Source: a virus (Duplodnaviria; Caudoviricetes). Taken from it: DNA of 54,410 nt. A model generated the notes under the pieces. That model had not been told where the DNA came from. It worked only from the letters and a program-made list of their open reading frames with translations, and did not search any database. Where the stretch lies: IMG/VR virus record IMGVR_UViG_3300029266_000978, positions 1-54,410 of that record; one strand, written 5' to 3'. A program made the translations under genes and the position numbers. This document shows, in pieces, positions 1-54,410 of the stretch. The number at the start of each line of letters is the position of its first letter. Positions within the stretch are counted from its first letter, which is position 1.

Positions 1-1
1 A

Positions 2-3000
2 TCATCTATTCCAACACTTGGAATAATAGACACAACTAATAACGCTAAATTTGTTGCTTATGTTAGAGATTCTGATGCTACTATAGGCACGGAAACAAAC
101 CACCCATTAACTATAAATACTAACAATTCAGAAAGAATGCGAATCCTTTCTAACGGTATGATTGGTGTTGGAACGACTAGTCCTACTACAAGATTAACAA
201 TCAATGGAGACCATAGTGGTAATTTAGCTGCTAGAATGAATATTTATTACCCAGGATCACAAGCTGATAGAAACGCTTATTTAGACATGTGGGCTTCAGA
301 GCCAGGCGTTAGCTATAATGGTTCTGGAATAGGTAGTAATATTCTTGGAACACCATATTATGGTAAAAAGACATCCGTACAAGGAATGGCTTACATTAGA
401 TTTCTTAGTGGTACTATTGGGCTTTGGACGGGTACAGTAGCGAATACAGTTGCTACTGAAAGAATAAATATTAGTGATCAAGGATCTATAAAGTTTAATG
501 CTTACTCAGGTACCGCTAAAACAGGTACTCCAACATACGTATTAGGTACGGACGCATCAGGTAATGTTGTTAAAGTATTAGGTGGTAATATACCAGGCGG
601 TGGTGGTACAGTTACTGGAACAGGTGCTGCTACAAGAGTCGCTTTTTGGAGTGGAACTTCTTCTTTAAGTTCAGATTCTAATTTATACTGGGACAATACA
701 AATGATAGATTAGGTATTGGAGGTGGTACGCCTATAGATAGACTGCAAGTTTATGGTGGTAATAATACAGGTATAACAATTTCTTCTAGCGGTTATGTTG
801 CTAACGCAGGTTCTATGCTAAGGTTTAGAAATGGTAATTCAGAAGAACTTGCGGGAATAAAAGGTTCTTTTGAGCAATCAAATCAAGGGAATTACGGAAA
901 TTTAACATTTCTTACTAGAACAACAGATGCTTTAGGTCTTGAAGAAAAAATGCGTATCACCTCAGGTGGTAATGTTGGTATCGGAACGACTAGTCCTAGT
1001 AGTAAATTACAATTAAAAGGTGATTCAACATATTTAGAGGTTAGAGCAGCTGATAATAGTCAAGCGGTGCAATTAGGTACGGATGGCTCAGGAGACGGTT
1101 TACTTCAACTATATAGCGACGCGGGTGCTGTAAAGATTAAACTATATGGTGAAGCGGCTAGTCCTAGTTTTATTAATGCTGGTAATTTCGGTATTGGGAC
1201 AACTGCTCCTACTCAAAAATTACACGTTGTAGGTAATGTTTTCTTAAGTGCTAATAATGCGTATATAGCAAGCTACGATAATACTACCAATTATCAAGGT
1301 ACTATGAGATGGGCAGGTTTGCAACTGGGAAACAATGGAGCAAATAGAATAGTAGCAGGTAGAACAAACGCAGGAGGTTCATTTCAGTTTTGGACTAATA
1401 ATACTAATGACGCTTCTGATTACACAGTAACTCCAAACGGTGTAATGACTATGTCTATGCTTAATACAGGTAACGTTGGTATTGGGACAACTGCTCCTGC
1501 TGAAAAACTAGTAGTTGTTGGTAACTCAATTACACTTAGCAAAACTAGAGGTCTAGGAACAAACTATGCTACATCAGAAGGATGGGTTGCAAGTTCGGTT
1601 GGCACTTTTACTAGTCAGACTGGTTACTTTACTGGTAGTTTTAATACTATTGGTGGTAGTGCAGAAAACAAAATAGAATATGATATTGGACCATTTGGTT
1701 CAAGAGAACTTGTTTGGATGACAGTACCTGAAACTATCAGCAATGATGATGGTGGTTGGAATAAATCAATGACTGGATTTAATAATTCCGCTAATAACGG
1801 AATGATGTCTGTTGTTTACATGAGAAGAGATGCAGGTACTCCAGCTGGTAATTTTTATCATGGTTGTAGTGGTAGTAATACTTTAAATTTAGATGGATCA
1901 GTAAACGGTAATCCTTACTTTTGCGCATTTGGAATAAGTGTTCTTCCAGCTGATGTATGGTGTGTTTCTATAGGTATAATATATGCAACTAATGACGCTA
2001 ACACTACAGCTTCTTCTTTAACTGGTACTTATAGATTAGATACTGGTGAAAAAATACATAGTGGAACTACTTACAGACAAAAAAGCTCGTTTGCTAATCA
2101 AGAGCAAAGAGTTTATCATTACTATTCAACAAGTCCTAGTGCGCAATTAGATTTTGCAAGACCAGGGTTTTATATAATAGATGGTTCAGAACCTACGCTA
2201 AGTGAAATAACAGCTGGAGCCGCAGGTGGTAGTGATGTTTTTTGGAGTGCAAATGGTAATAATATATATAATGACAATTCTGGTAACGTTGGTATCGGAA
2301 CGGCTAGTCCTAGTGCTAAGTTAAATGTTGTTGGCACTGCTACATTAAAAGATAGTGCTTCTCAAATTACCGTAAATAATGCTGCATATACAGAAATGCA
2401 ATATGGGTCTTCAAATTATTTTAGAACTGACGGAAGCCAAGCTATAATTAACGGCCCTATTATTACTTTTAAAATAGGGGCAATAGAAAAAATGCGTGTT
2501 AATTCTAATGGTAACGTTGGTATTGGAACGACTAGTCCACAACAAAAACTTCACGCAGACGGAAATACTCAGTTAGGTAGAAATGGAAATAACACTGCAG
2601 GCGATCCACAAAAAACTATAATATCTGGCCAAGGAATAGAAGATGTATCTACTGGTAATTTTTACGGTTCTTATGGATTTTTAGAATTAAGTTCAAACAC
2701 TAATTACACAGGAAGCGCAAGGAGATTTGCAATAACAAATGGGCTTCTAGCAAACAAATTTGCTATAATCCGAAGCGATAGTGGTATGGCTACCATGCAA
2801 CTTGGCGTTGCTGGCGCGGTACCTACTGGAGCTACAGCTGATTTTGTTATTGATAATTCAGGTAAGATTGGTATTGGAACGACTACTCCTAATGATAAAT
2901 TAAATATACATAGTCCCACGGCTAGTGCTAATTTAGGTTTAAAAATTACTAGAGGCTCACAAACACACGGATTAAGATTAGGTGTTAATGACTCACACGC

Positions 3001-6000
3001 TTTTTTATGGACAACAGAAAATCAAGATTTAGTATTTGCTACAAATGACTCACAAAGAGTAGTAATACAAGCTGGCGGTAACGTCGGTATTGGAACAACT
3101 ACTCCTGCCAATAAGCTTACAGTTAATGGTACTATAGAGTTAACCACGGTGGGAAATGCTGTTGCTTTTGCAACGTCAGGAGCAGCGGCTTCAAATGGAA
3201 TTAAAACAGTAAATAGTTTTGAAACTGTTATATATAATGGTAGAGGGTCTGCAGGATTTGCAGTTGTTGGAAATTCTGATATTAGATTAGGTTTTGGAAC
3301 AGCGTATACAGCTGCTCAAACTACACTAACGCTAAAGCCCACTCAAGACGCAACTTTTGCAGGTAATGTTGAAACTAATAAAAATATATTTCAAGACATA
3401 GGAAGTAGAGGTGGATATATAATGAGACCTTGGGGAGCCGATTACTTAAACTCTACTGTAGACGTTCACACAGGGGCTATAAAAATAATATTGCCTACTA
3501 CTGGTAATATGGACGATATGCTAAAGTTCACTGTAGATATTTATCAATATCGAAACGGTGAATCTACAAGTGTTGATGTAGCTGGATATATATATCAAGC
3601 ACCTGGTAATAACACTTGGATAAATTGTACAACTATTGTAAACGCTAAAACTGCAGGAGAAAACTATACGGTTAGATATGGTGATGATGGAACCAATCAT
3701 TGCGTATGGATTGGCGAGCTTAACTCAACTTGGAATCACCCACAAGTAATTGTAAGAGATTTCTATGGAGGGTTTTTAACAGATACAAATGCATACTTAT
3801 TAGAATGGGATATTGAGTTTGAGGCAACAGCTTTTGAAGATGTTAATGTAACTCAATCAAATAACTTTCCTATGTCTTCAGGTGGAGTTAGTGGAGCTTT
3901 CTTACCACTAGCTGGTGGAACAATGACTGGCGCTACTTTACATGGAGATAATGTATTATCAAGGTATGGAACCGGCAACGATTTTTCCATTTATCATAAT
4001 GGAACTGATGGATATTTACAAAACGAAACAGGAAATTTAATCATACCAAACGGAAACGTTGGTATTGGAACATCAGCACCTAGTGAATTAGTTAATATAT
4101 TAAAAAACAATTCTGGTGGTGGGGCAAACGGACAAACTTCAATTAAAATTGGGGGGGCTACTAATTATCCTAGTTTAGAATTTGGAATTATTAATAGCTA
4201 CGATGGGATGATTAGAACTTATGGTAATGACTTAGCTATATATGCAGGTCATTGGAGAACTATAGGTGCTGTAGCAAGTGAAGATCATCAAATAAAATGG
4301 CATACTAGTAAAAATGGATCTGCTGACTGGTCAACTCCTAAAATGTACTTAGATCATAATGGGAATCTTGGTATTGGTACGACTAGTCCTGTGTCTACGT
4401 GGTTAAGCGGTTTTGATCCAGCTACAGGAAACGGTACTTTTAAATTAACTTCGGAAGGTTGGATAGTAACTCCTTATAGAACTGGTTTAGCAGGGTATTT
4501 TCCTGGGCAAGGAGCAAGACCTATAGTATGGGCTGATAGTGCTGGTACAAATATTCAGTCTTGGGACAACGGTGCAACAGATGGAGTTAGTATAAGATCT
4601 TCAAATAAATCAGTTAGACTTTTTGTAAGAGAAGATGGTAACGTTGGTATTGGGACAACTAGTCCTTCATCTAAATTAGAAATTTCGGGATTTCCTACTG
4701 CACAAGGATTAAGATTAAATTACGGTAATTCTTCAGGTACTGTTGAAGCTATAAACTTTCAAGCTAACGGTGGAGCAAATGGTGTAATTGGTATGCAAAT
4801 GGTAAGCTCCAATGTAGGTGATTTATGGTTAGGCGGGTCAGCAGGAAGAACATTAACTTTATATAGAAACGGAACCGTTGGTATTGGAACGTCTACTCCT
4901 GCTACAATATTACATGTAGCTGCCGCGAATGCTGTATTAAGAATTGAAGCTACAACAAATGGCCAGAACTGTAGTACATGGTATAAAGCAAATGGAGATA
5001 ATCAATGGGAAACTGGTTGTAATATAGGTGCTGGTACAGATTATCAAATTTATGATCGTCTTAACAGTGCTTCAAGAATGGTTGTTGGCCATAATGGTAA
5101 TGTAACAGTTCCTGGTAAAATAGGTATTGGAACAACTAATCCTGCAGTTGCGTTAGCGGTTGAAGGCCATATAAGATCTATCAATGATAATAGTGGTGAT
5201 TTTCTTGACATATTTTGTGATGGTGATGGAACAGGTAATTCTATTATTAAAACCAGCGCAAATCAGTTAATGCTTATACCACAAACTGGTGTTCTAAACG
5301 TTCAAGGAGAGAATTATGGCTCAGGTACTAATGCTAAAATAGAAATTTTTAATGCTCTTAATGCTGCTGTTAAAGTTAGCTTAAACAGCTCTGGTGATTC
5401 TTATCTTAACGGTGGTGATGTTGGTATTGGGATAACTAATCCTAGTTCTAAATTAGAGGTAGCGGGTTACATAAAAACTAGTGACGGAAACAAAGGAGCT
5501 GCGGCATACACCTTTACAACGGCCGCAAACACGGGAATGTTTAGAGATGGCGGTGCTTTAGCTTTTACAGTTGGAGGAACACAAACCGTATCTATAAACG
5601 CAGGTACAATGGGCGTTGCAGGTAGCCTTATTGTTGGAACAACAGCTTCCATTCCATCAGGAGTTAAATTTAAAGTAGATGGAGTTTCGCTAATTGAAGA
5701 CAGTCCTGGTGTTGCAGATTTTTATTTAGGAAGCTATGCAGGTACTAATCACTTCAGATTCCATACAAACAATTCAGATACTTATTTTGATATGAATTGT
5801 GGTAATTTATATTGGAGAGACGGAGGTTCTACTAGATATACTTTCTTCCCTTCAACTGCTAACATGACTGTTAATGGTACAATAACCCAGAACTCAGATA
5901 TAAGAGTTAAGGAAAATATAATTGAAATAGGTGATTGTATTAGTAAAGTTCAAGCCATGAGAGGTGTTTACTATAATAGAACTGATTTTAACACAGAGGC

Positions 6001-6193
6001 TACTAAAGTTGGTGTTATAGCACAAGAAGTTGAAGCTGTTTTACCAGAGCTTATAGTAGAATCACCTGAAGACGGACTTAAGTCTGTGGCTTACTCAGAA
6101 CTAACAGCTGTGTTAATAAATGCAATAAAAGAACAACAAGAAATTATAGAAGATTTAAAAACAAGAGTAAAACAATTAGAAATTAATAATTAA
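2..6193 (+). CDS. Long tail fibre with repeated [10 protein letters not shown] modules and C-terminal intramolecular chaperone (peptidase S74-like); 5'-truncated by the window
   Basis: The frame is open from base 2 to the ATG at 137. It has about 15 G(N/K)(V/I)GIGTTxP repeats and a C-terminal SDIRVKENI...GVIAQEVE...VAYSEL...coiled coil typical of S74 auto-cleaving chaperones. Confidence 0.9.
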
Positions 6194-6203
6194 ACAAAAA
6201 CAA

Positions 6204-6578
6204 ATGGCAATTACTTACAAATGGGATATCCCACAAATGAACGCTCACATCCAAGCAGAGGGTGAAGACAATGTAATCTACACAGTACACTGGAGATACA
6301 CCGGCTCTGAAAAATCAGAAGGTAAAGATTATTCCTCAACACAAATTGGAACACAAAGTTATACTTATACATCTGGAGACCCTTTTGTACCTTATGCAGA
6401 TACTGAAGCTTTTGAAGCTATAGTTATTGGATGGTTAGAAGGATCATTAGATGTAGATGCAATGAAAGCTAGCATAGCTGCAACCATAGCGATTGAGATA
6501 GCTCCAGTAAACGAAGACTTGTATTTTACATGGATGAATCCAACTCCTCCGGTGCCACCACTTAATGACGAGGAATAA
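6204..6578 (+). CDS. Small tail-fibre-associated protein
   Basis: 124 aa, acidic, directly after the fibre. The VHWRY...FVPY...VIGWL pattern is typical of genes following such fibres. Confidence 0.55.
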   Translation: MAITYKWDIPQMNAHIQAEGEDNVIYTVHWRYTGSEKSEGKDYSSTQIGTQSYTYTSGDPFVPYADTEAFEAIVIGWLEGSLDVDAMKASIAATIAIEIAPVNEDLYFTWMNPTPPVPPLNDEE

Positions 6579-6579
6579 C

Positions 6580-6594
6580 ACGTAATAATAAAAC
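6580..6594 (+). promoter_or_regulatory. Candidate phage late promoter (ACGTAATAATAAAAC)
   Basis: Identical intergenic 15-mer at 32983-32997, with looser copies at 13708 and 19677. Confidence 0.55.
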
Positions 6595-6646
6595 CATAAC
6601 CTGCTCGGGGTAGAGCAAACCTAATGTCAAATTAAACCAAAACCAA

Positions 6647-6937
6647 ATGACACTATTTTACCAGACTAATTCGTGGGGTAGTCAGCCACAACCAACTGAG
6701 GACAGAACAAGTCTTTGGAAACACATTGCTAATAAAAAGAATTGGCGTATTGTGGAATTAATAAACGGTTACTTTCAAACAGAATATCAAGATGAAAACG
6801 ATTTTGATAGATGGCATGATGTAACTAGGAGGGAAGATCTTAAAGATGCTGAAGAAGCAATAGATCAAACTGTTAAGCATTACGCAAAAAAAGTCGAATT
6901 TCTTAACGGGCCAAAAGTAGTAAAAACATTTAAATAA
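6647..6937 (+). CDS. Hypothetical protein leading the chaperonin operon
   Basis: 96-aa ORF with an A-rich leader (TAAACCAAAACCAAATG), immediately upstream of groEL. Confidence 0.7.
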   Translation: MTLFYQTNSWGSQPQPTEDRTSLWKHIANKKNWRIVELINGYFQTEYQDENDFDRWHDVTRREDLKDAEEAIDQTVKHYAKKVEFLNGPKVVKTFK

Positions 6938-6961
6938 AATAATCAAATTAAATCTAATTAA

Positions 6962-8515
6962 ATGCAATATAATAATCCTAGTGAGATAGTTAAAACTCTT
7001 ACATTCGGAAAAGAAGCGAATGACCAAATAATAGCAGGTGTCGAAAAGTTAGCAAACGCAGTAAAGTCCACATTAGGGGCTTCAGGAAAATGCGTAATTT
7101 ACGAAGACTCTGCAGGAAAACCGGTAATTACAAAAGACGGAGTAACCGTTGCAGAAAGCGTAGTCTTATTACATCCGGTTGAGAATATAGGAGCGACCCT
7201 TATAAAGCAAGCAGCAAGAAACACTGTAAGAGAAGCAGGTGACGGTACAACAACATCTACCGTCCTTGCTAACTCTTTATTAAAGATTACAAACAAACAT
7301 TTAGATGAAGAAAAAGTTAGAGAACTTAAAGCAGGCATTATTAGCGGTGCTGACAAAGTTAAAATATATCTTGATAAAACCAGTACTGTTGTTAAAGGCG
7401 CGATGTTACAAAACGTCGCTATCATTAGCTGCAATAACGATAAAGAACTTGGAACCAAAATTGGCCAAGCTTATGAGCAAGTTGGAAAGAATGGAGTTGT
7501 ATTAATGGAAGAATCCGAAACGAATGAAACTTATGTTGATTTTGTTGAGGGTGTACAATTTGATAGTGGATTAAAGTCTACTCATTTAATAACAGACAAA
7601 GACAAGCATACAGCTGTTTTAGACAACCCTTACGTACTTATTGTTTCTTCTCCTATTCCTAATATAAGAAAGATACAAAGTATCTTAGAACACGTTATAA
7701 AGGAAAAAAGAAGTTTACTTATAGTTGCAGATATGGAACAACAACCATATGCTACATTATTATCAAATAAGGTAAAAGGAAATATAAAAGTAAACATTGT
7801 AGATGTACCAGGTTTTGGATTAACAAGACAAGATACTATGGATGATTTAGCTATTCTTACCGGAGCCATTATAATGAACGAAGAATTAGGTGATGATTTA
7901 GATTTAATTAATCCTGAGGTATTAGGTAGCGTTAAGAAATCTGTTACAGATGAAAAGTCTACAGTATTACAAATTGAAGCTTCTGATGATGTTACTGAAC
8001 GAATAGCTGAAGTAACTAAAAGTATAGAGAATGAAAATAATCCATTCTTTAAAAAGAAATTAGAACAACGCTTATCAATGCTATCTGGACAAGTTGGCAT
8101 TATATATGTAGGAGCTGATACAGAAATAGAATTAAAAGAAAAGAAAGATAGAGTAGAGGATGCAATTCATGCAACCAAAGCGGCTTACAAAGAAGGTATT
8201 GTTGCAGGAGGTGGAGTTGCTTTATTAAATGCTGCCATGTCTATTAAGCCAAAAAACAAAGGAGAAGAGATTCTTTTGGAATCAATTAAATCACCTTATT
8301 ATACTATTTTAGATAATGCGGGTATTGTTGAGATTAAAAAACAAACCATAAAGAATAGGGGTATTGATGTTAAGACTGGCAAAGAAGTTAATATGATTAA
8401 AGCCGGTATTATAGATCCAGTGTTAGTTACTAAGTCTGCTCTTAAAAATGCAGTAAGTGTAGTAACAACTATTGTATCTGCCGATTGTGTAATTAGTAAT
8501 AAAAGATTAGCATAA
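6962..8515 (+). CDS. groEL: Phage-encoded GroEL-like chaperonin
   Basis: Motifs ITKDGVTVA, AGDGTTT, KEKKDRVEDA, GIVAGGG and GIIDP; 517 aa with no GGM tail. Confidence 0.95.
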   Translation: MQYNNPSEIVKTLTFGKEANDQIIAGVEKLANAVKSTLGASGKCVIYEDSAGKPVITKDGVTVAESVVLLHPVENIGATLIKQAARNTVREAGDGTTTSTVLANSLLKITNKHLDEEKVRELKAGIISGADKVKIYLDKTSTVVKGAMLQNVAIISCNNDKELGTKIGQAYEQVGKNGVVLMEESETNETYVDFVEGVQFDSGLKSTHLITDKDKHTAVLDNPYVLIVSSPIPNIRKIQSILEHVIKEKRSLLIVADMEQQPYATLLSNKVKGNIKVNIVDVPGFGLTRQDTMDDLAILTGAIIMNEELGDDLDLINPEVLGSVKKSVTDEKSTVLQIEASDDVTERIAEVTKSIENENNPFFKKKLEQRLSMLSGQVGIIYVGADTEIELKEKKDRVEDAIHATKAAYKEGIVAGGGVALLNAAMSIKPKNKGEEILLESIKSPYYTILDNAGIVEIKKQTIKNRGIDVKTGKEVNMIKAGIIDPVLVTKSALKNAVSVVTTIVSADCVISNKRLA

Positions 8516-8772
8516 TGCAAGCAATCAATTATTTTTTAATTATAGAAAAGATCAAAGAAGCTCCGAAGAAAGTAGGAGGTATTGAATTGACAGAAAAGCA
8601 AGATAGCGACGTTAGATATTTAAAAGCTAATGTAATTAGTGTAGGAGATAAGATTGAAGGCATTAAACCCGGTGCTTCTATAAGGTACGATAAACACGCA
8701 GGTCACGGAATAGAATGGAATGACAAGCTTTATTATGTTATTAAAGTTAGCGATGTAGTTATTGTAGAATGA
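8515..8772 (+). CDS. groES: GroES-like co-chaperonin
   Basis: 85 aa with KKVGGIEL mobile loop and ANVISVG; TAATG overlap with groEL. Confidence 0.9.
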   Translation: MQAINYFLIIEKIKEAPKKVGGIELTEKQDSDVRYLKANVISVGDKIEGIKPGASIRYDKHAGHGIEWNDKLYYVIKVSDVVIVE

Positions 8773-9209
8773 GGTTAACGCCTACAGATCTAAGAGAAAT
8801 AAATTTATTTAAGTATTACAGGCTTGTCAGACGATGGGCTTGTAAAACTTATAATTTAAAAGATGCAGACTTAGAGCTGTTAGTTTATCTAGACTGCAAA
8901 GAATTTTTTACTCGCAATGATTTTATAAACGGTATATACACATATACCTGGGATAAAAACAGATGGGAAAGATTAAGAAGAAAAGGATGGATCGATGTAT
9001 TTAAAGAACGTAATAGAACTACTTCTAAATATGCGGTATATAAAGTTTCTTTAAAAGGTAAACATTTAATAAGTAGAATATATAGAATATTATTAGCGGA
9101 AGAAGATTTACCTACATCGGCTAGAAGTGTTTTTTATAACAATAAAACATATACAGACAAAGTTTTTAACAAGGCTATTGATGATATGATAAGAGATAAA
9201 GATAGATAA
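8769..9209 (+). CDS. Hypothetical protein, possible winged-helix DNA-binding protein
   Basis: Basic 146 aa; RLRRKGWI...YKVSLKGK resembles a MarR-like wing; coupled to both neighbours. Confidence 0.5.
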   Translation: MRLTPTDLREINLFKYYRLVRRWACKTYNLKDADLELLVYLDCKEFFTRNDFINGIYTYTWDKNRWERLRRKGWIDVFKERNRTTSKYAVYKVSLKGKHLISRIYRILLAEEDLPTSARSVFYNNKTYTDKVFNKAIDDMIRDKDR

Positions 9210-9589
9210 TGGATTTTAAATTAAAAGATTTTTCAGAACTTGTTGGTATAGACAAAGAAACTTCTACATATAGTACTCCTGTATTTAAAAAAGACTTGGA
9301 TGGAACTATAATGGGTGAAGCTAATAATGATGGAACAATCTTTATTGACAAATCATTAAAAGGTAAAGACAAGACAGAAGCAGTTGAACATGAAAAAGTT
9401 CATTTAGATCAAATGGCTCAAGGTAAACTTCAGTACACTAATGACACTGTTACCTGGAAAAAAGATACGAAATCACCGCCTAGAGTATATAAAAGAGAAG
9501 GTGGAATGTTAATAGACGAAAAAACAGGTGAAAGCGCAGAAGAAGGTGGTGCTTTTGAATGGGAAGACGAAGCATATAATAAAAAATAA
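9209..9589 (+). CDS. Putative zincin metallopeptidase
   Basis: HEKVH (HExxH) preceded by GEANNDGTIFID, with a downstream WEDEAY glutamate. Confidence 0.6.
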   Translation: MDFKLKDFSELVGIDKETSTYSTPVFKKDLDGTIMGEANNDGTIFIDKSLKGKDKTEAVEHEKVHLDQMAQGKLQYTNDTVTWKKDTKSPPRVYKREGGMLIDEKTGESAEEGGAFEWEDEAYNKK

Positions 9590-9590
9590 T

Positions 9591-9914
9591 ATGGCAATAA
9601 ACTCACAAATTAAAGCAAGATCCATAACTAGCAAAGCATCAAGTGCTTGTAAAATAAATATGGGATTAGTAAACGGGGAAAACATGATGCGCAATCATTC
9701 CGATCATAAAAATTATGCAGCTTTAACTGCAAAGAAATTTGATATTGGAGGTGGAGACACAACAATAGATAGGGAAATAACAATAGGTACTGGTACAGAA
9801 AGCCCTGAAGACAAAGCTAAACGCGAAGCCGCAGAAAAAGCAGCAGCAGCAGCAGCAGAAGCAGCAAAAGAAAAAAAGAAGCAAGAAGATCAAAAAATAA
9901 CTATAAAAGAATAA
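9591..9914 (+). CDS. Hypothetical low-complexity protein
   Basis: The ATG at 9591 lies one base after the upstream stop; Ala/Lys/Glu-rich C-terminus. Confidence 0.65.
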   Translation: MAINSQIKARSITSKASSACKINMGLVNGENMMRNHSDHKNYAALTAKKFDIGGGDTTIDREITIGTGTESPEDKAKREAAEKAAAAAAEAAKEKKKQEDQKITIKE

Positions 9915-9918
9915 CTAA

Positions 9919-10941
9919 ATGAACTTACCTATAACTAGCAGAATAAAGCGAAGCCCTTTATTGATTGACCCTAATGAAAAAAATAAAACTGAAGTTGCGG
10001 TAAAGACGAAGACTTCTACAACTCCTGATACAGAAGAAACTATAACAACTACAAAGGAAGATCCAAACTTAACATCGTTTAAAGACAAGTGTGGAAAATT
10101 TGGAGGTAAAAATTCCGAAACTGCAGCAAAGGCCGGTTGTGTATGGAAAGATGATGCTAAAGATCCTGAGGATATAACAACTACTGAAACTAAAATAGTG
10201 CCAGGTGAAAAAGTTACTACTAAAGGTAATAATTATTCTAAGCAAACTCAAACTAGATTAGGTCCTGCTGATATTTTAAGAAATCAAAGAAGCAACAAAA
10301 GATCTAGTAAGTACGTTAGACAGTCTCAGGATGACATGGACAAGTACGATAGAAAAATGTCTAAGTATGGTGCAAGAAATGCTGAGGGAGTGTTTGTCGC
10401 AAGAGAAGGATTAAGTAGCTATCAAAAGAAAAGACTTGGAAAGCATACATCCAGATATAATGAATCTAAAAACAATAATACAAATGCTAAAAATTCAGCA
10501 AGTAGAGTTACTGAAAGTCAAGCGTCTGGAAAAGTAATAGGTGGAAGTATAAGAAGATCAGATGATCGTATAAATTCAATGGGTGATTACTCCAATGAGG
10601 AGCAAGATAAAATGAATGCGGACAACGCTGCAGCTACTGCTGAAGCTCAAGCAAATACACCTGATATAACTGTTGGCAATGATACGAAATCTAAATCCGC
10701 AGATAGTGCAGTAGAAGTTACTGATAGTGCTCCTCCTGTTGCACCATTAGGAACTGAAAAAGTAGAACAAGGAGTTAAAAAAGTTGATACTACGTATAAA
10801 GAAGCTGGTGCTCCTAAAATGAAAAAAGATTCTCCTTATAGAATGATGGGCAATAATCCTGTATCATCTAATAGAGTTAAGTCTAGACAAAACTTTACTA
10901 AATCGCCTTATCAAATGAGAGGCTCAATGTTTAAAAAATAA
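9919..10941 (+). CDS. Hypothetical charged, probably disordered protein with SP motifs
   Basis: 340-aa ORF with PITSRIKRSPL N-terminus and SPYRM/SPYQM near the C-terminus. Confidence 0.7.
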   Translation: MNLPITSRIKRSPLLIDPNEKNKTEVAVKTKTSTTPDTEETITTTKEDPNLTSFKDKCGKFGGKNSETAAKAGCVWKDDAKDPEDITTTETKIVPGEKVTTKGNNYSKQTQTRLGPADILRNQRSNKRSSKYVRQSQDDMDKYDRKMSKYGARNAEGVFVAREGLSSYQKKRLGKHTSRYNESKNNNTNAKNSASRVTESQASGKVIGGSIRRSDDRINSMGDYSNEEQDKMNADNAAATAEAQANTPDITVGNDTKSKSADSAVEVTDSAPPVAPLGTEKVEQGVKKVDTTYKEAGAPKMKKDSPYRMMGNNPVSSNRVKSRQNFTKSPYQMRGSMFKK

Positions 10942-10943
10942 AT

Positions 10944-11210
10944 ATGAAATCAGCACCTGTAAAAATAAAAAACGCAGCATACGAAAAATCAAATCGTAAA
11001 ATGCGTAAAGAAAACCCGGGAATGGGTGAAAGATTAACAAGTGGTACTAATTCTAGAAGAGTAAGTTTTGCTTGCCGATTTGCAGGAATGGCCGGAGCTA
11101 TGAAAGATAGTAAAGGTGAACCAACAAGAAAAGCTATGGCTTTAAAGAAATGGGGTTTTGGTAGCGTTGGCGCTGCTTCAAGCTTTTGTAATAAAAATAA
11201 AAAGAGTTAA
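10944..11210 (+). CDS. Small basic phage protein (RRxSFxxRxxGM type)
   Basis: 88 aa, RRVSFACRFAGM...ALKKW, a motif recalled from widespread phage hypothetical proteins. Confidence 0.65.
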   Translation: MKSAPVKIKNAAYEKSNRKMRKENPGMGERLTSGTNSRRVSFACRFAGMAGAMKDSKGEPTRKAMALKKWGFGSVGAASSFCNKNKKS

Positions 11211-11211
11211 A

Positions 11212-11367
11212 ATGAGATCAAGAGGGCTAGGAGACACGGTGGAAAAAATAACTAAAGCTACAGGTATAAAAACTGTTGTGGATTTGGTATCAAAAGGATT
11301 AAACATTCCATGTGGCTGCGATGCTCGACGTGATTTATTAAATAAAACAGTACCATATAAAAACTAA
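11212..11367 (+). CDS. Small phage protein (SxGLGDT...CGCxxRRxxLN type)
   Basis: ATG at 11212 one base after the upstream stop; 51 aa containing CGC. Confidence 0.7.
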   Translation: MRSRGLGDTVEKITKATGIKTVVDLVSKGLNIPCGCDARRDLLNKTVPYKN

Positions 11368-11372
11368 AAACA

Positions 11373-12536
11373 ATGGGGAAACCAGGACCAGTACAAACGC
11401 CTATAACAGCGCGTATTAAAAGAACAACACAAGGAGGAATGACTACACAGCCGCTATTAAACATGGGCGCACCTGTAAAAATGAAGCGAACTCCCGCTAA
11501 AAAATCATTAGTAGGTAATCAAGATCAATTACCTGCAAACCTTCAAGCAGACATATTAGCTGCTCCAGGGAAAATGTATGATAAATCGCCAGGGAAAATG
11601 TATGATAGATCGCCAGCTCAAATTTCAGTTGGCAAGAAAGACGAGGCTTCACAAAAAGCTATTAGAGAAGGTCTTCGCGATCAAAAAATTGATGGCTATG
11701 TAAATGATTCTGCTTTTAATGATTCTAATATGGATGGCACTATGGCATCTAGAGCTGTAAAAGGATTATATAGAATGGGCAAAAGAGCGGTACTGCGTGC
11801 TGGCGGACCAGCTGGTAATGCAATGGCTAATATATCTCAAGCAAAAGATAATATGCAAGATAAGCATGATTACAATAATAATCATTATGTAAAGTTTAAA
11901 GGTGACAATCCAAGCTTGTTTACAGGTAATGATGACAAGAAGATGCCAGATGGTGGTTACAATCCAAAGGTTAAGAAAAAAGTTTCATACGATACTGCTT
12001 ATAAAAATAGAGATAAGAAAGTTTACGGAGGTATGGATAAAGCTGCTTATACTAAAGAGGCTAAACGTCAAAATGCTAATTTTAAGAAAACAGGTAAGTG
12101 GGATGTTAAATCTAGTTACGCTAAAAAAGCAGTTGCTAAACCAGTAAATGAAATTAAGCCAACTGGTGTTACAAATAAAAAAGTTGAAATTACAACTAAA
12201 TTAGATCCTAAGGTAATAAAGAAACAAGTTTCTAAAGTTAATAAAACTCCTAAAGAAACTTCATCTAGAGCCGCTAAGTTAAGAGCTAAAGGTAATGCTC
12301 AATTAGCAGCAGGTGACACAAAAGGAGCTCAAAGAACAAGAAAAAAATACGATAGAAAGAACGCAAAGGTTGCTAGAAAAACTAAAAAAGGTACTAATAG
12401 AGTGGAGTATGACGAAAGTACTGGTAAAGGTGGAAGTGTATTAGGTAATGCACTTAGAACTGTTACAGGTAAAAGAAAAAGAGATAAAGCTGCAGCAGAC
12501 AGAAGAAAGAATGCTCCAGGAGGAAGCATGATTTAA
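11373..12536 (+). CDS. Highly basic hypothetical protein with SP/AP-K-M repeats
   Basis: 387 aa, Lys-rich, with PITARIKR and repeated PGKMYD. Confidence 0.7.
   Translation: MGKPGPVQTPITARIKRTTQGGMTTQPLLNMGAPVKMKRTPAKKSLVGNQDQLPANLQADILAAPGKMYDKSPGKMYDRSPAQISVGKKDEASQKAIREGLRDQKIDGYVNDSAFNDSNMDGTMASRAVKGLYRMGKRAVLRAGGPAGNAMANISQAKDNMQDKHDYNNNHYVKFKGDNPSLFTGNDDKKMPDGGYNPKVKKKVSYDTAYKNRDKKVYGGMDKAAYTKEAKRQNANFKKTGKWDVKSSYAKKAVAKPVNEIKPTGVTNKKVEITTKLDPKVIKKQVSKVNKTPKETSSRAAKLRAKGNAQLAAGDTKGAQRTRKKYDRKNAKVARKTKKGTNRVEYDESTGKGGSVLGNALRTVTGKRKRDKAAADRRKNAPGGSMI
11565..11616 (+). repeat. 24-bp tandem repeat encoding PGKMYD(K/R)S
   Basis: ccagggaaaatgtatgata(a/g)atcg twice, followed by ccag. Confidence 0.9.
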
Positions 12537-12935
12537 ATGAAAAAGTTATTTGCATGGCTTACAGGTAGCGTTGTCAAAGAAATTGGTAACGCTATCGACA
12601 AGCTTACAACTACAAAAGAGGAAAAGCTTATTATTAAAAAGCAAGTTCTAGAAATATTAGAGAAGGCTGATACCAATGCACAAGAACAGGTAACAGATCG
12701 TTGGATGGCGGATATGAATTCAGATAGTTACTTATCTAAAAACATTCGTCCTATGATACTTATATATATAACTTTTATATTTACAGCATTAGCTTTTACA
12801 GATGGGAACATTGGAGAGTTTCAAGTAGCAAAAGAATATATACCTATATTTCAAACTTTGTTAGTTACCGTTTACGGTGCTTATTTTGTTGGAAGAACAT
12901 GGGAAAAAGCAACAAAAATAAATAAAAATAAATAA
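12537..12935 (+). CDS. Holin (GTA 3TM-like)
   Basis: RWMADMNSDSYLSKNIRP, two hydrophobic helices and AYFVGRTWEK. Confidence 0.8.
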   Translation: MKKLFAWLTGSVVKEIGNAIDKLTTTKEEKLIIKKQVLEILEKADTNAQEQVTDRWMADMNSDSYLSKNIRPMILIYITFIFTALAFTDGNIGEFQVAKEYIPIFQTLLVTVYGAYFVGRTWEKATKINKNK

Positions 12936-12940
12936 CAATT

Positions 12941-13693
12941 ATGAAAACAAGTGGAAATTTCTATAACAACGATAGAATACTTAGCGCTAAAGCTATTACA
13001 CCAAGTGCTACTATAAATGCAACAACAAAACTTAATAAAGCATCTTTATATGTAGGAACAACTGGTAATGTTAAAGCTATTATGTCTACAACATTAGGAG
13101 GTCTTACAACTGCATTAGCAGTAACTTCAAATGGATTAACTTATATTACAGCCAATGGTGTAGCTACAATAAGCGACGATGCTTCTGCAGCTTCAGGATT
13201 AACTGTAAATACAAGTATTCCAGTACCAACAACAAACGCTATAGTAGCAGGATCAGGATATACTGTGTCTGCTTTTACAGTAACAGGAGGTAGTGGTACA
13301 GGTTTAAGTGGAACTATAGATAGTGTAAATGCTGGTGCAATTACAGGATTTACTATATTGCAAGGTGGATTAGGATACAAAGTAGGTGATGTATTAACAA
13401 TAGTTTCAGGAGATGGTATTAGTGGGGTGATATCTTTATCATCGGCACCTAATAGTGTTATGACAGTAACAGTAGCGGTGGCAGGAACAGGATATAAAGC
13501 AGGTGAAACTGTTTCATTATTTGGGGGCGACGGATTAGCTGTGCTTACTATTACAAGTGTAAACAATACTCCTATAGCTTCTCAAGCTGTTGAATTTATA
13601 GGTGTTCAAGCAGGAACGTACCTACCTGTAGTAGTGGATTACGTATTGCCGGCAACAGCTACGGCAGCAGGATCATTACTAGCAACGTATTAA
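12941..13693 (+). CDS. Putative virion structural/decoration protein
   Basis: Gly/Thr/Ala/Val-rich, with LYVGTTGNV...GTYLPVVVDYV frame and internal GxGY repeats. Confidence 0.6.
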   Translation: MKTSGNFYNNDRILSAKAITPSATINATTKLNKASLYVGTTGNVKAIMSTTLGGLTTALAVTSNGLTYITANGVATISDDASAASGLTVNTSIPVPTTNAIVAGSGYTVSAFTVTGGSGTGLSGTIDSVNAGAITGFTILQGGLGYKVGDVLTIVSGDGISGVISLSSAPNSVMTVTVAVAGTGYKAGETVSLFGGDGLAVLTITSVNNTPIASQAVEFIGVQAGTYLPVVVDYVLPATATAAGSLLATY

Positions 13694-13750
13694 GAATTAG
13701 TAAAAACAAGTAACTATATAATTATTAATAACGACTTAAATCAAATCGAA

Positions 13751-14002
13751 ATGTCAAAAATTAAATTAAACGAAGAAGAGTTAAAAGGATTGCAAGAAGC
13801 TATCCAAAAAGTAAACAATTTTCAAATGCAAATTGGAGGTTTAGAAACACAAAAGCATCAAATATTAAGTATGATATTAGAGGCTAATGCTGCTTTACAA
13901 ACAATTCAAAAAGAATTGGAGGAAGTTTACGGAAAAGTTCAAGTAGATGTTACTACTGGTGAAATTACTGAATCTGATGAAGAACATAGTCAGGAAGATT
14001 AG
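13751..14002 (+). CDS. Small coiled-coil protein
   Basis: 83 aa with heptad pattern and LEEVYGKVQVDVTTGEI C-terminus. Confidence 0.7.
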   Translation: MSKIKLNEEELKGLQEAIQKVNNFQMQIGGLETQKHQILSMILEANAALQTIQKELEEVYGKVQVDVTTGEITESDEEHSQED

Positions 14003-14198
14003 TATCGGTAAAGACTATAAAAATGACGCCATGCACTACGCTGTTGGACAGGAAGTGTATGGTGGTCATATTATAAAGAATATAATTGAAGAAGAAAATA
14101 AGTACTCAATTTATATTGAAAAGAATAGTGAACTAATGCCTTGGAAAGATTTTAATAAAAACATGGCGATTGCGGTTGAATATGATTTGCAATATTAA
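13977..14198 (+). CDS. Hypothetical protein
   Basis: 73 aa from ATG 13977 (IVRKISIGKDYKNDAMHYAVGQ); TAATG-coupled to the next gene. Confidence 0.7.
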   Translation: MKNIVRKISIGKDYKNDAMHYAVGQEVYGGHIIKNIIEEENKYSIYIEKNSELMPWKDFNKNMAIAVEYDLQY

Positions 14199-14815
14199 TG
14201 AAAGCTATATACGAATTTGTAGTAGAACCTATAGGGGAAAGATATAACAATGCAATAGAAATAGAAGGCAAAGAACTTTTGCTAAATACTGAAATGCAAA
14301 ATCATAGTTACTCAAATAGGCAAGCTAAAGTTTTAGCAATACCTACGGGAATAGCTACAGATATAGAAGTAGGTGATGAAGTGCTTATTCACCATAATGT
14401 TTTTAGACGTTTTAGAAACATTAGAGGAGACGAAGTAAACAGCAGGTCTTATTATAAAGACAACATATACTTTGCAAGCGAGGATCAAATATACGCTTAT
14501 AATAGAATAGATGAAAGTTGTGGTTGTAATTCTTGGAAAGCTTGTATAGGGTATAACTTTGTTAAGCCTATTAAAGAAACTAAAATGTTTTCTAATGATA
14601 TAGAAAAACCTGGAATAGGTATTTTGTATTTAAAAGATGCAGAGCTACAAGGAGTAGCAGAACAAGATTTAATCGGGTTTAGGCCCGGGGCAGAGTACGA
14701 ATTCATTGTAAATGGACATAGAGTATTCAGAGTACCCACTAATTCAATTACAATCAAATATGAATATCAAGGAAACGAAGAAGAATATAATCCTGGCTGG
14801 ACACAAAGCAGTTGA
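14198..14815 (+). CDS. Long GroES-like protein (probably two tandem Cpn10-like domains)
   Basis: FVVEP...AKVLAIP...IEVGDEVLIHHN, then a second FVKP...GIL...DLIGFRPGAEYEFIVNG unit. Confidence 0.6.
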   Translation: MKAIYEFVVEPIGERYNNAIEIEGKELLLNTEMQNHSYSNRQAKVLAIPTGIATDIEVGDEVLIHHNVFRRFRNIRGDEVNSRSYYKDNIYFASEDQIYAYNRIDESCGCNSWKACIGYNFVKPIKETKMFSNDIEKPGIGILYLKDAELQGVAEQDLIGFRPGAEYEFIVNGHRVFRVPTNSITIKYEYQGNEEEYNPGWTQSS

Positions 14816-15035
14816 AGAACTTATTAAAGTAGCTAAGGAGGCTATTGTTGATTCAGGAGAAGATATTACAGCGGATAGATTAAAGAATGCAGCGGCAACT
14901 AAAAAGCTAGCTATATTTGATGCGTTCGAAATTCTTAACAGAATACAAGAGGAGCAAGATATTCTTGATGAAAAACCTAGAGAAATAAAAGAAGAAGAGT
15001 CTTTCAAAGGTTTTGCTGAAAAAAGATCTAAATAA
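14760..15035 (+). CDS. Putative terminase small subunit
   Basis: Helical 91-aa protein (RLKNAAATKKLAIFDAFEIL) with TAATG overlap onto the large subunit. Confidence 0.6.
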   Translation: MNIKETKKNIILAGHKAVEELIKVAKEAIVDSGEDITADRLKNAAATKKLAIFDAFEILNRIQEEQDILDEKPREIKEEESFKGFAEKRSK

Positions 15036-17248
15036 TGTACAAGCAAACATTATATAAAATAATAACTCCTGTCAAATCAAACACTATATCTAGGCTAAAT
15101 AAAGCTAAGAAGTGGGAATATGGTTATAACAAAGAACACGATATTGTGGTTATAAGCAAGACAGGACAAATAGGTGATATATATAATATACAAAATCTTA
15201 AAATAGCATTACCTAAAAGACCATCTAAAATAGATGATTCTACTAACAAGTGGACACCAGAAGAATATCCTAAAGAGTTAAAGGCTATTAATAGCATATT
15301 TGACTGGAGGGATTATCCTGAAACGTTCAAATTAAAATGGGGACAATACATAGATGAGCAATTTAATAAAAGAGAAAACGGTTACTGGTTCAATAATAAG
15401 GGCTTGGGTACTTACATTACTGGTACTCACTTTATGTACCTGCAGTGGTCCAAGATTGATGTTGGGCAACCAGACTTTAGAGAATCAAATAGATTATTCT
15501 ACATTTTCTGGGAAGCTTGTAAAGCAGACAGACGATGTTATGGTATGTCATATCTCAAGAATAGACGTAGCGGCTTTTCATTCATGGCGTCTGGCGAGAC
15601 CGTTAATATGGCCACGATATCAAGTGATGCACGGTTTGGGATTTTGTCCAAATCTGGCGCCGATGCGAAAAAAATGTTCACTGATAAGGTTGTACCCATT
15701 AGTGTTAACTTCCCGTTTTTCTTTAAACCAGTACAGGATGGGATGGACCGCCCAAAGACCGAACTCGCCTATCGTGTACCCGCATCAAAATTTACCAGGA
15801 GGAGACTCGATAATAATAAAGCCACTGAAACCATCGCCGGTCTGGACACGACCATCGACTGGAAGAACACAGGTGATAACGCCTATGATGGGGAGAAACT
15901 CAAACTCCTCGTCCACGACGAAAGTGGTAAATGGGAAAGGCCGAACAACATCCTCAACAATTGGCGTGTTACCAAAACGACATTAAGATTAGGTTCTAGA
16001 ATTATTGGAAAGTGTATGATGGGATCAACATCAAATGCTTTAGATAAAGGTGGTTCAAATTTTAAAAAGTTATATAACAATTCAAACGTATTAAAAAGAA
16101 ACAAGAACGGGCAAACAGCTTCAGGATTATATTCTCTTTTTATTCCTATGGAATGGAATTATGAAGGATTTATTGATGAATATGGATATCCTGTTTTTGA
16201 TACACCTAAAGACACTGTTCTGGGCCCGTTTAAAGACGTTATAGACGTTGGGGTTATTGAGCACTGGAATAATGAGGCTGAAGGATTAAAGAGCGATCAG
16301 GATGCTTTAAATGAATTTTATAGACAGTTCCCAAGAACAGAGGAACATGCGTTTAGAGATGAAACAAAAAATAGTATATTTAATTTAGTTAAAATATACG
16401 AACAAATAGATTACAATGAGGACTTACATAATACAAATGTATTAACAACTGGAAGTTTTCAATGGGCTAGCGGTATAAAAGACTCTACAGTTTTATTTAC
16501 GCCTAATCCAAATGGTAGATTTAAAATATCTTGGGTTCCTGGTGCAAATTTGCAAAACAGGCAAGAGGTTAGAAAAGGATTAAGAATTCCAGGTAATCAA
16601 CATATGGGTGCTTTTGGTTGTGATAGTTATGATATATCAGGAACAACTGATGGCCAAGGATCTAAGGGTGCTTTGCACGGATTGACTAAATTCAGCATGG
16701 AAGATGCTCCCGCTAATACATTTTTTTTAGAGTATATAGCTAGACCACAAACCGCTGAAATGTTTTTTGAAGATGTACTAATGGCTTGCGTATTTTATGG
16801 TATGCCTTTATTATGTGAAAATAACAAACCAAGACTTTTATATTATTTTAAAAGAAGAGGCTATCGAGGATATTCTATGAATAGACCTGATAAGGTTTGG
16901 AATAAGTTATCGGTTACCGAAAGAGAAATAGGTGGAATGCCTAACTCAAGTGAAGATATTAAGCAAGCTCATGCAGCGGCTATTGAAACATATATTGATA
17001 ATTATGTCGGATTACAAGAAGATGGTCAGTATGGAACAATGTATTTTAATAATACATTAAATGATTGGGCAGGATTTGATATAAACAATAGAACGAAGTT
17101 TGATGCTGCTATAAGTTCTGGACTTGCTGTAATGGCTTGTAACAGACATTTATATCATCCAAAACAAAAAGTTGAAAGAGAACAATTAAGTTTAAAAATA
17201 GCTAAATACACCAACAGTGGTGGTTTATCAAAATTAATAGAAAAATAA
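15035..17248 (+). CDS. terL: Terminase large subunit
   Basis: Walker A-like KNRRSGFS, Walker B LLVHDESGK, coupling motif GSTSN, and nuclease GCDSYD...FDAAIS. Confidence 0.92.
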   Translation: MYKQTLYKIITPVKSNTISRLNKAKKWEYGYNKEHDIVVISKTGQIGDIYNIQNLKIALPKRPSKIDDSTNKWTPEEYPKELKAINSIFDWRDYPETFKLKWGQYIDEQFNKRENGYWFNNKGLGTYITGTHFMYLQWSKIDVGQPDFRESNRLFYIFWEACKADRRCYGMSYLKNRRSGFSFMASGETVNMATISSDARFGILSKSGADAKKMFTDKVVPISVNFPFFFKPVQDGMDRPKTELAYRVPASKFTRRRLDNNKATETIAGLDTTIDWKNTGDNAYDGEKLKLLVHDESGKWERPNNILNNWRVTKTTLRLGSRIIGKCMMGSTSNALDKGGSNFKKLYNNSNVLKRNKNGQTASGLYSLFIPMEWNYEGFIDEYGYPVFDTPKDTVLGPFKDVIDVGVIEHWNNEAEGLKSDQDALNEFYRQFPRTEEHAFRDETKNSIFNLVKIYEQIDYNEDLHNTNVLTTGSFQWASGIKDSTVLFTPNPNGRFKISWVPGANLQNRQEVRKGLRIPGNQHMGAFGCDSYDISGTTDGQGSKGALHGLTKFSMEDAPANTFFLEYIARPQTAEMFFEDVLMACVFYGMPLLCENNKPRLLYYFKRRGYRGYSMNRPDKVWNKLSVTEREIGGMPNSSEDIKQAHAAAIETYIDNYVGLQEDGQYGTMYFNNTLNDWAGFDINNRTKFDAAISSGLAVMACNRHLYHPKQKVEREQLSLKIAKYTNSGGLSKLIEK
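15354..15986 (+). CDS. Candidate overprinted (+1 frame) lipoprotein inside terminase
   Basis: 210 stop-free codons, hydrophobic WVLTLLVLTLCTC signal and a local shift to C/G-ending terminase codons. Confidence 0.5.
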   Translation: MSNLIKEKTVTGSIIRAWVLTLLVLTLCTCSGPRLMLGNQTLENQIDYSTFSGKLVKQTDDVMVCHISRIDVAAFHSWRLARPLIWPRYQVMHGLGFCPNLAPMRKKCSLIRLYPLVLTSRFSLNQYRMGWTAQRPNSPIVYPHQNLPGGDSIIIKPLKPSPVWTRPSTGRTQVITPMMGRNSNSSSTTKVVNGKGRTTSSTIGVLPKRH

Positions 17249-17252
17249 AAAT

Positions 17253-19682
17253 ATGGCTGAGTCAGTTGTAACAAGTTATTTTCCAAGCCAGATTGCTAGC
17301 GATGCGGAAAAAATGTCTATGGACTATGGAACTACTATTGGTAGAGCTATAGAACGTGAGTGGTTTAATAATGACAATGGTGGTGGTAGTAGGTTTAAAA
17401 GCAATCAAATTACATTTCACAATTTAAGATTATACGCAAGAGGAGAACAACCAATACAAAAATACAAAGATGAATTATCTATAAATGGAGATTTATCTTA
17501 TCTTAATTTAGACTGGAAACCAGTTCCAATTATACCCAAATTTGTGGATATAGTTGTTAATGGTATATCTGATAGATTATTTGACATAAGAGCTTATTCT
17601 CAAGATCCTTACGGAGTTGATAAAAGAACAAGGTATATGGAATCTCTTATTAGAGATATGCAAACAAAAGAACTTAATACTTTTGTTCAAGAAAATTTTG
17701 GTGTTAATTTATTTGAAAACAATCCAGAAACATTACCTAAAAACAAAGAAGAATTAGATTTACATATGCAGCTTACCTATAAGCAGCAAGTAGAAATTGC
17801 GGAAGAACAAGCAATACAGGTACTACTAGATGGTAACAAATATGACTTAACTAAAAGACGTTGTAATTATGATTTAACTACAATAGGTATTGGTGCAGTT
17901 AAAAATACTTTTACAAAAGCTGAAGGAGCTTTAATTGATTATGTAGATCCAGTAAATTTAATTTGGTCTTATACAGAATCACCTTATTTTGATGACATAT
18001 ATTATGTAGGAGAAGTAAGGTCTGTGCATTTAAATGAATTAAAAAAAGAATTTCCTGGATTAACTAATGATGAATTGCAATCAATTGCAGGTCAGTCAGT
18101 TAGTAACAATGGGTTTTATGATAGAACTATTAGCACTTCTAACCAGGACGATTCCAATACTGTTCAAGTCCTTTATTTTAATTATAAGACTTTTACAAAC
18201 GAAGTTTATAAAGTTAAAGAGACGGCAACAGGAGCTGCAAAGATAATACCTAAAACTGATGAATTTAATCCTCCGCCAGAAATGTATGAGGAGTATGGTA
18301 TTGAAAAATTATCTCAATCAATAGAAGTATTATATGAGGGAGTTAAAGTTGTAGGGGGCAGAATGCTTAAATGGGAGCTAGCTAAAAACATGATAAGACC
18401 TAAGAGTGATTACACTAAGGTTAAAATGAATTATAGTATTACAGCACCTAGAATGTATAAAGGTAGAATAGAATCTGTAGTAAGTCGTATAACAGGCTTT
18501 GCAGATATGATTCAACTTACACATTTAAAGCTACAACAAGTAATGTCAAGAATGGTGCCGGATGGTGTTTATCTTGATGCTGATGGTTTAGCTGAAGTTG
18601 ATTTAGGTAATGGTACAAATTACAATCCTCAGGAAGCTCTTAATATGTTTTTTCAAACAGGTTCTGTAATTGGTAGATCTATGACCCAAGACGGTGATAT
18701 GAATCCAGGCAAAGTACCTATTCAAGAAATACAAACCGGTGCAGGTGGTGGAAAAATGCAAGCATTAATTGGAAATTACAATTATTACATGCAAATGATT
18801 CGCGATGTAACTGGATTAAACGAAGCTAGAGATGGAAGTACTCCTGACGCAAGAGCTTTAGTGGGTGTTCAAAAAATGGCAGCAGCTAATTCAAATGTTG
18901 CAACAAGACATATATTAGACGGTAGTTTATTTTTAACGTCGGATTTATGCGAAGGGTTATCATTAAGAATATCCGATATTTTAGAATACTCTCCAACACG
19001 AGATGCTTTTATACATAAAATAGGTAATCAAAATGTAGCAGTTCTTGAAGAAATGAAAGACTTATATTTATACGACTTTGGTATCTTTATTGAATTACAA
19101 CCAGATGAAGAAGAAAGAGCTATATTGGAAAACAATATTCAAGCAGCTGTTCAAAGCGGATTAATAGATTTATCGGATGCCATTGATCTTAGAGAAGTAA
19201 GAAGTCTTAAACTTGCTAATCAATTGCTAAAAATAAGAAGAGTAGCTAAGCAAAAGCTGGATCAAGAAATGCAACAGCAAAACATCCAAGCTCAGGCTCA
19301 AGCCAATGCTCAAGCACAACAAGTGGCTGCTCAAGCAGAAGTTCAAAAAGGCCAAGCTTTAATACAACAAAAAATTGCATTAGTGCAAGCTCAAGCAGAA
19401 ATAGACAAACAAAAAATGATGCAAGAAGCTGCTTTGAAAAAAGAGTTAATGCAATTAGAGTTTGAAATGAACATGCAGCTTAAAGGTATTGAAGTTAGCG
19501 GGGTTAAAAGAGAAATTACGGAAAAAGAAGATAGAAAGGACGAAAGAACTAAACTACAAGCTTCTCAACAAAGTGAACTAATACAACAAAGACAAAACAA
19601 TTTGCCAGCTCAAAACTTTGAATCAAGTGGATTTGATACAATGGGCGGTGGTTTTAACTTAGGTTCGTCAGACCCTAGGTAA
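17253..19682 (+). CDS. Portal protein
   Basis: 809 aa following terL, with IIPKFVDIVVNG, IRDVTGLNEARDG and a Gln-rich C-terminal coiled coil. Confidence 0.88.
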   Translation: MAESVVTSYFPSQIASDAEKMSMDYGTTIGRAIEREWFNNDNGGGSRFKSNQITFHNLRLYARGEQPIQKYKDELSINGDLSYLNLDWKPVPIIPKFVDIVVNGISDRLFDIRAYSQDPYGVDKRTRYMESLIRDMQTKELNTFVQENFGVNLFENNPETLPKNKEELDLHMQLTYKQQVEIAEEQAIQVLLDGNKYDLTKRRCNYDLTTIGIGAVKNTFTKAEGALIDYVDPVNLIWSYTESPYFDDIYYVGEVRSVHLNELKKEFPGLTNDELQSIAGQSVSNNGFYDRTISTSNQDDSNTVQVLYFNYKTFTNEVYKVKETATGAAKIIPKTDEFNPPPEMYEEYGIEKLSQSIEVLYEGVKVVGGRMLKWELAKNMIRPKSDYTKVKMNYSITAPRMYKGRIESVVSRITGFADMIQLTHLKLQQVMSRMVPDGVYLDADGLAEVDLGNGTNYNPQEALNMFFQTGSVIGRSMTQDGDMNPGKVPIQEIQTGAGGGKMQALIGNYNYYMQMIRDVTGLNEARDGSTPDARALVGVQKMAAANSNVATRHILDGSLFLTSDLCEGLSLRISDILEYSPTRDAFIHKIGNQNVAVLEEMKDLYLYDFGIFIELQPDEEERAILENNIQAAVQSGLIDLSDAIDLREVRSLKLANQLLKIRRVAKQKLDQEMQQQNIQAQAQANAQAQQVAAQAEVQKGQALIQQKIALVQAQAEIDKQKMMQEAALKKELMQLEFEMNMQLKGIEVSGVKREITEKEDRKDERTKLQASQQSELIQQRQNNLPAQNFESSGFDTMGGGFNLGSSDPR

Positions 19683-19713
19683 TAATAATAGTAATAATTA
19701 ATCATATTTTATC

Positions 19714-20880
19714 ATGTCAGAACAAACAGAAGAACAAGTACCTGCTGTTGAAGAAATCAAAGCAGAAGAATCAAAACCTATGTCGGTGGAAGATGGTGTC
19801 ATCAAAGTAGATTTAGGTCAACTAAACAAACTAAACGAAGATGCCAATACAAAGCAAGAAACAGCAGACGTGGTTGCAGATCAACCAACCGAGCCTGTAC
19901 AAAAAGTGGAAGAAGAAATACCACAACAACCAGACTCCGTTCAAGATGCTCCCCAATCAGTTATTGAAGAAATAACAGAAGAAGAAATAGAAGAAAAAGT
20001 AGAAACAATAGCAGAAGAAATTCAGCAAGCTGTTGTCGAACAAGATCTTGGAGTTCCATTACCTGAAAATATTCAGAAGGTTGTTGAGTTTATGGATGAA
20101 ACCGGCGGAAGCTTGGAAGATTACGTAAAACTAAATACAGATTATTCGTCTTTAAACGATAATCAATTATTAAGAGAATTCTACGAAAATACAAAACCTC
20201 ATTTAGATAGAGAAGAGATTGACTTTATAATGGAAGACAATTTTTCTTATGATGAAGAGGTTGATGAAGAAAGAGATATACGTAGAAAAAAATTAGCAAG
20301 AAAAGAAGAGCTAGCAAATGCTAAGAATCATCTAGACGGCTTAAAAAGTAAGTACTATAAAGAAATAAAAGCTGGAACTAATTTAGCTCCAGAAACAAAA
20401 AAAGCGGTAGAGTTTTTCAACCGTTATAATAATGAAAAACAAGAAGCAACCAAAGTAGCTGAACATCAAGTGTCTACGTTTAATGCTAAAACAGAAAAGC
20501 TTTTTTCCAATGATTTCAAAGGTTTTGATTTCAATGTTGGCGAAAAGAAATTTCGTTACAAAGTAAATAACGCAGACCAAGTAAGAGACACCCAAGGAGA
20601 TATCAATAATTTTGTCAAGAAGTTCTTGAACGATAAAAATGAAATGAATGACGCCGCGGGTTATCACAAGTCTCTATTTACAGCTATGAATCCAGATGCA
20701 ATTGCAAAACACTTTTATGAGCAAGGAAAAACCGATGCCATGAAAACAAGCGTAACTAATGCAAAGAATATTGATATGAGTCCGAGAGGGGTTCATGAAA
20801 ACGTCAAACATTCTACAGGAACTACGTTTAAGTCTATTACATCTAAAGGTTCTTCGAAGTTTGGAATAAAACAAAGATAA
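19714..20880 (+). CDS. Capsid scaffolding protein
   Basis: Very acidic N-terminus, located between portal and capsid genes. Confidence 0.7.
   Translation: MSEQTEEQVPAVEEIKAEESKPMSVEDGVIKVDLGQLNKLNEDANTKQETADVVADQPTEPVQKVEEEIPQQPDSVQDAPQSVIEEITEEEIEEKVETIAEEIQQAVVEQDLGVPLPENIQKVVEFMDETGGSLEDYVKLNTDYSSLNDNQLLREFYENTKPHLDREEIDFIMEDNFSYDEEVDEERDIRRKKLARKEELANAKNHLDGLKSKYYKEIKAGTNLAPETKKAVEFFNRYNNEKQEATKVAEHQVSTFNAKTEKLFSNDFKGFDFNVGEKKFRYKVNNADQVRDTQGDINNFVKKFLNDKNEMNDAAGYHKSLFTAMNPDAIAKHFYEQGKTDAMKTSVTNAKNIDMSPRGVHENVKHSTGTTFKSITSKGSSKFGIKQR
19841..19975 (+). CDS. Candidate overprinted (+1 frame) 44-aa basic peptide inside scaffold gene
   Basis: MPIQSKKQQTWLQINQPSLYKKWKKKYHNNQTPFKMLPNQLLKK with an A-rich leader. 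Confidence 0.55.
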   Translation: MPIQSKKQQTWLQINQPSLYKKWKKKYHNNQTPFKMLPNQLLKK

Positions 20881-20901
20881 TAAAAATTTAAAATTAAAAT
20901 T

Positions 20902-22320
20902 ATGGCAGGATCATTTACAGGTAGTGTTGGCGCATTGGCGCATTTAACACCAAGACCTACACAATCGTTGTTTAACGACAACTACCTATCTCTAGCAGAT
21001 ATGGATTTTACACAACAATTTTTACCAGAAGTATATGAAAAAGAAGTAGAAAGATACGGAAACCGTACTATCTCTGGATTTTTACGTATGGTAGGAGCAG
21101 AAATGCCTATGGCTTCAGACAGAGTAGTATGGTCTGAGCAAGGTAGATTACACATTGCATATGACCCAGTTGTTATAACAGCTACAACTGTAGTTATTCC
21201 AGCAGGACCAGGTGCAGTATCACAAAATCTTATTGGACCTGGAGCTACTATCGTATGTTCTAGTGCTAACGGATTAGTAGTTGAAAAAGCTTATGTACAA
21301 AGTGTTGCAGTTGCATCAGGAGTTGCTACATTAACAGTAGCAGGTTACAAAGGAAATCTTACGGCTGTTGCAGCTAATGGAAAGATATTTGTATACGGTT
21401 CTGAATATGCAAAAGGAACTTCTAACGCAGGTACTTCAGTTGACGCTGCTTTCGAACAGTTTAGCAACAAACCTATTATCCTTAGAGATAAATACAATGT
21501 AAGTGGTTCTGATACTGCTCAAATTGGGTGGGTTGAAGTAACTACTGAAGCTGGAACTTCTGGATACTTATGGTATTTAAAGTCTGAGCATGAAGCTAGA
21601 ATTCGTTTTGAAGATCAATTAGAAATGGCTATGTTAGAAGCAGAAACTGCAACTAACCCTATTACTGCGGGTGCAGGTTTTGGTTCTGCAGGTACTATTA
21701 CAGGTTCTGATGGGCTTTTTGCTGCATTAGAAACTAGAGGACTAGTTTATTCTGATACTGATTTTGGAGGAGCAACTGGATTAGCTGATTTCGATACTAT
21801 TTTACAGGAGCTTGATAAGCAAGGAGCTATTGAAGAGAACATGATGTTCTTAGGAAGAGGTACTGCTTTAGCTATTGACAATATGTTAGCTGCTCAAAAT
21901 TCTTATGGAACTGGAGGAACTTCTTACGGAGTATTTAACAATTCAGAAGATATGGCACTTAACTTAGGGTTTAGTGGTTTCCGTAGAGGATCTTATGATT
22001 TCTACAAAACTGACTGGAAATACTTAAATGACGCTACTACTCGTGGATTAATTGATGATATTGACGGTGTAATGGTTCCAGCTGGAACGTCTACAGTATA
22101 TGACCAACAATTAGGACAGAACATTTCAAGACCATTCTTACATATTCGTTATAGAGCTTCTGAAGCTGACGATAGAAAGATGAAATCTTGGATCACTGGA
22201 TCTGTTGGTGGAAACTATACAAGCGACGAAGATGCAATGAACGTTCACTTTTTATCAGAAAGATGTTTATGTGTACAAGCAGCAAACAATTTTGTGTTGT
22301 TAAAGAAAATAGCAGCATAA
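20902..22320 (+). CDS. Major capsid protein
   Basis: 472 aa after the scaffold gene, high-expression codon usage and a terminator immediately downstream. Confidence 0.85.
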   Translation: MAGSFTGSVGALAHLTPRPTQSLFNDNYLSLADMDFTQQFLPEVYEKEVERYGNRTISGFLRMVGAEMPMASDRVVWSEQGRLHIAYDPVVITATTVVIPAGPGAVSQNLIGPGATIVCSSANGLVVEKAYVQSVAVASGVATLTVAGYKGNLTAVAANGKIFVYGSEYAKGTSNAGTSVDAAFEQFSNKPIILRDKYNVSGSDTAQIGWVEVTTEAGTSGYLWYLKSEHEARIRFEDQLEMAMLEAETATNPITAGAGFGSAGTITGSDGLFAALETRGLVYSDTDFGGATGLADFDTILQELDKQGAIEENMMFLGRGTALAIDNMLAAQNSYGTGGTSYGVFNNSEDMALNLGFSGFRRGSYDFYKTDWKYLNDATTRGLIDDIDGVMVPAGTSTVYDQQLGQNISRPFLHIRYRASEADDRKMKSWITGSVGGNYTSDEDAMNVHFLSERCLCVQAANNFVLLKKIAA

Positions 22321-22329
22321 TTAATTAAT

Positions 22330-22374
22330 GTAATTTTTACCCTCGTTGTATTTACGGGGGTAATCATTACTTTT
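22330..22374 (+). terminator. Intrinsic terminator after the capsid gene
   Basis: Stem TTACCCTCGT/ACGGGGGTAA extended by GTAAT/ATTAC and followed by TTTT. Confidence 0.75.
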
Positions 22375-22398
22375 ATAAATATTTAATCTTATTATATC

Positions 22399-23208
22399 AT
22401 GGCTAAACAAGCTACAGTAGCAAAACCAGTTGAGATTGCGACTCAACCAAAAGTAAGTAAACAAGTAAAACAGGAATTTGAATTTAAAGATAGAACATAC
22501 TTTTTAATAACAGGTAATTCTCCTTTAATATTTACATTACCGTGTAAGCATTCCTCTCGTAAACCTTTACTTTATTTCGATAAAGAATCAGGTTCACAAA
22601 GAGAAATTAGATATGCTACTAATCAAAAATCTATATTTGCAGACGAGCAAGTAGGTACATCAACCTTAGGCCGTATCATATTAAGAAATGGTTCAATTAG
22701 TGTTCCTAAAGAACAACAAAATTTACAAAAATTATTATCAATATATCATCCTTTAAAAGATCTTATTTATAAAGAACTTGATGAAGTAAAAGATTCTGAA
22801 AATCATTTAGATTGGATTGAATTAGAATTAGAAGCTTTAATTAAAGCTAAAAGTTTAGATATAGATCATGCTGAAGCAATTTTAAGATCAGAATATGGAG
22901 AAGGAGTTACAAAGCTTTCTTCTAGTGAACTTAAAAGAGACATAATGTTGTTTGCTAAAAAAAATCCAGTATTATTTTTAGATTTAGCTAATGATGATCA
23001 CATACAATTAAGAAATACTGGCGCTAAAGCGGTAGAGCAAGGATTCTTGCAATTATCTGGTGATCAAAGAACTTTTACGTATGGAGATGGTGGTAGAAAA
23101 TTAATGACAATACCTTTTGATGAGCATCCTTATTCTGCATTAGCTTCTTATTTTAAGACTGATGATGGAATGGAAGTTTACAAAGCAATATTAAAGAAAC
23201 TTAGATAA
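22399..23208 (+). CDS. Hypothetical protein following the capsid gene
   Basis: 269-aa ORF in the structural operon. Confidence 0.75.
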   Translation: MAKQATVAKPVEIATQPKVSKQVKQEFEFKDRTYFLITGNSPLIFTLPCKHSSRKPLLYFDKESGSQREIRYATNQKSIFADEQVGTSTLGRIILRNGSISVPKEQQNLQKLLSIYHPLKDLIYKELDEVKDSENHLDWIELELEALIKAKSLDIDHAEAILRSEYGEGVTKLSSSELKRDIMLFAKKNPVLFLDLANDDHIQLRNTGAKAVEQGFLQLSGDQRTFTYGDGGRKLMTIPFDEHPYSALASYFKTDDGMEVYKAILKKLR

Positions 23209-23220
23209 GTTACTCTATAG

Positions 23221-23251
23221 TAGTTAGGCTGCTGTAGTAGTGGCCTAATTA
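23221..23251 (+). terminator. Intergenic RNA hairpin (terminator or processing site)
   Basis: TAGTTAGGCTGCT/AGTGGCCTAATTA 13-bp stem with G-U pairs; no strong U-tract. Confidence 0.5.
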
Positions 23252-23274
23252 TTATAATAATAAAAAACATACAA

Positions 23275-24012
23275 ATGGCAATAAGCGTAAACACTGTTTA
23301 TCAAAGAGTGCTCGGAATACTTAACAAAGAGCAAAGAGGTTATGTAACCGCTCAGGAATTTAACTTATTCGCTAATCAAGCACAACAAGATATATTTGAA
23401 CAATATTTCTATGATATAAATCAATTTGGTAGGATACCAGGAAACAGTACAGAGTACTCAGACATGGTAACTTTACTTAACGAAAAAATTAATATATTTG
23501 AAACAGTTGCAGCTCCTACAAGGAATTCTGCAAACACTCATTTTATTCAACCACCCAATCTTTATAGATTAGGTACTGTAGTATATAAGAACTCCACAAC
23601 AAACTCGTTTGGAACAACTACAATAGAAAATGTAGAAGCAGAGCGTATAAACGCTAATGAATTCTTATATATAGATGCTTCTCCTTTTACAAAGCCAAAA
23701 AACATTAGACCTGTTTTTGTATCAAATACTTCAGGTATTAAAGTATACGGAAATACAGAGGTTATACTTCCTGCGGAAGTAGATTATTATTATATAAAAA
23801 CTCCTGCGGTTGTAAATTGGGGTTATAAAATAGTATTTAATGAACCTTTATATGATGCAACAACTTCAATAAATTTTGAATTGCATGAGTCAGATGAAGC
23901 AGACCTTGTTGTTAAAATATTAGAATTAGCTGGTATACTTATAAAAGATTTAAATCTTTATCAAGTATTTAATGCAGAAGAACAAGAAACAATTAGACAA
24001 GAAAAAGCATAA
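23275..24012 (+). CDS. Tail ring / head-tail adaptor protein
   Basis: 245 aa; ILNKEQRGYVTAQEFNLFANQAQ and YIKTP resemble podoviral/crAss-like ring proteins. Confidence 0.65.
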   Translation: MAISVNTVYQRVLGILNKEQRGYVTAQEFNLFANQAQQDIFEQYFYDINQFGRIPGNSTEYSDMVTLLNEKINIFETVAAPTRNSANTHFIQPPNLYRLGTVVYKNSTTNSFGTTTIENVEAERINANEFLYIDASPFTKPKNIRPVFVSNTSGIKVYGNTEVILPAEVDYYYIKTPAVVNWGYKIVFNEPLYDATTSINFELHESDEADLVVKILELAGILIKDLNLYQVFNAEEQETIRQEKA

Positions 24013-24015
24013 TAT

Positions 24016-24918
24016 ATGAGTTTAATAAATCAAACAGACGAACAATACTATTTAGGCCCTGACGGGGTATGGAATAGCTGGGATGAAGATTATGGCAATT
24101 ATCAATTTGTCAGTATAAAAGATATTATTAATAATTTTATTATATCATATACAGGTGAAGACAAGATCATTCCAAAAGTAAAAAGAACAGATGTTGCTTT
24201 TCATGCTCAACGCGGTATACAAGAATTTAGTTTCGATATACTACCTTCAGTGTTAAGTCAAGAGATTGAAATTGGACCTAACTTAAACTTTGTTTTGCCA
24301 AAAGATTATGTAAATTACGTAAAACTTACATGGACAGATAGTAATGGTATTGAAAGAGTTATATATCCTGCTATGAAAACAAGTAATCCTTTTCCTATAT
24401 TACAAGATGATAACTATGAATACTTATTTGACGAACAGGATCGTGAAATAGTTTCTGCGCAATCATCAGAAACACAAAAAAAGTTTCAAAGAAGTACACC
24501 TAATCAAAATTTAGATTTACCTACAAGAGAAATTGTAGCTATAAACCATTACGGGCAACGATACGGATTATCTCCAGAGCAAGCTCAAACAAATGGTGTA
24601 TTCTATATAGATCAACTACAAGGTATTATATTTTTTGATTCAAGTTTTGTCGGAAGAATAGTTACTTTAAAATATATATCAGACGGTGTACAAAAAGACG
24701 AGGATATGTCTGTACATAAATTTGCAGAAGATGCTTTATATAAATATATGGCTTACGCAATACTTTCGACAAGAACAAATGTTCCTGAGTATTTAGTTTC
24801 TAGATTTAAAAAAGAAAGAGGAGCTGCAAAAAGAACTGCTAAATTAAGATTATCTAATATTAAAATTGAAGAGATTACACAAGTAATGCGTAATAAATCT
24901 AAAATTATAAAACACTAA
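24016..24918 (+). CDS. Tail ring / structural protein
   Basis: 300 aa with LPKDYVNYVKL and LKYISDG, between the adaptor and muzzle genes. Confidence 0.65.
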   Translation: MSLINQTDEQYYLGPDGVWNSWDEDYGNYQFVSIKDIINNFIISYTGEDKIIPKVKRTDVAFHAQRGIQEFSFDILPSVLSQEIEIGPNLNFVLPKDYVNYVKLTWTDSNGIERVIYPAMKTSNPFPILQDDNYEYLFDEQDREIVSAQSSETQKKFQRSTPNQNLDLPTREIVAINHYGQRYGLSPEQAQTNGVFYIDQLQGIIFFDSSFVGRIVTLKYISDGVQKDEDMSVHKFAEDALYKYMAYAILSTRTNVPEYLVSRFKKERGAAKRTAKLRLSNIKIEEITQVMRNKSKIIKH

Positions 24919-24921
24919 CAT

Positions 24922-27900
24922 ATGCCAGAGTTTGTACATGTTTTCCAGGCCGGAAGAATGAACAAAGATCTTGACGAAAGACTTGTTCCTAACGGTGAAT
25001 ACCGAGATGCTTTAAATTTAGATTTAGCAAACTCAGAAAATGGTAATGTTGGTTCTTTACAGAACATAAAAGGCACACTTGAGCGTAGAGGTCAATTAGG
25101 GGGTCGTGAATGGTCCGGGTCTTATATAGATGCATTATCTAACCCGGTCTGCATTGGGTCCATTAGAAACGATGTTTCAGAAAAGATATATTGGTTTATA
25201 GCGTCTGATAGTATTAGTACAATTGCAGAATATAATCAAACAACAAAATCTATTGCTCCAGTAATAGTTGATACTTTAAATATACTTAAGTTTACAAAAG
25301 ATTATCTTATAACTGGTATAAATATAATTGAAGATTTTATATTTTGGACAGATGATCAAACAGAACCAAAAAAAATAAACATAAATAAGTTTAAGACTGG
25401 ATCTACTGATTTTCTTACGCATACTAAAATACCTAAATATATTTCTGATCAACAAACATATTTAGAAAATTTAAACGGCCAGCCTAATTTTACGGAAGCA
25501 GATATAACAGTTATTAAAATTTCACCGTTAGCCGCTCCTATAATTACCGCTAGCGCCAGTAAGCACGGACCCAATATACCTGGAACAGGATTGCTGCCTG
25601 TTAGCACAACAATGGCAGTACCGGCTACTATTAATTTTACTTATGTAGAAAATGTTTCACTTGATCCTTTAAGCAGAGTTCCTTTAGATACTTATGGTCA
25701 ATACTTAGTTAATATAGCTAACTCGCCAACTTTTTATGCTGCATCGTCTATACCAAACTGGAATGGCGAAATAACATTTGTAGTTAATACAATACCTACA
25801 GCATGGGTTGCAAGTGATATCATTGAGTTAGAAGCGGATTTTACTACAGAGTTTTTTACAAATTACAAGTACACTATAAGCCTTAAGCTTACTGCTGTAA
25901 ATAATACAACAATAACAGGCCAAATACAAGCCATTTCTAATGACATTTTAACTTTTAGAAATTCAAATGAAAATATAATAGTTTATAGCTGGGACGCTAT
26001 ATTAGTAGAAGAAGCTCCTATGTTCGAATATGTTTTTCCTAGATTTGCATATAGATGGAAGTTTATTGATAATGAATATTCTTGTTTTTCACCTTTTTCA
26101 GAAGTTGCTTTTGTTGGCGGCAAGTTTGAATATTTATCTTCTGATGGATTTAACGAAGGTATGACTAATAATATTAGGCTTCTTGAAATAGGCAACTTAG
26201 CTTGGGATAGTCAAGAAGTTGTAGAATTAGATATTTTATTTAAAGAAAGCAATACTCAGGCAGTATATAGGGTAGAAACTTTAAAAAGATCTGACTTTGC
26301 CGTATTGCCTAGTACTTTTCAAGTTGAAACAGAACTTATAGGAGCTGTAGTTGAAGCTAATCAAATATTGAGACCCTGGGATAATGTACCAAGAGCGGCT
26401 AAAAGCCAGGAAATTATAGGTAATAGAATCGTTTACGGTAATTATTTACAAAATTACGATGTAGGAACTACTACTTTAAATTTAACAAACACCCCTACTA
26501 ATCATCCCGCGATTGCAGATCCTACTAAAATACAATTTCCTTTTCCTTCAGTTAAATCTATAAGAACTTACCAAGCTGGTGTAGTTTATATAGATGCTTA
26601 TGGCAGAGAAACTCCTGTATTTACAAGTAAGCAGGGTAGTATTAAAATAGATGTAGTTGATTCTAATAAAACAAACAAGTTAACAATATCGCCATCAAAT
26701 GTAGCCCCTTCGTTTGCTACTCATTATAAATTTTTTATAAAAGAAATATCAACCGAATATTACAATTTAGCTTTAGATAGATTTTATGAAGCGGAAGACG
26801 GTAATGTTTGGTTATCTTTTCCATCTTCAGAAAGAAACAAAGTTGATGAAGAAACATATCTTATATTAAAAAAGCAACACGATACAAACAAACAGGTTTT
26901 AGGTTTAAATAGGTACAAGATAATTTCTATTGAAGCAGAAGCTCCTGAATTTATATCTACTTTTGATACGGTAATTACATCAAGCATAGTAGAGCAAAAA
27001 ACTACAGTTGAAGTTGGATTTCTTTCTTTAAATTTTGAAGGACCCACATCTGATATAAATTTAGACTTTGGAGCGTCGTTAAACGGTAACAAAGTAAGAT
27101 TTACTTCAGGAGCAAGTGTTTCTGATATATATGATGTAGCTGTTTCAAGAACTTCTAATCCTAATGGAGCTCAAACTAAAATTGATTATAATTTAGTGTT
27201 AGATAGAGCATTAGGCCCTGATGCTGCTTTTTTAGCAAATATAGCTGTTGGAGCAGATTATACTGTAACAATACTTGAAGACGAAGTAAAAAACAAGCCT
27301 GAATTTGCTGGTAGATTTTTTGCTAAAGTACAAAGAAATTTTGCTTTTGATACAAATGTTATAGCTTCGTTTGCGGCTATGCCTGTGCAGTATTCAATAC
27401 TGGATGAATTTGTAGCTGATAGAGGAAGAAATTATAATAATAATGCTGGTCTTCCAGATAGTTTTTTATATGCGGACGTTGGTGCTAGAAGTACAGTACC
27501 TGGCTGTGGTAATCACGCTCCCGCTTTAAAAGTGCTTGGATGGAATGGAGGAATAGGTCATTCTATTACTAATACAAATTATTCTCCAGACGCTAATAAG
27601 CTTGGTAATTTTCAGCCACCTACTAGAGGTTCAAGAAAATTTGGAGTAATATATGCTGGTGGAAAAGCCGGTGGTACAGGTGAATTTGTAAATCAAATGT
27701 TTGGGAGTTCTAGTGTTAGTCAATATGAAGGGGGAAATTGGGCCGCTTCAACAGCTACACCAGATGGATTTTTATCCCCTGGAGCAGCAATAAGGTTTCA
27801 AAATAAAGTTGATGGAGCTTATAGCCAAGTATATAATGTTGTAGTTGCTATATCGCAAAGATCCTATAGAGGTAGAAGAACAATTCAAGAATTCCTGGGT

Positions 27901-30354
27901 CCTTGTGAGCATTCTACCGCTACATATAATCAAAAATACATTATTTATATAGAATTAGACAATGAAATAACAGAAGATTGGTTTCCTTTAGTTAATGAAT
28001 GGGATGCCTTGGAAACTGTTTTACCTTCAATTCAAGCACTTGAACCTGTAATATCTGCAGGTAAAAAATTAACTTCTCAAAACCCAGCAATATTTGAAAC
28101 AGAACCGAAAGAAACTGTTGATTTAGATTTATATTATGAAGCTAGTGACTCGTTACCTATAGCTAATTATAATGTAGCAAATCAATCGTTAGCCTGGATG
28201 AATTGTTATTCATATGGTACAGGTGTAGAATCAAATAGGATAAGAGATGATTATAACGCTGTTTTTATAGACAAAGGACCCAAAGTATCTACAGTACTAG
28301 ATGAGCCTTATGCGGCTGAAAGAAGAGGTAGTGGGTTTATATTTTCTCAAATATTTAATTCAACATCAGGTATAAACAGATTAAATCAATTTATACAAGC
28401 ATTGCCTATTACTAAGGATTTAAATCCTATTTATGGTACAATACAAAAATTGCATGCTAGAGATACTGACTTAATAACTTTATGTGAAGATAAATGTTTT
28501 AGAGTATTAGCAAATAAAGATGCTTTATTTAATGCTGATGGTAATGTAAACGTAACAAGTAATAAGGCAGTGCTAGGGCAAACTGTTCCTTATGCCGGAG
28601 ATTTTGGTATATCAAAAAACCCGGAGTCTTTTGCAGATTATGGTTTTAGAGTATATTTTGCGGATAAAAATAGAGGATCTGTAATAAGATTATCAAGAGA
28701 TGGTATAACGGAAATATCTACTAAAGGTATGGATGATTTCTTTTCAGATAACTTAAGATCATCTAAAAACTTAATAGGAAGTTATGACGAGGATAAAGGA
28801 TTATATAACCTTAAGCTTGATAGCGTTAGCCCAGAGTGGAGAACCATATTATCTGCAGACACTGCTTATCAGTTATCTGCTGCTTGCGAAACACCTTTAA
28901 CACCTTTTGATGCAAAAGAATCATTTCCCACTACAATATCTTTTAAAGAAACAGTTAACGGATGGACAAGTAGAAAATCATTTTTACCTGAAAGCGGTAT
29001 ATCTTTAAATAATATATACTATACTTTTAATAAAGGTTTAGTGTGGGAACATAATATAAACAATGTATACAATAACTTTTATGGTATTCAATACTTAAGT
29101 TCTTTTAATGTTGTTATAAATGAAATGCCTAATGTAGTAAAAGGCTATGCTACTTTAAATTATACCGGTACAAATTCAAGAGAATTAGAATACGAATATA
29201 ATAATCAATGGTATTCTATAGCTGAAATTAACGCAAATCAAAGTATACCTACTTCTACTCAAGTAAAAAAAGAAGGCTGGCGCGTTGATTATGTTAGAAC
29301 AAACCTTGAATCTGGAGAAGTAAAAGAATTTGAAAATAAAGAAGGTAAATACTTTAATTATATAAAAGCATTAAAAGTATGTAAAACAGGTGATGGTATT
29401 GGTAATAGTGCAGTAGAAGCTGATCCTCAAGATTATTTGTTAACTGTAACTATTGATCCAGCATGTAGCAGCTCCGGTGGTTCTGTGCCAGATACATTAA
29501 TATCCGGGTTTTATTTATGGTCATATCCAAAATTAAATTCAGTGGATATACGTCCTGATACTCCTCAAAATGCTAAATGTAATATTGAAGCTTATTACGA
29601 TTTAAGGAATCAAGATTATACTGATGTACTTGTTGGCGATTTGCAACTTAAATATATTTCTACAGTTGGTTTAATTGTTGGAGCGGTGTTATATGATAAT
29701 AACACGTTATTACCTGCAATTACAACTTCAGGAATGACTATATTGTACAATGGAGCAACAACATTAAGTAATGCTTCTTTAGACGCAAATAACTCGCTGG
29801 CTGTGCCTAATACATATAAATTAATAACTATAAATGCTGCCGGTACAATTACAAGTATAATACAGTATAACACTTTAGCTGCATGTATTGGAGATCCTAC
29901 TTATTCATTAAGAGGAACAGCGGGAGTAAATGATCCTAGTGTACCACATTTATTTTTTAGTATACCAGTTGTTACAAGTGCGGCGTTAGTTTGCTCAATA
30001 AAAGGGTTTATGACTTCATGGTTAGCCCTTGATCCAGAAACACGCTCAGGTGGTCAATGGAGTGTTCCAACTTCTTATTGGTATAGCCCTGCTAATTTTG
30101 TTGTAGGCACACAATTATATAGCAAATTGTCAAATGGCACTTTTGCTAAAAAGAATGTAAATAGTTCAGGTAATCCTGGCTACAGTAGAAAAGAAGTTTA
30201 TAATTTAGCTACGGGAAGCGTTATGCCTTTTGGAAGTACATGGACTGTTGAAGCAAATAAACCTGACAATAATACGGTAATAGTTACTACAAATGGTACA
30301 GGAATTATAACAGCAATAGAAATATATAATACTTTTAGTTACACTTGCTCATAA
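24922..30354 (+). CDS. Tail stabilisation / muzzle protein (P22 gp10-like) with C-terminal extension
   Basis: 1810 aa with GRMNKDLDERLVPNGEYRDALN, FWTDDQTEPKKIN, GISKNPESFA and YFADKNRGSVIRLSRDG. Confidence 0.8.
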   Translation: MPEFVHVFQAGRMNKDLDERLVPNGEYRDALNLDLANSENGNVGSLQNIKGTLERRGQLGGREWSGSYIDALSNPVCIGSIRNDVSEKIYWFIASDSISTIAEYNQTTKSIAPVIVDTLNILKFTKDYLITGINIIEDFIFWTDDQTEPKKININKFKTGSTDFLTHTKIPKYISDQQTYLENLNGQPNFTEADITVIKISPLAAPIITASASKHGPNIPGTGLLPVSTTMAVPATINFTYVENVSLDPLSRVPLDTYGQYLVNIANSPTFYAASSIPNWNGEITFVVNTIPTAWVASDIIELEADFTTEFFTNYKYTISLKLTAVNNTTITGQIQAISNDILTFRNSNENIIVYSWDAILVEEAPMFEYVFPRFAYRWKFIDNEYSCFSPFSEVAFVGGKFEYLSSDGFNEGMTNNIRLLEIGNLAWDSQEVVELDILFKESNTQAVYRVETLKRSDFAVLPSTFQVETELIGAVVEANQILRPWDNVPRAAKSQEIIGNRIVYGNYLQNYDVGTTTLNLTNTPTNHPAIADPTKIQFPFPSVKSIRTYQAGVVYIDAYGRETPVFTSKQGSIKIDVVDSNKTNKLTISPSNVAPSFATHYKFFIKEISTEYYNLALDRFYEAEDGNVWLSFPSSERNKVDEETYLILKKQHDTNKQVLGLNRYKIISIEAEAPEFISTFDTVITSSIVEQKTTVEVGFLSLNFEGPTSDINLDFGASLNGNKVRFTSGASVSDIYDVAVSRTSNPNGAQTKIDYNLVLDRALGPDAAFLANIAVGADYTVTILEDEVKNKPEFAGRFFAKVQRNFAFDTNVIASFAAMPVQYSILDEFVADRGRNYNNNAGLPDSFLYADVGARSTVPGCGNHAPALKVLGWNGGIGHSITNTNYSPDANKLGNFQPPTRGSRKFGVIYAGGKAGGTGEFVNQMFGSSSVSQYEGGNWAASTATPDGFLSPGAAIRFQNKVDGAYSQVYNVVVAISQRSYRGRRTIQEFLGPCEHSTATYNQKYIIYIELDNEITEDWFPLVNEWDALETVLPSIQALEPVISAGKKLTSQNPAIFETEPKETVDLDLYYEASDSLPIANYNVANQSLAWMNCYSYGTGVESNRIRDDYNAVFIDKGPKVSTVLDEPYAAERRGSGFIFSQIFNSTSGINRLNQFIQALPITKDLNPIYGTIQKLHARDTDLITLCEDKCFRVLANKDALFNADGNVNVTSNKAVLGQTVPYAGDFGISKNPESFADYGFRVYFADKNRGSVIRLSRDGITEISTKGMDDFFSDNLRSSKNLIGSYDEDKGLYNLKLDSVSPEWRTILSADTAYQLSAACETPLTPFDAKESFPTTISFKETVNGWTSRKSFLPESGISLNNIYYTFNKGLVWEHNINNVYNNFYGIQYLSSFNVVINEMPNVVKGYATLNYTGTNSRELEYEYNNQWYSIAEINANQSIPTSTQVKKEGWRVDYVRTNLESGEVKEFENKEGKYFNYIKALKVCKTGDGIGNSAVEADPQDYLLTVTIDPACSSSGGSVPDTLISGFYLWSYPKLNSVDIRPDTPQNAKCNIEAYYDLRNQDYTDVLVGDLQLKYISTVGLIVGAVLYDNNTLLPAITTSGMTILYNGATTLSNASLDANNSLAVPNTYKLITINAAGTITSIIQYNTLAACIGDPTYSLRGTAGVNDPSVPHLFFSIPVVTSAALVCSIKGFMTSWLALDPETRSGGQWSVPTSYWYSPANFVVGTQLYSKLSNGTFAKKNVNSSGNPGYSRKEVYNLATGSVMPFGSTWTVEANKPDNNTVIVTTNGTGIITAIEIYNTFSYTCS

Positions 30355-30365
30355 AATAATATAAT

Positions 30366-32309
30366 ATGCCAATAACAATTAATAATTATAATTTTACATC
30401 GGTAATATACCAGGTGGGTGAGTTTACTCCCGTATATATTGAATTCCCAACAGCCGTAATTACTATAAAGCCAAATGCAGGCTATACTGCTACATCCGCG
30501 GATTTTTCTTTAGATGCAAGCTTTTCTGATCCGGCTGTACAAACTGTAGTATTTGCTCAATCGGGATTAAATGTAACGTGTACCGTAACTTTTAAGACTG
30601 GTTTTATAATGCCTGCAAATAATTATAATATTCCATTATGTATTGTTGGCGATGCTGCAGTTAGTCTTATAACTATAGCCGGAACATTTACTTCTACAGT
30701 AGGAACTAATGTAACACCTGTAAGTCAAACAGCTGTCGTTTATAATGATTCCGGAGCATTTGGAGAAACTGATGCTTTGTTTTCAAAAACATATACCGCT
30801 GCTACAGGTTATTATTTAAAAAATCCTTCTGCTAATATTGTTACAGGTAATCAAGCTAACTATACAGTTGTTCAAACACCTACATATGACGCGGCAGGTA
30901 ACTTAACTGTTTATGCTTTAAATTGTAGTTACACATATCCTATTAATAATGTAGCGGGAGATTTTATAGATATAAAAATACCTTCAGATCTTATATTTGT
31001 GCCTGCTCAAGAAATAACATCTTACTTATTTGATACCTCCCAGGTTTCTTTAGGAGGGGCTCAAAGAGTATTAACATTGTACGGAGATTCTGGGGCTGTG
31101 TTTACAGTGCTTGTAACAGATACTTCTGGTAATTCTTACAATGCTGAATTAAATGCTACTATGGGTATTACTGGGGTTTATACAACAACAATAGTTTTTC
31201 CAGATATAACAGGAGCAACAGCTAATACTGTCTATACGATTACATTATCTGGAGATCTTGCATCTGGCTTTCCTCAAACTAATCCTATAATATTAACTCA
31301 ATATGCTATTAACCCAACTATATCTATAGCGGGGTCATCGAGCGTTGGGGTTACTGGCTTTACAACATTTACTAGGCAAGGTACTGCTTTTGCGTCTCCA
31401 GTAAACACATTTATGACAGCCTCTTGGCCGTTAACCATAGCTTCCCCTAGCACTATAACTTATGATGGTGATATTGAAATGGATGACTTTTTGTTTACGC
31501 AAGGATTAGGTATTGACCCTACTGTTGTTACAAGTGTAACAAATTCATCTACAATAACTTTGGTTAATGCTACCGGTATACTTGTAAATGATGAATTTAA
31601 TCAACTAGTATCAGGAGGCGATTCTGCACCTTTTCAATTTAAAGTTACGGGAGTTGCTGGAAATGTATTAACAGTAAGCCCAAATATTACAATTGCAGCA
31701 GGAGGTGTATTAGAAGTATATAGAACAAAAGGTAATATTATAGACGGTGCAACAATTACAGCTACTCAAGTTAATGCTCAAAGTGTTACAATAGCCTTGT
31801 CTGTTCAAGTAGTTGAATTTGGAGAAGCAGATGTTACTTTTACTCTTAATTTAGATAATGTAATAAATAAAGTAGGTACTACTTTGGTGGCTTTACAGGC
31901 GGGATATAATGCTTTAAATAGTTCTACGGCTTGTTGCGGTACCACTGCTACATACTATTTTAATTCTACTAGTTTTCAAACAGCTACGCTAATATACACT
32001 AATTCTGGAGGCACAATTTTAGCTCCAGCAGGATTTTATGCTACATCAGTAGGTCATAGATATTGGAATGGATCAGCCTTTACAACAACTACAACAACAC
32101 CTTGCCCTAGTTGCTTTGTTTCTTTAGAATTATGTTATGCTACAACACAAAACACTTTATGCTGTGGAACTGCTACTTCTGTAAATGTATTTGTAGGAGC
32201 TGGTGAAACATTCCTTAATAATAACGGATTATTTAGTAATCAAGCATTAACAATTGCTGCAGCAAACGGATTTTATAGCGATAATATAACATGTCAACCT
32301 CAACCTTAA
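30366..32309 (+). CDS. Beta-rich virion protein with Cys-rich C-terminal repeats
   Basis: 647 aa, Thr/Val/Gly-rich, containing TACCG, LCCG and PCPSC. Confidence 0.7.
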   Translation: MPITINNYNFTSVIYQVGEFTPVYIEFPTAVITIKPNAGYTATSADFSLDASFSDPAVQTVVFAQSGLNVTCTVTFKTGFIMPANNYNIPLCIVGDAAVSLITIAGTFTSTVGTNVTPVSQTAVVYNDSGAFGETDALFSKTYTAATGYYLKNPSANIVTGNQANYTVVQTPTYDAAGNLTVYALNCSYTYPINNVAGDFIDIKIPSDLIFVPAQEITSYLFDTSQVSLGGAQRVLTLYGDSGAVFTVLVTDTSGNSYNAELNATMGITGVYTTTIVFPDITGATANTVYTITLSGDLASGFPQTNPIILTQYAINPTISIAGSSSVGVTGFTTFTRQGTAFASPVNTFMTASWPLTIASPSTITYDGDIEMDDFLFTQGLGIDPTVVTSVTNSSTITLVNATGILVNDEFNQLVSGGDSAPFQFKVTGVAGNVLTVSPNITIAAGGVLEVYRTKGNIIDGATITATQVNAQSVTIALSVQVVEFGEADVTFTLNLDNVINKVGTTLVALQAGYNALNSSTACCGTTATYYFNSTSFQTATLIYTNSGGTILAPAGFYATSVGHRYWNGSAFTTTTTTPCPSCFVSLELCYATTQNTLCCGTATSVNVFVGAGETFLNNNGLFSNQALTIAAANGFYSDNITCQPQP

Positions 32310-32312
32310 AAA

Positions 32313-32642
32313 ATGGCTCAAAAACAATATAGACAACAATCAGGATCTACGCTAGGACTTTTATCAAATTGCCCTAGTTGTTCACCTCAAACTTCATATT
32401 CAGCAACAGCTTGTTCAAGTAGTGCAACTTATAACATACACAGAACAAATGGATTTAATGGAAGTCAATCAATATTATTATCGCAGACTTATAATATAGG
32501 GGATGTTGTTTATGTTAAAGCATCTGCTATTGCTCCAATAATTTGTGCTACTATTACGGGAATAAATAGTTCAGCACCTAGTTATTTTATAGATGCAGTT
32601 TCTGGACCTTGGAACAATTGTGCTAGTTGCGTAACACCTTAA
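32313..32642 (+). CDS. Small Cys-rich structural protein
   Basis: 109 aa with CPSC and CASC; same frame as the upstream gene. Confidence 0.65.
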   Translation: MAQKQYRQQSGSTLGLLSNCPSCSPQTSYSATACSSSATYNIHRTNGFNGSQSILLSQTYNIGDVVYVKASAIAPIICATITGINSSAPSYFIDAVSGPWNNCASCVTP

Positions 32643-32651
32643 AATATAAAT

Positions 32652-32981
32652 ATGGCAAATATAACTTTAACGTTTACAAACGCTTTACCGGAAGGTATTC
32701 AAGTAGGAGATATAGCATGGTATTTAGATGCTTCAACTAACTTAGAGGTTCAAATGGGACCAATAACATCAATAACAATTAGTCCTATTACAATAGTAAT
32801 TAATGCTCCAGCGGGTGTAATTCCTCCAGCAGCAGCTGATTTTATATTCTATGTAAAAAATCCTATAGGTGTTGTAAGTTCTTTAAAAGGATACTATGCT
32901 GAGGCTCAATTTGTAAATGAATCAACTAAATATGCTGAATTGTTCTCTGTAGGTACCGAAATATTTGAGAGCAGTAAATAA
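32652..32981 (+). CDS. Small tail-associated structural protein
   Basis: 109 aa with IQVGDIAWY and SSLKGYYAE...ELFSVGTEIFESSK. Confidence 0.65.
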   Translation: MANITLTFTNALPEGIQVGDIAWYLDASTNLEVQMGPITSITISPITIVINAPAGVIPPAAADFIFYVKNPIGVVSSLKGYYAEAQFVNESTKYAELFSVGTEIFESSK

Positions 32982-32982
32982 T

Positions 32983-32997
32983 ACGTAATAATAAAAC
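32983..32997 (+). promoter_or_regulatory. Candidate phage late promoter (ACGTAATAATAAAAC)
   Basis: Exact copy of 6580-6594, intergenic, ahead of the ejection-protein genes. Confidence 0.55.
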
Positions 32998-33013
32998 TAT
33001 AAAACTTAATTAA

Positions 33014-33667
33014 ATGATAGGACAAATAGTAGGTGGTCTTACCGGAATAGCTAGCGGAATAATAGGTAGCGGAAAAAGAAAGCGTGAACAACGCGCTGCT
33101 CAGACAGATTACAATAATAGAAAAAGTCAATTTGAAAACTTAGATACGTCTAATGTTTATGAAGGTATGGAAAATACTATGGAGGATCTTACCGTTAATC
33201 AAGGTGCTGCACAATTTGCTGCCGAACAATCTAATCAAGGATTGTCTAATGTTATGTCAGGACTTCAGGGTGCTGCAGGTGGATCTGGAATTGCTTCTTT
33301 AGCTCAATCATTAGCTGGGCAACAACAAGCACAAACAAGACAAGCTTCACTGGATATTGGAAGACAAGAACAAGGTAACCAAGCAGCAGAACGTAAACAA
33401 GCTGGAAATATACAATTGTACGAAAGAAAAGGTGAATTAATATCTAGAGATGCAGAAAAAGATAAAACGGAAACATTATTAGGTATGTCGCAACAAAGAT
33501 TAGGTGCGGCAAATAAAGCAAGACAAGATGCTACTAATGATATAGTAGGAGGTGTTACCGGAGTAGTTGGTGCAACATTAGGAGGATTTGCTTCTGGAGC
33601 AATTGATAAAGGTGGTGCTTTTGGAGAATTTTTAGGCGCACCCGGAGGTTCTGCAAGTGGCCCATAA
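33014..33667 (+). CDS. Internal virion / DNA ejection protein
   Basis: Gly/Ala/Gln-rich with glycine-zipper hydrophobic termini. Confidence 0.65.
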   Translation: MIGQIVGGLTGIASGIIGSGKRKREQRAAQTDYNNRKSQFENLDTSNVYEGMENTMEDLTVNQGAAQFAAEQSNQGLSNVMSGLQGAAGGSGIASLAQSLAGQQQAQTRQASLDIGRQEQGNQAAERKQAGNIQLYERKGELISRDAEKDKTETLLGMSQQRLGAANKARQDATNDIVGGVTGVVGATLGGFASGAIDKGGAFGEFLGAPGGSASGP

Positions 33668-33681
33668 TAAATAATAAAACT

Positions 33682-35124
33682 ATGAATATAAATTTAGTAA
33701 AAGGCGCTGCACTATTAGGCCAGAGTAAAGAATCTACCTGGGGAGATCGTGCTCAAGCTGTAGCAAAAGAAACCGGACAAGAGTTAGCTATAATGACTGC
33801 TCAAAACATGGCAAAAAAAGCTTTAGTTAATACTAAAGTAGGTGCTTATATAAATTCATTAAACTCTGATATTGATTTAACTCAATTAACAGGAGAACAA
33901 AATTCAGCAGTTTCTAACTATCTAGTAGAAAACAAACAAAAATACGCGGAGTACGCTACTCAAATAGCTAAAATAGATGATCCTTCTTCTGGGAGGTACA
34001 TGGAGCTTAGAGATAAAATGAATGGTATTCAAAGCAGCTTTTCTAATTTAGCAGGCCAAATGGGTACATATAAAGAAGAAAAAATAGCATACTTAAAAGA
34101 TTTTGATGATCAAAGATTATCTGATGGTAATAAATTAGGTGCTTTGAAAAATGCTGGAGATATATTTACGGATCAAGGCATAATGGGAATAGGTAAAGGT
34201 GGTAACTTAAATTTTTGGAATGAAGAAGATGGCAAATATGCTAACTATGCAACTATTGAAAAGCCTTTCTTAAAAGATTTTGCTTCTGCTGATAAAATTT
34301 TACAGCTAAACGAGAGTGTGTATAGCGCAGGTAAATCTTTAAGTGGTGCTAGGCAAAATATGGTTAGAAATAAATTAAAAAACATGATAAATTCAGGAGG
34401 TAGAGATACATTGTTATCTTTAGCGTCTGATGATTTTTTAATTGAAGGTGGTTTAAATTTAGAAGACCCATCACTTTTTGAACCGGCTAATGAAGATCTA
34501 TTAAGAGAAACAGTTCTTAATAGCTATATGGATGCCATGGTAGATAGTGCTGCTCAAGGTGCTGCTGAAAAAAGACCAGCAAATAGTGGAAGCGGAAGAA
34601 GAGGAAGCAAGACTGGTTTTAGTGGAGCTTTGAATGATGAAATTGATTTATCAGGTCCTGTTATTAATAAGGCAATGGGATTCTCTGAATTAGCAAATGA
34701 AACTCCTGGTATTGATAAAAACAATAATATAGTTAATCAAATAAATGCTATAGATCCTACAGCTAAATCAAACCCTTATATTAGTAGAGATAGAATGCTT
34801 ACTCGATGGATGGTAGGAAATGATTTTGATGATGATGAAATGGAAGAGGCTGATGTAGAGTTTACTAAAGAATACGGTAATGCTCAAATATTTAAATTTA
34901 ATGCCGCAAATCCTGCAGATTCTTATGGAACAAATATAGATGTAAACAACCCTCAAGCTTTATATGAATTTTACATACAGAATTCCGGCTTCTCTGGTAA
35001 AGCTCAAAACTATCATTTAGGTCAATATGAAACTTACAAAGGTAGAGGCAGTAAGCAAGAAAAGAATAACGAAGAAGTAATAGTTGAAGAAGAAAAAATA
35101 GAATCACCAGGTAACTTCGGTTAA
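33682..35124 (+). CDS. Internal virion protein
   Basis: 480 aa, helical, between two ejection-type genes. Confidence 0.6.
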   Translation: MNINLVKGAALLGQSKESTWGDRAQAVAKETGQELAIMTAQNMAKKALVNTKVGAYINSLNSDIDLTQLTGEQNSAVSNYLVENKQKYAEYATQIAKIDDPSSGRYMELRDKMNGIQSSFSNLAGQMGTYKEEKIAYLKDFDDQRLSDGNKLGALKNAGDIFTDQGIMGIGKGGNLNFWNEEDGKYANYATIEKPFLKDFASADKILQLNESVYSAGKSLSGARQNMVRNKLKNMINSGGRDTLLSLASDDFLIEGGLNLEDPSLFEPANEDLLRETVLNSYMDAMVDSAAQGAAEKRPANSGSGRRGSKTGFSGALNDEIDLSGPVINKAMGFSELANETPGIDKNNNIVNQINAIDPTAKSNPYISRDRMLTRWMVGNDFDDDEMEEADVEFTKEYGNAQIFKFNAANPADSYGTNIDVNNPQALYEFYIQNSGFSGKAQNYHLGQYETYKGRGSKQEKNNEEVIVEEEKIESPGNFG

Positions 35125-35134
35125 ATTAAATTTT

Positions 35135-38100
35135 ATGGCAGAGAACATTTTAAAAAACATATGGAACGAATTATCTTCAAAAGGTAAAACGGATTCAGAC
35201 TTTGATTCATGGCAAACAAATCTAAATGAAAATGAAGATGTGCAAGCTAATGTATACAATTATTTAAAAGATAACGATTATACAAAAAGCGAATTTAGCG
35301 AATGGAAAAGCAATGCTCTTGTAGCAAAGACAAACGACTCTGCAAGTGCGAATCCAAGTGTGGAGTCAGGAAAAAAAGATACGGGATTCAAATCGGAAAA
35401 TACTTTATCGGATTCACCTATTGAAAAAAATACTTGGTTAGAAAACTTTTTAGGCGAAAAAGAAGATGCTGAAGACAAACTGTTTGGTCTTGTTGATTTT
35501 GTTAGTGATACATATAGAGCTGTAAAAAGCGGAATATCTACAGGAGCAAGTGTTGATGAATCTTTTGACTTATTTAATAAGGGCAGTAATATGTCTGATC
35601 AAGAAGTTGAGGATTTAATAATAGCAGGTAGACGAGTAGAAAACGCAGGAATGTCTAAAGAGCAACTTGAAGCTTCCGCTAAAATGGCTAAACTAAAGGA
35701 AGAAGGCTACACAGGCATGGGTGCTTTTATGGGTGCTTATTGGGATAATCCTTCCGCTTTAACTAGCATGTTTGTTTCTTCTCTTTCTATGATGGCTGCC
35801 AGTTTTATAGATAGCGGCGAGGTTAGAGCTAGTTCCGCAGCAGGATCAGGAGCAGGAGCCACAGCAGGTGCAGGTGCAGGTGCGGGAGTTGGAGCATTAT
35901 TTGGCGGTGTTGGTGCATTACCTGGAGCAGCAATAGGTGCTAAGCTAGGAGCAGTAAGTGGAGCTATGAGTGGAATTACCGCTGCTATGGAAACAGGTCT
36001 TACAACCGCTCAGCTTCTTCAGGAATCGGCTGAAGAAACAGGTGTCGAGTGGGGGGCTATGGATGATAAGCAAAGAATAGCTTATGTAAGGGAACTTACT
36101 TCTGATAAAGAAAGATTTAATGATATAACAAACAAAGCTTTAGCAAGAGGTTTGACAATAGGAAGTGTTGATTTTGCAGTTAACATGGCTACTTTTGGAA
36201 CTGGAAAACTTGTTTTTGGAGCGGTAAGTAAAAGTGCAGCAAGTGCTTTAACAAAGCCAATAACAGGATTAGCCGCTGGTTCTGTTGAAACAGTAGGATC
36301 AGGTTTTGGTGAATATTTAGGTCAAAAAGCTGCTGGTCAAGAATATAACTTTGAGGAAATTGCTTTAGAAGCTTTCGCTGATAAATCAGCAACAATCGTA
36401 ACGGCTGTTAAAGGCATGAAAAAAGGCAATCCTTCTTATTCTATTAACGGGCAAAAAATGAATGGTAAGCAAATGTCCGATGCTTTAAAAATTATGGACG
36501 ATTTGTCTTATGTAAAAGCTGACATTAAAATTGATGATTCTCCAGCTGTACAAAAAATAGTAGACAATAGAAGACAAAACATATCTGCAGATCAACAAGT
36601 AGATAGTAGGATAAATGATGTAAAGGATAGAACAGAAGCTATAAAGTTAACAAAAGAATACGATAAATTAAAAGGCAATAGAGAAGGTAATAAAACTAAG
36701 CTTGCACAAATACAAGAAAAGCTTACTATTATTTCAGATAAATATACTAATTCACAGATTGATGCAACAATAGATCAAAGACAGAAAGCTGTTGCTGAAG
36801 CTGTTGAAACTAAATTTGAAGAAAGTTTTAATAAAAATGTTAAAGCTCTTACAGATGCTCAAGAAGAAATAGGCGTAGAGCCTGTGGTTTTTGAAAATGA
36901 TGAATCTTTTTATAGTGAAACATCTAAAGAATTAAATATTACTGAAGAATATTTAAAAGAAAATGCTGTTGATGGTATATTTGTTGGGAACGGTAAAGTT
37001 TATATAAATAAAGCGCAAGCTAAAAGAAGTATAAATATTGCAACTGGAAACACAGGCGCAATATCCGTTGCAAGTCACGAAGTATTGCATCCTATATTTA
37101 ATGCTTTAATTGGAGGAGCTAAAACGCAAGGAGAATTTGTTAAGCAGTTTAGAACAAGAATGACTGGTAAACAAAAAACTTATGTTGACGCGCAATTAAA
37201 GGAAAGAGGATATACTAAAGAGGTTACAGGTATTGAGCTTATGAATATTTTTTCAGATGGTATAATTAAAAATGAAATAACATACGATCAAACATTCTTT
37301 GAAAAGTTAGGTGATAATATTATAAGATTATTTAAAGGGCAAGGCTTTGATAAATTATCTTTTGATAACGGTAAAGAAGTATATAACTTTCTTAAAGAGT
37401 ATAATACAAGTATAAAAGCTGGTAAATTAAGTGACAAAGCTATATCTACTATAAAGAAAGCTGAAGTTGAAAAGAAAACTAAAGTTGCGGATGCTAAGCT
37501 ATTACAAGAAGAACAATTTTCAAAAACATTAACACCTGAGCAAAGCGCTGAAACATCAGCCGATATAGCTAACATTAAAAAATTAGCAGAAGAAAATGCG
37601 GCGTTGGCTAAAAAGTATAATAAGGAACCTATAAAATCTCCTAAGCAAACTAGATTAGAACAGAAAGTTTTATCAAGCATTAAAGAAATCATAGACAAAG
37701 TTGTTACAAATAGAACAAAAGCTTTATATGATCCTATTGCAGATGATGCAAAACGAAATGTAACTAGAGATTCATTTAAAGAATCTATGCGTAGTGACAT
37801 TGAAGCTATGGTTTTGAACGAGTATAATGGTTCTCAGGAATTAGAAAAATTTATAGTAAACAGAAGTTACTTAAGAGCAAACGATTTAGCTAAAAGATTA
37901 GGTATTGAATCTCAAGAAGACGGAGGTATAAAATCTGATGTAGATTCCGCTAAAAATATAACTAACACAAAAGATGAACAAACAATTGATCGTAGTGGTA
38001 CAGTAGAGCGTGGCCAGGCTACATTTGATGAGCTTGATATTGTTGATGATAAACTTATATCAGAAATAGAATCAGAGTTAGATAGAGAGCTTAAAACACG

Positions 38101-41100
38101 CGCATCTAAAGGCACATTATCTGAAATGATTTCAGTTAAAAGAGGTAGAGAAATTTATCTTATATCTTGGCTAGAAAATTATATAGATAAAACATTATTT
38201 AAAAAGATTTTAAAAAAATGGGGAGCTATTGGTGAATCTAAAGGTAAGGTTGTTATACCTGCTGGTTATATAGATTTTTTAAATAGTAAAAAAGCTTTTG
38301 ACATTGTTACTAAAGCATTGCCTATAAAAACTATTAAAAAAAGTTATAGTAATTTATTTAAAATAGAAAGATTAGGTAGAGAATTAACACCTGAAGGTAA
38401 TCCTATATATAAAATACCACCTATAAATAAGAAAACTTTTTTAACTTATTTTCTTGACGGTAAAAAGAATACTATATTAGAAAGACAAAAGCAATTAGCT
38501 AGAGAAATAATAACGCCTGTTACTAAAGAACTTATTGCGGAGTATGCTACTGAAGAAAATATTTCTAAATTAGTAGCAAGACAATCTATAGCTCCTGAAA
38601 CTGCTGTAGATATAGCTAATAAAATAGTTATCGATGCCCAAATAAACGATTTAGAATCTAAGATTGATAGATACAAAGGGGAAACTAAAGGTTTTGATAT
38701 TATACAGTTTTCTAAAAACAATAATTTACAAGGATCTGATTTAAGGGATAAAAAAGGAACTTATAATATTTACGCAGCTTCTAGGCTTGATGCAGATAGC
38801 GCAGCGTTTTTAAAGTTTCCAGCTAGAATAAAGAATTTTATATATGATTTAATTGATAAGGGCCGACTTACAGGTAATGCTTTTGGCGGAGTTGTATATG
38901 AATCTTTAGTGTTAAAGACTTTAAAATCTGCAGCTAGAAATATACCTGGCTTAAGTATTATAACAAAAGATAAAAAAGGTCAACAAGGATCTAAAGGTTA
39001 CGATAGCACTGGAGGAGGTGATATTGATATTGTATTTACTAAAAAGAATGGTAAAAAAATAAAAATACTATTAGAGATTAAAAAGAATGCTAAAGTTAGA
39101 TTTGGCCAAGTAACATTAGGTATAGAAGATGGTATAGTTATATTAAGAAAAAATGGTGATAAATTAGATCCGACTACTATACCTGGAGGAGTAAGCTTAG
39201 TGGCTAGAGCACAAGAAGGTTCTGCTAACTTACAAAAAATATTAGATATAGTAAATAAAGAAGAAGGAACAAATATTAAATCTATTCCTTTAAAAACTTC
39301 TATAAGTAAAAAAACTTATGAGAAAGCTGTAAATTCAAAACCTTATAAAGATTTTATAAAATTAACAGAAGAGTTAGATAAATCAAGAGTAGCTGATCAT
39401 TATAATAAAAAAGGCGTATACTATATACAAATAGGAGGCAAGGGTTTATATTTTATGGGAAAAGATATACATAATTTAGGCGTACCTGAATTAGATGCAT
39501 CTTTTAGAGGAACAGTTCGAGTTAAAAGAGGATCTGTTCAACAAAAAGGTACGGTTTACATGAGCTTAATATCTGAACCAAAAATTGTTGCTAGTACTTT
39601 AAAAAATTCTCCTTATACTCTTGAGACAAAAGAAGGTATTGAAAAAGTATTTAATCAACCGCTATTACAATTATCTAGATCATTGAATGAAGACTTTAAT
39701 GATATAGTTGAAGGTGCAACAAATATAGACAGTAAAAAAAGATATTCTGATGCTAAAGGTAAAGTAAGAGGTAGAAACAAAGGTAAGTTTAAGTTTTTTA
39801 TTCCGCCATCTGCAGATGATTTTGCAGGTTTGGTTAGTAGGCTCTTAGGTAAAGGTAAAAAAGGAGATGCTAATGCAGCTTGGTTTAAAGAAAAATTATT
39901 TAATCCTTTTGCTAAAGGTATTAGAGATTTTGAATCTTATAAGCAACAAACTACCGCTATGGTAAAAGCCTTAAAGAAGCGTGTTAAAAACATTCCTAAA
40001 GGTTTATCTAAAATAGGAGATACTGGATTTACAAATGAAGCTGCAGTAAGAGTATATCTTTGGGCTAAAGCAGGTGTTGAAATACCTGGTTTATCTAAAA
40101 CAGATCAAAAAGAATTAATAGATTTAGTAGAAAATAGCCCAGGCTTATTAGGGTTTGCTAATGAATTAGAACAAGCTTTTAATGGTTATCCAGAGCCGGA
40201 TAATGGATGGCTAGCAGGTACGGTTACTACTGATATTATTAACATGGTTAATACCGCTAAGAGAGCTGAATTTTTACAAGAATGGCAGGACAATGTGGAT
40301 GTAATCTTTTCTAAAGAAAATTTAAACAAACTTAGGGCGGCATATGGTGATAATTATGTAGAAGCTATGGAAGATATGCTTTACCGAATGAAGTCTGGTA
40401 GAAATAGACCTTCTGGAGCTAACAAGCTTACTAATAAATTTATGAATTGGATAAACGATTCTGTAGGTACAATAATGTTTTTCAATACAAGATCAGCATT
40501 ACTACAAACATTATCTATAGCTAACTTTATTAACTGGGGAGATAATAATCCCGCTAAAGCTGCTGCAGCTTTTGCTAATCAAAAACAATTTTGGTCAGAT
40601 TTTGCAATGTTATTTAACTCTGATTTTCTTAAACAAAGAAGATCTGGTTTAAAGAATGATGTGAATGCAGATGATATTGCTAGTGCAGCAGAATCTGCAA
40701 CTAATAAATCAAAAGCAGTATTATCTTCTATATTAAAAATGGGATTCTTACCTACACAAATGGCGGATAGTTTTGCTATTGCAATGGGTGGTGCATCATT
40801 TATAAGAAATAGAATTAATAAATACAAGTCCGAAGGACTAGACACTAAAGCTGCTGAAGAACAAGCTTTCTTAGACTTTCAAGAAGTAGCAGAAGAAACA
40901 CAACAATCGTCTAGACCTGATAGAATATCACAACAACAAGCAAGTCCATTAGGACGTATTATATTAGCTTTTGCAAACACCCCTATGCAATACATGAGAT
41001 TAACGAAAAAAGCTTTCTTAGATCTTAAAAACAATAGAGGTGATCCTAAATCTAATATATCCAAAATAGTTTATTATACTTTTATTCAAAACGTTATATT

Positions 41101-41683
41101 TTCTAGTTTACAATCAGCATTATTTGCAAGTTTAGCATTAGGCGATGACGAAGAGGAAATGGATAAGAAGGAACTTAGAATAGCAAATTCAATGATGGAT
41201 ACCATACTTAGAGGTTTAGGTATTTATGGAGCTATAGTTTCTACTGGTAAAAATATAGTAATGGAAATTGATAAACAATCGAAAGCTGACAGACCTGATT
41301 TTACTAAGGCTGCAGACAAGGTTTTGGATTTATCACCTCCTTTATCTTCTAAGATAAGAAAGTTACAAAGTGCTGGTAGAGCATTTAGTTATTCTAAGAT
41401 TAGAGATAGAATGGTTGGGTATGGCTTAGATAATCCTGCTTTTTATGCAGGTGGCCAAGTAGTGTCTGCTTTAACAAATCTTCCTGTAGATAGAGCTATT
41501 AAAAAAGCGGATAATATAAGAGTAGCTATGGATAATGATACTAAATTATGGCAATCAATAGCACTAATGTTAGGTTATAGTCAATGGGATTTAGGATTAA
41601 TTGAAACAGGACCTAAGAAAAAAGGTTTTGGAAAAGTAAAAGAGTGGAAAAGAAAGTGGAAAAAGTCTAATTGGAAGAAATAA
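35135..41683 (+). CDS. Large polyvalent internal virion / ejection protein
   Basis: 2182 aa with a glycine zipper (GAGATAGAGAGAGVGALFGG), zincin HEVLH, a PD-(D/E)xK-like segment and a helical C-terminal domain. Confidence 0.8.
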   Translation: MAENILKNIWNELSSKGKTDSDFDSWQTNLNENEDVQANVYNYLKDNDYTKSEFSEWKSNALVAKTNDSASANPSVESGKKDTGFKSENTLSDSPIEKNTWLENFLGEKEDAEDKLFGLVDFVSDTYRAVKSGISTGASVDESFDLFNKGSNMSDQEVEDLIIAGRRVENAGMSKEQLEASAKMAKLKEEGYTGMGAFMGAYWDNPSALTSMFVSSLSMMAASFIDSGEVRASSAAGSGAGATAGAGAGAGVGALFGGVGALPGAAIGAKLGAVSGAMSGITAAMETGLTTAQLLQESAEETGVEWGAMDDKQRIAYVRELTSDKERFNDITNKALARGLTIGSVDFAVNMATFGTGKLVFGAVSKSAASALTKPITGLAAGSVETVGSGFGEYLGQKAAGQEYNFEEIALEAFADKSATIVTAVKGMKKGNPSYSINGQKMNGKQMSDALKIMDDLSYVKADIKIDDSPAVQKIVDNRRQNISADQQVDSRINDVKDRTEAIKLTKEYDKLKGNREGNKTKLAQIQEKLTIISDKYTNSQIDATIDQRQKAVAEAVETKFEESFNKNVKALTDAQEEIGVEPVVFENDESFYSETSKELNITEEYLKENAVDGIFVGNGKVYINKAQAKRSINIATGNTGAISVASHEVLHPIFNALIGGAKTQGEFVKQFRTRMTGKQKTYVDAQLKERGYTKEVTGIELMNIFSDGIIKNEITYDQTFFEKLGDNIIRLFKGQGFDKLSFDNGKEVYNFLKEYNTSIKAGKLSDKAISTIKKAEVEKKTKVADAKLLQEEQFSKTLTPEQSAETSADIANIKKLAEENAALAKKYNKEPIKSPKQTRLEQKVLSSIKEIIDKVVTNRTKALYDPIADDAKRNVTRDSFKESMRSDIEAMVLNEYNGSQELEKFIVNRSYLRANDLAKRLGIESQEDGGIKSDVDSAKNITNTKDEQTIDRSGTVERGQATFDELDIVDDKLISEIESELDRELKTRASKGTLSEMISVKRGREIYLISWLENYIDKTLFKKILKKWGAIGESKGKVVIPAGYIDFLNSKKAFDIVTKALPIKTIKKSYSNLFKIERLGRELTPEGNPIYKIPPINKKTFLTYFLDGKKNTILERQKQLAREIITPVTKELIAEYATEENISKLVARQSIAPETAVDIANKIVIDAQINDLESKIDRYKGETKGFDIIQFSKNNNLQGSDLRDKKGTYNIYAASRLDADSAAFLKFPARIKNFIYDLIDKGRLTGNAFGGVVYESLVLKTLKSAARNIPGLSIITKDKKGQQGSKGYDSTGGGDIDIVFTKKNGKKIKILLEIKKNAKVRFGQVTLGIEDGIVILRKNGDKLDPTTIPGGVSLVARAQEGSANLQKILDIVNKEEGTNIKSIPLKTSISKKTYEKAVNSKPYKDFIKLTEELDKSRVADHYNKKGVYYIQIGGKGLYFMGKDIHNLGVPELDASFRGTVRVKRGSVQQKGTVYMSLISEPKIVASTLKNSPYTLETKEGIEKVFNQPLLQLSRSLNEDFNDIVEGATNIDSKKRYSDAKGKVRGRNKGKFKFFIPPSADDFAGLVSRLLGKGKKGDANAAWFKEKLFNPFAKGIRDFESYKQQTTAMVKALKKRVKNIPKGLSKIGDTGFTNEAAVRVYLWAKAGVEIPGLSKTDQKELIDLVENSPGLLGFANELEQAFNGYPEPDNGWLAGTVTTDIINMVNTAKRAEFLQEWQDNVDVIFSKENLNKLRAAYGDNYVEAMEDMLYRMKSGRNRPSGANKLTNKFMNWINDSVGTIMFFNTRSALLQTLSIANFINWGDNNPAKAAAAFANQKQFWSDFAMLFNSDFLKQRRSGLKNDVNADDIASAAESATNKSKAVLSSILKMGFLPTQMADSFAIAMGGASFIRNRINKYKSEGLDTKAAEEQAFLDFQEVAEETQQSSRPDRISQQQASPLGRIILAFANTPMQYMRLTKKAFLDLKNNRGDPKSNISKIVYYTFIQNVIFSSLQSALFASLALGDDEEEMDKKELRIANSMMDTILRGLGIYGAIVSTGKNIVMEIDKQSKADRPDFTKAADKVLDLSPPLSSKIRKLQSAGRAFSYSKIRDRMVGYGLDNPAFYAGGQVVSALTNLPVDRAIKKADNIRVAMDNDTKLWQSIALMLGYSQWDLGLIETGPKKKGFGKVKEWKRKWKKSNWKK
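35326..35389 (+). promoter_or_regulatory. Candidate -1 programmed ribosomal frameshift signal (A_AAG plus pseudoknot)
   Basis: In-frame GCA AAG, 6-nt spacer, stem GACTCTGCA/TGTGGAGTC, and loop GAATCC complementary to downstream GGATTC. Confidence 0.5.
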
Positions 41684-41689
41684 AAAAAT

Positions 41690-41851
41690 ATGAATTTAAG
41701 TGAATTGAAGTTGTATATTATAAATGGTAGCGCTATAGGCGTAACTACTTATACGCAAATTGAAGATTGGTTAAAAATAATATTGCTGGTTGTCACTATA
41801 GGTTATACTGTAGCAAAATGGTCATATGTAAAAAAGAAAGATAATGAATGA
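41690..41851 (+). CDS. Small holin-like membrane protein (53 aa, not in ORF track)
   Basis: MNLSELKLYIINGSAIGVTTYTQIEDWLKIILLVVTIGYTVAKWSYVKKKDNE; ATGA overlap with the endolysin. Confidence 0.7.
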   Translation: MNLSELKLYIINGSAIGVTTYTQIEDWLKIILLVVTIGYTVAKWSYVKKKDNE

Positions 41852-42198
41852 GATACTTTAAAATAGAAGAATTTGATTCGCCTGACGAACCAGGTAGCGG
41901 TGAGAATATGAGTAAAGAATTACTAGCTATGCTTGAAATTGTAAGAAAAATGTATGGCCCTGTAATTATAAATTCAGGATACCGTTCTATTGATCACAAT
42001 AAAAAAGTTGGTGGAAAAGTAACGTCATCTCATTTAAAAGGTTTAGCTGTTGATATTGCATGCAATAACTCAATAGATAGATTTAAATTAACAGGCATAT
42101 TAAGAAAGGTAGGCTTTACTAGAATAGGTGTAGGCAAAACATTTATTCATGCAGATATTGATAAAACAAAAACAACTCACGTAATGTGGGTATATTAA
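41848..42198 (+). CDS. Endolysin, peptidase M15A family
   Basis: INSGYR...HN..VGG..SSHLKGLAVDI...FIHAD zinc peptidase motifs. Confidence 0.9.
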   Translation: MRYFKIEEFDSPDEPGSGENMSKELLAMLEIVRKMYGPVIINSGYRSIDHNKKVGGKVTSSHLKGLAVDIACNNSIDRFKLTGILRKVGFTRIGVGKTFIHADIDKTKTTHVMWVY

Positions 42199-42206
42199 TA
42201 AAAAAT

Positions 42207-42611
42207 ATGAGAACAAAAGGAATTGGACCACAAGGATTAGGCTTATTAGGAAACAACGGTTATCACATAGGATCGCCCGCAAATTTTAAAGAGCACAAGA
42301 TGTATAGCAAATCTGGCAAAGAGGTTAATGCTGAAACAAATCAAGAACACTTAGATTTAAAAGAAGATGGCTACGGCCATGAATCTCCTGCTAAATGCTG
42401 GAAAGGTTATAGTCGAGTGTCTGGCACAAAGAAGGGTGCTAAAGGTAGTTGTAAAAAAAGCGGTGCTCCGGTAAAAATAAGAAAAGCAGCAGGAAGTAGA
42501 AAAAATACTCGTGAAGCAGCGGAAGTTGAAGTAAAGAAAACATCTAAGTTTATGCGTAAAGCCGGGAGTAGGGCTTCAGGAGGTGGTCAAGATAGAAATG
42601 TTACTGAATAA
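42207..42611 (+). CDS. Basic hypothetical protein with SPA / CWKGY motifs
   Basis: Start at 42207 avoids overlap; contains GSPANFK, ESPAKCWKGY and GAPVKI. Confidence 0.65.
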   Translation: MRTKGIGPQGLGLLGNNGYHIGSPANFKEHKMYSKSGKEVNAETNQEHLDLKEDGYGHESPAKCWKGYSRVSGTKKGAKGSCKKSGAPVKIRKAAGSRKNTREAAEVEVKKTSKFMRKAGSRASGGGQDRNVTE

Positions 42612-42644
42612 AAAAAGGGAGGCTAACTAAACCTCCCCATTTTT
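42610..42644. terminator. Bidirectional intrinsic terminator between the convergent blocks
   Basis: A-tract, GGGAGG/CCTCCC stem, T-tract. Confidence 0.8.
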
Positions 42645-42659
42645 CAACTAACTAACTAA

Positions 42660-44378
42660 CTAACCATCACACGCTACGCAATCTTCATTCATTGCTTGAG
42701 CGGCAATATCTCCACGTAGAACACTTTCTGTTCTAGTATAATATAAAGTTTTTACTCCATTTTTCCACGCATCCATATGCACTTTGTTAAGCCACTTAGG
42801 TGTTGCTTCACTTGGAAAAGCTAAGTTTAAACTTACTGATTGATCTATATACTGCTGTCTTAATCCAGCCTGCTTAACTAATTCTAATTGATTTATCTCT
42901 TTAAAAGTTTTAAAAACTTCTTTCGCAGGTATATCATGCCCAACTCTAATATCATTAAGTTGATCAATATCTTGTACGGAACCTCCGTCAGCAAGTATCT
43001 TATTCCATACTTCTTCATTATTTAATTTGTGTTTTCTTAATAACTTAACTAATGTAGGATTCTTCCTTATAAAAGTTCCTTTAGCGCTTTGCTCTGTAAA
43101 TACATTAGCAGCCCAAGGTTCTATCCCCGCAGAAACATTACCACTAAGCTTACTATTAGATACAGTGGGAGCAACAGCACGCAAATGAGTATTACGCATA
43201 CCAGTACCAACACACCAAAGAGGTTCACCATAGATCTCTGCAAGGTCCATTGAAGCTCGCTCACTTTCAATTTTAATCTGCGAAAAAATCTTCCTAGTCT
43301 CAAACTGAGATAATAAACCTTCGAAAGGAATACCTTTTTCCTGGAGATATGTATGCCATCCAAGTGCGCCCAATCCCAGTGCTCTCCCTTTTTGTGCAGA
43401 TCGAATAGAGTTTTCGAACCCACGTAAGCCTTTGGCTCTCTGAATAAATTCTTCCATAACGCCATCAAGAAAGAATATGGAGTCATATATAAGGTTAGTG
43501 TCTTTCCACTCTTCATACTTAGCTAAATTTAATGATGATAAACAACATACAAAACTATGGTTTTCATCTGTGTGTAATGTAATTTCAGAGCATATGTTTG
43601 TCATATGAACTTTTAATCCGTTTTGTTTATATGCTGGAGGATTAGCTTTATTAACATTTCCTTTAAACATAATATAAGGTTCTCCTGTTGCTTTACGCTT
43701 TCTAAGTAGCTTGCTCCATTTATTTCTAGATTCAGGATCTCCTTGTTCTAGCTTACGCATAAACTTATCTCCTACTACTGCACATTGATGCAAGTTAAGT
43801 GATTGTCTATTTACATCTCCTTTAGGTTCTCTAATCTCAAGCCAGTCTTCAAAATCCCCATGCTCTATATTCATATTAACACTCGCAGCACCTCTTCTAA
43901 CTGAGCCTTGGTTTGTAGCTAATATAGTAGAATCATATATTTTACAGAAGGGTACAACACCATCAGAAGTTCCATTTCCAGTTATTCTAGTTCCTGCAGG
44001 TCTTATTTGATTAATACCAATTCCTACACCGCCGCCGTGTTTAGCTAGCAACATCATTTCTAAATTCTTTTGACCTATGTCCTGGATAGAGTCTGCAACA
44101 TCAATGCCAAAGCAAGAGATAGGGAGGCCACGGTCAGTACCAGTATTACTAAGTACCGGACTTGCGAGGCATAACCATCCATTCCATATGTAACTAAAAA
44201 ACGTTTCAGCCATTTCAGGCTTATATAATCTACGAGCAACTGTTTTAGCGACTCTTTGGTATGCTTCTTTAGGCGTTTCTCCGTCGAATAAATATCCCCC
44301 GGATATAGTCTTCTTGTATACGTCTGTATTACCCCACGCAGGGTAATCTTCTCCTTTAATCCAGTTTTCATTCCACAT
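42660..44378 (-). CDS. nrdA: Ribonucleotide reductase class I alpha subunit
   Basis: LPISCF, NICSEI, VCCLSSLN, APTVSNS, KTLYY and C-terminal CVAC; no ATP cone. Confidence 0.95.
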   Translation of the reverse strand: MWNENWIKGEDYPAWGNTDVYKKTISGGYLFDGETPKEAYQRVAKTVARRLYKPEMAETFFSYIWNGWLCLASPVLSNTGTDRGLPISCFGIDVADSIQDIGQKNLEMMLLAKHGGGVGIGINQIRPAGTRITGNGTSDGVVPFCKIYDSTILATNQGSVRRGAASVNMNIEHGDFEDWLEIREPKGDVNRQSLNLHQCAVVGDKFMRKLEQGDPESRNKWSKLLRKRKATGEPYIMFKGNVNKANPPAYKQNGLKVHMTNICSEITLHTDENHSFVCCLSSLNLAKYEEWKDTNLIYDSIFFLDGVMEEFIQRAKGLRGFENSIRSAQKGRALGLGALGWHTYLQEKGIPFEGLLSQFETRKIFSQIKIESERASMDLAEIYGEPLWCVGTGMRNTHLRAVAPTVSNSKLSGNVSAGIEPWAANVFTEQSAKGTFIRKNPTLVKLLRKHKLNNEEVWNKILADGGSVQDIDQLNDIRVGHDIPAKEVFKTFKEINQLELVKQAGLRQQYIDQSVSLNLAFPSEATPKWLNKVHMDAWKNGVKTLYYTRTESVLRGDIAAQAMNEDCVACDG

Positions 44379-44379
44379 A

Positions 44380-44589
44380 TTATATTTCTAGTTTTTTCTC
44401 TGCAATATCTTCTGCTGCTTTTGCTTGTAGTTCAGAAATAGCATGATCATATCCAGGCATTAGTTTAATTGTTTCTAAAGTACCTATTCCTAAGTCTTTA
44501 AAGTTTTGAGCTTCTGCCATAAGATAATTTGTAATCTTACCTAAAGTCTCAATTTTGTTTTTCATTTCTAATAAAGTCTGTTCTTTCAT
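44380..44589 (-). CDS. Hypothetical protein between nrdB and nrdA
   Basis: 69 aa from ATG 44589 (MKEQTLLEMKNK). Confidence 0.7.
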   Translation of the reverse strand: MKEQTLLEMKNKIETLGKITNYLMAEAQNFKDLGIGTLETIKLMPGYDHAISELQAKAAEDIAEKKLEI

Positions 44590-44606
44590 TTTATTGTTTT
44601 TTAAGT

Positions 44607-45575
44607 TTACCAAATATCTTCATAGTCTTCACCTTCGCCTGCTTTCGAATAGTCGGTCGGACGAATAGCAAAAAAATCAGTGTGGGTAACGCCCCCGGTA
44701 AGATGATAAAACCAATCAAGGTTAGAAGCCGCCGCGGTGTCATATGCAAAATACGATCCCGGGTCAACATAACCCAATTCAACAAGTTTTTCATTTGTTC
44801 TCTTCTTTATAAAGTGTTTTAGATCTATTGCTTTAATGCCTTCAATATCACCCATTTCAAACATCTTATCAATATACTTAGTTTCTAATTTAACCATTGC
44901 TTCTGCAGCAGCTATTATATCTTCACGACATAAATGCAGTAATTGATTGTCTTCTTCACACATATGACGGAATAATTGACAACCCATCTTACTATGCAAA
45001 GACTCATCTCTTACAGACCATTTCATTTGTTGCCCTATACCTTTAAGTAAATTGCGTAACTGAAATGAATACAATACAGCAAAAGCAGAATATAAACTGA
45101 CACCTTCTGCGAACGCGCTAAAGACCGCCAATGATTTTGCGATACCAGAGCTAGAATTACCGCTGTAAGCAACCAAATTGTTAAACCGCTCAGCAGTAGC
45201 GGGTTCATGTAAAAAAGCTTCATAATTTTCTAATTTTAATGTTTCATTTAAATAGCTATAAGCTACTGCATGTACAGTCTCTTGCGAGCCAAACATCATC
45301 GCCATCTGTTGTATTTCGTGTTTAGGAAACCACGATACGACTTTCTGGGTCCAGTAATCTGAAACAGCGCATTCGGTTTGCGCGAATCCAAGAAGTATGT
45401 TCCCAACAAGGTGTTTTTCTTTTTCATCTAATTTTTCATTCCAATCTTTAATATCACTTTGCATGCTTATCTCGGTGTGTAACCAAAATGCTTGTGCTTG
45501 CTTTAACCATCCCTCTGTGTAGTATTCTGGATACTCAAAAGGCTTATACGCTACGCGCTCATCGAACAGTCCCAT
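44607..45575 (-). CDS. nrdB: Ribonucleotide reductase class I beta subunit
   Basis: ETVHAVAYS, EGVSLYSAF, RDESLH and TDFF...TDY motifs. Confidence 0.95.
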   Translation of the reverse strand: MGLFDERVAYKPFEYPEYYTEGWLKQAQAFWLHTEISMQSDIKDWNEKLDEKEKHLVGNILLGFAQTECAVSDYWTQKVVSWFPKHEIQQMAMMFGSQETVHAVAYSYLNETLKLENYEAFLHEPATAERFNNLVAYSGNSSSGIAKSLAVFSAFAEGVSLYSAFAVLYSFQLRNLLKGIGQQMKWSVRDESLHSKMGCQLFRHMCEEDNQLLHLCREDIIAAAEAMVKLETKYIDKMFEMGDIEGIKAIDLKHFIKKRTNEKLVELGYVDPGSYFAYDTAAASNLDWFYHLTGGVTHTDFFAIRPTDYSKAGEGEDYEDIW

Positions 45576-45733
45576 TATTTATAAACGGTTAAGGCTAGAT
45601 CAACAAAAGGTATGTATAGCACATACGTAGTTTGTTCTGATTCAGCATATGTTCTCATACCTAGGCATATACCTGGATAAGTTCCTAATTCTAGGATCCA
45701 AGCGCCTTTGTCTTCATCTTCTTTAAAATTCAT
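45575..45733 (-). CDS. Hypothetical protein (52 aa, not in ORF track)
   Basis: MNFKEDEDKGAWILELGTYPGICLGMRTY...YIPFVDLALTVYK; overlaps both neighbours (ATGA and TAATG). Confidence 0.7.
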   Translation of the reverse strand: MNFKEDEDKGAWILELGTYPGICLGMRTYAESEQTTYVLYIPFVDLALTVYK

Positions 45734-45894
45734 ATAATTCCATGTTTTTTTTGTAGTTCAACTATATCTTTATATTTAACCTTACCTTTAATTTCCCAGC
45801 TCCATTTAACAAACTTGTCAATTTGGCGCTCAGCATATTTTTGTCTGGCTATTTTTTTTGCTTGGAAAGGATTAACCTTACTGTCTCTTGACAT
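45730..45894 (-). CDS. Hypothetical basic protein (54 aa, not in ORF track)
   Basis: MSRDSKVNPFQAKKIARQKYAERQIDKFVKWSWEIKGKVKYKDIVELQKKHGII; fills the gap and has an ATGA overlap downstream. Confidence 0.65.
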   Translation of the reverse strand: MSRDSKVNPFQAKKIARQKYAERQIDKFVKWSWEIKGKVKYKDIVELQKKHGII

Positions 45895-46307
45895 TCTAAT
45901 TGATTTTGAGGTTTATAAATAGTATATCCTGGAAATTGAGTAGTAACTAATTGTTTAAATAGTTTCCATCGCATTGGGAATGACTCATTAGCTCTACCTT
46001 TTGTTTCAATTATAAAATCCTCACCTATAAAGTCTGGAGTATATTTAATAGGTAAAATTCTTTTCTCACCTCTATTTTTATAATCTCCTTTACCATTAGC
46101 TTGTCTTTCATAGACTTGATTTTCAAAATGAAAACCATTTAATAAAACAAAGGTTTCTCCTTCATATTTGCTTTTTATGCCCGCTTCTTTCATGGCTACG
46201 TACATATGCTTTTCAAGTCCTGAAGCAAAGTCAATACCATCATATGATACTTTCTTTGCTCTAACTGGACCTCGCTTGCCGCTCTTTCTTTTAAAAGGTT
46301 TTCGCAT
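45849..46307 (-). CDS. PD-(D/E)xK endonuclease (T7 endonuclease I / DUF1064-like resolvase)
   Basis: FASGLE...YTPDF...IIETKG; likely start MRKPFKRK at 46307. Confidence 0.85.
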   Translation of the reverse strand: MRKPFKRKSGKRGPVRAKKVSYDGIDFASGLEKHMYVAMKEAGIKSKYEGETFVLLNGFHFENQVYERQANGKGDYKNRGEKRILPIKYTPDFIGEDFIIETKGRANESFPMRWKLFKQLVTTQFPGYTIYKPQNQLECQETVRLILSKQKK

Positions 46308-46530
46308 CTTGTTCTTGTAAATCTTCTGTGTAAACTTCTTTAGCTTTTTGTAAATACAATACAGCATCCATAAGTTCTTCTTGTAAATGATTAAGCCATT
46401 CAAACATTGCTGCTGGATCTTGCTCAAGAGTTACGCCATACTTTTTAAAGCCTACGTCAGATCTTGATACAAACTTTGTTACAACTCTTTCTACAACTGG
46501 ATCTCTAAATTCTATTTGTTTTGTTTTCAT
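46291..46530 (-). CDS. Small all-alpha NTP-pyrophosphatase-like protein
   Basis: GFKKYGVTL...HLQEELMDAVLY with an EExxD acidic motif. Confidence 0.6.
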   Translation of the reverse strand: MKTKQIEFRDPVVERVVTKFVSRSDVGFKKYGVTLEQDPAAMFEWLNHLQEELMDAVLYLQKAKEVYTEDLQEQDAKTF

Positions 46531-47294
46531 TATAGTGTTTGTTTTACAAAGGTTCCATTAATCATATTACCCTTGCGATTTTTAATTACATCATAAGCTG
46601 ATGTTACGCAGTCTTCTATTCTAAGATCTTCTAATGCTGCTAAGTTAGTCAAAACTATTGTAATATCCCCTATTGCATCAATAGTTTCTGCTATATCATT
46701 CTTAAGCAAAGCTTCAGCTAATTCACCAACTTCTTCTACTAATTTTAAATATTGAGTTTTAGAATCACCTTTAGAATATATACCTTTATCTTTGGCCCAT
46801 ATTCTTATTGAATCATATATGTTTTCTTCTAATTCTTCTGGAATTTCAACAGTTGCCATCGCTACTTCAAAAGCTTTATTATAAATATAACATCTCTCTT
46901 TATTAAACATTGAGATTTTAGCGTTTGACATTATCCAATCAACAGCTGATGGTGTTACTTTAAATTTGCCGTGTGGTGTTTCCCATTCCATATCTAATTG
47001 ATCTAATAATCTGCCTTTTAATTTATTTAAAGGACACGGGAATGTACTTGTTTGTTCTGTAGAATTTATTTTCATTTTATTTGATTGTGTTAAATTTTTA
47101 TATGATTGTCTGTCAATTTTGTAACCATGGGCTTTTTGTAATTGTATTTCCATAGTTGATATATAATCTATATCCTCGCTTTCAAGTAAAACTTCATACT
47201 CGCCTTTAGCATATCCTTGCTGCTTAGTAACTCTTGTATAAAGATTACGTGTAACTCCAATTTTTTTACCGGGAATGTGATAAATATAATACAT
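46530..47294 (-). CDS. MazG-like nucleotide pyrophosphohydrolase with N-terminal extra domains
   Basis: C-terminal KLVEEVGEL...DAIGD...AYDVIKNRKG; N-terminal YYIY...KIGVT. Confidence 0.85.
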   Translation of the reverse strand: MYYIYHIPGKKIGVTRNLYTRVTKQQGYAKGEYEVLLESEDIDYISTMEIQLQKAHGYKIDRQSYKNLTQSNKMKINSTEQTSTFPCPLNKLKGRLLDQLDMEWETPHGKFKVTPSAVDWIMSNAKISMFNKERCYIYNKAFEVAMATVEIPEELEENIYDSIRIWAKDKGIYSKGDSKTQYLKLVEEVGELAEALLKNDIAETIDAIGDITIVLTNLAALEDLRIEDCVTSAYDVIKNRKGNMINGTFVKQTL

Positions 47295-47302
47295 AGTTTT
47301 TA

Positions 47303-48130
47303 TTATTTGCCAACACTTAACTCTGCTTTAATTGCAGCATAAGGATTGTAGTTATTTAATTTAATTTCGAAATCGCATGGTATATAAAGTGTTTGACTAT
47401 CTTTAGCTATAAACAAGCCTTCGTCTAATTCTAACTTAGGTAAAGCTCTATTTGATCTAGTTAAGTATAACCTAGCTTGATCTAAATGATTGTTGTATAA
47501 ATGACAATCACCTAACTGACCTATTAATTCTCCAGGCTCATATCCAGATCCTTTAGCTAACATCTCTAGTAGCAATCCATACATTGCTATATCATAAGGT
47601 AATCCTAAAAATACATCAGCAGATCTTTGTTGCCACATTAAATCTAGTTTACCCTTGTTTATATAAACTTGGAAAGCGTAATGACAAGGAGGCAATGCCA
47701 TTTCTTTTAGATCTTGCGGAGCCCACGCGCTAACTATTAAGCGCCTCGATTGAGGATCTAGCTTAATGCTATACACTAATGATTTAAGCTGATCTACGCC
47801 TTCAAAATCGCGCCATTGTTTTCCATAAACTGGGCCTAATGTTTCATCTGTTCTGCCTGATCTTTCATAATCAGGTCTCCAATACTTAACGCCGTTATCT
47901 TCTAAGTATTTTAAATCTGTTCTACCATTTAATATCCAAAGCAATTCTGTTCTTGCTGCATTAAAAGAAACTTTCTTTCCAGTTAATAAGGGGAACCCGT
48001 CAGACATCTGGTGTCGTATAGTTCTTCCGAAGATAGATCGCGTCCCAGTGCCTGTTCGGTCCTCCTTATCCATTCCTGTGTTGAGTATTTCTGATAGTAA
48101 TCCTCTGTATTCATTTTCTATGTTTTTCAT
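47303..48130 (-). CDS. thyA: Thymidylate synthase
   Basis: DRTGTGT, GPVYGKQWR, MALPPCH, QRSADVFLGLPYD and HLYNNH. Confidence 0.95.
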   Translation of the reverse strand: MKNIENEYRGLLSEILNTGMDKEDRTGTGTRSIFGRTIRHQMSDGFPLLTGKKVSFNAARTELLWILNGRTDLKYLEDNGVKYWRPDYERSGRTDETLGPVYGKQWRDFEGVDQLKSLVYSIKLDPQSRRLIVSAWAPQDLKEMALPPCHYAFQVYINKGKLDLMWQQRSADVFLGLPYDIAMYGLLLEMLAKGSGYEPGELIGQLGDCHLYNNHLDQARLYLTRSNRALPKLELDEGLFIAKDSQTLYIPCDFEIKLNNYNPYAAIKAELSVGK

Positions 48131-48374
48131 AATAGTATTTACAATATTCAAATATTTTCTGCCATATGACAGTCTTTTCATAACTCTCGGGACTTTGGTT
48201 TGTTGATCCTTTATTTGTTATAACAACATACCATTCAGTGGTAGACTTTGCTTTAGGTGCTATAGCTATGCCATTGTTTACACACCATCTATATGCTTCC
48301 CAATCTTTGGAATCATATCCGGTTATACCCATATCGATAGAACCTTTACGCTTCTTGCCTATACCACTACCCAT
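48111..48374 (-). CDS. Hypothetical protein
   Basis: 87 aa, abuts the primase stop codon. Confidence 0.7.
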   Translation of the reverse strand: MGSGIGKKRKGSIDMGITGYDSKDWEAYRWCVNNGIAIAPKAKSTTEWYVVITNKGSTNQSPESYEKTVIWQKIFEYCKYYYEKHRK

Positions 48375-50096
48375 TTATTCCCATGGCATTTTTTCGCCGC
48401 TAACATTAATTTGTTCATGAGGTATAAAACAACCTGACTTCGGTTCCCATTTAAAATGTGCTTCAGCTCCATTAGTACCTAAGTTTTGAAACTTAACTTT
48501 TAACACTTTAGCTTTAACAGTTTTCTGTTCATAATCTCTATGAACTAATATACCATGATAAGAAGCATCATACCATTCACCTCCTCCTTTAATGTTATAC
48601 ATTGTAGGTTCTTCTATTTGTCCTTGTTGATTCTTATACATCTTAGTAGGATGTGCAACAATAAATACTAATACGTCATACTTCTTAGCAAAGAGTTCAA
48701 TCTTCATTAAGTATTCCATAGTATATCTATTAACATCCTCAGTCTTACAATCTACATCTCTTACCTTATTGAATGGATCAATGACTAAACATTTAATACC
48801 TTTACGTTTAACTAGCTCAGCTCCTTTACGAAGAACAGATTCTAAAGTATAACGTTCCATATCAATGTGGAAATAATTACTATTACAATGATCAGCTACT
48901 TGATTCCATCTTTCCCCACCAATATCTTCTTTAGTAGGCATGCCTTGCCAAGTCTTACGCATTAATTTATGAGCGTGTAAATAAGTTGGTTGATTCTCCG
49001 GCGAAGCAAAAGCCGTTTTCCATCCATAATTAGTATTGTATCCAATAACCATTTGATCGACAAAATCTGACTTACCGGAAGACGGAATGCCAGTAACAGT
49101 AATGAATTGACCAGTGTAAGTTGAAAAGATATCGTCAAAATTTTGAAGGCCAACTTGAAATCCTGGTTTAAAGCCATTGCGAACAAAGTCGGTAACTTCA
49201 TCTTCAACATCCCTGAACGTTGTAACATTCTCGAGAGGTACAGGTCTTGCTCCTTCAATTCTCTCTGATAGTTTTTGTTTTCCATATTTTTGTAGGTATT
49301 CATTTGCATCTTTGCAATCATCGAATGATGCTAGATAACAAACTTCAGAGCCTAACCTTCTGACTAATTCAGATTGTAATGCTTGTCCAGCTTCATCGGA
49401 ATCACATGCTAATATTATCTTTTCTTTATCGCTAAAGTAATCAATACAAGCATCTAAGTATTCTAAGTTATTTGTGTTAAGAGTTGCACCATTAGGAACA
49501 GATATAGCGTTTGGTATACCGGCTTCATGCAATGCTAATACATCCATTTCACCTTCTACTATAACACAATATTCATATCCTATTATACTATTTATATTAT
49601 AGAATACTTTTTCAGCACCCTTATATAACTTAAAGTTTTTTCTTCCATCGCGATACTTAATATTAATAAGTTGATCACCCATAAAATAATTAAACTTTAT
49701 AACATTCTCGGTTTTACCGGTCTGAGGCATAAACTCAGGACCCTCACTGATATTTAAATCAATAAGAGTCTGAGTAGATATTCCTCTTGTTTTAAACCAT
49801 TCAATTACTTTATCACTGACAAACTCAGGATTCGCACTAGTAGTCTTAGTGACTGGTCTAACGTAGGTTTTTTCACTAGCTCCCTTACGTTGGTACGTAT
49901 GTAATTGAAATGATGTATTACAATTGTGACAAGTACCGAGACCACGTTCCCAGTCGTAAGAAGCACACTTTGCTTTTACATTTTTGGGTTTTCTATCAGG
50001 AGAACAGTTAGGGCATATACCCTGTTTCTTTCCTTCCTCAAGCTTATGTTGATTGAATTCATCAATCTCAAATCCATTGATCTCTGTTGTCTGCAT
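48375..50096 (-). CDS. Bifunctional DNA primase-helicase (T7 gp4 / Twinkle-like)
   Basis: Zinc finger CPNC...CHNC, TOPRIM VEGEMD and DSDEAG, Walker A GIPSSGKS, and LVIDP. Confidence 0.93.
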   Translation of the reverse strand: MQTTEINGFEIDEFNQHKLEEGKKQGICPNCSPDRKPKNVKAKCASYDWERGLGTCHNCNTSFQLHTYQRKGASEKTYVRPVTKTTSANPEFVSDKVIEWFKTRGISTQTLIDLNISEGPEFMPQTGKTENVIKFNYFMGDQLINIKYRDGRKNFKLYKGAEKVFYNINSIIGYEYCVIVEGEMDVLALHEAGIPNAISVPNGATLNTNNLEYLDACIDYFSDKEKIILACDSDEAGQALQSELVRRLGSEVCYLASFDDCKDANEYLQKYGKQKLSERIEGARPVPLENVTTFRDVEDEVTDFVRNGFKPGFQVGLQNFDDIFSTYTGQFITVTGIPSSGKSDFVDQMVIGYNTNYGWKTAFASPENQPTYLHAHKLMRKTWQGMPTKEDIGGERWNQVADHCNSNYFHIDMERYTLESVLRKGAELVKRKGIKCLVIDPFNKVRDVDCKTEDVNRYTMEYLMKIELFAKKYDVLVFIVAHPTKMYKNQQGQIEEPTMYNIKGGGEWYDASYHGILVHRDYEQKTVKAKVLKVKFQNLGTNGAEAHFKWEPKSGCFIPHEQINVSGEKMPWE

Positions 50097-50153
50097 TTAT
50101 TTAATTTAATTTAATTAATTATTCTCCTACTAAAGGGATATGTTTGTCTGTAC

Positions 50154-50462
50154 TTAAAAAGGTAAATCGTCTGCAGGCATTGGTGCTGCTGCTGCTTGCT
50201 GTGGCTGATCGGTTCTTGGTGCTGCTGCAACATTATCTCCGTTAGTCCATACTACCTTTACATTTCCAAGATAAACCTTAGCTACTTTAGCTTCGCGCTC
50301 TTCTTTTGATTGTTCTACAACTACAGGTCCTTGATTACCGAACTGATCGACTTCATCATTGATTGTAATTGTGATAGGTAAATACTTACCCTTCTTTCCT
50401 ACATAGATCTTTTCTTTAGGAATTTCATTTAAATTGATACTTGCTTTAATAATACTTGCCAT
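50154..50462 (-). CDS. Putative single-stranded DNA-binding protein
   Basis: 102 aa with the acidic DDLPF tail typical of SSBs, adjacent to recombination genes. Confidence 0.7.
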   Translation of the reverse strand: MASIIKASINLNEIPKEKIYVGKKGKYLPITITINDEVDQFGNQGPVVVEQSKEEREAKVAKVYLGNVKVVWTNGDNVAAAPRTDQPQQAAAAPMPADDLPF

Positions 50463-50464
50463 AA

Positions 50465-51196
50465 TTATAGTGTTTGATTTATAAAATAATTTTGTGGATT
50501 AAAATCCGGGTTTTCGTAAAACAATTTATATGCTTCACATGCTCTTTCAACTTTATCCTTGCCTTTAGCATAGAATTCTTCTGAACAATCGTATATACCT
50601 ATTTGATTTGTTGATTTATCTATAGCTATGAATATTAATTCATAACCAAACAATTCACGATATATATAAGCTTGACTGTTATAATTATATTTTTGCGCAG
50701 AGTAACGGAATTTTGTTATATCGGCTGTTGTTTTTAAATCAATAACCAGTTTTTGATCGTGATTTATTATATCAGCTTTACCTTTCCAAAGTCTTCCATT
50801 TATCTTTGCAATACCAGGTACTTCATATTCAATGTTATTACCTTGTATTAAGTCTAAGCAAATTTCATTAGACATCATAGTGTCTATCATTACTTCTAAC
50901 TTATCTACTTCGGATTGTAACAAACACATTTCGCCACCTGATATCTCTTTATATGCTTTAGTATTTCTAGTAGTAGCTTCAACTATTCTAAATTTCTTAA
51001 GCTTTTCAGGTTCAAGAATTGCAGTATGAAAGTAACCACCTACTAAAAACGCTGGGATTTGCTTTTGAGCATCTCTTAGCGATAAAGGATTAGTTAATAG
51101 CTTAGAGATATCTGAGTTACTTAGAAATTGCTTTCCAAAGTCACCGTAATAATGCTCATCTATTCTAAGCTTATCTAGTTCTTCTTTTCTTGTCAT
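50465..51196 (-). CDS. RecE / exonuclease VIII-like PD-(D/E)xK nuclease
   Basis: LSNSDI, GGYFHTAILEP, KGKAD...IDLKTT and Y..QAYIY. Confidence 0.85.
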   Translation of the reverse strand: MTRKEELDKLRIDEHYYGDFGKQFLSNSDISKLLTNPLSLRDAQKQIPAFLVGGYFHTAILEPEKLKKFRIVEATTRNTKAYKEISGGEMCLLQSEVDKLEVMIDTMMSNEICLDLIQGNNIEYEVPGIAKINGRLWKGKADIINHDQKLVIDLKTTADITKFRYSAQKYNYNSQAYIYRELFGYELIFIAIDKSTNQIGIYDCSEEFYAKGKDKVERACEAYKLFYENPDFNPQNYFINQTL

Positions 51197-51696
51197 AATG
51201 TTTTTAAAGTTTCAGCAGGAATAGTATATTTAGATTTTATTGCATCCAACTTACCACCTGCTTTTAAGTAGTCTTTTGCTTTTGTTAATGCTTCTCCTTG
51301 AAGCGTTGGTTTATTAAGAGCATCACTGTCTTGAGTGTCATCGATTAGAAATAAATTTCCAAGAGCGTATTTTTTTCCATAAGAAGAAGCACTACCAAAC
51401 TTTTGCGGCATTTGCATACCTTTTTGAGCCAGGTCGATTCCGACGATTGAAGTAGCGTGTATAGCATTTTCACCATCAGACACAGTAGCTTTAGACTCTA
51501 GAATAGGAAAGTCTTGATTAGACTCTATTAATCTTTCGCTAATTATTACTGAGACACCTAGTTCTAGTAAATAAGGTTTAGTTGCTTCAAGGATGTCTTC
51601 GGCGGATCTGAAGTTATACTTGCCGAAGGAGTTAAATCTACTTTTTTTCGATTTGAACTTTGTCTGGATTGTAGCCAGCTTTTCATTTAATTGCAT
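51193..51696 (-). CDS. ERF-family ssDNA annealing protein
   Basis: FGKYNFRSAEDIL and QKFGSASSYGKKYALGNLFLIDD..DSD. Confidence 0.88.
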   Translation of the reverse strand: MQLNEKLATIQTKFKSKKSRFNSFGKYNFRSAEDILEATKPYLLELGVSVIISERLIESNQDFPILESKATVSDGENAIHATSIVGIDLAQKGMQMPQKFGSASSYGKKYALGNLFLIDDTQDSDALNKPTLQGEALTKAKDYLKAGGKLDAIKSKYTIPAETLKTL

Positions 51697-51722
51697 ATTG
51701 GTATTTGGTTTTGGTTTATTAA

Positions 51723-51754
51723 ATTATCTGCACTCTGTCGTAGTACGTTTGTAA
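51723..51754 (-). promoter_or_regulatory. Candidate early/middle promoter motif TTACAAAyGTAmTACGACA...GATAAT
   Basis: 26/32 identical to 54269-54300; both precede - strand genes. Confidence 0.6.
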
Positions 51755-51765
51755 AATTGTTTATT

Positions 51766-52515
51766 CTATAGGTAATCTATTACTTGATCAGGTTCGGTAT
51801 TAGCTATTAGTTTATCTATAGCTTCTTTTTTTATTTGTGATACTCTTACATTAGCTGTATCCATACTCATGTTTAATATAGAGGCAATTTTCTTTGCCGA
51901 CATTCTATCACAATCTAAACCATATGAATATCTTAATACATCATATTGTCTTTCAGTTAAGTATTCTCTCATTAAACCTAATAGATAAGCATTCATTAAT
52001 CCTATATTATAAGGAGCAGAGTTATCTTCTATTTGATACACAGGGTTTTCTTCGTCATTATTAGTGTCATCATAGCTTGAGAATACACTATTAAAAAATA
52101 AAGAAACCATTTTGTTATCTTCAGGGTTTTTTCTTATTTGATTTAATTTATGTTCTGGTATCTTTACATCTCCTCTATTAATATCTATAGCTCTTCTTAT
52201 AGCTCCCTTAATTCTTTTACTTAAGAATGATTTTAAAGTTTTTTCAATGTCTTCTGAATCAATTAATTGATCCCAGTCTAATTTATCTACTGCTCTAACT
52301 AATCCGGAATTACCTTCTTGTATTAAATCATTAATACTTAATACGCCTGAAGCTTGCTGAGATGTTGCAAACTTGCGAGCTAAGTTTTCTACCAACGGCA
52401 TAAACTTTATTATTAGTTCATCTCTTGTATAGTAGTCATAAAACTTGTCTTCTGGCATAGACGCTTTTAAATCCTCCTTATATCTTATATAATTTCGGAT
52501 ATTGTATTTTTTCAT
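51766..52515 (-). CDS. Phage sigma-70 family RNA polymerase sigma factor
   Basis: Region 2 LVENLARKF...DLIQEGNSGLVRAVDK; region 4 LTERQYDVLRYSYGL...RVSQIKKEAIDKL. Confidence 0.9.
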   Translation of the reverse strand: MKKYNIRNYIRYKEDLKASMPEDKFYDYYTRDELIIKFMPLVENLARKFATSQQASGVLSINDLIQEGNSGLVRAVDKLDWDQLIDSEDIEKTLKSFLSKRIKGAIRRAIDINRGDVKIPEHKLNQIRKNPEDNKMVSLFFNSVFSSYDDTNNDEENPVYQIEDNSAPYNIGLMNAYLLGLMREYLTERQYDVLRYSYGLDCDRMSAKKIASILNMSMDTANVRVSQIKKEAIDKLIANTEPDQVIDYL

Positions 52516-53129
52516 AGCTGTCTATTTAGTAGTTCTTTTTCTTTCTTAAGTTCATTACCCATGTTTCTATATATTGTTCTTGTTGAGCAACCAAGGTAAT
52601 TTGCTAATTTACTTATGGTTATTTTCTCCTTGCTGTGTACTATTATCATAGCATCGTAAATTTCAGACTCAGATATTTTGCTTCTACCTATCATGTGACC
52701 TACAATAGATAACTTTTGTCTTACATCAAGACCAGTAAAGTCTTTGAATATTATTTTACGTAATTTATTAGGAGGAGCTTTATCTAGATCCATAAGGGAT
52801 ACATCGTATACCATGCTTTCTAGTAATCTCTCTGAAACATTGAAGGTAGTAAAATTATTTCTATTATCACATATATATTCAGCTATTTTTTTAAAGCCTT
52901 CTTGCGTCATATTAGAATTCAAGTACCATAATACATATAGATGCCATTTAAGACTCTTATAAGTAGTGATTTTGGCCTTAGAGCCGAAGAGTGTATAGCA
53001 TTCATGCGTACCCTTCTCGTAAAAGTATCCCCAGTCAAATGTCTCTGTTGGTTTGTCTGAGATAGGATTTCTTTTATATGTAACTCTATGCCGATGCAGG
53101 TAATCCATTCTTCTTTCTTTCTGTGACAT
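52512..53129 (-). CDS. DNA-binding protein with C-terminal HTH (possible replication initiator or regulator)
   Basis: KITISKLANYLGCSTRTIYRNM helix-turn-helix. Confidence 0.7.
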   Translation of the reverse strand: MSQKERRMDYLHRHRVTYKRNPISDKPTETFDWGYFYEKGTHECYTLFGSKAKITTYKSLKWHLYVLWYLNSNMTQEGFKKIAEYICDNRNNFTTFNVSERLLESMVYDVSLMDLDKAPPNKLRKIIFKDFTGLDVRQKLSIVGHMIGRSKISESEIYDAMIIVHSKEKITISKLANYLGCSTRTIYRNMGNELKKEKELLNRQL

Positions 53130-53167
53130 TAGCCTCTTACTATTTATTAATACTAGCTAGTGTCGCA
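53122..53167. repeat. 12-bp imperfect inverted repeat over the start of the HTH gene
   Basis: TGTGACATTAGC-22 nt AT-rich spacer-GCTAGTGTCGCA. Confidence 0.75.
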
Positions 53168-53170
53168 CTA

Positions 53171-53374
53171 TTAGTATAAGATTAATTTTAGTCTTCTGTT
53201 ATATTTCTTAAAAAGCTTTGCTTTATTTTGTAGTCTTCCGTTACAAATAATTATATTTTTGTTTTGCTGGAATTCAGCTGAGATAACATCTCTTACAATA
53301 CTACCATGCAATTCAGCTATCCTACTGGTTAACAGCGCTATATGCTGCTTTTTTCTTTTGTTATCAAAGTTCAT
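53171..53374 (-). CDS. Hypothetical protein
   Basis: 67-aa ORF in the operon. Confidence 0.6.
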   Translation of the reverse strand: MNFDNKRKKQHIALLTSRIAELHGSIVRDVISAEFQQNKNIIICNGRLQNKAKLFKKYNRRLKLILY

Positions 53375-53642
53375 ATTTATTTTTAAGTGCTATTATTTTG
53401 TTATTAATTTCTGCAGCTTTAGTATAGTCTTCAACGTCTATCATTTCTTTACGAGCTTCCTCTAATTTAATTAACTCTTCAGCTATAAGATCTTGTTGAC
53501 TAACAGTGCCAAGAGATATATCGTCTTGTCCTTCAAGCATGCTTTCTAAATCTTTTTTAAATTCGTCGTCATGAGCTTTTTGTTTTTTAATAATTAAATT
53601 TACTATAGCTTCAGCTATTCTATTGATATCTTTGTCAGTCAT
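53364..53642 (-). CDS. Hypothetical protein with UVR-like C-terminal helical hairpin
   Basis: LEEARKEMIDVEDYTKAAEINNKI resembles the UvrB/C (EdYExAA) motif. Confidence 0.6.
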   Translation of the reverse strand: MTDKDINRIAEAIVNLIIKKQKAHDDEFKKDLESMLEGQDDISLGTVSQQDLIAEELIKLEEARKEMIDVEDYTKAAEINNKIIALKNKYEL

Positions 53643-53782
53643 TATTTTGTTTTAAATCTTTCCACTCTTTCTTTTACAGCTTTATTTATTTTAGCTTTTT
53701 CTTCATACCTATCTTTTAATCTTGTCTCTAGCCAACCAGTTATAGGATTTATTAAATGGTCGTTTAAGCTTCTATCTTTCAT
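53642..53782 (-). CDS. Hypothetical protein (46 aa, not in ORF track)
   Basis: MKDRSLNDHLINPITGWLETRLKDRYEEKAKINKAVKERVERFKTK; TAATG overlap downstream. Confidence 0.6.
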   Translation of the reverse strand: MKDRSLNDHLINPITGWLETRLKDRYEEKAKINKAVKERVERFKTK

Positions 53783-54251
53783 TAGGTCTAGTAATTATTT
53801 GTTCATTCTTATTTCGCACAGTATGTTTTTCATTCTCATAATAATTCCAGTAAGCTGTAACAGAATCGCCTTCAACTTTATATTCATCAGGCATACATTG
53901 AGGAGGTTGAGTAAAACCTGTGTTGAATATACCACCTGGAGTACGGCCTAATACTTTTTTGCATTTAGTTATAGTTAAATGTTGTCTGCCGTAACGCTTA
54001 GTGTATTCATCGCCTAAAGCTAACATATGAAAGTATAGCCAAGAGTAATTAGCGCTTGATTGTCTAGCCCATACAGCAGACGGATGGTTTTTGTGAGTTG
54101 ATTTATAAGGTACATCGGCATCTGAGCCATCAAGTAAATTATGTGCAGTACAAAGTAGTTGAGCAGATTCTAGTATCATTTTAACAACGTGCTTGTTATA
54201 CTGGTATTGTGCTGCTTTTTCGGGACAGCTGGATAAGTAAAATATATTCAT
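53772..54251 (-). CDS. Pyrimidine-dimer DNA glycosylase-like (DenV / Pyr_excise family)
   Basis: MNIFYL...KHVVKMILESAQLL...HKNHPSAVW...EYTKRYG...PPQCMPDEYK. Confidence 0.85.
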   Translation of the reverse strand: MNIFYLSSCPEKAAQYQYNKHVVKMILESAQLLCTAHNLLDGSDADVPYKSTHKNHPSAVWARQSSANYSWLYFHMLALGDEYTKRYGRQHLTITKCKKVLGRTPGGIFNTGFTQPPQCMPDEYKVEGDSVTAYWNYYENEKHTVRNKNEQIITRPNER

Positions 54252-54268
54252 AGTTATTGATTTATTAT

Positions 54269-54300
54269 ATTATCATTACTTTGTCGTATTACATTTGTAA
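54269..54300 (-). promoter_or_regulatory. Candidate early/middle promoter motif, second copy
   Basis: Reads TTACAAATGTAATACGACAAAGTAATGATAAT on the - strand, 17 nt upstream of the ATG at 54251. Confidence 0.6.
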
Positions 54301-54408
54301 TTCTAATTCAGCGTTAATATGATCACGAATTTCGTGGTAATTTACGTTGTCTAAAAAAGCTCTAGCGTAGTCAGCGGCTAATTGCGGTGTGTGTATAGCA
54401 TAATTCCC
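54289..54408 (-). CDS. C-terminal part of a hypothetical protein (truncated by the window)
   Basis: Open frame ...QLAADYARAFLDNVNYHEIRDHINAELELQM-stop. Confidence 0.55.
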   Translation of the reverse strand, partial: GNYAIHTPQLAADYARAFLDNVNYHEIRDHINAELELQM

Positions 54409-54410
54409 CC

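What the first reader, a model, noticed from the sequence alone, without database searches (positions are those of the whole stretch)
7305..51686. Genome-wide layer of +1-frame overprinted ORFs inside conserved core genes
Seen: the same-strand nested ORFs all fall in the +1 frame of their host gene. They occur in groEL (7305-7505), 11902-12147, terL (15354-15986), scaffold (19841-19975), nrdA (44371-44075, 43516-43121), nrdB (45223-45035, 44794-44591), thyA (48114-47983), primase (49321-48962) and ERF (51686-51564). Several coincide with local GC3-rich patches. Inference: systematic overprinting that stores small membrane or basic proteins (lysis, exclusion, anti-defence) in essential genes. 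Caveat: +1 frames of AT3-rich genes are intrinsically Leu/Ile/Lys-rich and contain many ATGs, so some will be chance.
Basis: partly seen in the sequence, partly recalled or inferred. Interest (0 to 1): 0.75.

Follow-up and report, generated by a model that had tools for sequence, protein, structure and literature searches.

The report
Hidden +1-frame genes inside phage core genes
Several essential genes of this marine phage carry a second, shifted reading frame that evolution keeps open across many related phages and that would encode small membrane proteins, so standard annotation probably misses real genes here.

Summary
The window is most of an uncultured marine podophage related to Flavobacterium and Cellulophaga phages. 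All 11 listed ORFs exist and all lie in the +1 frame of their host gene.

Composition explains part of the +1 bias. +1 stops are rarer than +2 stops, 0.085 against 0.130 per codon.

Seven ORFs are not chance: terL 15354-15986, nrdA 43121-43516 and 44075-44371, nrdB 45035-45223 and 44591-44794, primase-helicase 48962-49321, and groEL 7305-7505.
- In up to 80 diverged relatives per gene, codons that would create a +1 stop (xTA before a purine) are used 0-12% of the time.
- The same codons in harmless contexts are used 18-61% of the time.
- A divergence-matched neutral model predicts 0.2-17 fully open relatives where 19-71 are seen.
- Closed lineages and outgroups show normal stop densities.
- All seven products carry a hydrophobic segment, kept in most or all open relatives.

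The thyA ORF has moderate support. The ERF and scaffold ORFs behave as chance, and 11902-12147 fits chance but is untestable. Translation and function remain untested.

The parts
15354..15986 (+). +1 ORF of 210 aa inside terL. It has an N-terminal signal-like or TM helix followed by conserved Cys residues, then a basic tail rich in S/T/P/G/R.
   Evidence: 19 of 79 relatives have no +1 stop across host codons 106-316, against 0.2 expected. The GC3 rise coincides with the ORF span only in open lineages. A shuffle within the region gives P(0 stops) <= 0.0025 in each of 20 open sequences. AF2 predicts a helix at residues 2-31 and the rest has pLDDT below 50.
15035..17248 (+). Host gene: terminase large subunit.
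   Evidence: phrog_6681, E=3.9e-164.
43121..43516 (-). +1 ORF of 131 aa inside nrdA with a C-terminal hydrophobic stretch of about 30 aa.
   Evidence: xTA before a purine is used in 17/1057 cells, against 464/1122 before a pyrimidine. 71 of 80 relatives are open against 3.5 expected. Host T3 in the TM segment is 0.67 against 0.41 expected, p=2.7e-8.
44075..44371 (-). +1 ORF of 98 aa at the 5' end of nrdA with a C-terminal TM-like segment.
   Evidence: Stop-making context 38/565 against harmless context 498/818. 54 of 80 relatives are open against 14.8 expected. Column test p=0.0037.
43613..43981 (-). Third +1 block of nrdA (host codons 132-254). It is open in relatives but decayed in this window.
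   Evidence: 75 of 80 relatives are fully open (exp 8.75, obs 0.31 stops per sequence). The window has 7 stops inside.
42893..43018 (-). Fourth, short +1 block of nrdA (about 41 aa in the window).
   Evidence: Block at host codons 452-497: exp 3.40, obs 0.69, and 55 of 80 relatives open. The run and its ATG were located. Support is weaker because the block is short.
42660..44378 (-). Host gene: ribonucleotide reductase large subunit (nrdA).
   Evidence: Pfam Ribonuc_red_lgC, E=3.7e-92.
45035..45223 (-). +1 ORF of 62 aa inside nrdB with two hydrophobic segments.
   Evidence: 17/308 against 195/343. 36 of 47 relatives are open against 2.6 expected. Column test p=0.0022.
44591..44794 (-). +1 ORF of 67 aa at the 3' end of nrdB. 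It has a TM segment plus a basic tail and ends 16 nt past the nrdB stop.
   Evidence: 4/408 against 8/45. 46 of 47 relatives are open against 3.8 expected. Block ratio 0.02.
44607..45575 (-). Host gene: ribonucleotide reductase small subunit (nrdB).
   Evidence: Pfam Ribonuc_red_sm, E=1.3e-55.
48962..49321 (-). +1 ORF of 119 aa inside the primase-helicase gene, hydrophobic in its second half.
   Evidence: 116/1034 against 372/607. 28 of 80 relatives are open over the whole span against 2.1 expected. 58 of 80 are open over the reference-free block at codons 269-377, ratio 0.09.
48375..50096 (-). Host gene: primase-helicase.
   Evidence: Pfam Toprim_2 and DnaB_C.
7305..7505 (+). +1 ORF of 66 aa inside groEL, basic and amphipathic or hydrophobic.
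   Evidence: 134/1103 against 136/249 inside the region; outside it, 0.506 against 0.539. 62 of 80 relatives are open against 17.1 expected. Host T3 excess p=3e-4.
6962..8515 (+). Host gene: GroEL-type chaperonin.
   Evidence: Pfam Cpn60_TCP1, E=2.5e-47.
47983..48114 (-). +1 ORF of 43 aa inside thyA, acidic and not hydrophobic. Support is moderate.
   Evidence: 11/159 against 134/228. 51 of 55 relatives are open against 28.8 expected. Only one clean at-risk column was available.
51564..51686 (-). +1 ORF of 40 aa in ERF: chance.
   Evidence: 60/171 against 80/246, so no avoidance. 30 of 80 relatives are open against 17.4 expected. Column test p=0.81.
19841..19975 (+). +1 ORF of 44 aa in the putative scaffold gene: chance.
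   Evidence: 26 of 66 relatives are open against 24.4 expected. Shuffle p=0.39 and 0.11.
11902..12147 (+). +1 ORF of 81 aa (GTG start) in gene 11373-12536: fits chance and cannot be tested comparatively.
   Evidence: Shuffle p=0.35. Only 2 usable relatives out of 37 loci.

Best explanation
At least seven of the nested +1 ORFs are overprinted genes kept by natural selection. They lie in terL, nrdA (two), nrdB (two), primase-helicase and groEL.

Shown here:
- In this phage lineage, host-synonymous codons that would place TAA, TAG or TGA in the +1 frame are purged inside these blocks and not elsewhere.
- Host third positions are biased to give the +1 products a hydrophobic helix, through T at the ORF's second codon position.
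- In terL the bias also gives an S/T/P/G/R-rich tail, through C or G at that position.
- Individual lineages have lost or swapped the open state.

Inferred:
- Each block is translated from an internal ATG on the host gene's mRNA.
- The products are small, basic, membrane-anchored proteins.
- These are accessory proteins acting at the host envelope, for example in lysis timing, as a spanin-like partner, or in superinfection exclusion.

Why the +1 frame: the host's free third position is the new ORF's second position, which sets amino-acid class. A new protein can therefore be tuned without changing the old one.
For: 1. Context test. Among L/I/V codons, xTA before a purine makes a +1 stop and xTA before a pyrimidine is harmless.
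- nrdA ORF2: 17/1057 against 464/1122.
- nrdA ORF1: 38/565 against 498/818.
- nrdB: 17/308 against 195/343, and 4/408 against 8/45.
- primase: 116/1034 against 372/607.
- groEL: 134/1103 against 136/249.

2. Column-level tests with the window excluded: p=5e-5, 0.0037, 0.0022, 0.0045 and 0.013. For nrdB ORF2, region against outside gives 5.7e-5.

3. Divergence-matched neutral model. Fully open relatives, observed against expected: terL 19 vs 0.2; nrdA 71 vs 3.5 and 54 vs 14.8; nrdB 36 vs 2.6 and 46 vs 3.8; primase 28 vs 2.1; groEL 62 vs 17.1.

4. Negative controls.
- 32 'closed' terL relatives with the same host protein show 331/599 against 285/416.
- The ERF and scaffold ORFs show no signal.
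- Ten +2-frame runs score 0.57-1.13.
- groEL antisense ORFs score 0.77 and 0.84.
- Outgroup nrdA genes (61% and 51% aa identity) and outgroup terL genes (63% and 47%) carry stops at shuffle expectation.
- In nrdA, stops outside the four blocks occur at 0.94 of expectation.

5. Composition.
- In terL, GC3 rises only over the ORF span and only in open lineages.
- Host third-base composition there is A .26, C .29, G .22, T .24, against .38/.12/.14/.36 outside.
- Host T3 is in excess in the hydrophobic segments: nrdA ORF2 p=2.7e-8, groEL 3e-4, nrdB ORF1 8e-4, terL open 0.009 against closed 0.14.

6. Hydrophobic segments with 19-residue Kyte-Doolittle hydropathy of 1.8 or more occur in all seven. 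They are kept in 93-100% of open relatives, or 52% for groEL.

7. The terL product starts with basic residues, then a hydrophobic helix, then conserved Cys residues directly after the ATG.
Against: - There is no evidence of transcription start, translation or peptides. RNA runs hold only small shares of the stretch, as contigs.
- Overall synonymous variability of the host genes is not reduced inside the ORFs. O/E is 0.99 and 1.03 in nrdA and 1.01 in terL. Only terL columns 120-150 drop, to 0.66. Selection therefore acts on openness and composition, not exact sequence, which is unusual for established overlapping genes.
- The products match no family: Pfam, PHROGs and PADLOC gave nothing significant.
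- The AF2 model is low-confidence beyond one helix (mean pLDDT 40.8).
- Four consecutive +1 blocks in one gene (nrdA) is an odd architecture for independent genes.
- ATG conservation is uninformative, because the host codons involved default to T-ending forms.
- Within-region shuffles give only p=0.002-0.2 for the hydrophobic peaks.
- The open terL set was chosen for having no stops, so its 0/363 figure is by construction. Its support rests.
- Relatives are metagenomic contigs and are not independent. Column-level tests and the divergence-matched model address this only in part.
Confidence: 0.65

Rival explanations
1. Compositional chance. AT3-rich genes have few +1 stops and many ATGs, so long +1 ORFs arise and persist without selection.
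For: - +1 stop density is 0.085 per codon against 0.130 for +2.
- The shuffled null already yields 11.3 +1 ORFs of 40 aa or more.
- The ERF, scaffold and 11902 ORFs fit this picture.
Against: For the seven main ORFs:
- The context test shows 5- to 26-fold avoidance in all but nrdB ORF2, whose harmless-context sample is only 45 cells.
- The divergence-matched model predicts far fewer open relatives than are seen.
- Closed lineages and outgroups with the same composition carry stops at expectation.
Confidence: 0.04
2. The frames are kept open for trans-frame products. Ribosomes translating the host gene would shift to +1, by programme or by frequent slippage, and make fusion proteins with alternative C-termini. 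There would be no independent initiation.
For: - Several blocks lie in series in nrdA, and the fourth has no ATG conserved in 60% or more of relatives.
- Only openness and composition are selected, not exact sequence.
Against: - The terL product has a signal-like N-terminus right after its ATG. In many relatives a +1 stop sits immediately upstream of that ATG.
- Conserved stop clusters separate the nrdA blocks.
- A hydrophobic tail fused to cytoplasmic enzymes such as NrdA would be hard to rationalise.
- No slippery site was looked for.
Confidence: 0.08
3. Translation of the +1 frame matters but the peptide does not. Internal ribosome loading and transit would regulate mRNA stability, folding or expression of the host or downstream gene.
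For: - Host synonymous variability is not reduced inside the ORFs.
- The products have no recognisable fold or family.
Against: - Hydrophobic segments and host T3 excess are conserved.
- The directed C/G shift in the terL tail and the conserved Cys-containing motif point to selection on the product's make-up.
Confidence: 0.12
4. A nucleotide-level constraint unrelated to translation of the +1 frame. Candidates are codon-pair bias in highly expressed genes, mRNA structure, avoidance of TTAA/CTAG-type sites, or mosaic segments imported from donors with other codon usage.
For: - A mild window-wide +1 stop deficit exists: 1445 observed against 1519 +/- 14.
- Closed terL alleles sit next to open sisters on the tree, which suggests segment exchange.
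Against: - The depletion is specific to frame, block and lineage.
- In nrdA it vanishes outside the blocks (0.94).
- +2 stops are enriched, not depleted, inside the blocks (1.0-1.4).
- xTA stays at 41-61% in harmless contexts inside all but one of the blocks (nrdB ORF2: 8/45, 18%), so a codon-usage shift cannot explain it.
Confidence: 0.06

Closest known systems
phiX174 gene E inside gene D (single-gene lysis protein)
   Same: A new gene lies wholly inside an older one in the frame shifted by one base. T-rich third positions of the old frame become second positions of the new frame and give a Leu-rich transmembrane domain. I read the passage on this pair in the review PMC8227390.
   Different: The hosts here are terL, RNR subunits, primase-helicase and GroEL of a roughly 60-kb tailed phage, not a 5-kb microvirus. 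There are several such ORFs per genome. No lysis activity has been shown, and the window already has a holin-like gene and an endolysin-like gene.
Lambda Rz/Rz1 and T7 18.5/18.7 embedded spanin pairs (recalled from general knowledge; only a search listing of a related Shewanella LambdaSo preprint was seen)
   Same: A small lipoprotein gene is embedded in the +1 frame of another phage gene. The terL ORF product has basic residues, a hydrophobic helix and then Cys residues at its N-terminus. No spanin was recognised in the window.
   Different: The host gene is terL, not an i-spanin. The mature part is about 180 aa, much longer than the short Rz1-type product as I recall it. The residue before the Cys is not the usual small one. 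No lipoprotein predictor was available. The only lipoprotein lead is an ESM Atlas cluster at 0.86, below the tool's 0.9 mark.
Cryptic out-of-frame ORFs embedded in annotated genes of mycobacteriophage Patience (PMC4324244; passages read)
   Same: Same-strand ORFs in a different frame lie wholly inside tailed-phage genes, and peptides were detected from them. This shows such frames can be expressed.
   Different: The Patience authors report those ORFs as generally not conserved and possibly artefactual. Here the evidence is the reverse: strong comparative conservation and no expression data.
De novo membrane proteins from thymine-rich sequence in yeast (PMC7005711; search listing and start of the abstract only)
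   Same: T-rich sequence readily yields transmembrane segments that can be selected. The host T3 excess in the hydrophobic segments here fits this route.
   Different: The yeast work, going by its title and abstract, concerns non-genic sequence. Here the sequence is the alternative frame of essential phage genes.

Membership tests
Overprinted (nested, same-strand +1) viral genes | The ORF lies wholly inside an older, widely conserved gene in a shifted frame. | tested here: met
   Offsets. Host families.
Overprinted (nested, same-strand +1) viral genes | The alternative frame is kept open in diverged relatives beyond neutral expectation. | tested here: met
   for seven ORFs. Not met for the ERF and scaffold ORFs.
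Overprinted (nested, same-strand +1) viral genes | Synonymous substitution in the host frame is reduced over the overlap. | tested here: not met
   O/E is 0.99-1.03. Only the terL signal-like segment drops, to 0.66. The measure is crude and close to saturation.
Overprinted (nested, same-strand +1) viral genes | The new frame has a narrower phyletic spread than the host gene. | tested here: met
   Outgroup terL and nrdA genes lack the open frames. A closed terL clade exists.
Overprinted (nested, same-strand +1) viral genes | The product is translated. | not testable with these tools
   RNA runs hold only small shares of the stretch, as contigs. No ribosome profiling or proteomics was available.
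Embedded o-spanin (Rz1-like) | Lipoprotein signal peptide with a lipobox Cys. | tested here: inconclusive
   Basic residues, a hydrophobic helix and conserved Cys residues are present. The box is non-canonical and no predictor was available.
Embedded o-spanin (Rz1-like) | Embedded in or adjacent to an i-spanin gene within the lysis cassette. | tested here: not met
   The host gene is terL. The holin-like gene is at 12537-12935 and the endolysin-like gene at 41848-42198.
Holins / single-gene lysis proteins | Sequence membership in a known lysis family. | tested here: not met
   No PHROG or Pfam hit for any of the eight ORF products.
Holins / single-gene lysis proteins | Small protein with one or more TM segments and a charged tail. 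| tested here: met
   Hydropathy and charge counts, especially for nrdB ORF2 and nrdA ORF2. This is a resemblance only.
Programmed +1 frameshift products | A shift site at the start of the open block and no independent start. | not tested
   No slippery-site search was made. The stop just upstream of the terL ORF's ATG argues against this reading.

The most novel reading that the evidence does not exclude
This phage lineage carries a hidden accessory genome. At least nine selected +1 ORFs in six core genes encode small basic membrane proteins. They are born by overprinting, because the host's free third codon position sets the new protein's residue class. They are switched on or off between lineages by replacing 'open' and 'closed' alleles of the core gene through homologous recombination. 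Core-gene alleles would then differ in phenotype, such as lysis timing, exclusion or host takeover, while encoding the same core protein.
Probability: 0.4. Interest if true: 0.85.

Novelty: new variant of a known kind. Interest (0 to 1): 0.78.

Why it matters
If these frames are translated, several consequences follow.
- A capsid-limited phage gains accessory membrane proteins at no cost in genome length, and every standard gene caller misses them.
- Synonymous sites in hallmark genes such as terL, RNR, primase and GroEL would not be neutral in this lineage. That affects dN/dS estimates, dating and marker-gene phylogenies.
- Synonymous recoding or codon optimisation of such genes would silently destroy other genes.
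- The open and closed terL alleles and the decayed nrdA block give natural on/off contrasts. These make gene birth by overprinting directly testable.

Prior reports: six full-text searches listed no paper whose title or abstract reports nested genes inside terL, RNR, primase or GroEL of tailed phages with comparative support. I judged this from listings, abstracts and passages only. Supplementary files were not opened.

Tried and rejected
**Approaches that failed or gave little**
- My first extraction of terL homologues took the longest ORF per locus. It picked the portal gene in most loci and was discarded. I rebuilt the set by tblastn.
- A Synplot-like scan of synonymous variability found no reduction over the ORFs. 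I report this as evidence against sequence-level constraint.
- Start-codon conservation is not used as evidence, because the host codons involved default to T-ending forms.
- Family searches of the ORF products gave nothing above threshold: PHROGs, Pfam and PADLOC (one hit at E=0.0024).
- The ESM Atlas gave only unnamed clusters at 0.92 and a lipoprotein-site cluster at 0.86, which is a lead only.
- AF2 on a 32-sequence alignment gave one helix and otherwise low confidence.
- The homologue search returned 56 unnamed predicted proteins. Some are frame chimeras from assembly indels. They add sequences, not function.
- RNA runs hold at most 0.17 of the sampled words and are kept as contigs. I did not lay them, since contigs cannot show frame, starts or translation, so they say nothing on expression or habitat.
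- The long antisense ORFs in groEL tested as chance.
- The scaffold, ERF and 11902 ORFs are rejected as chance or untestable.

**Rows dropped before counts**
- terL: 1 of 80 loci (L055, cut at its 3' end).
- nrdB: 33 of 80 loci gave no full-length gene within the flank.
- thyA: 25 of 80 loci.
- Scaffold: 14 of 80 loci.
- Gene 11373: 35 of 37 loci.
- In the 10-genome scan, genes crossing the ends of the 20-kb pieces were lost. 14 of 40 genes had fewer than 3 usable orthologues and were not scored.

Full report
**What the window is.** It is a 54,410-base linear virus record, estimated 85% complete, with 29-37% GC.
- The plus-strand arm carries structural and packaging genes. The minus-strand arm carries replication and nucleotide-metabolism genes.
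- terL is closest to an uncultured podovirus record (62% aa), then to Flavobacterium 'elemo' phages (45%) and Cellulophaga phages.
- Hosts of the claimed ORFs are confirmed as GroEL, NrdA, NrdB, ThyA, a Toprim+DnaB primase-helicase and ERF by Pfam, and as terL by PHROGs.
- The 'scaffold' label rests on gene position only.

**Observation.** All 11 ORFs are open at the stated coordinates, and all are offset by one base from the host frame.
- Over 40 genes of at least 100 codons, +1 stops occur at 0.085 per codon and +2 stops at 0.130. Composition alone therefore favours +1 ORFs.
- A null of 1000 synonymous shuffles still gives only 11.3 +/- 2.8 +1 ATG-ORFs of 40 aa or more, against 18 observed (p=0.016).
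- That null flags the longest +1 ORFs of terL, nrdA, groEL and nrdB as too long, even when codons are shuffled only within 50-codon blocks. Primase is flagged gene-wide only.
- The ORFs in gene 11373 and in the scaffold gene are not unusual.

**terL.** Of 80 fetched IMG/VR loci, 79 gave a full terL at 74-84% aa identity.
- Across host codons 106-316, 19 relatives plus the window have no +1 stop. Another 28 have 1-7 stops, many with shorter or shifted long runs. The remaining 32 have 8 or more.
- The host protein is nearly the same in all three groups.
- In the open group, GC3 rises to 0.4-0.68 over the ORF span and falls back to background right after it. In the intermediate group it rises only as far as the shorter runs reach. 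In the closed group it never rises. GC at positions 1 and 2 is the same in all three groups.
- Shuffling synonymous codons only inside the region, which keeps its own codon usage, gives 3.6-6.5 expected stops and P(0) <= 0.0025 for each of the 20 open sequences.
- xTA codons are still used at 132/277 harmless sites inside the region. Closed sequences use them equally at risky sites (331/599) and harmless sites (285/416).
- A model that keeps each relative's amino acids and its number of synonymous differences from the window (56% of eligible codons) predicts 0.2 fully open relatives. 19 are seen.
- On a tree built from the protein outside the region, one large clade is closed. The rest is open or intermediate, with a few closed sequences sitting next to open sisters. 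That pattern looks like replacement of the segment by recombination.
- More distant records (63% and 47% aa identity) have 10 and 15 stops in the region and no GC3 patch. Neither record annotates a nested gene.

**nrdA, nrdB, primase-helicase, groEL.**
- I used the best 80 loci per gene. Full-length relatives numbered 80 for nrdA, 47 for nrdB, 80 for primase and 80 for groEL.
- In each claimed ORF region, stop-making codon contexts are avoided 5- to 26-fold relative to harmless contexts in the same region (nrdB ORF2 rests on only 45 harmless cells). The counts are in the evidence field.
- In groEL there is no context effect at all outside the ORF (0.506 against 0.539).
- Column-level tests treat each alignment column as one observation and exclude the window. 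They are significant for every one of these ORFs. They are null for the closed terL set and for ERF.
- The divergence-matched model predicts 2-17 open relatives where 28-71 are seen.
- A reference-free block finder on relatives alone recovers the same intervals. In nrdA it finds four blocks, at host codons 0-100, 132-254, 285-418 and 452-497. Outside those blocks, stops occur at 0.94 of expectation.
- The second nrdA block is open in 75 of 80 relatives but holds 7 stops in the window. The window's own lineage has therefore lost it.
- Two relatives (L154, L155) have decayed blocks two and three.
- nrdA genes of two cultured phages (61% and 51% aa identity) carry +1 stops at shuffle expectation in all four blocks.

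**Unbiased controls.**
- With ten whole related genomes, held as 40 unjoined pieces, 26 genes could be scored. +1 stops relative to expectation were 0.41 for nrdA, 0.53 for nrdB, 0.62 for primase, 0.72-0.86 for a middle group that includes terL, groEL and thyA, and 0.9-1.07 for most others.
- The +2 frame scored 0.90-1.26 across those genes.
- All 34 +1 runs of 35 codons or more in the window were scored in relatives only, and they split in two. Eight runs score 0.17 or less, all in nrdA, nrdB, primase or terL. The other 26 score 0.27-1.21.
- Ten +2 runs score 0.57-1.13.
- The long antisense ORFs in groEL score 0.77 and 0.84.

**The weaker claims.**
- thyA (55 of 80 loci usable): 11/159 against 134/228, and 51 of 55 relatives open against 28.8 expected. 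Only one clean at-risk column was available, so support is moderate.
- ERF: 60/171 against 80/246, and 30 of 80 relatives open against 17.4 expected. This fits chance or nearly so.
- Scaffold (66 of 80 loci usable): 26 relatives open against 24.4 expected. This is chance.
- 11902-12147: shuffle p=0.35 and only 2 usable relatives.

**What the products look like.**
- All seven supported ORFs have a 19-residue window with Kyte-Doolittle hydropathy of 1.8-3.3. It is kept in 93-100% of open relatives, or 52% for groEL.
- They have large excesses of K+R over D+E.
- Host third positions in those hydrophobic segments are enriched in T among relatives. Examples are nrdA ORF2 at 0.67 against 0.41 (p=2.7e-8), groEL (p=3e-4), nrdB ORF1 (p=8e-4), and terL open (0.009) against closed (0.14). 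Primase and nrdB ORF2 are not significant.
- The terL product begins with basic residues, a hydrophobic helix and a conserved Cys-containing motif. Its remainder is 45% S/T/P/G/R in open sequences, against 19% for the same frame in closed ones.
- AF2 gives a helix at residues 2-31 and low confidence elsewhere.
- No product matches any family.
- 56 unnamed predicted proteins in public data match the terL product at 34-77% identity.

**Interpretation.**
- Shown: frame-, block- and lineage-specific purging of +1 stops, together with directed composition at host third positions.
- Inferred: the blocks are translated from internal ATGs into small membrane-anchored proteins.
- The +1 preference has a simple basis. 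The host's third position is the new ORF's second position, which fixes residue class. The phiX174 D/E pair, as described in a review, shows the same thing.
- The main weakness, apart from the lack of expression data, is that host synonymous variability is not reduced over the ORFs. Selection seems to act on openness and composition rather than on exact sequence.
- That weakness keeps two rivals alive: trans-frame products, and translation that matters without a functional peptide.
- Function is open. The window has a holin-like gene and an endolysin-like gene but no recognised spanin. A spanin-like or exclusion role for the terL product is therefore a lead, not a finding.

**Novelty.**
- Overprinting itself is well known. 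In tailed phages, peptides from out-of-frame embedded ORFs have been seen in mycobacteriophage Patience, whose authors judged them mostly unconserved.
- Six full-text searches turned up no listed report of several comparatively supported nested genes inside terL, RNR, primase or GroEL of one tailed-phage lineage.

Noticed in passing
window 43613-43981 (-), nrdA host codons 132-254: This +1 block is open in 75 of 80 relatives and has a conserved ATG at host codon 134. In the window it holds 7 stops, so this phage appears to have lost an overprinted ORF that its relatives keep.
   Followed up: yes
window 7630-8100 (-) and 7099-7458 (-), antisense to groEL: These are long antisense ORFs of 156 and 119 aa. 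In 80 relatives their stops occur at 0.77 and 0.84 of expectation, so they look compositional. The antisense ORFs at 37288-37800 and 13141-13566 could not be tested.
   Followed up: partly
the +1 ORF regions of nrdA, nrdB and terL: +2-frame stops are enriched 1.05-1.40-fold inside the +1 ORF regions. This is expected if host third positions are pushed towards T.
   Followed up: partly
window 12537-12935 (+), 41848-42198 (+), 8515-8772 (+), 14198-14815 (+), 51766-52515 (-): PHROG hits: holin (phrog_3427), endolysin or peptidase (phrog_894), GroES next to groEL, a second GroES-labelled family just upstream of terL, and a family labelled RNA polymerase sigma factor. No spanin was recognised.
   Followed up: no
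L028/L043 and L036/L020 (terL loci): Closed terL alleles with 8-9 stops and no GC3 patch sit next to open sisters on the tree built from the rest of the protein. This suggests the ORF-bearing segment is exchanged by recombination.
   Followed up: partly
proteins P0001, P0031, P0053, P0055: These database proteins matching the terL +1 product switch between the terL frame and the +1 frame. They most likely reflect indels in the source assemblies.
   Followed up: no
window 16044-16244 (+), terL host codons 336-402: A second +1 run of about 65 codons in terL is open in 30 of 32 closed-clade relatives and 23 of 47 others. Only 1.7-2.3 stops are expected, which is too few to judge.
   Followed up: no
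window 47168-47293 (-) in the MazG-like gene; 49805-50095 (-) in the primase-helicase gene: These further +1 runs show intermediate stop ratios of 0.27-0.41 in the ten-genome set.
   Followed up: no
G007 (related genome), terL: terL matches in two adjacent pieces (residues 1-470 and 464-736). This points to a frameshift or a split gene in that record.
   Followed up: no

What the first reader, a model, noticed from the sequence alone, without database searches (positions are those of the whole stretch)
15354..15986. 210-aa lipoprotein-like gene overprinted in the +1 frame of the terminase ATPase domain
Seen: 210 stop-free codons in a frame where the genome's common xTA-R codon pairs create frequent stops. 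Terminase codons here switch to C/G endings (e.g. AAA CTC AAA CTC CTC GTC CAC GAC) and revert to TTA right at the +1 stop. The product has a basic N-terminus, a hydrophobic WVLTLLVLTL, then CTC-SG (imperfect lipobox) and a Pro/Ser/Thr-rich C-terminal half. Known: o-spanins such as lambda Rz1 are Pro-rich lipoproteins encoded in +1 frames, normally within Rz. Inference: no spanin is visible near the holins or endolysin, so this may be a spanin-like or exclusion lipoprotein hidden in terL.
Basis: partly seen in the sequence, partly recalled or inferred. Interest (0 to 1): 0.85.

Follow-up and report, generated by a model that had tools for sequence, protein, structure and literature searches.

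The report
Hidden gene inside phage terminase gene
A second protein-coding gene, read one base out of step, lies hidden inside the DNA-packaging enzyme gene of a group of marine phages; evolution has kept it open and tuned its codons, but what its small membrane-targeted protein does is still unknown.

Summary
A 210-codon ORF (15354..15986) lies in the +1 frame of terL (15035..17248), with a local GC3 of 0.48 against 0.21.

It is not chance and not a GC-rich recombinant patch.
- Synonymous shuffles that keep local codon usage expect 4-5 stops; none are present (P about 0.001).
- The frame is fully open in 20 of 81 homologous terL genes (window included) and open for at least 180 codons in 33 of 81.
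- A second search added 60 further open loci.
- The GC3 rise ends at each genome's own +1 stop.
- Sister lineages that lost the frame have reverted to A/T.
- terL third bases are T-rich over the hydrophobic stretch of the +1 product and C/G-rich over its tail.
- In ORF-bearing genes, several terL codons are nearly fixed even though the alternatives would only change a +1 residue, not create a stop (Leu YTG 33/33, Thr ACT 33/33).

Best reading: a real overprinted gene. Its product has a basic N-terminus, a 14-residue uncharged core ending in Cys-Thr-Cys, a variable disordered basic middle, and a Ser/Thr-rich C-terminal motif.

The lipoprotein/o-spanin reading is not supported: 0 of 89 family members have a canonical lipobox. 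Function and translation remain untested.

The parts
15035..17248 (+). terL, terminase large subunit, 737 aa: the host gene in frame 0
   Evidence: ORF. phrog_6681 E 3.9e-164. 80 homologous loci at 74-84% aa identity. Portal gene follows at 17253..19682 (phrog_6547).
15351..15353 (+). TAG stop in the +1 frame directly before the ATG; it closes the frame upstream
   Evidence: The same stop (terL ATA + G) is present in 19 of 33 ORF-bearing and 28 of 33 ORF-lacking homologues.
15354..15986 (+). Overprinted +1-frame gene, 210 codons plus TAA
   Evidence: Local shuffles P about 0.001. Frame open in 20 of 81 over the full length and in 33 of 81 for at least 180 codons. 60 further open loci. 56 called proteins in the protein collection and 150 representative clusters.
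15354..15401 (+). Basic n-region of the product (aa 1-16, MSNLIKEKTVTGSIIR)
   Evidence: K+R 3, D+E 1. In 29 family members the net charge of the 15 residues before the uncharged stretch has median +3 (range 0 to 5). No synonymous constraint here.
15402..15467 (+). Conserved hydrophobic core and motif (aa 17-38, AWVLTLLVLTLCTCSGPRLMLG): signal peptide or signal anchor
   Evidence: The lowest plus/minus ratio of synonymous diversity in the gene, 0.67-0.81. Near-fixed terL codons. Third base T 0.66 and A 0.01 against T 0.38 and A 0.28 in ORF-lacking genes. +1 identity 0.72 against 0.50 virtual. AF2 helix over residues 3-30, pLDDT about 70.
15468..15875 (+). Variable, basic, Pro/Ser/Thr/Arg-rich middle of the product (aa 39-174); kept open and C/G-rich at terL third positions, but not conserved in sequence
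   Evidence: Synonymous diversity ratio 1.05-1.46. +1 identity 0.44 against 0.51 virtual. xTA before a purine 0 of 295 against 99 of 214 before a pyrimidine. pLDDT below 50.
15876..15983 (+). C-terminal Ser/Thr-rich basic block (aa 175-210, ...GRNSNSSSTT..NGKGRTTSSTIG..KRH); overlaps the terL stretch KLKLLVHDE (Walker-B-like, inferred)
   Evidence: C-ending terL codons nearly fixed in the 20 full-length forms: Ile ATC 20/20, Asp GAC 19/20, Asn AAC 18/20, Leu CTC 18/20 and 17/20, Val GTC 17/20. Motif present in 35 of 35 new full-length loci. Third base C 0.38 against 0.14.
12537..12935 (+). Holin gene: context only, same strand, 2.4 kb upstream; no link to the ORF shown
   Evidence: phrog_3427 holin, E 2.6e-26.
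41848..42198 (+). Endolysin-like peptidase gene: context only; no link to the ORF shown
   Evidence: phrog_894 endolysin, E 2.9e-25.

Best explanation
The ORF 15354..15986 is a genuine protein-coding gene overprinted in the +1 frame of the N-terminal (ATPase) half of terL. It probably arose de novo in the ancestor of this marine phage group, whose cultured relatives all infect Flavobacteriia. It has since been kept in many lineages and lost in others.

Inferred expression: translation starts at an internal ATG on the terL late mRNA.

Shown from sequence, the product has four parts:
1. A short basic n-region.
2. A 14-residue uncharged Leu-rich core ending in Cys-Thr-Cys-Ser-Gly.
3. A long disordered middle that is basic and rich in Pro, Ser, Thr and Arg. 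Selection acts on its composition and openness, not its sequence.
4. In the full-length forms, a conserved Ser/Thr-rich basic C-terminal motif.

Inferred function: the n-region and core act as a Sec-type signal peptide or signal anchor, with the N-terminus inside and the tail outside. The protein would then act at the cell envelope late in infection as a dispensable accessory factor.

My odds for the role, given that the gene is real:
- Lysis accessory or outer-membrane step: about 30%.
- Superinfection exclusion or other envelope modification: about 30%.
- Something else: about 40%.
For: Shown by calls:

(1) ORF length beyond chance, even with local codon usage kept.

(2) Conservation of the open frame. 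Of 81 terL genes (80 loci plus the window), 20 have no +1 stop across the whole segment, each with shuffle P of 0.002 or less. 33 have 1-8 stops, mostly truncations that start at the same place. 28 have 9-18 stops. ORF-bearing genes differ from each other at 44.5% of synonymous codons, so the state is maintained and not merely recent.

(3) Stop avoidance depends on context. In the tail of the 20 full-length forms, Leu/Ile/Val xTA codons are used 99 of 214 times before a pyrimidine and 0 of 295 times before a purine. Met followed by an A-starting codon, which would be an unavoidable TGA, occurs 0 of 112 times, against 19 of 170 in ORF-lacking genes.

(4) Selection on residue identity. In 33 ORF-bearing genes the terL codons (index from 0) are:
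- Thr128 ACT 33/33
- Thr125 ACT 31/33
- Tyr134 TAC 32/33
- Leu135 TTG/CTG 33/33
- Ile140 ATT 31/33
- Gln136 CAG 29/33
The 33 ORF-lacking genes use ACA, TAT, TTA/CTT and CAA freely. The alternatives would give Gln, Ile, Tyr/Phe or Asn in the +1 frame, not stops. The synonymous diversity ratio is 0.67-0.81 only over this part.

(5) Third-base bias follows the needs of the +1 protein rather than a uniform GC shift. T is 0.66 over the hydrophobic core and C+G is 0.45-0.64 over the tail. Composition is identical to ORF-lacking genes in the rest of terL.

(6) The GC3 rise ends at each genome's own +1 stop: L001 0.40 then 0.22, L007 0.47 then 0.26, L009 0.48 then 0.28. In sister pairs the partner that lost the frame carries A/T where the other has G/C: L020 vs L036 shows 71 against 11 inside the segment and 52 against 37 outside.

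(7) Replication. 60 further loci found with the +1 protein are all open. All carry C[TI]C[SN]G. GC3 is higher in the segment than after it in 58 of 58.

(8) Outgroups lack it: MW202828 and Elemovirus have longest +1 runs of 47 and 55 codons.

(9) AF2 gives one N-terminal helix and an otherwise low-confidence chain.
Against: - No direct evidence of translation. RNA-library contigs cover parts of the region but do not show transcription, let alone an internal start.
- Averaged over the ORF, synonymous divergence is not reduced (0.445 against 0.430).
- The middle of the product is less conserved than a virtual +1 reading of ORF-lacking genes (0.44 against 0.51).
- The identity of the C-terminal block (0.65) is no higher than the virtual control (0.62). 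Its constraint rests on the retained C-ending codons alone.
- The ORF-bearing groups were defined by having an open frame, so the zero counts are partly built in. The second locus set was selected by similarity to the +1 protein.
- The gene was lost in a 33-member clade and at least six more times, so it is dispensable.
- 9 of 60 new loci, all of the shortest class, lack an ATG 13-35 residues before the first Cys.
- No family, fold or named relative exists for the product.
- Only the best 80 of 600 or more terL relatives were examined.
- Some tree nodes have weak support (0.36-0.49).
Confidence: 0.8

Rival explanations
1. One reading: the product is a lipoprotein of the o-spanin (Rz1) type, or an exclusion lipoprotein. 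It would be processed by signal peptidase II, lipidated on one of the conserved Cys residues, and would act at the outer membrane in the last step of lysis.
For: - Basic n-region, short Leu-rich core and invariant Cys-Thr-Cys at a fixed distance from the start.
- Pro/Ser/Thr-rich tail.
- No other lipobox ORF in the window by my scan.
- A holin lies on the same strand 2.4 kb upstream.
- The language-model look-alikes of homologue P0012 include a viral cluster auto-named 'Lipoprotein family protein' and a Bacteroidota UPF0323 lipoprotein family. Scores are 0.88 and 0.79, which the tool rates as leads only.
Against: - Canonical lipobox in 0 of 29 and 0 of 60 members. Position -1 is Thr, Ile or Leu for the first Cys and Thr for the second (the rule itself is recalled).
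- Not embedded in or beside an i-spanin-like gene.
- No partner with a type II membrane anchor and coiled coil was identified.
- The mature part would be about 180 residues, far larger than Rz1-type proteins (recalled).
- Repeated loss fits an accessory gene poorly with an essential lysis step, unless ORF-lacking phages have a substitute. None was found in three partial genomes.
Confidence: 0.08
2. By-product: the patch is a segment acquired from a GC-richer relative, or has raised GC3 for reasons internal to terL. The +1 frame would be open only because GC-rich third positions make fewer stops.
For: GC3 is 0.41-0.54 in the segment against 0.20-0.32 elsewhere in ORF-bearing genes. Higher GC3 does lower the expected stops from about 12 to about 4.7.
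Against: - Zero stops is still unlikely with local codon usage kept (P about 0.001 per genome).
- The bias is T-rich, not GC-rich, over the hydrophobic core.
- xTA is used at 46% before pyrimidines and never before purines.
- The GC3 rise stops at each genome's own +1 stop.
- The segment tree broadly follows the tree of the rest of the gene, and sister pairs differ directionally only inside the segment.
- The terL protein aligns collinearly with outgroups.
Confidence: 0.04
3. Recoding product: the +1 frame is entered by ribosomal frameshifting or transcriptional slippage from terL. That would make a truncated terL N-terminus fused to the +1 polypeptide, rather than an independently initiated protein.
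For: - Database proteins exist that join the terL frame and the +1 frame (P0001, P0031, P0040, P0051, P0053, P0055, P0056).
- In 9 of 60 new loci no ATG lies at the usual place.
- Some forms are open far upstream of the usual start, up to 259 codons.
Against: - The chimeras switch frame at different places and in both directions, as assembly or sequencing indels would.
- Most genes have a +1 stop directly before the ATG.
- An ATG lies 13-35 residues before the first Cys in 51 of 60 new loci and at the start of all 29 aligned proteins.
- An N-terminal signal-like segment makes sense only near a free N-terminus.
- I did not look for a slippery site.
Confidence: 0.05
4. Non-coding element: the composition and the lack of stops reflect an RNA or DNA signal inside terL, such as a structured RNA, a packaging signal or a regulatory site, and not a protein.
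For: Local composition departs from the rest of the genome.
Against: - No Rfam family at E up to 1 in 14500..17500.
- The signal has codon periodicity and depends on the +1 reading: stop avoidance by context and residue-specific codon choice.
- Third positions in the middle vary freely, which a structured element would not allow.
Confidence: 0.02

Closest known systems
Lambda Rz1 inside Rz (embedded o-spanin gene); recalled knowledge, not from a call
   Same: A phage gene wholly embedded in the +1 frame of another gene. The product is exported, has a basic n-region, a hydrophobic core and a Cys just after it, and is rich in Pro.
   Different: Rz1 has a true lipobox and is about 60 aa. Its host gene is its own functional partner Rz, next to the holin and endolysin. 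Here the host gene is terL, the product is 210 aa, and the lipobox test fails in 0 of 89. No partner is known.
phiX174 lysis gene E inside scaffold gene D; recalled knowledge
   Same: A +1-frame gene overprinted on an essential morphogenesis gene. The product has a conserved N-terminal membrane segment and a basic C-terminal part whose sequence matters little. That matches the pattern here: constrained core, unconstrained basic tail.
   Different: E is 91 aa and is the sole lysis gene of a tiny ssDNA phage. This dsDNA phage has its own holin and endolysin-like genes. This product also has a conserved C-terminal motif in its long forms.
   Same: Out-of-frame ORFs annotated inside a podovirus large-terminase gene.
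   Different: They are short (under 100 codons, recalled), and I know of no comparative or functional evidence for them. The one T7 paper I opened has no occurrence of '19.2' or '19.3' (passage search). No sequence relation was tested.
Overprinted genes of viruses in general (Pavesi 2021 review, PMC8227390: only the search listing and the start of its abstract seen); and a mycobacteriophage tail-tip case in a 2025 meeting report (PMC12908700, passage seen)
   Same: A new protein made by translating an alternative frame of an existing gene. The product is disordered and of biased composition, with a restricted phylogenetic range.
   Different: This is a new gene family: no Pfam, PHROG, NCBIfam or PADLOC match. 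The host gene is new, the overlap is long at 633 bases, and there are many natural losses for comparison.

Membership tests
Overprinted (embedded, out-of-frame) protein-coding gene | ORF longer than codon usage of the host gene allows by chance | tested here: met
   Local synonymous shuffles: mean 4.7 stops, zero in 0.14%. The longest +1 run in the 25 other genes is 134 codons against 211 here.
Overprinted (embedded, out-of-frame) protein-coding gene | Open frame conserved across diverged homologues | tested here: met
   20 of 81 fully open and 33 of 81 open for at least 180 codons, at 44.5% synonymous difference. 60 further open loci. Absent in 28 of 81 and in both outgroups.
Overprinted (embedded, out-of-frame) protein-coding gene | Extra constraint on synonymous sites of the host gene | tested here: met
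   Met locally: diversity ratio 0.67-0.81 at codon indices 120-160 and near-fixed codons. Not met over the middle of the ORF (ratio 1.05-1.46) nor on average.
Overprinted (embedded, out-of-frame) protein-coding gene | Usable start codon | tested here: met
   ATG at 15354 directly after a +1 stop. All 29 aligned proteins start with Met 27-66 residues before the Cys motif. 51 of 60 new loci have an ATG 13-35 residues before the first Cys; 9 of 60 do not.
Overprinted (embedded, out-of-frame) protein-coding gene | Product is made (translation shown) | not testable with these tools
   Only contigs of RNA libraries could be laid. They cover parts of the region but show neither strand, nor start, nor translation.
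o-spanin (Rz1 type) | Signal peptidase II signal with a lipobox ([LVI][ASTVI][GAS]C; PROSITE-type rule, recalled) | tested here: not met
   0 of 29 and 0 of 60. The residues before the Cys residues are LITC, LTLC, LIIC and xCTC.
o-spanin (Rz1 type) | Encoded within, overlapping or next to its i-spanin partner in the lysis cassette | tested here: not met
   Embedded in terL. Holin 2.4 kb upstream, endolysin-like gene 26 kb away. No i-spanin-like gene recognised.
u-spanin (T1 gp11 type) | N-terminal lipobox plus a C-terminal membrane segment | tested here: not met
   One hydrophobic stretch only, at aa ~14-30; the C-terminus is polar and basic. No lipobox.
Single-gene lysis protein of the phiX174 E type | Sole lysis gene of a phage that lacks a holin and an endolysin | tested here: not met
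   A holin (phrog_3427) and an endolysin-like peptidase (phrog_894) are present.
Sec-type signal peptide or signal anchor protein | Positively charged n-region, uncharged hydrophobic core, small residues after it | tested here: met
   Net charge has median +3 before the core and +1 after it. The uncharged stretch is 14 residues to the second Cys in 29 of 29, followed by Ser-Gly. AF2 helix over residues 3-30. Rule of thumb only: no SignalP or TMHMM was available, and cleavage was not tested.

The most novel reading that the evidence does not exclude
This terL-embedded protein is the missing envelope-disruption factor of a large group of marine flavobacterial phages. It would be anchored in the inner membrane, with a disordered, strongly basic chain long enough to cross the periplasm and a conserved Ser/Thr-rich tip that engages the outer membrane or cell wall. 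That would be a spanin-like job done by a de novo protein with no coiled coil and no lipid anchor. Because it is written inside terL, its dose and timing would be tied to DNA packaging.
Probability: 0.12. Interest if true: 0.85.

Novelty: new member of a known kind. Interest (0 to 1): 0.62.

Why it matters
- Annotation. Standard pipelines discard ORFs embedded in known genes. Here one such ORF is a widespread gene family, with 150 representative clusters at 50% identity. Near-identical phage DNA occurs in marine metagenomes of at least 7 studies.
- Evolution. It sits on the ATPase half of an essential, conserved enzyme and has visibly shaped it. terL avoids Met followed by an A-starting codon, and evolves slightly faster at the protein level where the ORF is present.
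- A natural experiment. Many independent losses are followed by directional reversion of third positions. That lets one measure how two overlapping reading frames constrain each other, and how a de novo protein with an anchor and a disordered tail is born and maintained.
- Lysis. If the product acts in lysis or exclusion, it would bear on how phages of Bacteroidota deal with the outer membrane, where spanins are rarely recognised (passages of PMC8776804).

Tried and rejected
Sequence and family searches
- GC-rich donor or recombination: rejected (see rivals).
- RNA family: no Rfam match at E up to 1 in 14500..17500.
- Bacteroidetes-type promoter (TTTG..TAnnTTTG, consensus recalled): 2 matches in the window against 3.1 expected, none upstream of the ORF. 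This says nothing either way.
- Product families: no match in Pfam, PHROGs, NCBIfam or PADLOC at meaningful E-values.
- Solved structures: no sequence match for terL, so the ATPase-domain and Walker-B assignments are inferred, not tested.
- AF2 with 29 sequences: mean pLDDT 40.3 and one helix. I ran no fold search because the model is too poor to compare.
- ESM Atlas: the window's own sequence was not held. Homologue P0012 gave scores of 0.88 or less, which are leads only.

Genome context
- Canonical lipoprotein ORFs elsewhere in the window: one antisense hit of no weight.
- Free-standing copy of the gene in five ORF-lacking phage records (40-75% complete): only the terL place matched, with 11-16 stops.
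- Alternative small membrane proteins in three ORF-lacking records that are missing from the window: a few ORFs with one membrane segment, nothing spanin-like. Inconclusive.
- Cultured relatives: all infect Flavobacteriia, with terL identity of 45% or less (61.7% for the uncultured MW202828). The two I examined have no long +1 run, so no laboratory phage with the ORF was found.

Sequencing runs
- RNA-library contigs cover only parts of 14700..16300. Holes and depth mean nothing for contigs.
- None of 23 variant letters seen in those runs makes a +1 stop, but few would be expected to.

Not run or closed
- Supplementary files of papers were closed. The supplementary annotation tables of PMC8776804 may list lysis genes of relatives that I could not see.

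Literature
- Full-text searches found no report of a gene embedded in terL. The terms were: overlapping gene + terminase large subunit + reading frame + bacteriophage; overprinting + bacteriophage + terminase; embedded gene, alternative reading frame, phage, synonymous, overlapping genes; vB_FspP_elemo.
- The library lacks most subscription journals.


Full report
WHAT IS THERE

The window is a 54,410-base virus record. The ORF 15035..17248 (+) encodes a 737-aa terminase large subunit (phrog_6681, E 3.9e-164). A portal gene follows it, and a GroES-like gene and a holin lie upstream.

Inside terL, in frame +1 (offset 319), the ORF listing finds an ATG ORF at 15354..15986 of 210 codons. A +1 TAG sits directly before its ATG. 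Its TAA is formed by the terL codon TTA plus the next A.

terL has 38 +1 stops, all outside the ORF's own codons; its closing TAA is the 11th of them. GC rises to 0.43-0.47 from about 0.32. GC3 is 0.48 inside against 0.21 in the rest of terL.

IS IT MORE THAN CHANCE?

In the 25 other large genes of the window, the +1 frame has 0.087 stops per codon and the longest open run is 134 codons. A run of 211 has an expected count of about 6e-6.

Because the local GC3 rise alone lowers stop frequency, I shuffled synonymous codons within the segment. This keeps the terL protein and the local codon usage. The mean was 4.7 stops, and zero occurred in 0.14% of 5000 shuffles. With the codon usage of the rest of terL the mean was 11.9 and zero never occurred.

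The null is somewhat generous. xTG before A is under-used everywhere in terL, and ORF-lacking relatives also tend to fall a little below their shuffles.

COMPARATIVE EVIDENCE

The search for related loci returned the best 80 of at least 600 IMG/VR relatives of terL, at 74-84% aa identity. I aligned them by codon with the window, giving 81 genes.

Across the orthologous segment (terL codon indices 106-316, counted from 0):
- 20 of 81 have no +1 stop, with segment GC3 of 0.41-0.54 against 0.20-0.32 elsewhere.
- 33 have 1-8 stops.
- 28 have 9-18 stops and no GC3 rise.

Each of the 20 has shuffle P of 0.002 or less. Genes with 13-18 stops match their shuffles.

The stop maps show that most intermediate genes are open from the same starting point but end earlier, after 138-209 codons. 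The GC3 rise follows each genome's own ORF end:
- L001 and L004: 0.40 in the ORF, then 0.22.
- L007: 0.47, then 0.26.
- L009: 0.48, then 0.28.
- L038: 0.30, then 0.17.

SYNONYMOUS SITES

Averaged over the segment, ORF-bearing pairs are as different at synonymous codons inside (0.445) as outside (0.430).

I then compared two groups position by position. One was the 33 genes open for at least 180 codons from index 105 or earlier. The other was the 33 genes whose open run around index 180 is 60 codons or shorter. The remaining 15 of 81 were left out.

The plus/minus ratio of synonymous diversity is 0.67-0.81 only at indices 120-160. It is 0.92-1.46 everywhere else in the gene.

At site level:

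| terL codon (index) | ORF-bearing genes (n=33) | ORF-lacking genes (n=33) |
|---|---|---|
| Thr128 | ACT 33/33 | ACA 15, ACT 6 |
| Thr125 | ACT 31/33 | |
| Thr130 | ACT 27/33 | |
| Tyr134 | TAC 32/33 | TAT 24 |
| Leu135 | TTG or CTG 33/33 | TTA 14, CTT 7, CTA 4, TTG 4 |
| Gln136 | CAG 29/33 | |
| Lys139 | AAG 26/33 | |
| Ile140 | ATT 31/33 | |
| Val142 | GTT 27/33 | |
| Gly143 | GGG 27/33 | |

Several of the rejected alternatives would not make stops. They would change a +1 Leu to Gln, a Cys to Tyr or Phe, a Thr to Ile, or a Ser to Asn. This is selection on the identity of +1 residues.

The pairwise identity of the +1 product over this part is 0.72. The virtual +1 reading of ORF-lacking genes gives 0.50, at equal terL identity (0.84 and 0.86).

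THE TAIL

In the 20 full-length forms, Leu/Ile/Val xTA codons are used 99 of 214 times before a pyrimidine and 0 of 295 times before a purine, where they would make TAA or TAG. In the rest of the same genes the figures are 348/500 and 576/946.

The zero is partly built into how the group was chosen. The 46% use in the harmless context still shows that avoidance is context-specific, not compositional.

Met followed by an A-starting codon, an unavoidable TGA, occurs 0 of 112 times in the segment of ORF-bearing genes and 19 of 170 times in ORF-lacking ones. So the terL protein itself has accommodated the second frame. Shuffling the tail alone gives P of 0.024 or less for all 20.

At the C-terminal end of the full-length forms, C-ending terL codons are nearly fixed:
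- Ile305 ATC 20/20
- Asp303 GAC 19/20
- Asn304 AAC 18/20
- Leu291 CTC 18/20
- Leu306 CTC 17/20
- Val292 GTC 17/20

These give the +1 motif NSSS...NGKGRTTSSTTGG.RK. It overlaps the terL stretch KLKLLVHDE, which I take to be Walker-B-like (an inference). The identity of this block (0.65) is not above the virtual control (0.62). Its constraint rests on C being retained against the A/T bias seen in ORF-lacking genes.

THIRD-BASE COMPOSITION

Third-base composition settles the composition rival.

| Region | ORF-bearing | ORF-lacking |
|---|---|---|
| Hydrophobic core | T 0.66, A 0.01 | T 0.38, A 0.28 |
| Tail | C 0.25, G 0.20 | C 0.11, G 0.13 |
| C-terminal block | C 0.38, G 0.26 | C 0.14, G 0.12 |
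| Rest of terL | A .37, C .13, G .13, T .37 | same within 0.02 |

The terL third base is the second base of the +1 codon. T there gives hydrophobic residues, and C or G gives Ser, Pro, Thr, Ala, Arg or Gly. The pattern is what a hydrophobic anchor plus a polar disordered tail would require.

PHYLOGENY

Rooted with Elemovirus and MW202828, which have longest +1 runs of 55 and 47 codons, the tree of terL outside the segment shows:
- a 173-codon form at the base;
- one clade of 34 that is mostly ORF-bearing;
- a clade of 46 holding ORF-bearing members and a nested 33-member ORF-lacking clade (support 0.993 for that clade, 0.49-0.80 for its placement).

The simplest reading is one origin, one old loss and at least six recent losses or truncations: L013, L027, L036, L075/L077, L028, L029.

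In sister pairs, the partner without the ORF has A/T where the other has G/C, and only inside the segment. L020 vs L036 shows 71 against 11 inside and 52 against 37 outside. L043 vs L028 shows 67 against 19 inside.

REPLICATION AND SPREAD

The best 80 were kept. Of these, 78 had the anchor motif, 18 repeated loci of the first set, and 60 were new.

All 60 are open and carry C[TI]C[SN]G. GC3 is higher in the segment than after it in 58 of 58.

They fall into length classes by codons after the core:
- 35 with 178-188 codons, all with the C-terminal motif.
- 13 with 155 codons, ending G/V/E-K/R-N.
- 11 with 127-133 codons.
- 1 shorter.

This set was chosen by similarity to the +1 protein, so it cannot give frequencies.

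9 of 60, all of the shortest class, lack an ATG 13-35 residues before the first Cys.

The protein collection already holds 56 called proteins of this family, none with a Pfam domain or an informative source name. A profile search finds 150 representative clusters, 81 of them at E of 1e-30 or better. At least seven entries are terL/+1 chimeras with different junctions. I read these as frameshifted assemblies that look like long genes only because the +1 frame is open.

THE PRODUCT

It is 210 aa with pI 10.7. There is one hydrophobic stretch at aa ~14-30. The tail has K+R 24 and D+E 6.

In 29 aligned members the uncharged stretch up to the second Cys is 14 residues in all. The net charge has median +3 before it and +1 after it. 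That is the n-h-c layout of a Sec signal peptide or a short signal anchor, with the N-terminus inside.

AF2 with the 29-sequence alignment gives a helix over residues 3-30 (pLDDT about 70) and pLDDT below 50 for residues 32-206.

No member has a canonical lipobox: 0 of 29 and 0 of 60. No family matches in Pfam, PHROGs, NCBIfam or PADLOC.

HOW IT MOST LIKELY WORKS

Shown: a second reading frame under selection, with a constrained anchor, a composition-constrained open middle and a retained C-terminal motif.

Inferred:
- Internal initiation on the late terL transcript.
- Export or membrane anchoring of the product.
- An envelope-directed accessory role.

The gene is dispensable, given its repeated loss, and it lies in the late region on the same strand as the holin. 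I put about 30% on a lysis-accessory or outer-membrane role, about 30% on exclusion or another envelope modification, and the rest on something else.

The Rz1-type lipoprotein reading is not supported. The phiX174 E analogy (conserved membrane segment, basic tail of free sequence, +1 frame of a morphogenesis gene) describes the architecture well. It is not membership, since this phage has holin and endolysin-like genes.

ECOLOGY AND EXPRESSION

Near-identical DNA occurs in marine or seawater metagenome runs of at least 7 studies; 14 runs hold half or more of the sampled words. Contigs of three RNA libraries cover parts of the region. The tool warns that this does not show transcription. Cultured relatives by terL all infect Flavobacteriia.

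NOVELTY

Overprinted phage genes are a known kind. I found no report of one in terL in four full-text searches, and the product belongs to no described family. I therefore rate it a new member of a known kind. It is notable for its length, for its host gene, and for the clear natural experiment of repeated loss.

Noticed in passing
window 42660..44378 (-), inner stretch about 43121..43516 (-): The ribonucleotide reductase large-subunit gene (phrog_84, E 7.7e-148) has a 134-codon stop-free run in its own +1 frame. Local synonymous shuffles expect 3.9 stops (P = 0.0027). GC3 is 0.32 inside against 0.23 outside. The virtual product ends in a strongly hydrophobic stretch. This may be a second overprinted candidate.
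   Followed up: partly
window 48375..50096 (-), inner stretch about 48962..49321 (-): The primase/helicase gene has a 123-codon +1 open run, but local shuffles expect only 1.5 stops (P = 0.05). Probably chance.
   Followed up: partly
proteins P0001, P0031, P0040, P0051, P0053, P0055, P0056 (and P0054): Called proteins in public collections are chimeras that switch between the terL frame and the +1 frame at different places and in both directions. They are most simply frameshift errors in assemblies. They survive as long gene calls only because the +1 frame is open.
   Followed up: partly
loci L096-L175 and L001-L080: The embedded ORF comes in discrete length classes with conserved stop positions: about 160 aa, about 182 aa ending ..G(R/K)N just before the NSSS motif, and 210-215 aa with the TTSSTTGG motif. 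Some forms are open up to 259 codons through an N-terminal extension. The short classes are each shared by many diverged loci, so they may be maintained isoforms rather than decay.
   Followed up: partly
window 8515..8772 and 14198..14815 (+): Two GroES-like co-chaperonin genes (phrog_3188, E 3.6e-11; phrog_13932, E 1.4e-15). The second is 205 aa with a long C-terminal extension and lies just upstream of terL. The Elemovirus relative also has a GroES gene directly before terL.
   Followed up: no
window 14700..16300: Near-identical phage DNA is present in marine or seawater metagenome runs of at least 7 studies from 2017-2025, and parts of it in contigs of marine and aquatic RNA libraries. This phage lineage is widespread and recurrent.
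   Followed up: partly
terL segment, codon indices 106-280, in L001-L080: Where the embedded ORF is present, the terL protein is slightly less conserved than in ORF-lacking relatives: identity 0.66 vs 0.76, 0.88 vs 0.95 and 0.85 vs 0.90 in three sub-regions, but equal elsewhere. This suggests a cost or accommodation imposed by the second frame.
   Followed up: partly

Follow-up and report, generated by a model that had tools for sequence, protein, structure and literature searches.

A probable same-strand embedded gene for a small basic protein in the head module of a tailed phage

The head-gene locus and its embedded reading frame

The window analysed here is a whole 54,410-nucleotide stretch, IMG/VR virus record IMGVR_UViG_3300029266_000978 (Duplodnaviria; Caudoviricetes), and it includes a phage head module with genes for a large terminase, a portal protein, a 388-aa protein and a capsid protein. 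An original prediction, made from the DNA letters and their open reading frames (ORFs), had placed a second, basic peptide within the 388-aa gene, hereafter the host gene. The features of the locus are:

15035–17248, + strand: large terminase gene (phrog_6681, E 3.9e-164)
17253–19682, + strand: portal gene (phrog_6547, E 2.9e-148)
19714–20880, + strand: host gene, 388 aa with an acidic N-terminus, a putative scaffold or structural gene between the portal and major capsid genes
19816–19840, + strand: A-rich leader of the embedded ATG, A fraction 0.52, with no Shine-Dalgarno sequence
19832–19834, + strand: TAA in the +1 frame, two codons 5' of the embedded ATG, closing that frame upstream
19841–19975, + strand: probable embedded gene, ATG start, 44 codons and a TAA stop, +1 relative to the host gene (from the ORF list)
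20902–22320, + strand: major capsid or virion structural protein gene (phrog_13704, E 2e-99)

The two starts are offset by 127 nt (19841 − 19714), and the embedded ORF therefore lies in the +1 frame of the host gene, of which codons 43–88 are dual-coding. Its 44-aa translation is MPIQSKKQQTWLQINQPSLYKKWKKKYHNNQTPFKMLPNQLLKK and the 20 nt 5' of its ATG are ACTAAACAAACTAAACGAAG, both exactly as originally quoted. The contrast between an acidic host N-terminus and a basic peptide also holds, with a pI of 4.05 for host residues 1–115 (33 D+E, 7 K+R) and of 10.5 for the peptide (10 K+R, no D+E); it is near-automatic, because GAA-rich DNA is here read one base later.

The embedded ORF sits in an acidic, poorly conserved N-terminal linker of the host protein, and the host gene has no PHROG or Pfam match. 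The closest cultured relatives are the Flavobacterium podophages vB_FspP_elemo (Elemovirus), whose homologue aligns with host-protein residues 116–375 only. Since that homologue is annotated only as a 'structural protein', the label 'scaffold' is putative and reflects the position of the gene (portal – X – major capsid protein). The available portions of a paper on Flavobacterium phages (PMC7077304) do not mention the elemo phages.

Genes in the window have A-rich leaders and no Shine-Dalgarno sequence, and the A-rich leader pointed out in the original prediction fits this pattern: its A fraction of 0.52 compares with a mean of 0.51 for the 39 gene starts of the window and with 0.36 for all 581 ATG triplets between 15 and 42 kb, 7.7% of which reach 0.52. 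The embedded ATG has a G at −1, a base that none of the 39 gene starts has there. Several host codons had been singled out as atypical. These are indeed rare in the phage—GTG makes up 6% of Val codons, and ACC (6%), TCC (4%), GCC (5%) and CCC (4%) are similarly infrequent within their sets—but rare codons are not enriched in the overlap (6/46 codons, versus 48/334 in host codons outside it; Fisher P = 1.0).

A (S/A/T)PxKM motif had been said to link the peptide to free-standing basic proteins of the same genome. The motif does occur outside the embedded ORF, three times in a basic 387-aa ORF (11373–12536, pI 10.3) and also in one spurious window ORF; what was taken for several proteins is one real protein, and the link consists of that single protein and a degenerate five-residue pattern.

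A family of small basic phage proteins

Homology searches showed that the peptide belongs to a large, unnamed family of basic phage proteins, 30–60 aa long, with an MPFKSKxQ N-terminus. Using phmmer with the 44-aa peptide against 1.84 billion representatives, nine proteins were found at E ≤ 1e-3 (best 2.5e-13), all aligning from residue 1 and most of them basic and 36–69 aa long. Each has an MPF(K/Q/R)(S/N) start and an IN.P..Y..W pattern, which bears out the likeness to proteins of the MPFKSxKQ...NxP...KKW..KY type that the original prediction had pointed to. A profile of nested and free-standing members (A1) finds 88 proteins of 30–121 aa at E ≤ 1e-3, to none of which Pfam assigns a domain, and one built mostly from free-standing members (A2) has a single match in the six frames of the 54-kb window, at 19841–19996 (E 1.4e-12). 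With an HMM of 25 verified free-standing peptides the embedded ORF scores 18.6 bits (E 1.3e-4), and the second-best six-frame segment of the window 4.9 bits.

Among the 102 sequences of alignment A3, M1, P2 and Q8 are invariant, and F3, S5, K6 and P17 are present in at least 90%. The window peptide has M1, P2, S5, K6, Q8 and P17 and departs from the consensus at positions 3–4 (I, Q); free-standing homologues start at exactly the same Met as the embedded ORF. The peptide thus resembles the family in matching from Met1, in its key residues, and in its size, fold and tail. An AF2 model from the 102 sequences predicts helices at residues 6–15 and 17–28, joined at the conserved Pro17 (mean pLDDT 81.6), with a flexible, low-confidence Lys-rich tail.

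Database annotation adds little to this description. The window peptide has no PHROG match (best phrog_552, E 0.12). Another group, phrog_1375, matches the peptides of three of four nested relatives (L025, L005 and L052) along the greater part of their length, with E values of 2.6e-6 to 5e-3, and it matches neither the nested peptide of the fourth (L010) nor, at E ≤ 10, anything in the whole record; it is thus matched only by the more canonical nested relatives, and its annotation carries no function. With curated cut-offs Pfam gives nothing, whether for the window peptide, for nested relatives or for free-standing members, the one sub-threshold match of note being DUF7416 (E 0.0018, for P0006).

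Structure-based searches gave a similar picture. The AF2 model has no Foldseek match in BFVD at E ≤ 0.001 (best E 0.36–1, to unnamed small viral proteins), and an Atlas search returned only unnamed small viral clusters. The closest Atlas cluster with any Pfam family carries DUF3008 (PF11450) on 15% of its members (score 0.81) and is a lead only. DUF3008 proteins have a similar SKAQ-type N-terminus; the window peptide, nested relatives and free-standing members have no Pfam match to this family at E ≤ 1, nor do the free-standing phmmer hits P0002–P0009 at E ≤ 0.1. Profile matches in the PDB were to designed beta-propellers (Cake, Bagel and Scone) and were rejected as spurious, being sums of repeats of about 4 bits of which no single stretch passes.

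A word-indexed search with the single peptide gave no candidate, and neither did tblastn, run with its low-complexity filter against 50,697 phage records. The same program with the free-standing protein P0063 gave one weak match (E 0.06), to Synechococcus phage S-CBS2 in its GenBank and RefSeq records, and with P0013 none. The string 'MPFKSKAQ' was not found in the literature, and the literature searched gave no description of the family or of its embedding; judged by title and abstract, the works retrieved on overlapping or nested phage genes concern the Microviridae or are general.

The family occurs free-standing in unrelated phages, where in most of the nameable cases it adjoins terminase, portal or capsid genes. 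The loci concerned are:

Next to the portal gene: L127, L129
Next to the major head protein gene: L113, L127, L135, L143
Next to the large terminase gene: L145, L088, L160, L147

A glycosyltransferase gene is adjacent in L136, and many other neighbours of free-standing members have no PHROG match. A third arrangement is seen in the cultured Flavobacterium phage elemoF (vB_FspP_elemoF_6-3D, NC_055853.1), which has no +1 ORF in its scaffold-position gene; its family member lies at 52379–52513, in the +1 frame of a gene for a 3694-aa 'structural protein'. On seven further contigs a family member is embedded, again +1, in a giant ORF, and one of these ORFs is a 26%-identical homologue of window ORF 35135–41683.

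Conservation, loss and selection in the two frames

The host gene has at least 599 relatives in IMG/VR, and the window together with the best 80 of these (52–98% identity) forms an unbiased set of 81 genes, which sort into four classes by the state of the +1 frame:

Class A, 32/81: intact canonical +1 ORF at the corresponding position, some 14 codons 3' of a conserved VIKVDL motif
Class C, 23/81: variant ORF with another N-terminus and a homologous 3' half (LTTxEWL type)
Class B, 11/81: recognisable but broken copy, with the ATG lost or with stops
Class D, 15/81: no ORF

Two scans with the peptide family, each of 80 loci, share some loci with these first 80 relatives. In the first scan, 47 loci have the peptide inside a homologue of the host gene studied here, without exception in the +1 frame; three more are embedded, also +1, in an ORF of about 2200 aa, three are the N-terminus of 192–198-aa proteins, and 27 are free-standing on unrelated contigs. 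The second scan gave 57 copies nested in scaffold-size genes and four in giant ORFs, again all +1, along with 15 that are not nested (nine small free-standing genes, three N-terminal domains of larger proteins, and three with a split or cut host ORF) and four loci without a motif ORF. The original prediction had staked itself on the existence of free-standing homologues and on conservation of the +1 ORF in related host genes, and both are found. The host frame is open across the overlap in all 120 complete homologues collected.

A FastTree tree was built from the non-overlapping C-terminal part of 113 host proteins, seven of the 120 being left out as they have no anchor motif. The tree is unrooted and 39 of its rows were chosen for having the ORF; on it, the state of the ORF changes at least 10 times, on well-supported branches. 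Canonical copies are present in all major clades, and broken or absent copies are scattered. The simplest reading is an old embedded gene that has been lost repeatedly. Among the relatives the ORF is dispensable or replaceable. A second copy was looked for in five partial genomes (38–50% complete) of relatives without the canonical ORF and was not found.

Nucleotide variation differs between the overlap and the remainder of the host gene. For 71 canonical host genes pi3 is 0.20–0.30 across the overlap versus 0.50–0.57 elsewhere, and pi3/pi1 falls below 1 (0.62–0.90) in the overlap only; the 31 unique genes of the unbiased set give the same pi3 pattern. Such a dip would be expected from a stronger constraint on the +1 frame, in which host position 1 is the wobble position. 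The dip is deeper in class C (22 genes; pi3 0.09–0.21 versus 0.34–0.41) and is lacking in class D (14 genes, no ORF; 0.38–0.49), while in class B (11 genes) only the 3' end of the overlap has a low pi3 (0.29), most of it lying at 0.39–0.45. Lineages of classes B and D, which match in composition, serve as negative controls within the data. In 75% of 1953 pairwise comparisons, conservation is higher in the +1 translation than in the host frame; in a control segment the figure is 0%.

The closest relatives of the window, L001 and L002 (97–98% identical), differ from it at four distinct sites in the overlap, and all four are at host codon position 1, changing the host protein and leaving the peptide as it is; outside the overlap the changes are mostly host-synonymous (16:6 and 11:7). 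Of 27 free-standing family genes, 26 are interrupted by stops in the register that corresponds to the host frame, and the open host frame of the nested copies is therefore also maintained. From these substitution patterns the +1 frame was shown to be under purifying selection in this phage lineage, with the host frame kept open.

Readings of the embedded frame and comparison with known arrangements

These comparisons suggest that ORF 19841–19975 is a genuine same-strand embedded protein-coding gene in the linker of the host gene, a reading to which we assign a probability of about 0.85. The ORF lies inside a longer same-strand ORF in another frame, has its own start, and shows selection in both frames, which are the marks of an embedded overlap.

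A real gene could have a role other than in the head, as a cationic, membrane-active late peptide that aids lysis, with phiX174 E as a positional model and the disruptin of phiKT as a model of the peptide itself. This we regard as improbable. The peptide has no hydrophobic segment and is modelled by AF2, with confidence, as a compact helix–Pro–helix hairpin; the searches linked its sequence to no lysis protein. A cationic lysis peptide of the disruptin type, such as phiKT gp28 (10.1101/515445), would be expected to lie in a lysis cassette or to work with one. The free-standing members examined here adjoin terminase, portal and capsid genes, with no lysis gene identified among the neighbours scanned.

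A second possibility is that a free-standing gene was swallowed as the host start moved upstream, and that it is still recognisable in this phage and no longer translated. Relatives have decayed in this way (11/81), some of them near intact ones (L021 by L019, and L015 by L023), and the start context of the embedded ATG is imperfect. Yet the copies in the window, L001 and L002 are intact, the four overlap substitutions among them spare the peptide at the expense of the host protein, and broken copies show little or none of the strong constraint seen in intact ones, so that a relic is very doubtful here.

The ORF might also be a product of chance, an acidic, GAA-rich and stop-poor stretch that codes for nothing when read one base later. 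ORF length alone is not convincing: within the first 150 codons of the host gene, a +1 ORF that starts with ATG and runs for 44 codons or more is only marginally unusual, with P = 0.033 by codon-usage resampling and P = 0.099 by permutation of the host gene's synonymous codons (5000 shuffles each). The basic composition follows automatically from the acidic codons of the host, rare codons are not enriched, and 26 of 81 relatives do not have an intact ORF. What makes chance highly improbable is the match to the family together with conservation across relatives, which are both far beyond what chance would give. None of 3000 synonymous shuffles of the host gene reaches the observed 18.6 bits by either of two methods, the null maxima being 10.9 and 11.7 bits, and the family likeness is therefore not a by-product of the host protein sequence. 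The homology to free-standing proteins runs from residue 1, host third positions are constrained in the overlap only and in intact-ORF lineages only, and the recent substitutions are silent in the +1 frame in four of four cases.

Nor is it at all probable that the peptide is made by a +1 slip near an A-rich run, as a fusion with the host N-terminus and with no separate small protein. Runs of A6–A8 do lie directly 5' of the ATG in many relatives, and public gene calls fuse the host N-terminus with the peptide in frame (P0010, P0014 and P0033) or the peptide with downstream host sequence (P0031), calls that indels or assembly errors may explain. In the window itself no A-run stands at this place. 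A +1 stop is found 0–9 codons before the ATG in 71/71 canonical homologues, two codons before it in the window, so that a ribosome shifting frame 5' of that short stretch would be unable to read into the ORF and almost no space is left for a shift site. The ATG and Pro2 are invariant, and it is at this Met that the free-standing homologues begin. The idea that an RNA or DNA element (a structure or binding site), and not a second protein, constrains the host third positions draws on the fact that suppressed synonymous variation is by itself silent on what is selected, and it is scarcely credible given the codon-like +1 pattern with its third position the most variable, the frame open from a conserved ATG to a stop, and a product homologous to free-standing proteins.

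Among known phage genes the nearest positional analogue of the embedded gene is the lysis gene E of phiX174, which lies in the +1 frame inside the external-scaffold gene D. The E product is a membrane protein, and phiX174 is a 5-kb ssDNA phage with extreme genome compression. Unlike E, the gene described here is in a tailed dsDNA phage of about 55–60 kb, and the predicted product is basic and soluble and has free-standing relatives.

By analogy, the embedded o-spanin gene (Rz1 in Rz) is the closest known arrangement. As far as the accessible text of a spanin survey goes, spanin genes show embedded, overlapped and separated architectures, and no single family spans the embedded and separated ones (PMC6139136). 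The likenesses are several: lambda Rz1 is likewise a small gene wholly inside a larger same-strand gene in another frame, and the same survey text places the embedded o-spanin in a genetically flexible linker of its host protein and gives homologous functions as separate genes in other phages (PMC6139136). The o-spanin is a lysis lipoprotein, whereas the window family is in the head module, is predicted to be a soluble basic helix hairpin and is unrelated in sequence. It also differs from the spanins, so far as these sources describe them, in being embedded in two different host genes and also free-standing.

We infer internal initiation on the late mRNA. On the late structural mRNA, ribosomes would start independently at the AUG of the peptide, behind an A-rich leader with no Shine-Dalgarno sequence and much as at the phage's other genes, and the peptide would thereby be delivered at the time and place of head assembly. 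Independent initiation is favoured over a frameshift fusion by the upstream +1 stop and by homologues that start at the same Met. Co-expression with the host gene, as originally proposed, is plausible because the ORF is inside that gene on the same strand.

As to function, we suggest tentatively that the peptide may bind nucleic acid, as a DNA-packaging accessory or a charge-neutralising capsid passenger; these roles are favoured because the nameable neighbours of free-standing members are mostly head and packaging genes. Small basic DNA-binding or packaging proteins are familiar in phage heads, phiX174 J and the T4 internal proteins among them. The family is like these in size, charge and association with head genes, and they serve as the model for the suggested function; no sequence or structural similarity between them and the peptide was found. 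A predicted complex of the host protein (alignment A4) with the peptide (A3) has a score of 0.00 and a mark of 0.32, and carries no weight either way.

A broader idea, which seems to us rather unlikely, is that of a 'portable embedded gene', embedded repeatedly in the +1 frame of acidic segments of virion genes and kept there by a pairing of acidic segment and peptide that loads the procapsid. Its hosts would be acidic, disordered segments, in the scaffold-position gene here and in a giant structural protein in elemoviruses and other phages. Acidic segment and basic peptide would be made side by side from one mRNA, and through their pairing the procapsid would take up a fixed dose of a passenger that neutralises DNA.

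Gene callers skip ORFs that are nested in longer ones, and the embedded gene is therefore missing from annotation. If it is genuine, the omission would affect Bacteroidota-type podophages of marine and fresh waters, a large group that includes the cultured elemoviruses, whose copy is inside a giant structural gene. For dual coding in a tailed dsDNA phage the locus would be a clean natural example, documented by more than 100 independent sequences, and lineages without the ORF supply internal negative controls for it. One family in three arrangements—free-standing, inside the gene in scaffold position, and inside that of a giant virion protein—would offer a route to the study of gene overlap that arises by capture or escape and not by de novo birth, and it points to a widespread, uncharacterised and directly testable small protein of phage head and packaging modules.

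Host residues overlying the peptide and a variant reading frame

The acidic linker varies throughout the A4 alignment of host proteins except at four residues (window numbering), A44, Q48, V53 and V65, which are invariant or nearly so, and each of these coincides with a key position in the embedded peptide. A44 overlies peptide Met1/Pro2, and V53 and V65 overlie the codons of its two tryptophans (GTG G read as TGG).

A different +1 ORF of 40–47 aa, here termed the LTTxEWL type, is present in 23 of 80 host-gene loci, these being the best 80 of at least 599 IMG/VR relatives.

LTTxEWL-type +1 ORF: host-gene codons ~45–95; loci L026, L030, L033, L036, L038, L040, L044 and others

Homology of this ORF to the canonical peptide is found in its 3′ half and not in its N-terminus. 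Host third positions beneath it have a nucleotide diversity (pi3) of 0.09–0.21 versus 0.34–0.41, a constraint even stronger than that seen with the canonical ORF. In G004, one complete genome of this class, nothing matches the canonical family at E ≤ 1. The LTTxEWL-type ORF is probably a diverged functional variant of the canonical peptide.

Family members in giant, enlarged and fused genes

Other phages also carry members of the same small-protein family, in the +1 frame of giant genes (1477+ to 3694 aa) for virion or structural proteins; the copy in a cultured elemovirus is not annotated.

NC_055853.1:52379-52513 (L167): family member in the +1 frame of a giant gene, cultured elemovirus
L156–L158, L169, L219, L232, L248: further loci with giant-gene +1 copies

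The window ORF at 35135–41683 is a distant homologue of the L232 giant ORF but itself lacks an embedded family copy.

Some larger proteins also begin with the family's N-terminal module of ~30 residues, and their C-terminal parts are unrelated.

L139, L150, L151: 192–198 aa
L205, L238: 160 aa
L245: 427 aa
P0045, P0047, P0048: 115–121 aa

Four public gene calls are in-frame fusions: P0010, P0014 and P0033 join the host N-terminus with the peptide, and P0031 joins the peptide with downstream host sequence. These may reflect indels in A-runs, errors of assembly, or natural frameshift variants.

In Synechococcus phage S-CBS2 the stretch NC_015463.1:34225-34296 (L168), which lies between gp045 and gp046 where no gene is annotated, weakly matches a free-standing family member (E 0.06) and may represent a small gene missing from the annotation.

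The TPFKM motif and gene starts

The C-terminal end of many nested relatives resembles the peptide's TPFKM, with the form (S/A/R)PFKM. The original prediction linked TPFKM to an (S/A/T)PxKM motif of basic proteins of the window, a motif carried there by one other real protein.

11373–12536 (+): basic 387-aa protein, pI 10.3, three [AS]PxKM motifs near the N-terminus

The window's gene starts (n = 39) lack a Shine-Dalgarno sequence and their leaders are A/T-rich, with A at 0.5–0.7 from −16 to −3, features that are consistent with a Bacteroidota host.

What the first reader, a model, noticed from the sequence alone, without database searches (positions are those of the whole stretch)
35321..35424. 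IS3-style -1 frameshift signal (A_AAG plus pseudoknot) near the start of the giant virion protein
Seen: in-frame GCA AAG (35324-29), a 6-nt spacer, and a 9-bp stem GACUCUGCA(35336-44)/UGUGGAGUC(35359-67) with two G-U pairs. The loop GAAUCC (35350-55) is complementary to GGAUUC (35384-89; second copy 35410-15). This is a GC-richer island in an AT-rich gene. Known: IS3 uses an A_AAG tetramer plus an H-type pseudoknot for -1 frameshifting. Inference: a shift after codon 64 gives a 96-aa product ending KDKRLCKCESKCGVRKKRYGIQIGKYFIGFTY (TGA 35422-24). This would set the ratio of a short to the 2182-aa protein. The tail ends in an amphipathic beta-hairpin with a terminal aromatic, loosely like an outer-membrane beta-signal (speculative).
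Basis: partly seen in the sequence, partly recalled or inferred. Interest (0 to 1): 0.85.

Follow-up and report, generated by a model that had tools for sequence, protein, structure and literature searches.

The report
Conserved -1 frameshift in phage giant gene
Near the start of a marine phage's 2182-residue virion protein gene, ribosomes very probably slip back one base, so that some of them make a 96-residue protein with a conserved cysteine- and aromatic-rich tail, a recoding signal shared by about ninety related phage contigs and not annotated in the two public records I checked.

Summary
The window is a marine Flavobacteriia-type podophage contig.

- **Sites found:** 91 loci (82 distinct sequences) carry a short -1-frame ORF at the 5' end of the homologous giant gene.
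- **No own start:** 80 of 82 have no ATG, GTG or TTG upstream of the motif.
- **Slip site:** 76 of 82 have an in-phase A_AAG (50 as G_GGA_AAG) and 5 have U_UUU. These are among the most shift-prone bacterial tetramers.
- **The -1 frame is coding:** it encodes a conserved peptide (C.C..C ... YG.x.G.WF.G). Its codon positions vary in the order 3>1>2. It is better conserved than the 0 frame.
- **Synonymous variation:** in the 0 frame it is lowest in the whole gene exactly here.
- **Stem:** a stem starts 5-7 nt downstream (6 nt in 63 of 81) in 70 of 81 sequences, with at least 12 different stem sequences.
- **Pseudoknot:** the second stem is supported by compensatory changes, including the window's own GAAUCC:GGAUUC, but less firmly.
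- **Rejected:** the outer-membrane beta-signal idea is not supported.
- **Open:** the function of the short isoform is unknown. No trans-frame protein has been observed directly.

This is a new member of a known kind.

The parts
35135..41683 (+). 0-frame gene for the 2182-aa giant virion (ejection or 'polyvalent'-type) protein. It lies after the 217-aa and 480-aa ORFs and before an M15-peptidase endolysin.
   Evidence: The structural module is terminase, portal, capsid-like proteins, then this gene. One search found 128 homologues.
35323..35329 (+). Slip site A_GCA_AAG. Only the tetramer A_AAG (35326-29) is slippery. tRNA-Lys on AAG (codon 65) re-pairs with AAA at 35326-28.
   Evidence: An in-phase A_AAG occurs in 76 of 82 distinct homologous sequences, 50 of them as G_GGA_AAG, and U_UUU in 5.
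35330..35335 (+). 6-nt spacer (ACAAAC).
   Evidence: The spacer is 6 nt in 63 of 81 sequences, 5 nt in 15 and 7 nt in 3.
35336..35344 (+). Stem 1, 5' arm (GACUCUGCA).
   Evidence: 99% of cells are paired and 3 pairs show compensatory changes in 22 sequences. At least 12 different stem sequences occur at the same place.
35359..35367 (+). Stem 1, 3' arm (UGUGGAGUC).
35350..35355 (+). Putative pseudoknot stem 2, loop arm (GAAUCC).
   Evidence: Relatives have GGAUCC, GGUUCC or GAGGC with matching partners.
35384..35389 (+). Putative pseudoknot stem 2, 3' arm (GGAUUC), 16 nt after stem 1.
   Evidence: window p = 0.043 against 1000 control stretches. (helix 2: 83.3% paired, 3 pairs changed on both sides).
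35299..35424 (+). -1-frame ORF from stop to stop (41 codons plus TGA). After the shift the part read is 35326-35421, the 32 residues KDKRLC...FTY.
   Evidence: A profile of the tails hits only this ORF in six-frame translations of 79 sources.
35341..35361 (+). Cys cluster of the tail (C-K-C-E-S-K-C in the -1 frame). It overlaps both arms of stem 1.
   Evidence: C6 and C8 are nearly invariant.
35380..35412 (+). Conserved tail motif YGIQIGKYFIG in the -1 frame, predicted as a beta-hairpin.
   Evidence: 52 of 70, all in the -1 frame. (G20, G24 and G29 invariant). (strands 18-23 and 26-31). (three Gly codons invariant with free third positions).

Best explanation
A programmed -1 ribosomal frameshift operates at codon 65 of the giant virion-protein gene.

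**Proposed mechanism.** A ribosome decodes AAG (35327-29) while stalled against a hairpin that starts 6 nt downstream. That hairpin is probably the first stem of an H-type pseudoknot. The ribosome lets tRNA-Lys re-pair with AAA (35326-28). It then reads 31 more codons in the -1 frame and stops at TGA 35422-24.

**Products.** Two proteins share the N-terminal 65 residues. One is the full 2182-aa protein. The other is a 96-aa isoform whose tail carries a small Cys cluster, a basic stretch and a YG.x.G.(W/Y)F.G hairpin.

**What is shown.**
- The -1 frame is coding and cannot start on its own.
- The slip motif, the spacer and stem 1 are conserved or covary.
- The 0 frame shows its strongest synonymous constraint here.

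**What is inferred.**
- That the shift is ribosomal.
- Its efficiency.
- The pseudoknot.
- The role of the short isoform.

My guess for the role is as follows. The short isoform uses the same N-terminal module as the giant protein to enter the same assembly, at a ratio set by shift efficiency. It brings a cationic, aromatic hairpin that contacts membrane or nucleic acid.
For: 1. **The motif is specific to the -1 frame.** The regex motif occurs in 52 of 70 genes with an intact 5' end, always in the -1 frame and never in frames 0 or +1. A profile of the tails gives 53 hits (E <= 2.5e-11), all at this ORF, and nothing else at E <= 10 in 2.76 million six-frame residues.
2. **No independent start.** 80 of 82 distinct tail ORFs have no ATG, GTG or TTG before the motif. 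The -1 frame opens only 3-17 codons before the slip site in the first 46.
3. **Slip sites.** A_AAG occurs in 76 of 82, U_UUU in 5 and none in 1. The heptamer is G_GGA_AAG in 50. Passages of PMC4066793 rank A_AAG >> U_UUC > U_UUU among tetramers with the IS3 pseudoknot.
4. **Coding signature.** Entropy by -1-frame codon position is 0.83, 0.46 and 1.28 bits. Three Gly codons are invariant in 77 of 77 blocks while their third positions are free.
5. **The -1 frame is the better conserved.** The -1 peptide is more conserved than the 0-frame peptide in 98% of 504 close-distant pairs (identity 0.43 against 0.25). The 0 frame is no better than the +1 frame.
6. **Synonymous constraint.** Synonymous codon identity is 0.82 at codon 64, against a gene mean of 0.551 with sd 0.064. 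All top 25 of 2167 windows start at codons 55-83.
7. **Stem 1.** A stem of at least 7 bp starts 5-7 nt after the slip codon in 38 of 46 sequences, against 12.4% of 93,819 control positions, and in 70 of 81 in the larger set.
8. **Pair counts.** Stem 1 is 99% paired and stem 2 83.3% paired. Six pairs have changes on both sides. Slid controls give 21-55%.
9. **In-frame database proteins.** 22 database proteins match the tail profile at E <= 0.001. 21 were read, and most are 58-131 aa with an N-module and the tail in one frame.
10. **RNA contigs.** RNA-library contigs from 2 studies bridge the site with no inserted or deleted letter between 35300 and 35400. This is weak evidence, because contigs drop rare variants and RNA libraries can hold DNA.
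Against: - No trans-frame protein, reporter or ribosome-profiling data exist.
- The window's heptamer A_GCA_AAG is not a canonical X_XXY_YYZ. Only the tetramer is slippery, and with the IS3 pseudoknot in E. coli tetramers gave 0.26-5.6% (passage).
- On the window alone stem 1 is unremarkable (z = -1.87).
- Stem arms overlap the Cys codons of the tail, so part of the stem covariation and part of the Cys conservation are confounded.
- Stem 2 is weak sequence by sequence: 11 of 38 have p < 0.05 and the median p is 0.11.
- 18 of 70 homologous genes lack the motif.
- In one search, where several candidate slip sites existed, the one with the longest stem was chosen, which flatters the stem count slightly.
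They could be indel errors at the A-run.
- The host tRNA-Lys set is unknown, and the contig has no tRNA genes.
Confidence: 0.85

Rival explanations
1. The tail ORF is translated, but by independent initiation at a non-canonical start within the few open codons upstream, not by frameshifting.
For: The window has ATG at 35302 in the -1 frame, and L003 has TTG. Bacteroidota-type hosts do not rely on Shine-Dalgarno sequences (recalled, not tested), so start sites are hard to exclude from sequence.
Against: 80 of 82 distinct ORFs have no ATG, GTG or TTG. The open stretch upstream is only 3-17 codons. Independent initiation would not explain the conserved in-phase A_AAG or U_UUU, the fixed 6-nt spacer or the covarying stem. 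The in-frame database proteins join the N-module to the tail exactly at the slip codon.
Confidence: 0.04
2. The frame change is made by RNA polymerase slippage, that is an extra A in some transcripts, rather than by the ribosome.
For: More distant relatives carry A10-A11 runs at the same place: MW202828, Flavobacterium phage elemoF gp18 and Cellulophaga phage phi38:1 gp101. The in-frame database proteins look like what a +1 A transcript or contig would encode.
Against: The window and 76 relatives have only three A's before the G, which is too short for efficient slippage (recalled knowledge). A downstream stem at a fixed 6-nt spacing is a ribosomal stimulator. RNA-library contigs bridging the site show no insertion (weak evidence).
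Confidence: 0.05
3. The -1 ORF is not translated. The conservation reflects an RNA or DNA element, such as a structure, a recombination linker between swapped N-terminal modules, or a protein motif of the 0 frame.
For: N-terminal modules upstream are mosaic. The 0-frame peptide KTNDSASADPAVES is conserved in the close group. A real RNA structure is present.
Against: The codon-position entropy order 3>1>2 in the -1 frame, with invariant Gly codons and free wobble, is a protein-coding signature. The -1 peptide stays conserved where the nucleotide sequence and the 0-frame peptide have diverged. The stop in the -1 frame always follows 25-40 codons after the site.
Confidence: 0.04

Closest known systems
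IS3-family transposase frameshift (IS3: A_AAG tetramer plus downstream pseudoknot)
   Same: A single-tRNA -1 slip on A_AAG, a short spacer and a downstream hairpin or H-type pseudoknot. The alternative tetramer U_UUU also occurs in IS elements (passages of PMC4066793).
   Different: This is not a mobile element and no transposase is present. IS3 fuses OrfA to OrfB to give a longer protein, whereas here the shift truncates a giant protein. No Rfam frameshift element matches. The details of IS3's own pseudoknot are recalled, not checked here.
dnaX tau/gamma frameshift of E. coli
   Same: A -1 shift with a stem-loop a few nucleotides downstream gives a shorter protein that shares the N-terminus with the full-length one, at a set ratio (recalled knowledge).
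   Different: dnaX uses the heptamer A_AAA_AAG plus an upstream Shine-Dalgarno-like element and adds one residue before the stop. Here a conserved 25-40-residue functional tail is added after only about 30-100 N-terminal residues. The proteins are not homologous.
Phage lambda G/GT tail assembly chaperone frameshift
   Same: The same heptamer, G_GGA_AAG, occurs in 50 of 82 relatives. Both lie in a phage structural module and yield two proteins that share an N-terminal domain in a fixed ratio.
   Different: G/GT extends the protein, lies just upstream of a tape-measure gene and needs no downstream structure (recalled). Here the phage is podovirus-like, the gene is the giant virion protein itself, and the shift product is the shorter one. 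The window itself lacks the full heptamer.
Large 'polyvalent' virion proteins of phages (Pfam LPD38, DUF3293 and similar domains in some homologues)
   Same: Some homologues carry PF18857 and PF11697. The elemoF counterpart is annotated as a structural protein with DUF3293. The position at the end of the structural module is the same.
   Different: The window protein has no Pfam domain above threshold. My searches listed no paper describing a frameshift in such genes.

Membership tests
Bacterial-type programmed -1 ribosomal frameshift cassette | In-phase slippery motif (Z_ZZN tetramer or X_XXZ_ZZN heptamer) | tested here: met
   The window has A_AAG at 35326-29 in phase. 76 of 82 relatives have A_AAG, 5 have U_UUU and 1 has none. 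The full heptamer is not present in the window (A_GCA_AAG) but occurs in 50 relatives.
Bacterial-type programmed -1 ribosomal frameshift cassette | Stimulatory RNA structure 5-8 nt downstream, kept by covariation | tested here: met
   Stem 1: 38 of 46 have at least 7 bp, against 12.4% of controls. 99% of cells are paired with 3 compensatory pairs. The spacer is 6 nt in 63 of 81.
Bacterial-type programmed -1 ribosomal frameshift cassette | Second stem making an H-type pseudoknot | tested here: inconclusive
   Helix 2 is 83.3% paired, and 3 of 6 pairs are changed on both sides. Per sequence the median p is 0.11 and 11 of 38 have p < 0.05. No pseudoknot-aware folding was available.
Bacterial-type programmed -1 ribosomal frameshift cassette | -1 ORF with no start of its own, conserved as a protein, with reduced synonymous change in the 0 frame | tested here: met
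Bacterial-type programmed -1 ribosomal frameshift cassette | Trans-frame protein or measured shift frequency | not testable with these tools
   The only indirect evidence is 22 database proteins with the N-module and tail in one frame.
IS3-family insertion sequence | OrfA/OrfB transposase (DDE) genes in a mobile element | tested here: not met
   Pfam and PHROGs give no transposase, and the gene sits in a phage structural module.
Tail assembly chaperone G/GT | Two overlapping small ORFs upstream of a tape-measure gene, with the shift extending the product | tested here: not met
   The shift site lies inside the giant gene and shortens the product. The relatives are podophages.
Outer-membrane protein beta-signal | Conserved C-terminal aromatic residue ending the protein | tested here: not met
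   The window tail ends in Y, but most of the 46 tails listed (44 of them aligned) end in K, R, N, S, D or G.

The most novel reading that the evidence does not exclude
The short isoform is a previously unrecognised small virion or ejection component of Flavobacteriia podophages. In this reading it shares the docking module of the giant injected protein. It also carries a cationic Cys/aromatic beta-hairpin that acts on the host envelope or on DNA. The frameshift sets its ratio to the giant protein, much as G/GT does for tails. The signal has also been remodelled repeatedly in evolution: A_AAG, G_GGA_AAG, U_UUU and, in cultured relatives, A10-A11 runs that may work by transcriptional slippage.
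Probability: 0.3. Interest if true: 0.75.

Novelty: new member of a known kind. Interest (0 to 1): 0.66.

Why it matters
- **Annotation.** It adds a well-supported recoding site to a large, abundant group of marine phages. One search found 341 relatives in one viral collection alone. Gene callers would miss a start-less ORF of this kind, and neither of the two annotated public records I checked marks a frameshift.
- **An evolutionary view of a frameshift signal.** The family holds interchangeable slip motifs, at least 12 stem sequences and a dual-coded linker. That makes it useful for training frameshift predictors outside tail chaperones and IS elements.
- **A new peptide module.** The 25-40-residue tail has no Pfam or PDB relative.
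- **A testable idea.** Giant injected phage proteins may come with a stoichiometric short partner.

Tried and rejected
**Searches that found nothing useful**
- DNA search of 34800-36800 against the phage collection gave only two short matches, each covering 3-4% of the query.
- tblastn of the N-terminal 400 aa, the C-terminal 482 aa and the 32-aa tail at E <= 10 against the same collection gave no match.
- The single-protein locus search in viral contigs gave no relative. The alignment-based search worked.
- The tail profile has no credible PDB match (best E = 0.15) and no Pfam family (at most 1 of 44 members per family, best E = 0.021).
- Rfam has no match in 35100-35600 at E <= 1.
- The window has no tRNA genes.

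**Literature**
- Four literature searches listed no paper on a frameshift in such a gene. I saw listings and abstracts only.
- For PMC10885494 I saw passages, and for PMC4066793 passages.
- Supplements were not opened.

**Source contigs of the in-frame small proteins**
- I tried to find the source contigs of P0123 and P0127.
- Only frameshift-type loci came back. L082 ends 32 codons into the gene.

**Ideas considered and rejected**
- Outer-membrane beta-signal: rejected.
- Independent initiation, an untranslated RNA or DNA element, and a recombination linker: judged unlikely (see the rival explanations).

**Other steps**
- The tail profile does not significantly match the cultured relatives. 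The best hit is the -1 ORF of MW202828 at E = 0.097.
- Alignment A4 misaligned the N-module rows onto the tail, so I did not use it for a second fold.
- RNA-library contigs: parts of the stretch without cover are not evidence of anything. The loose ends at 35385 come from a related strain that diverges there.
- Complex prediction, the protein-atlas search and the second structure job were not used.
Full report
**Observation.**
- GCA AAG lies at 35324-29, in frame with ORF 35135..41683 (2182 aa).
- A 6-nt spacer follows.
- A 9-bp stem joins 35336-44 to 35359-67, with two G-U pairs.
- The loop GAATCC (35350-55) is complementary to GGATTC at 35384-89 and at 35410-15.
- The -1 frame ends at TGA 35422-24 and gives the quoted 32-residue tail.

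On the window alone the stem is only modestly unusual: -12.7 kcal/mol, z = -1.87, with 9 of 200 shuffles as good. The region is mildly GC-rich, at 40.4% against 32.3% for the gene.

**Context.** The window is an entire viral contig.
- Its structural module runs terminase, portal, capsid-like and large virion proteins, then ORFs of 217 and 480 aa, the giant gene and an M15-peptidase endolysin.
- The terminase is closest to an uncultured podovirus record (61.7%), then to Flavobacterium 'elemo' podophages (44.7%) and to Cellulophaga and Tenacibaculum phages.
- The giant protein has 128 database homologues at E <= 0.001 among 8000 scored candidates.
- An alignment-based scan of viral contigs found 341 relatives, of which 78 loci were kept.

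**The -1 frame is a conserved coding frame.**
- In the close group the DNA is nearly invariant even at synonymous positions, and the codon before AAG always ends in A (17 of 17 distinct sequences).
- Translating the -1 frame after the AAG gives a 29-40-residue peptide. It is conserved even where the 0-frame peptide is not. It has a Cys cluster, a basic stretch, then [YFH]G...G..F.G.
- The motif occurs in 52 of 70 genes with an intact 5' end, always in the -1 frame and never in frames 0 or +1. The other 18 lack it (I first miscounted 50).
- A profile of the tails hits 53 six-frame segments, all at this ORF (E <= 2.5e-11), and nothing else at E <= 10 in 2.76 million residues.
- Entropy at the three codon positions of the -1 frame is 0.83, 0.46 and 1.28 bits. 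Three Gly codons are invariant in 77 of 77 blocks while their third bases vary freely.
- The -1 peptide is more conserved than the 0-frame peptide in 94%, 98% and 85% of close-close, close-distant and distant-distant pairs. The 0 frame scores like the non-coding +1 frame.
- Synonymous codon identity in the 0 frame peaks here. All top 25 of 2167 windows start at codons 55-83, with a maximum of 0.82 against 0.551 +/- 0.064.

**The ORF can only be reached by a frame change.**
- Among the first 46 distinct ORFs only 2 have any ATG, GTG or TTG upstream of the motif: the window's ATG at 35302 and a TTG in L003. The frame opens just 3-17 codons before the slip site.
- I then added 6 viral loci and 33 of 35 metagenome loci. 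The total is 91 loci and 82 distinct sequences.
- Of the 82, 80 have no start. 76 have an in-phase A_AAG, 5 have xxU_UUU_CAA and 1 has neither.
- The heptamer is G_GGA_AAG in 50, A_GUA_AAG in 12, A_GCA_AAG in 8 (as in the window) and G_GAA_AAG in 4.
- Passages of Sharma et al. 2014 (PMC4066793) report the following for E. coli with the IS3 pseudoknot. Tetramers rank A_AAG >> U_UUC > U_UUU, with frequencies of 0.26-5.6%. These tetramers also predominate among tetramer-using IS1 and IS3 elements.
- Replacement of one top-ranked slip motif by another at the same place is hard to explain except by selection for slippage.

**RNA structure, stem 1.**
- An uninterrupted stem of at least 7 bp starts 5-7 nt after the slip codon in 38 of 46 sequences. 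The same is true of 12.4% of 93,819 in-frame control positions in the same genes.
- The 38 stems have at least 12 different sequences.
- In the larger set the figure is 70 of 81, with a 6-nt spacer in 63. Where several candidate sites existed I took the one with the longest stem, which is a small bias.
- On a 22-sequence alignment, stem 1 is 99% paired and 3 pairs are changed on both sides.

**RNA structure, stem 2.**
- Stem 2 is 83.3% paired and 3 of 6 pairs are changed on both sides. Sliding the partners drops overall pairing to 21-55%.
- The window's own GAAUCC:GGAUUC is a compensated version of the GGAUCC pairing with GGAUCC or GGGAUC seen in relatives. L018 has GGUUCC:GGAAUC, and L039 and L040 have GAGGC:GCCUC.
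- Loop lengths of 5, 3 and 16 nt are sterically compatible with an H-type pseudoknot (my inference).
- Sequence by sequence stem 2 is weak, with a median p of 0.11.
- The stem-1 arms overlap Cys codons of the tail, so RNA and peptide constraints are entangled.

**Other evidence.**
- The tail profile found 22 predicted proteins (E <= 0.001) among 1.84 billion. 21 were read, and most are 58-131 aa.
- In most of them an N-module of the kinds seen on the giant proteins is joined in one frame to the tail, at the slip codon. They look exactly like the predicted trans-frame products.
- Contigs from RNA libraries of two studies bridge the slip site without any inserted or deleted letter. This is a weak argument against transcriptional slippage.
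- AlphaFold on the tail alignment predicts a beta-hairpin over the motif (strands 18-23 and 26-31) at low to moderate confidence: mean pLDDT 61, and 78 for residues 21-30.
- The tail has no Pfam or PDB relative, and the RNA has no Rfam match.

**Comparison with known systems and verdict.**
- The signal works like the IS3 tetramer-plus-pseudoknot signal.
- Its outcome resembles dnaX, with a shorter isoform sharing the N-terminus.
- Many relatives use the lambda G/GT heptamer.
- It is a member of none of those families (see the membership tests).
- My four literature searches listed no description of it (listings and abstracts only).
- I rate a programmed -1 ribosomal frameshift at 0.85.
- The pseudoknot is plausible but not settled.
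- The beta-signal idea is rejected.
- The function of the 96-aa isoform is unknown. My working guess is a stoichiometric small partner of the giant virion protein with a cationic aromatic hairpin.

Noticed in passing
window 35371-35377: A canonical in-phase heptamer A_AAA_AAA (GGA AAA AAA GAT) lies inside the overlap, downstream of stem 1. A slip here would also enter the -1 frame but would skip the Cys cluster. It is not conserved. In relatives this stretch encodes basic residues in the -1 frame, and only some carry similar A-runs.
   Followed up: partly
L080 39184-39480 (MW202828), L081 14719-15020 (Flavobacterium phage elemoF gp18), L125 36518-36720 (Cellulophaga phage phi38:1 gp101): More distant giant virion genes, two of them from cultured phages, carry A10-A11 runs 34-64 codons into the gene. 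A -1 ORF of about 28-48 codons follows, encoding basic, aromatic, Gly-rich peptides. The MW202828 tail resembles the motif (best profile hit, E = 0.097). The other two do not match it. These are possible transcriptional-slippage versions of the same device and possible experimental systems.
   Followed up: partly
proteins P0122-P0143: Small predicted proteins carry an N-module and the tail in a single frame. In P0142 the tail motif runs on, in frame, into sequence typical of the giant protein's next domain. P0127 carries a 0-frame-like linker and then the tail. Their genomic context is unknown.
   Followed up: partly
L089-L123: A sub-family has a much shorter tail, with about 22 residues after the slip and a single Cys (of the type ...GKDDRPCVKRYGFRVGKWFIG...). 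It still has G_GGA_AAG-type sites and no start codon.
   Followed up: partly
window 35135-35326 and the 5' ends of L002-L079: The N-terminal 30-100 residues upstream of the slip site are mosaic. At least five unrelated short modules occur, several built of two ~28-residue repeats, on otherwise homologous giant proteins. Their fold and binding partner are unknown.
   Followed up: no
window 37073-37093 (residues 647-653 of the giant protein): An invariant H-E-x-L-H-P motif (H648, E649, L651, H652, P653 across 34 homologues) suggests a zincin-like metallopeptidase site. No Pfam family matched above threshold.
   Followed up: no
window 35840-35990 (residues about 236-285): A Gly/Ala-rich hydrophobic stretch gives a sub-threshold DUF6861 hit. 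It also gives the only DNA-level hit, to a Staphylococcus phage tape-measure gene.
   Followed up: no
window 35351: RNA-library contigs of a related strain read G instead of A here, so the loop is GGAUCC as in most relatives. The same contigs diverge from the window after 35385.
   Followed up: no
window 2-6193: A tail-fibre-like ORF of at least 2018 aa runs off the 5' end of the contig. The contig is estimated to be 85% complete.
   Followed up: no
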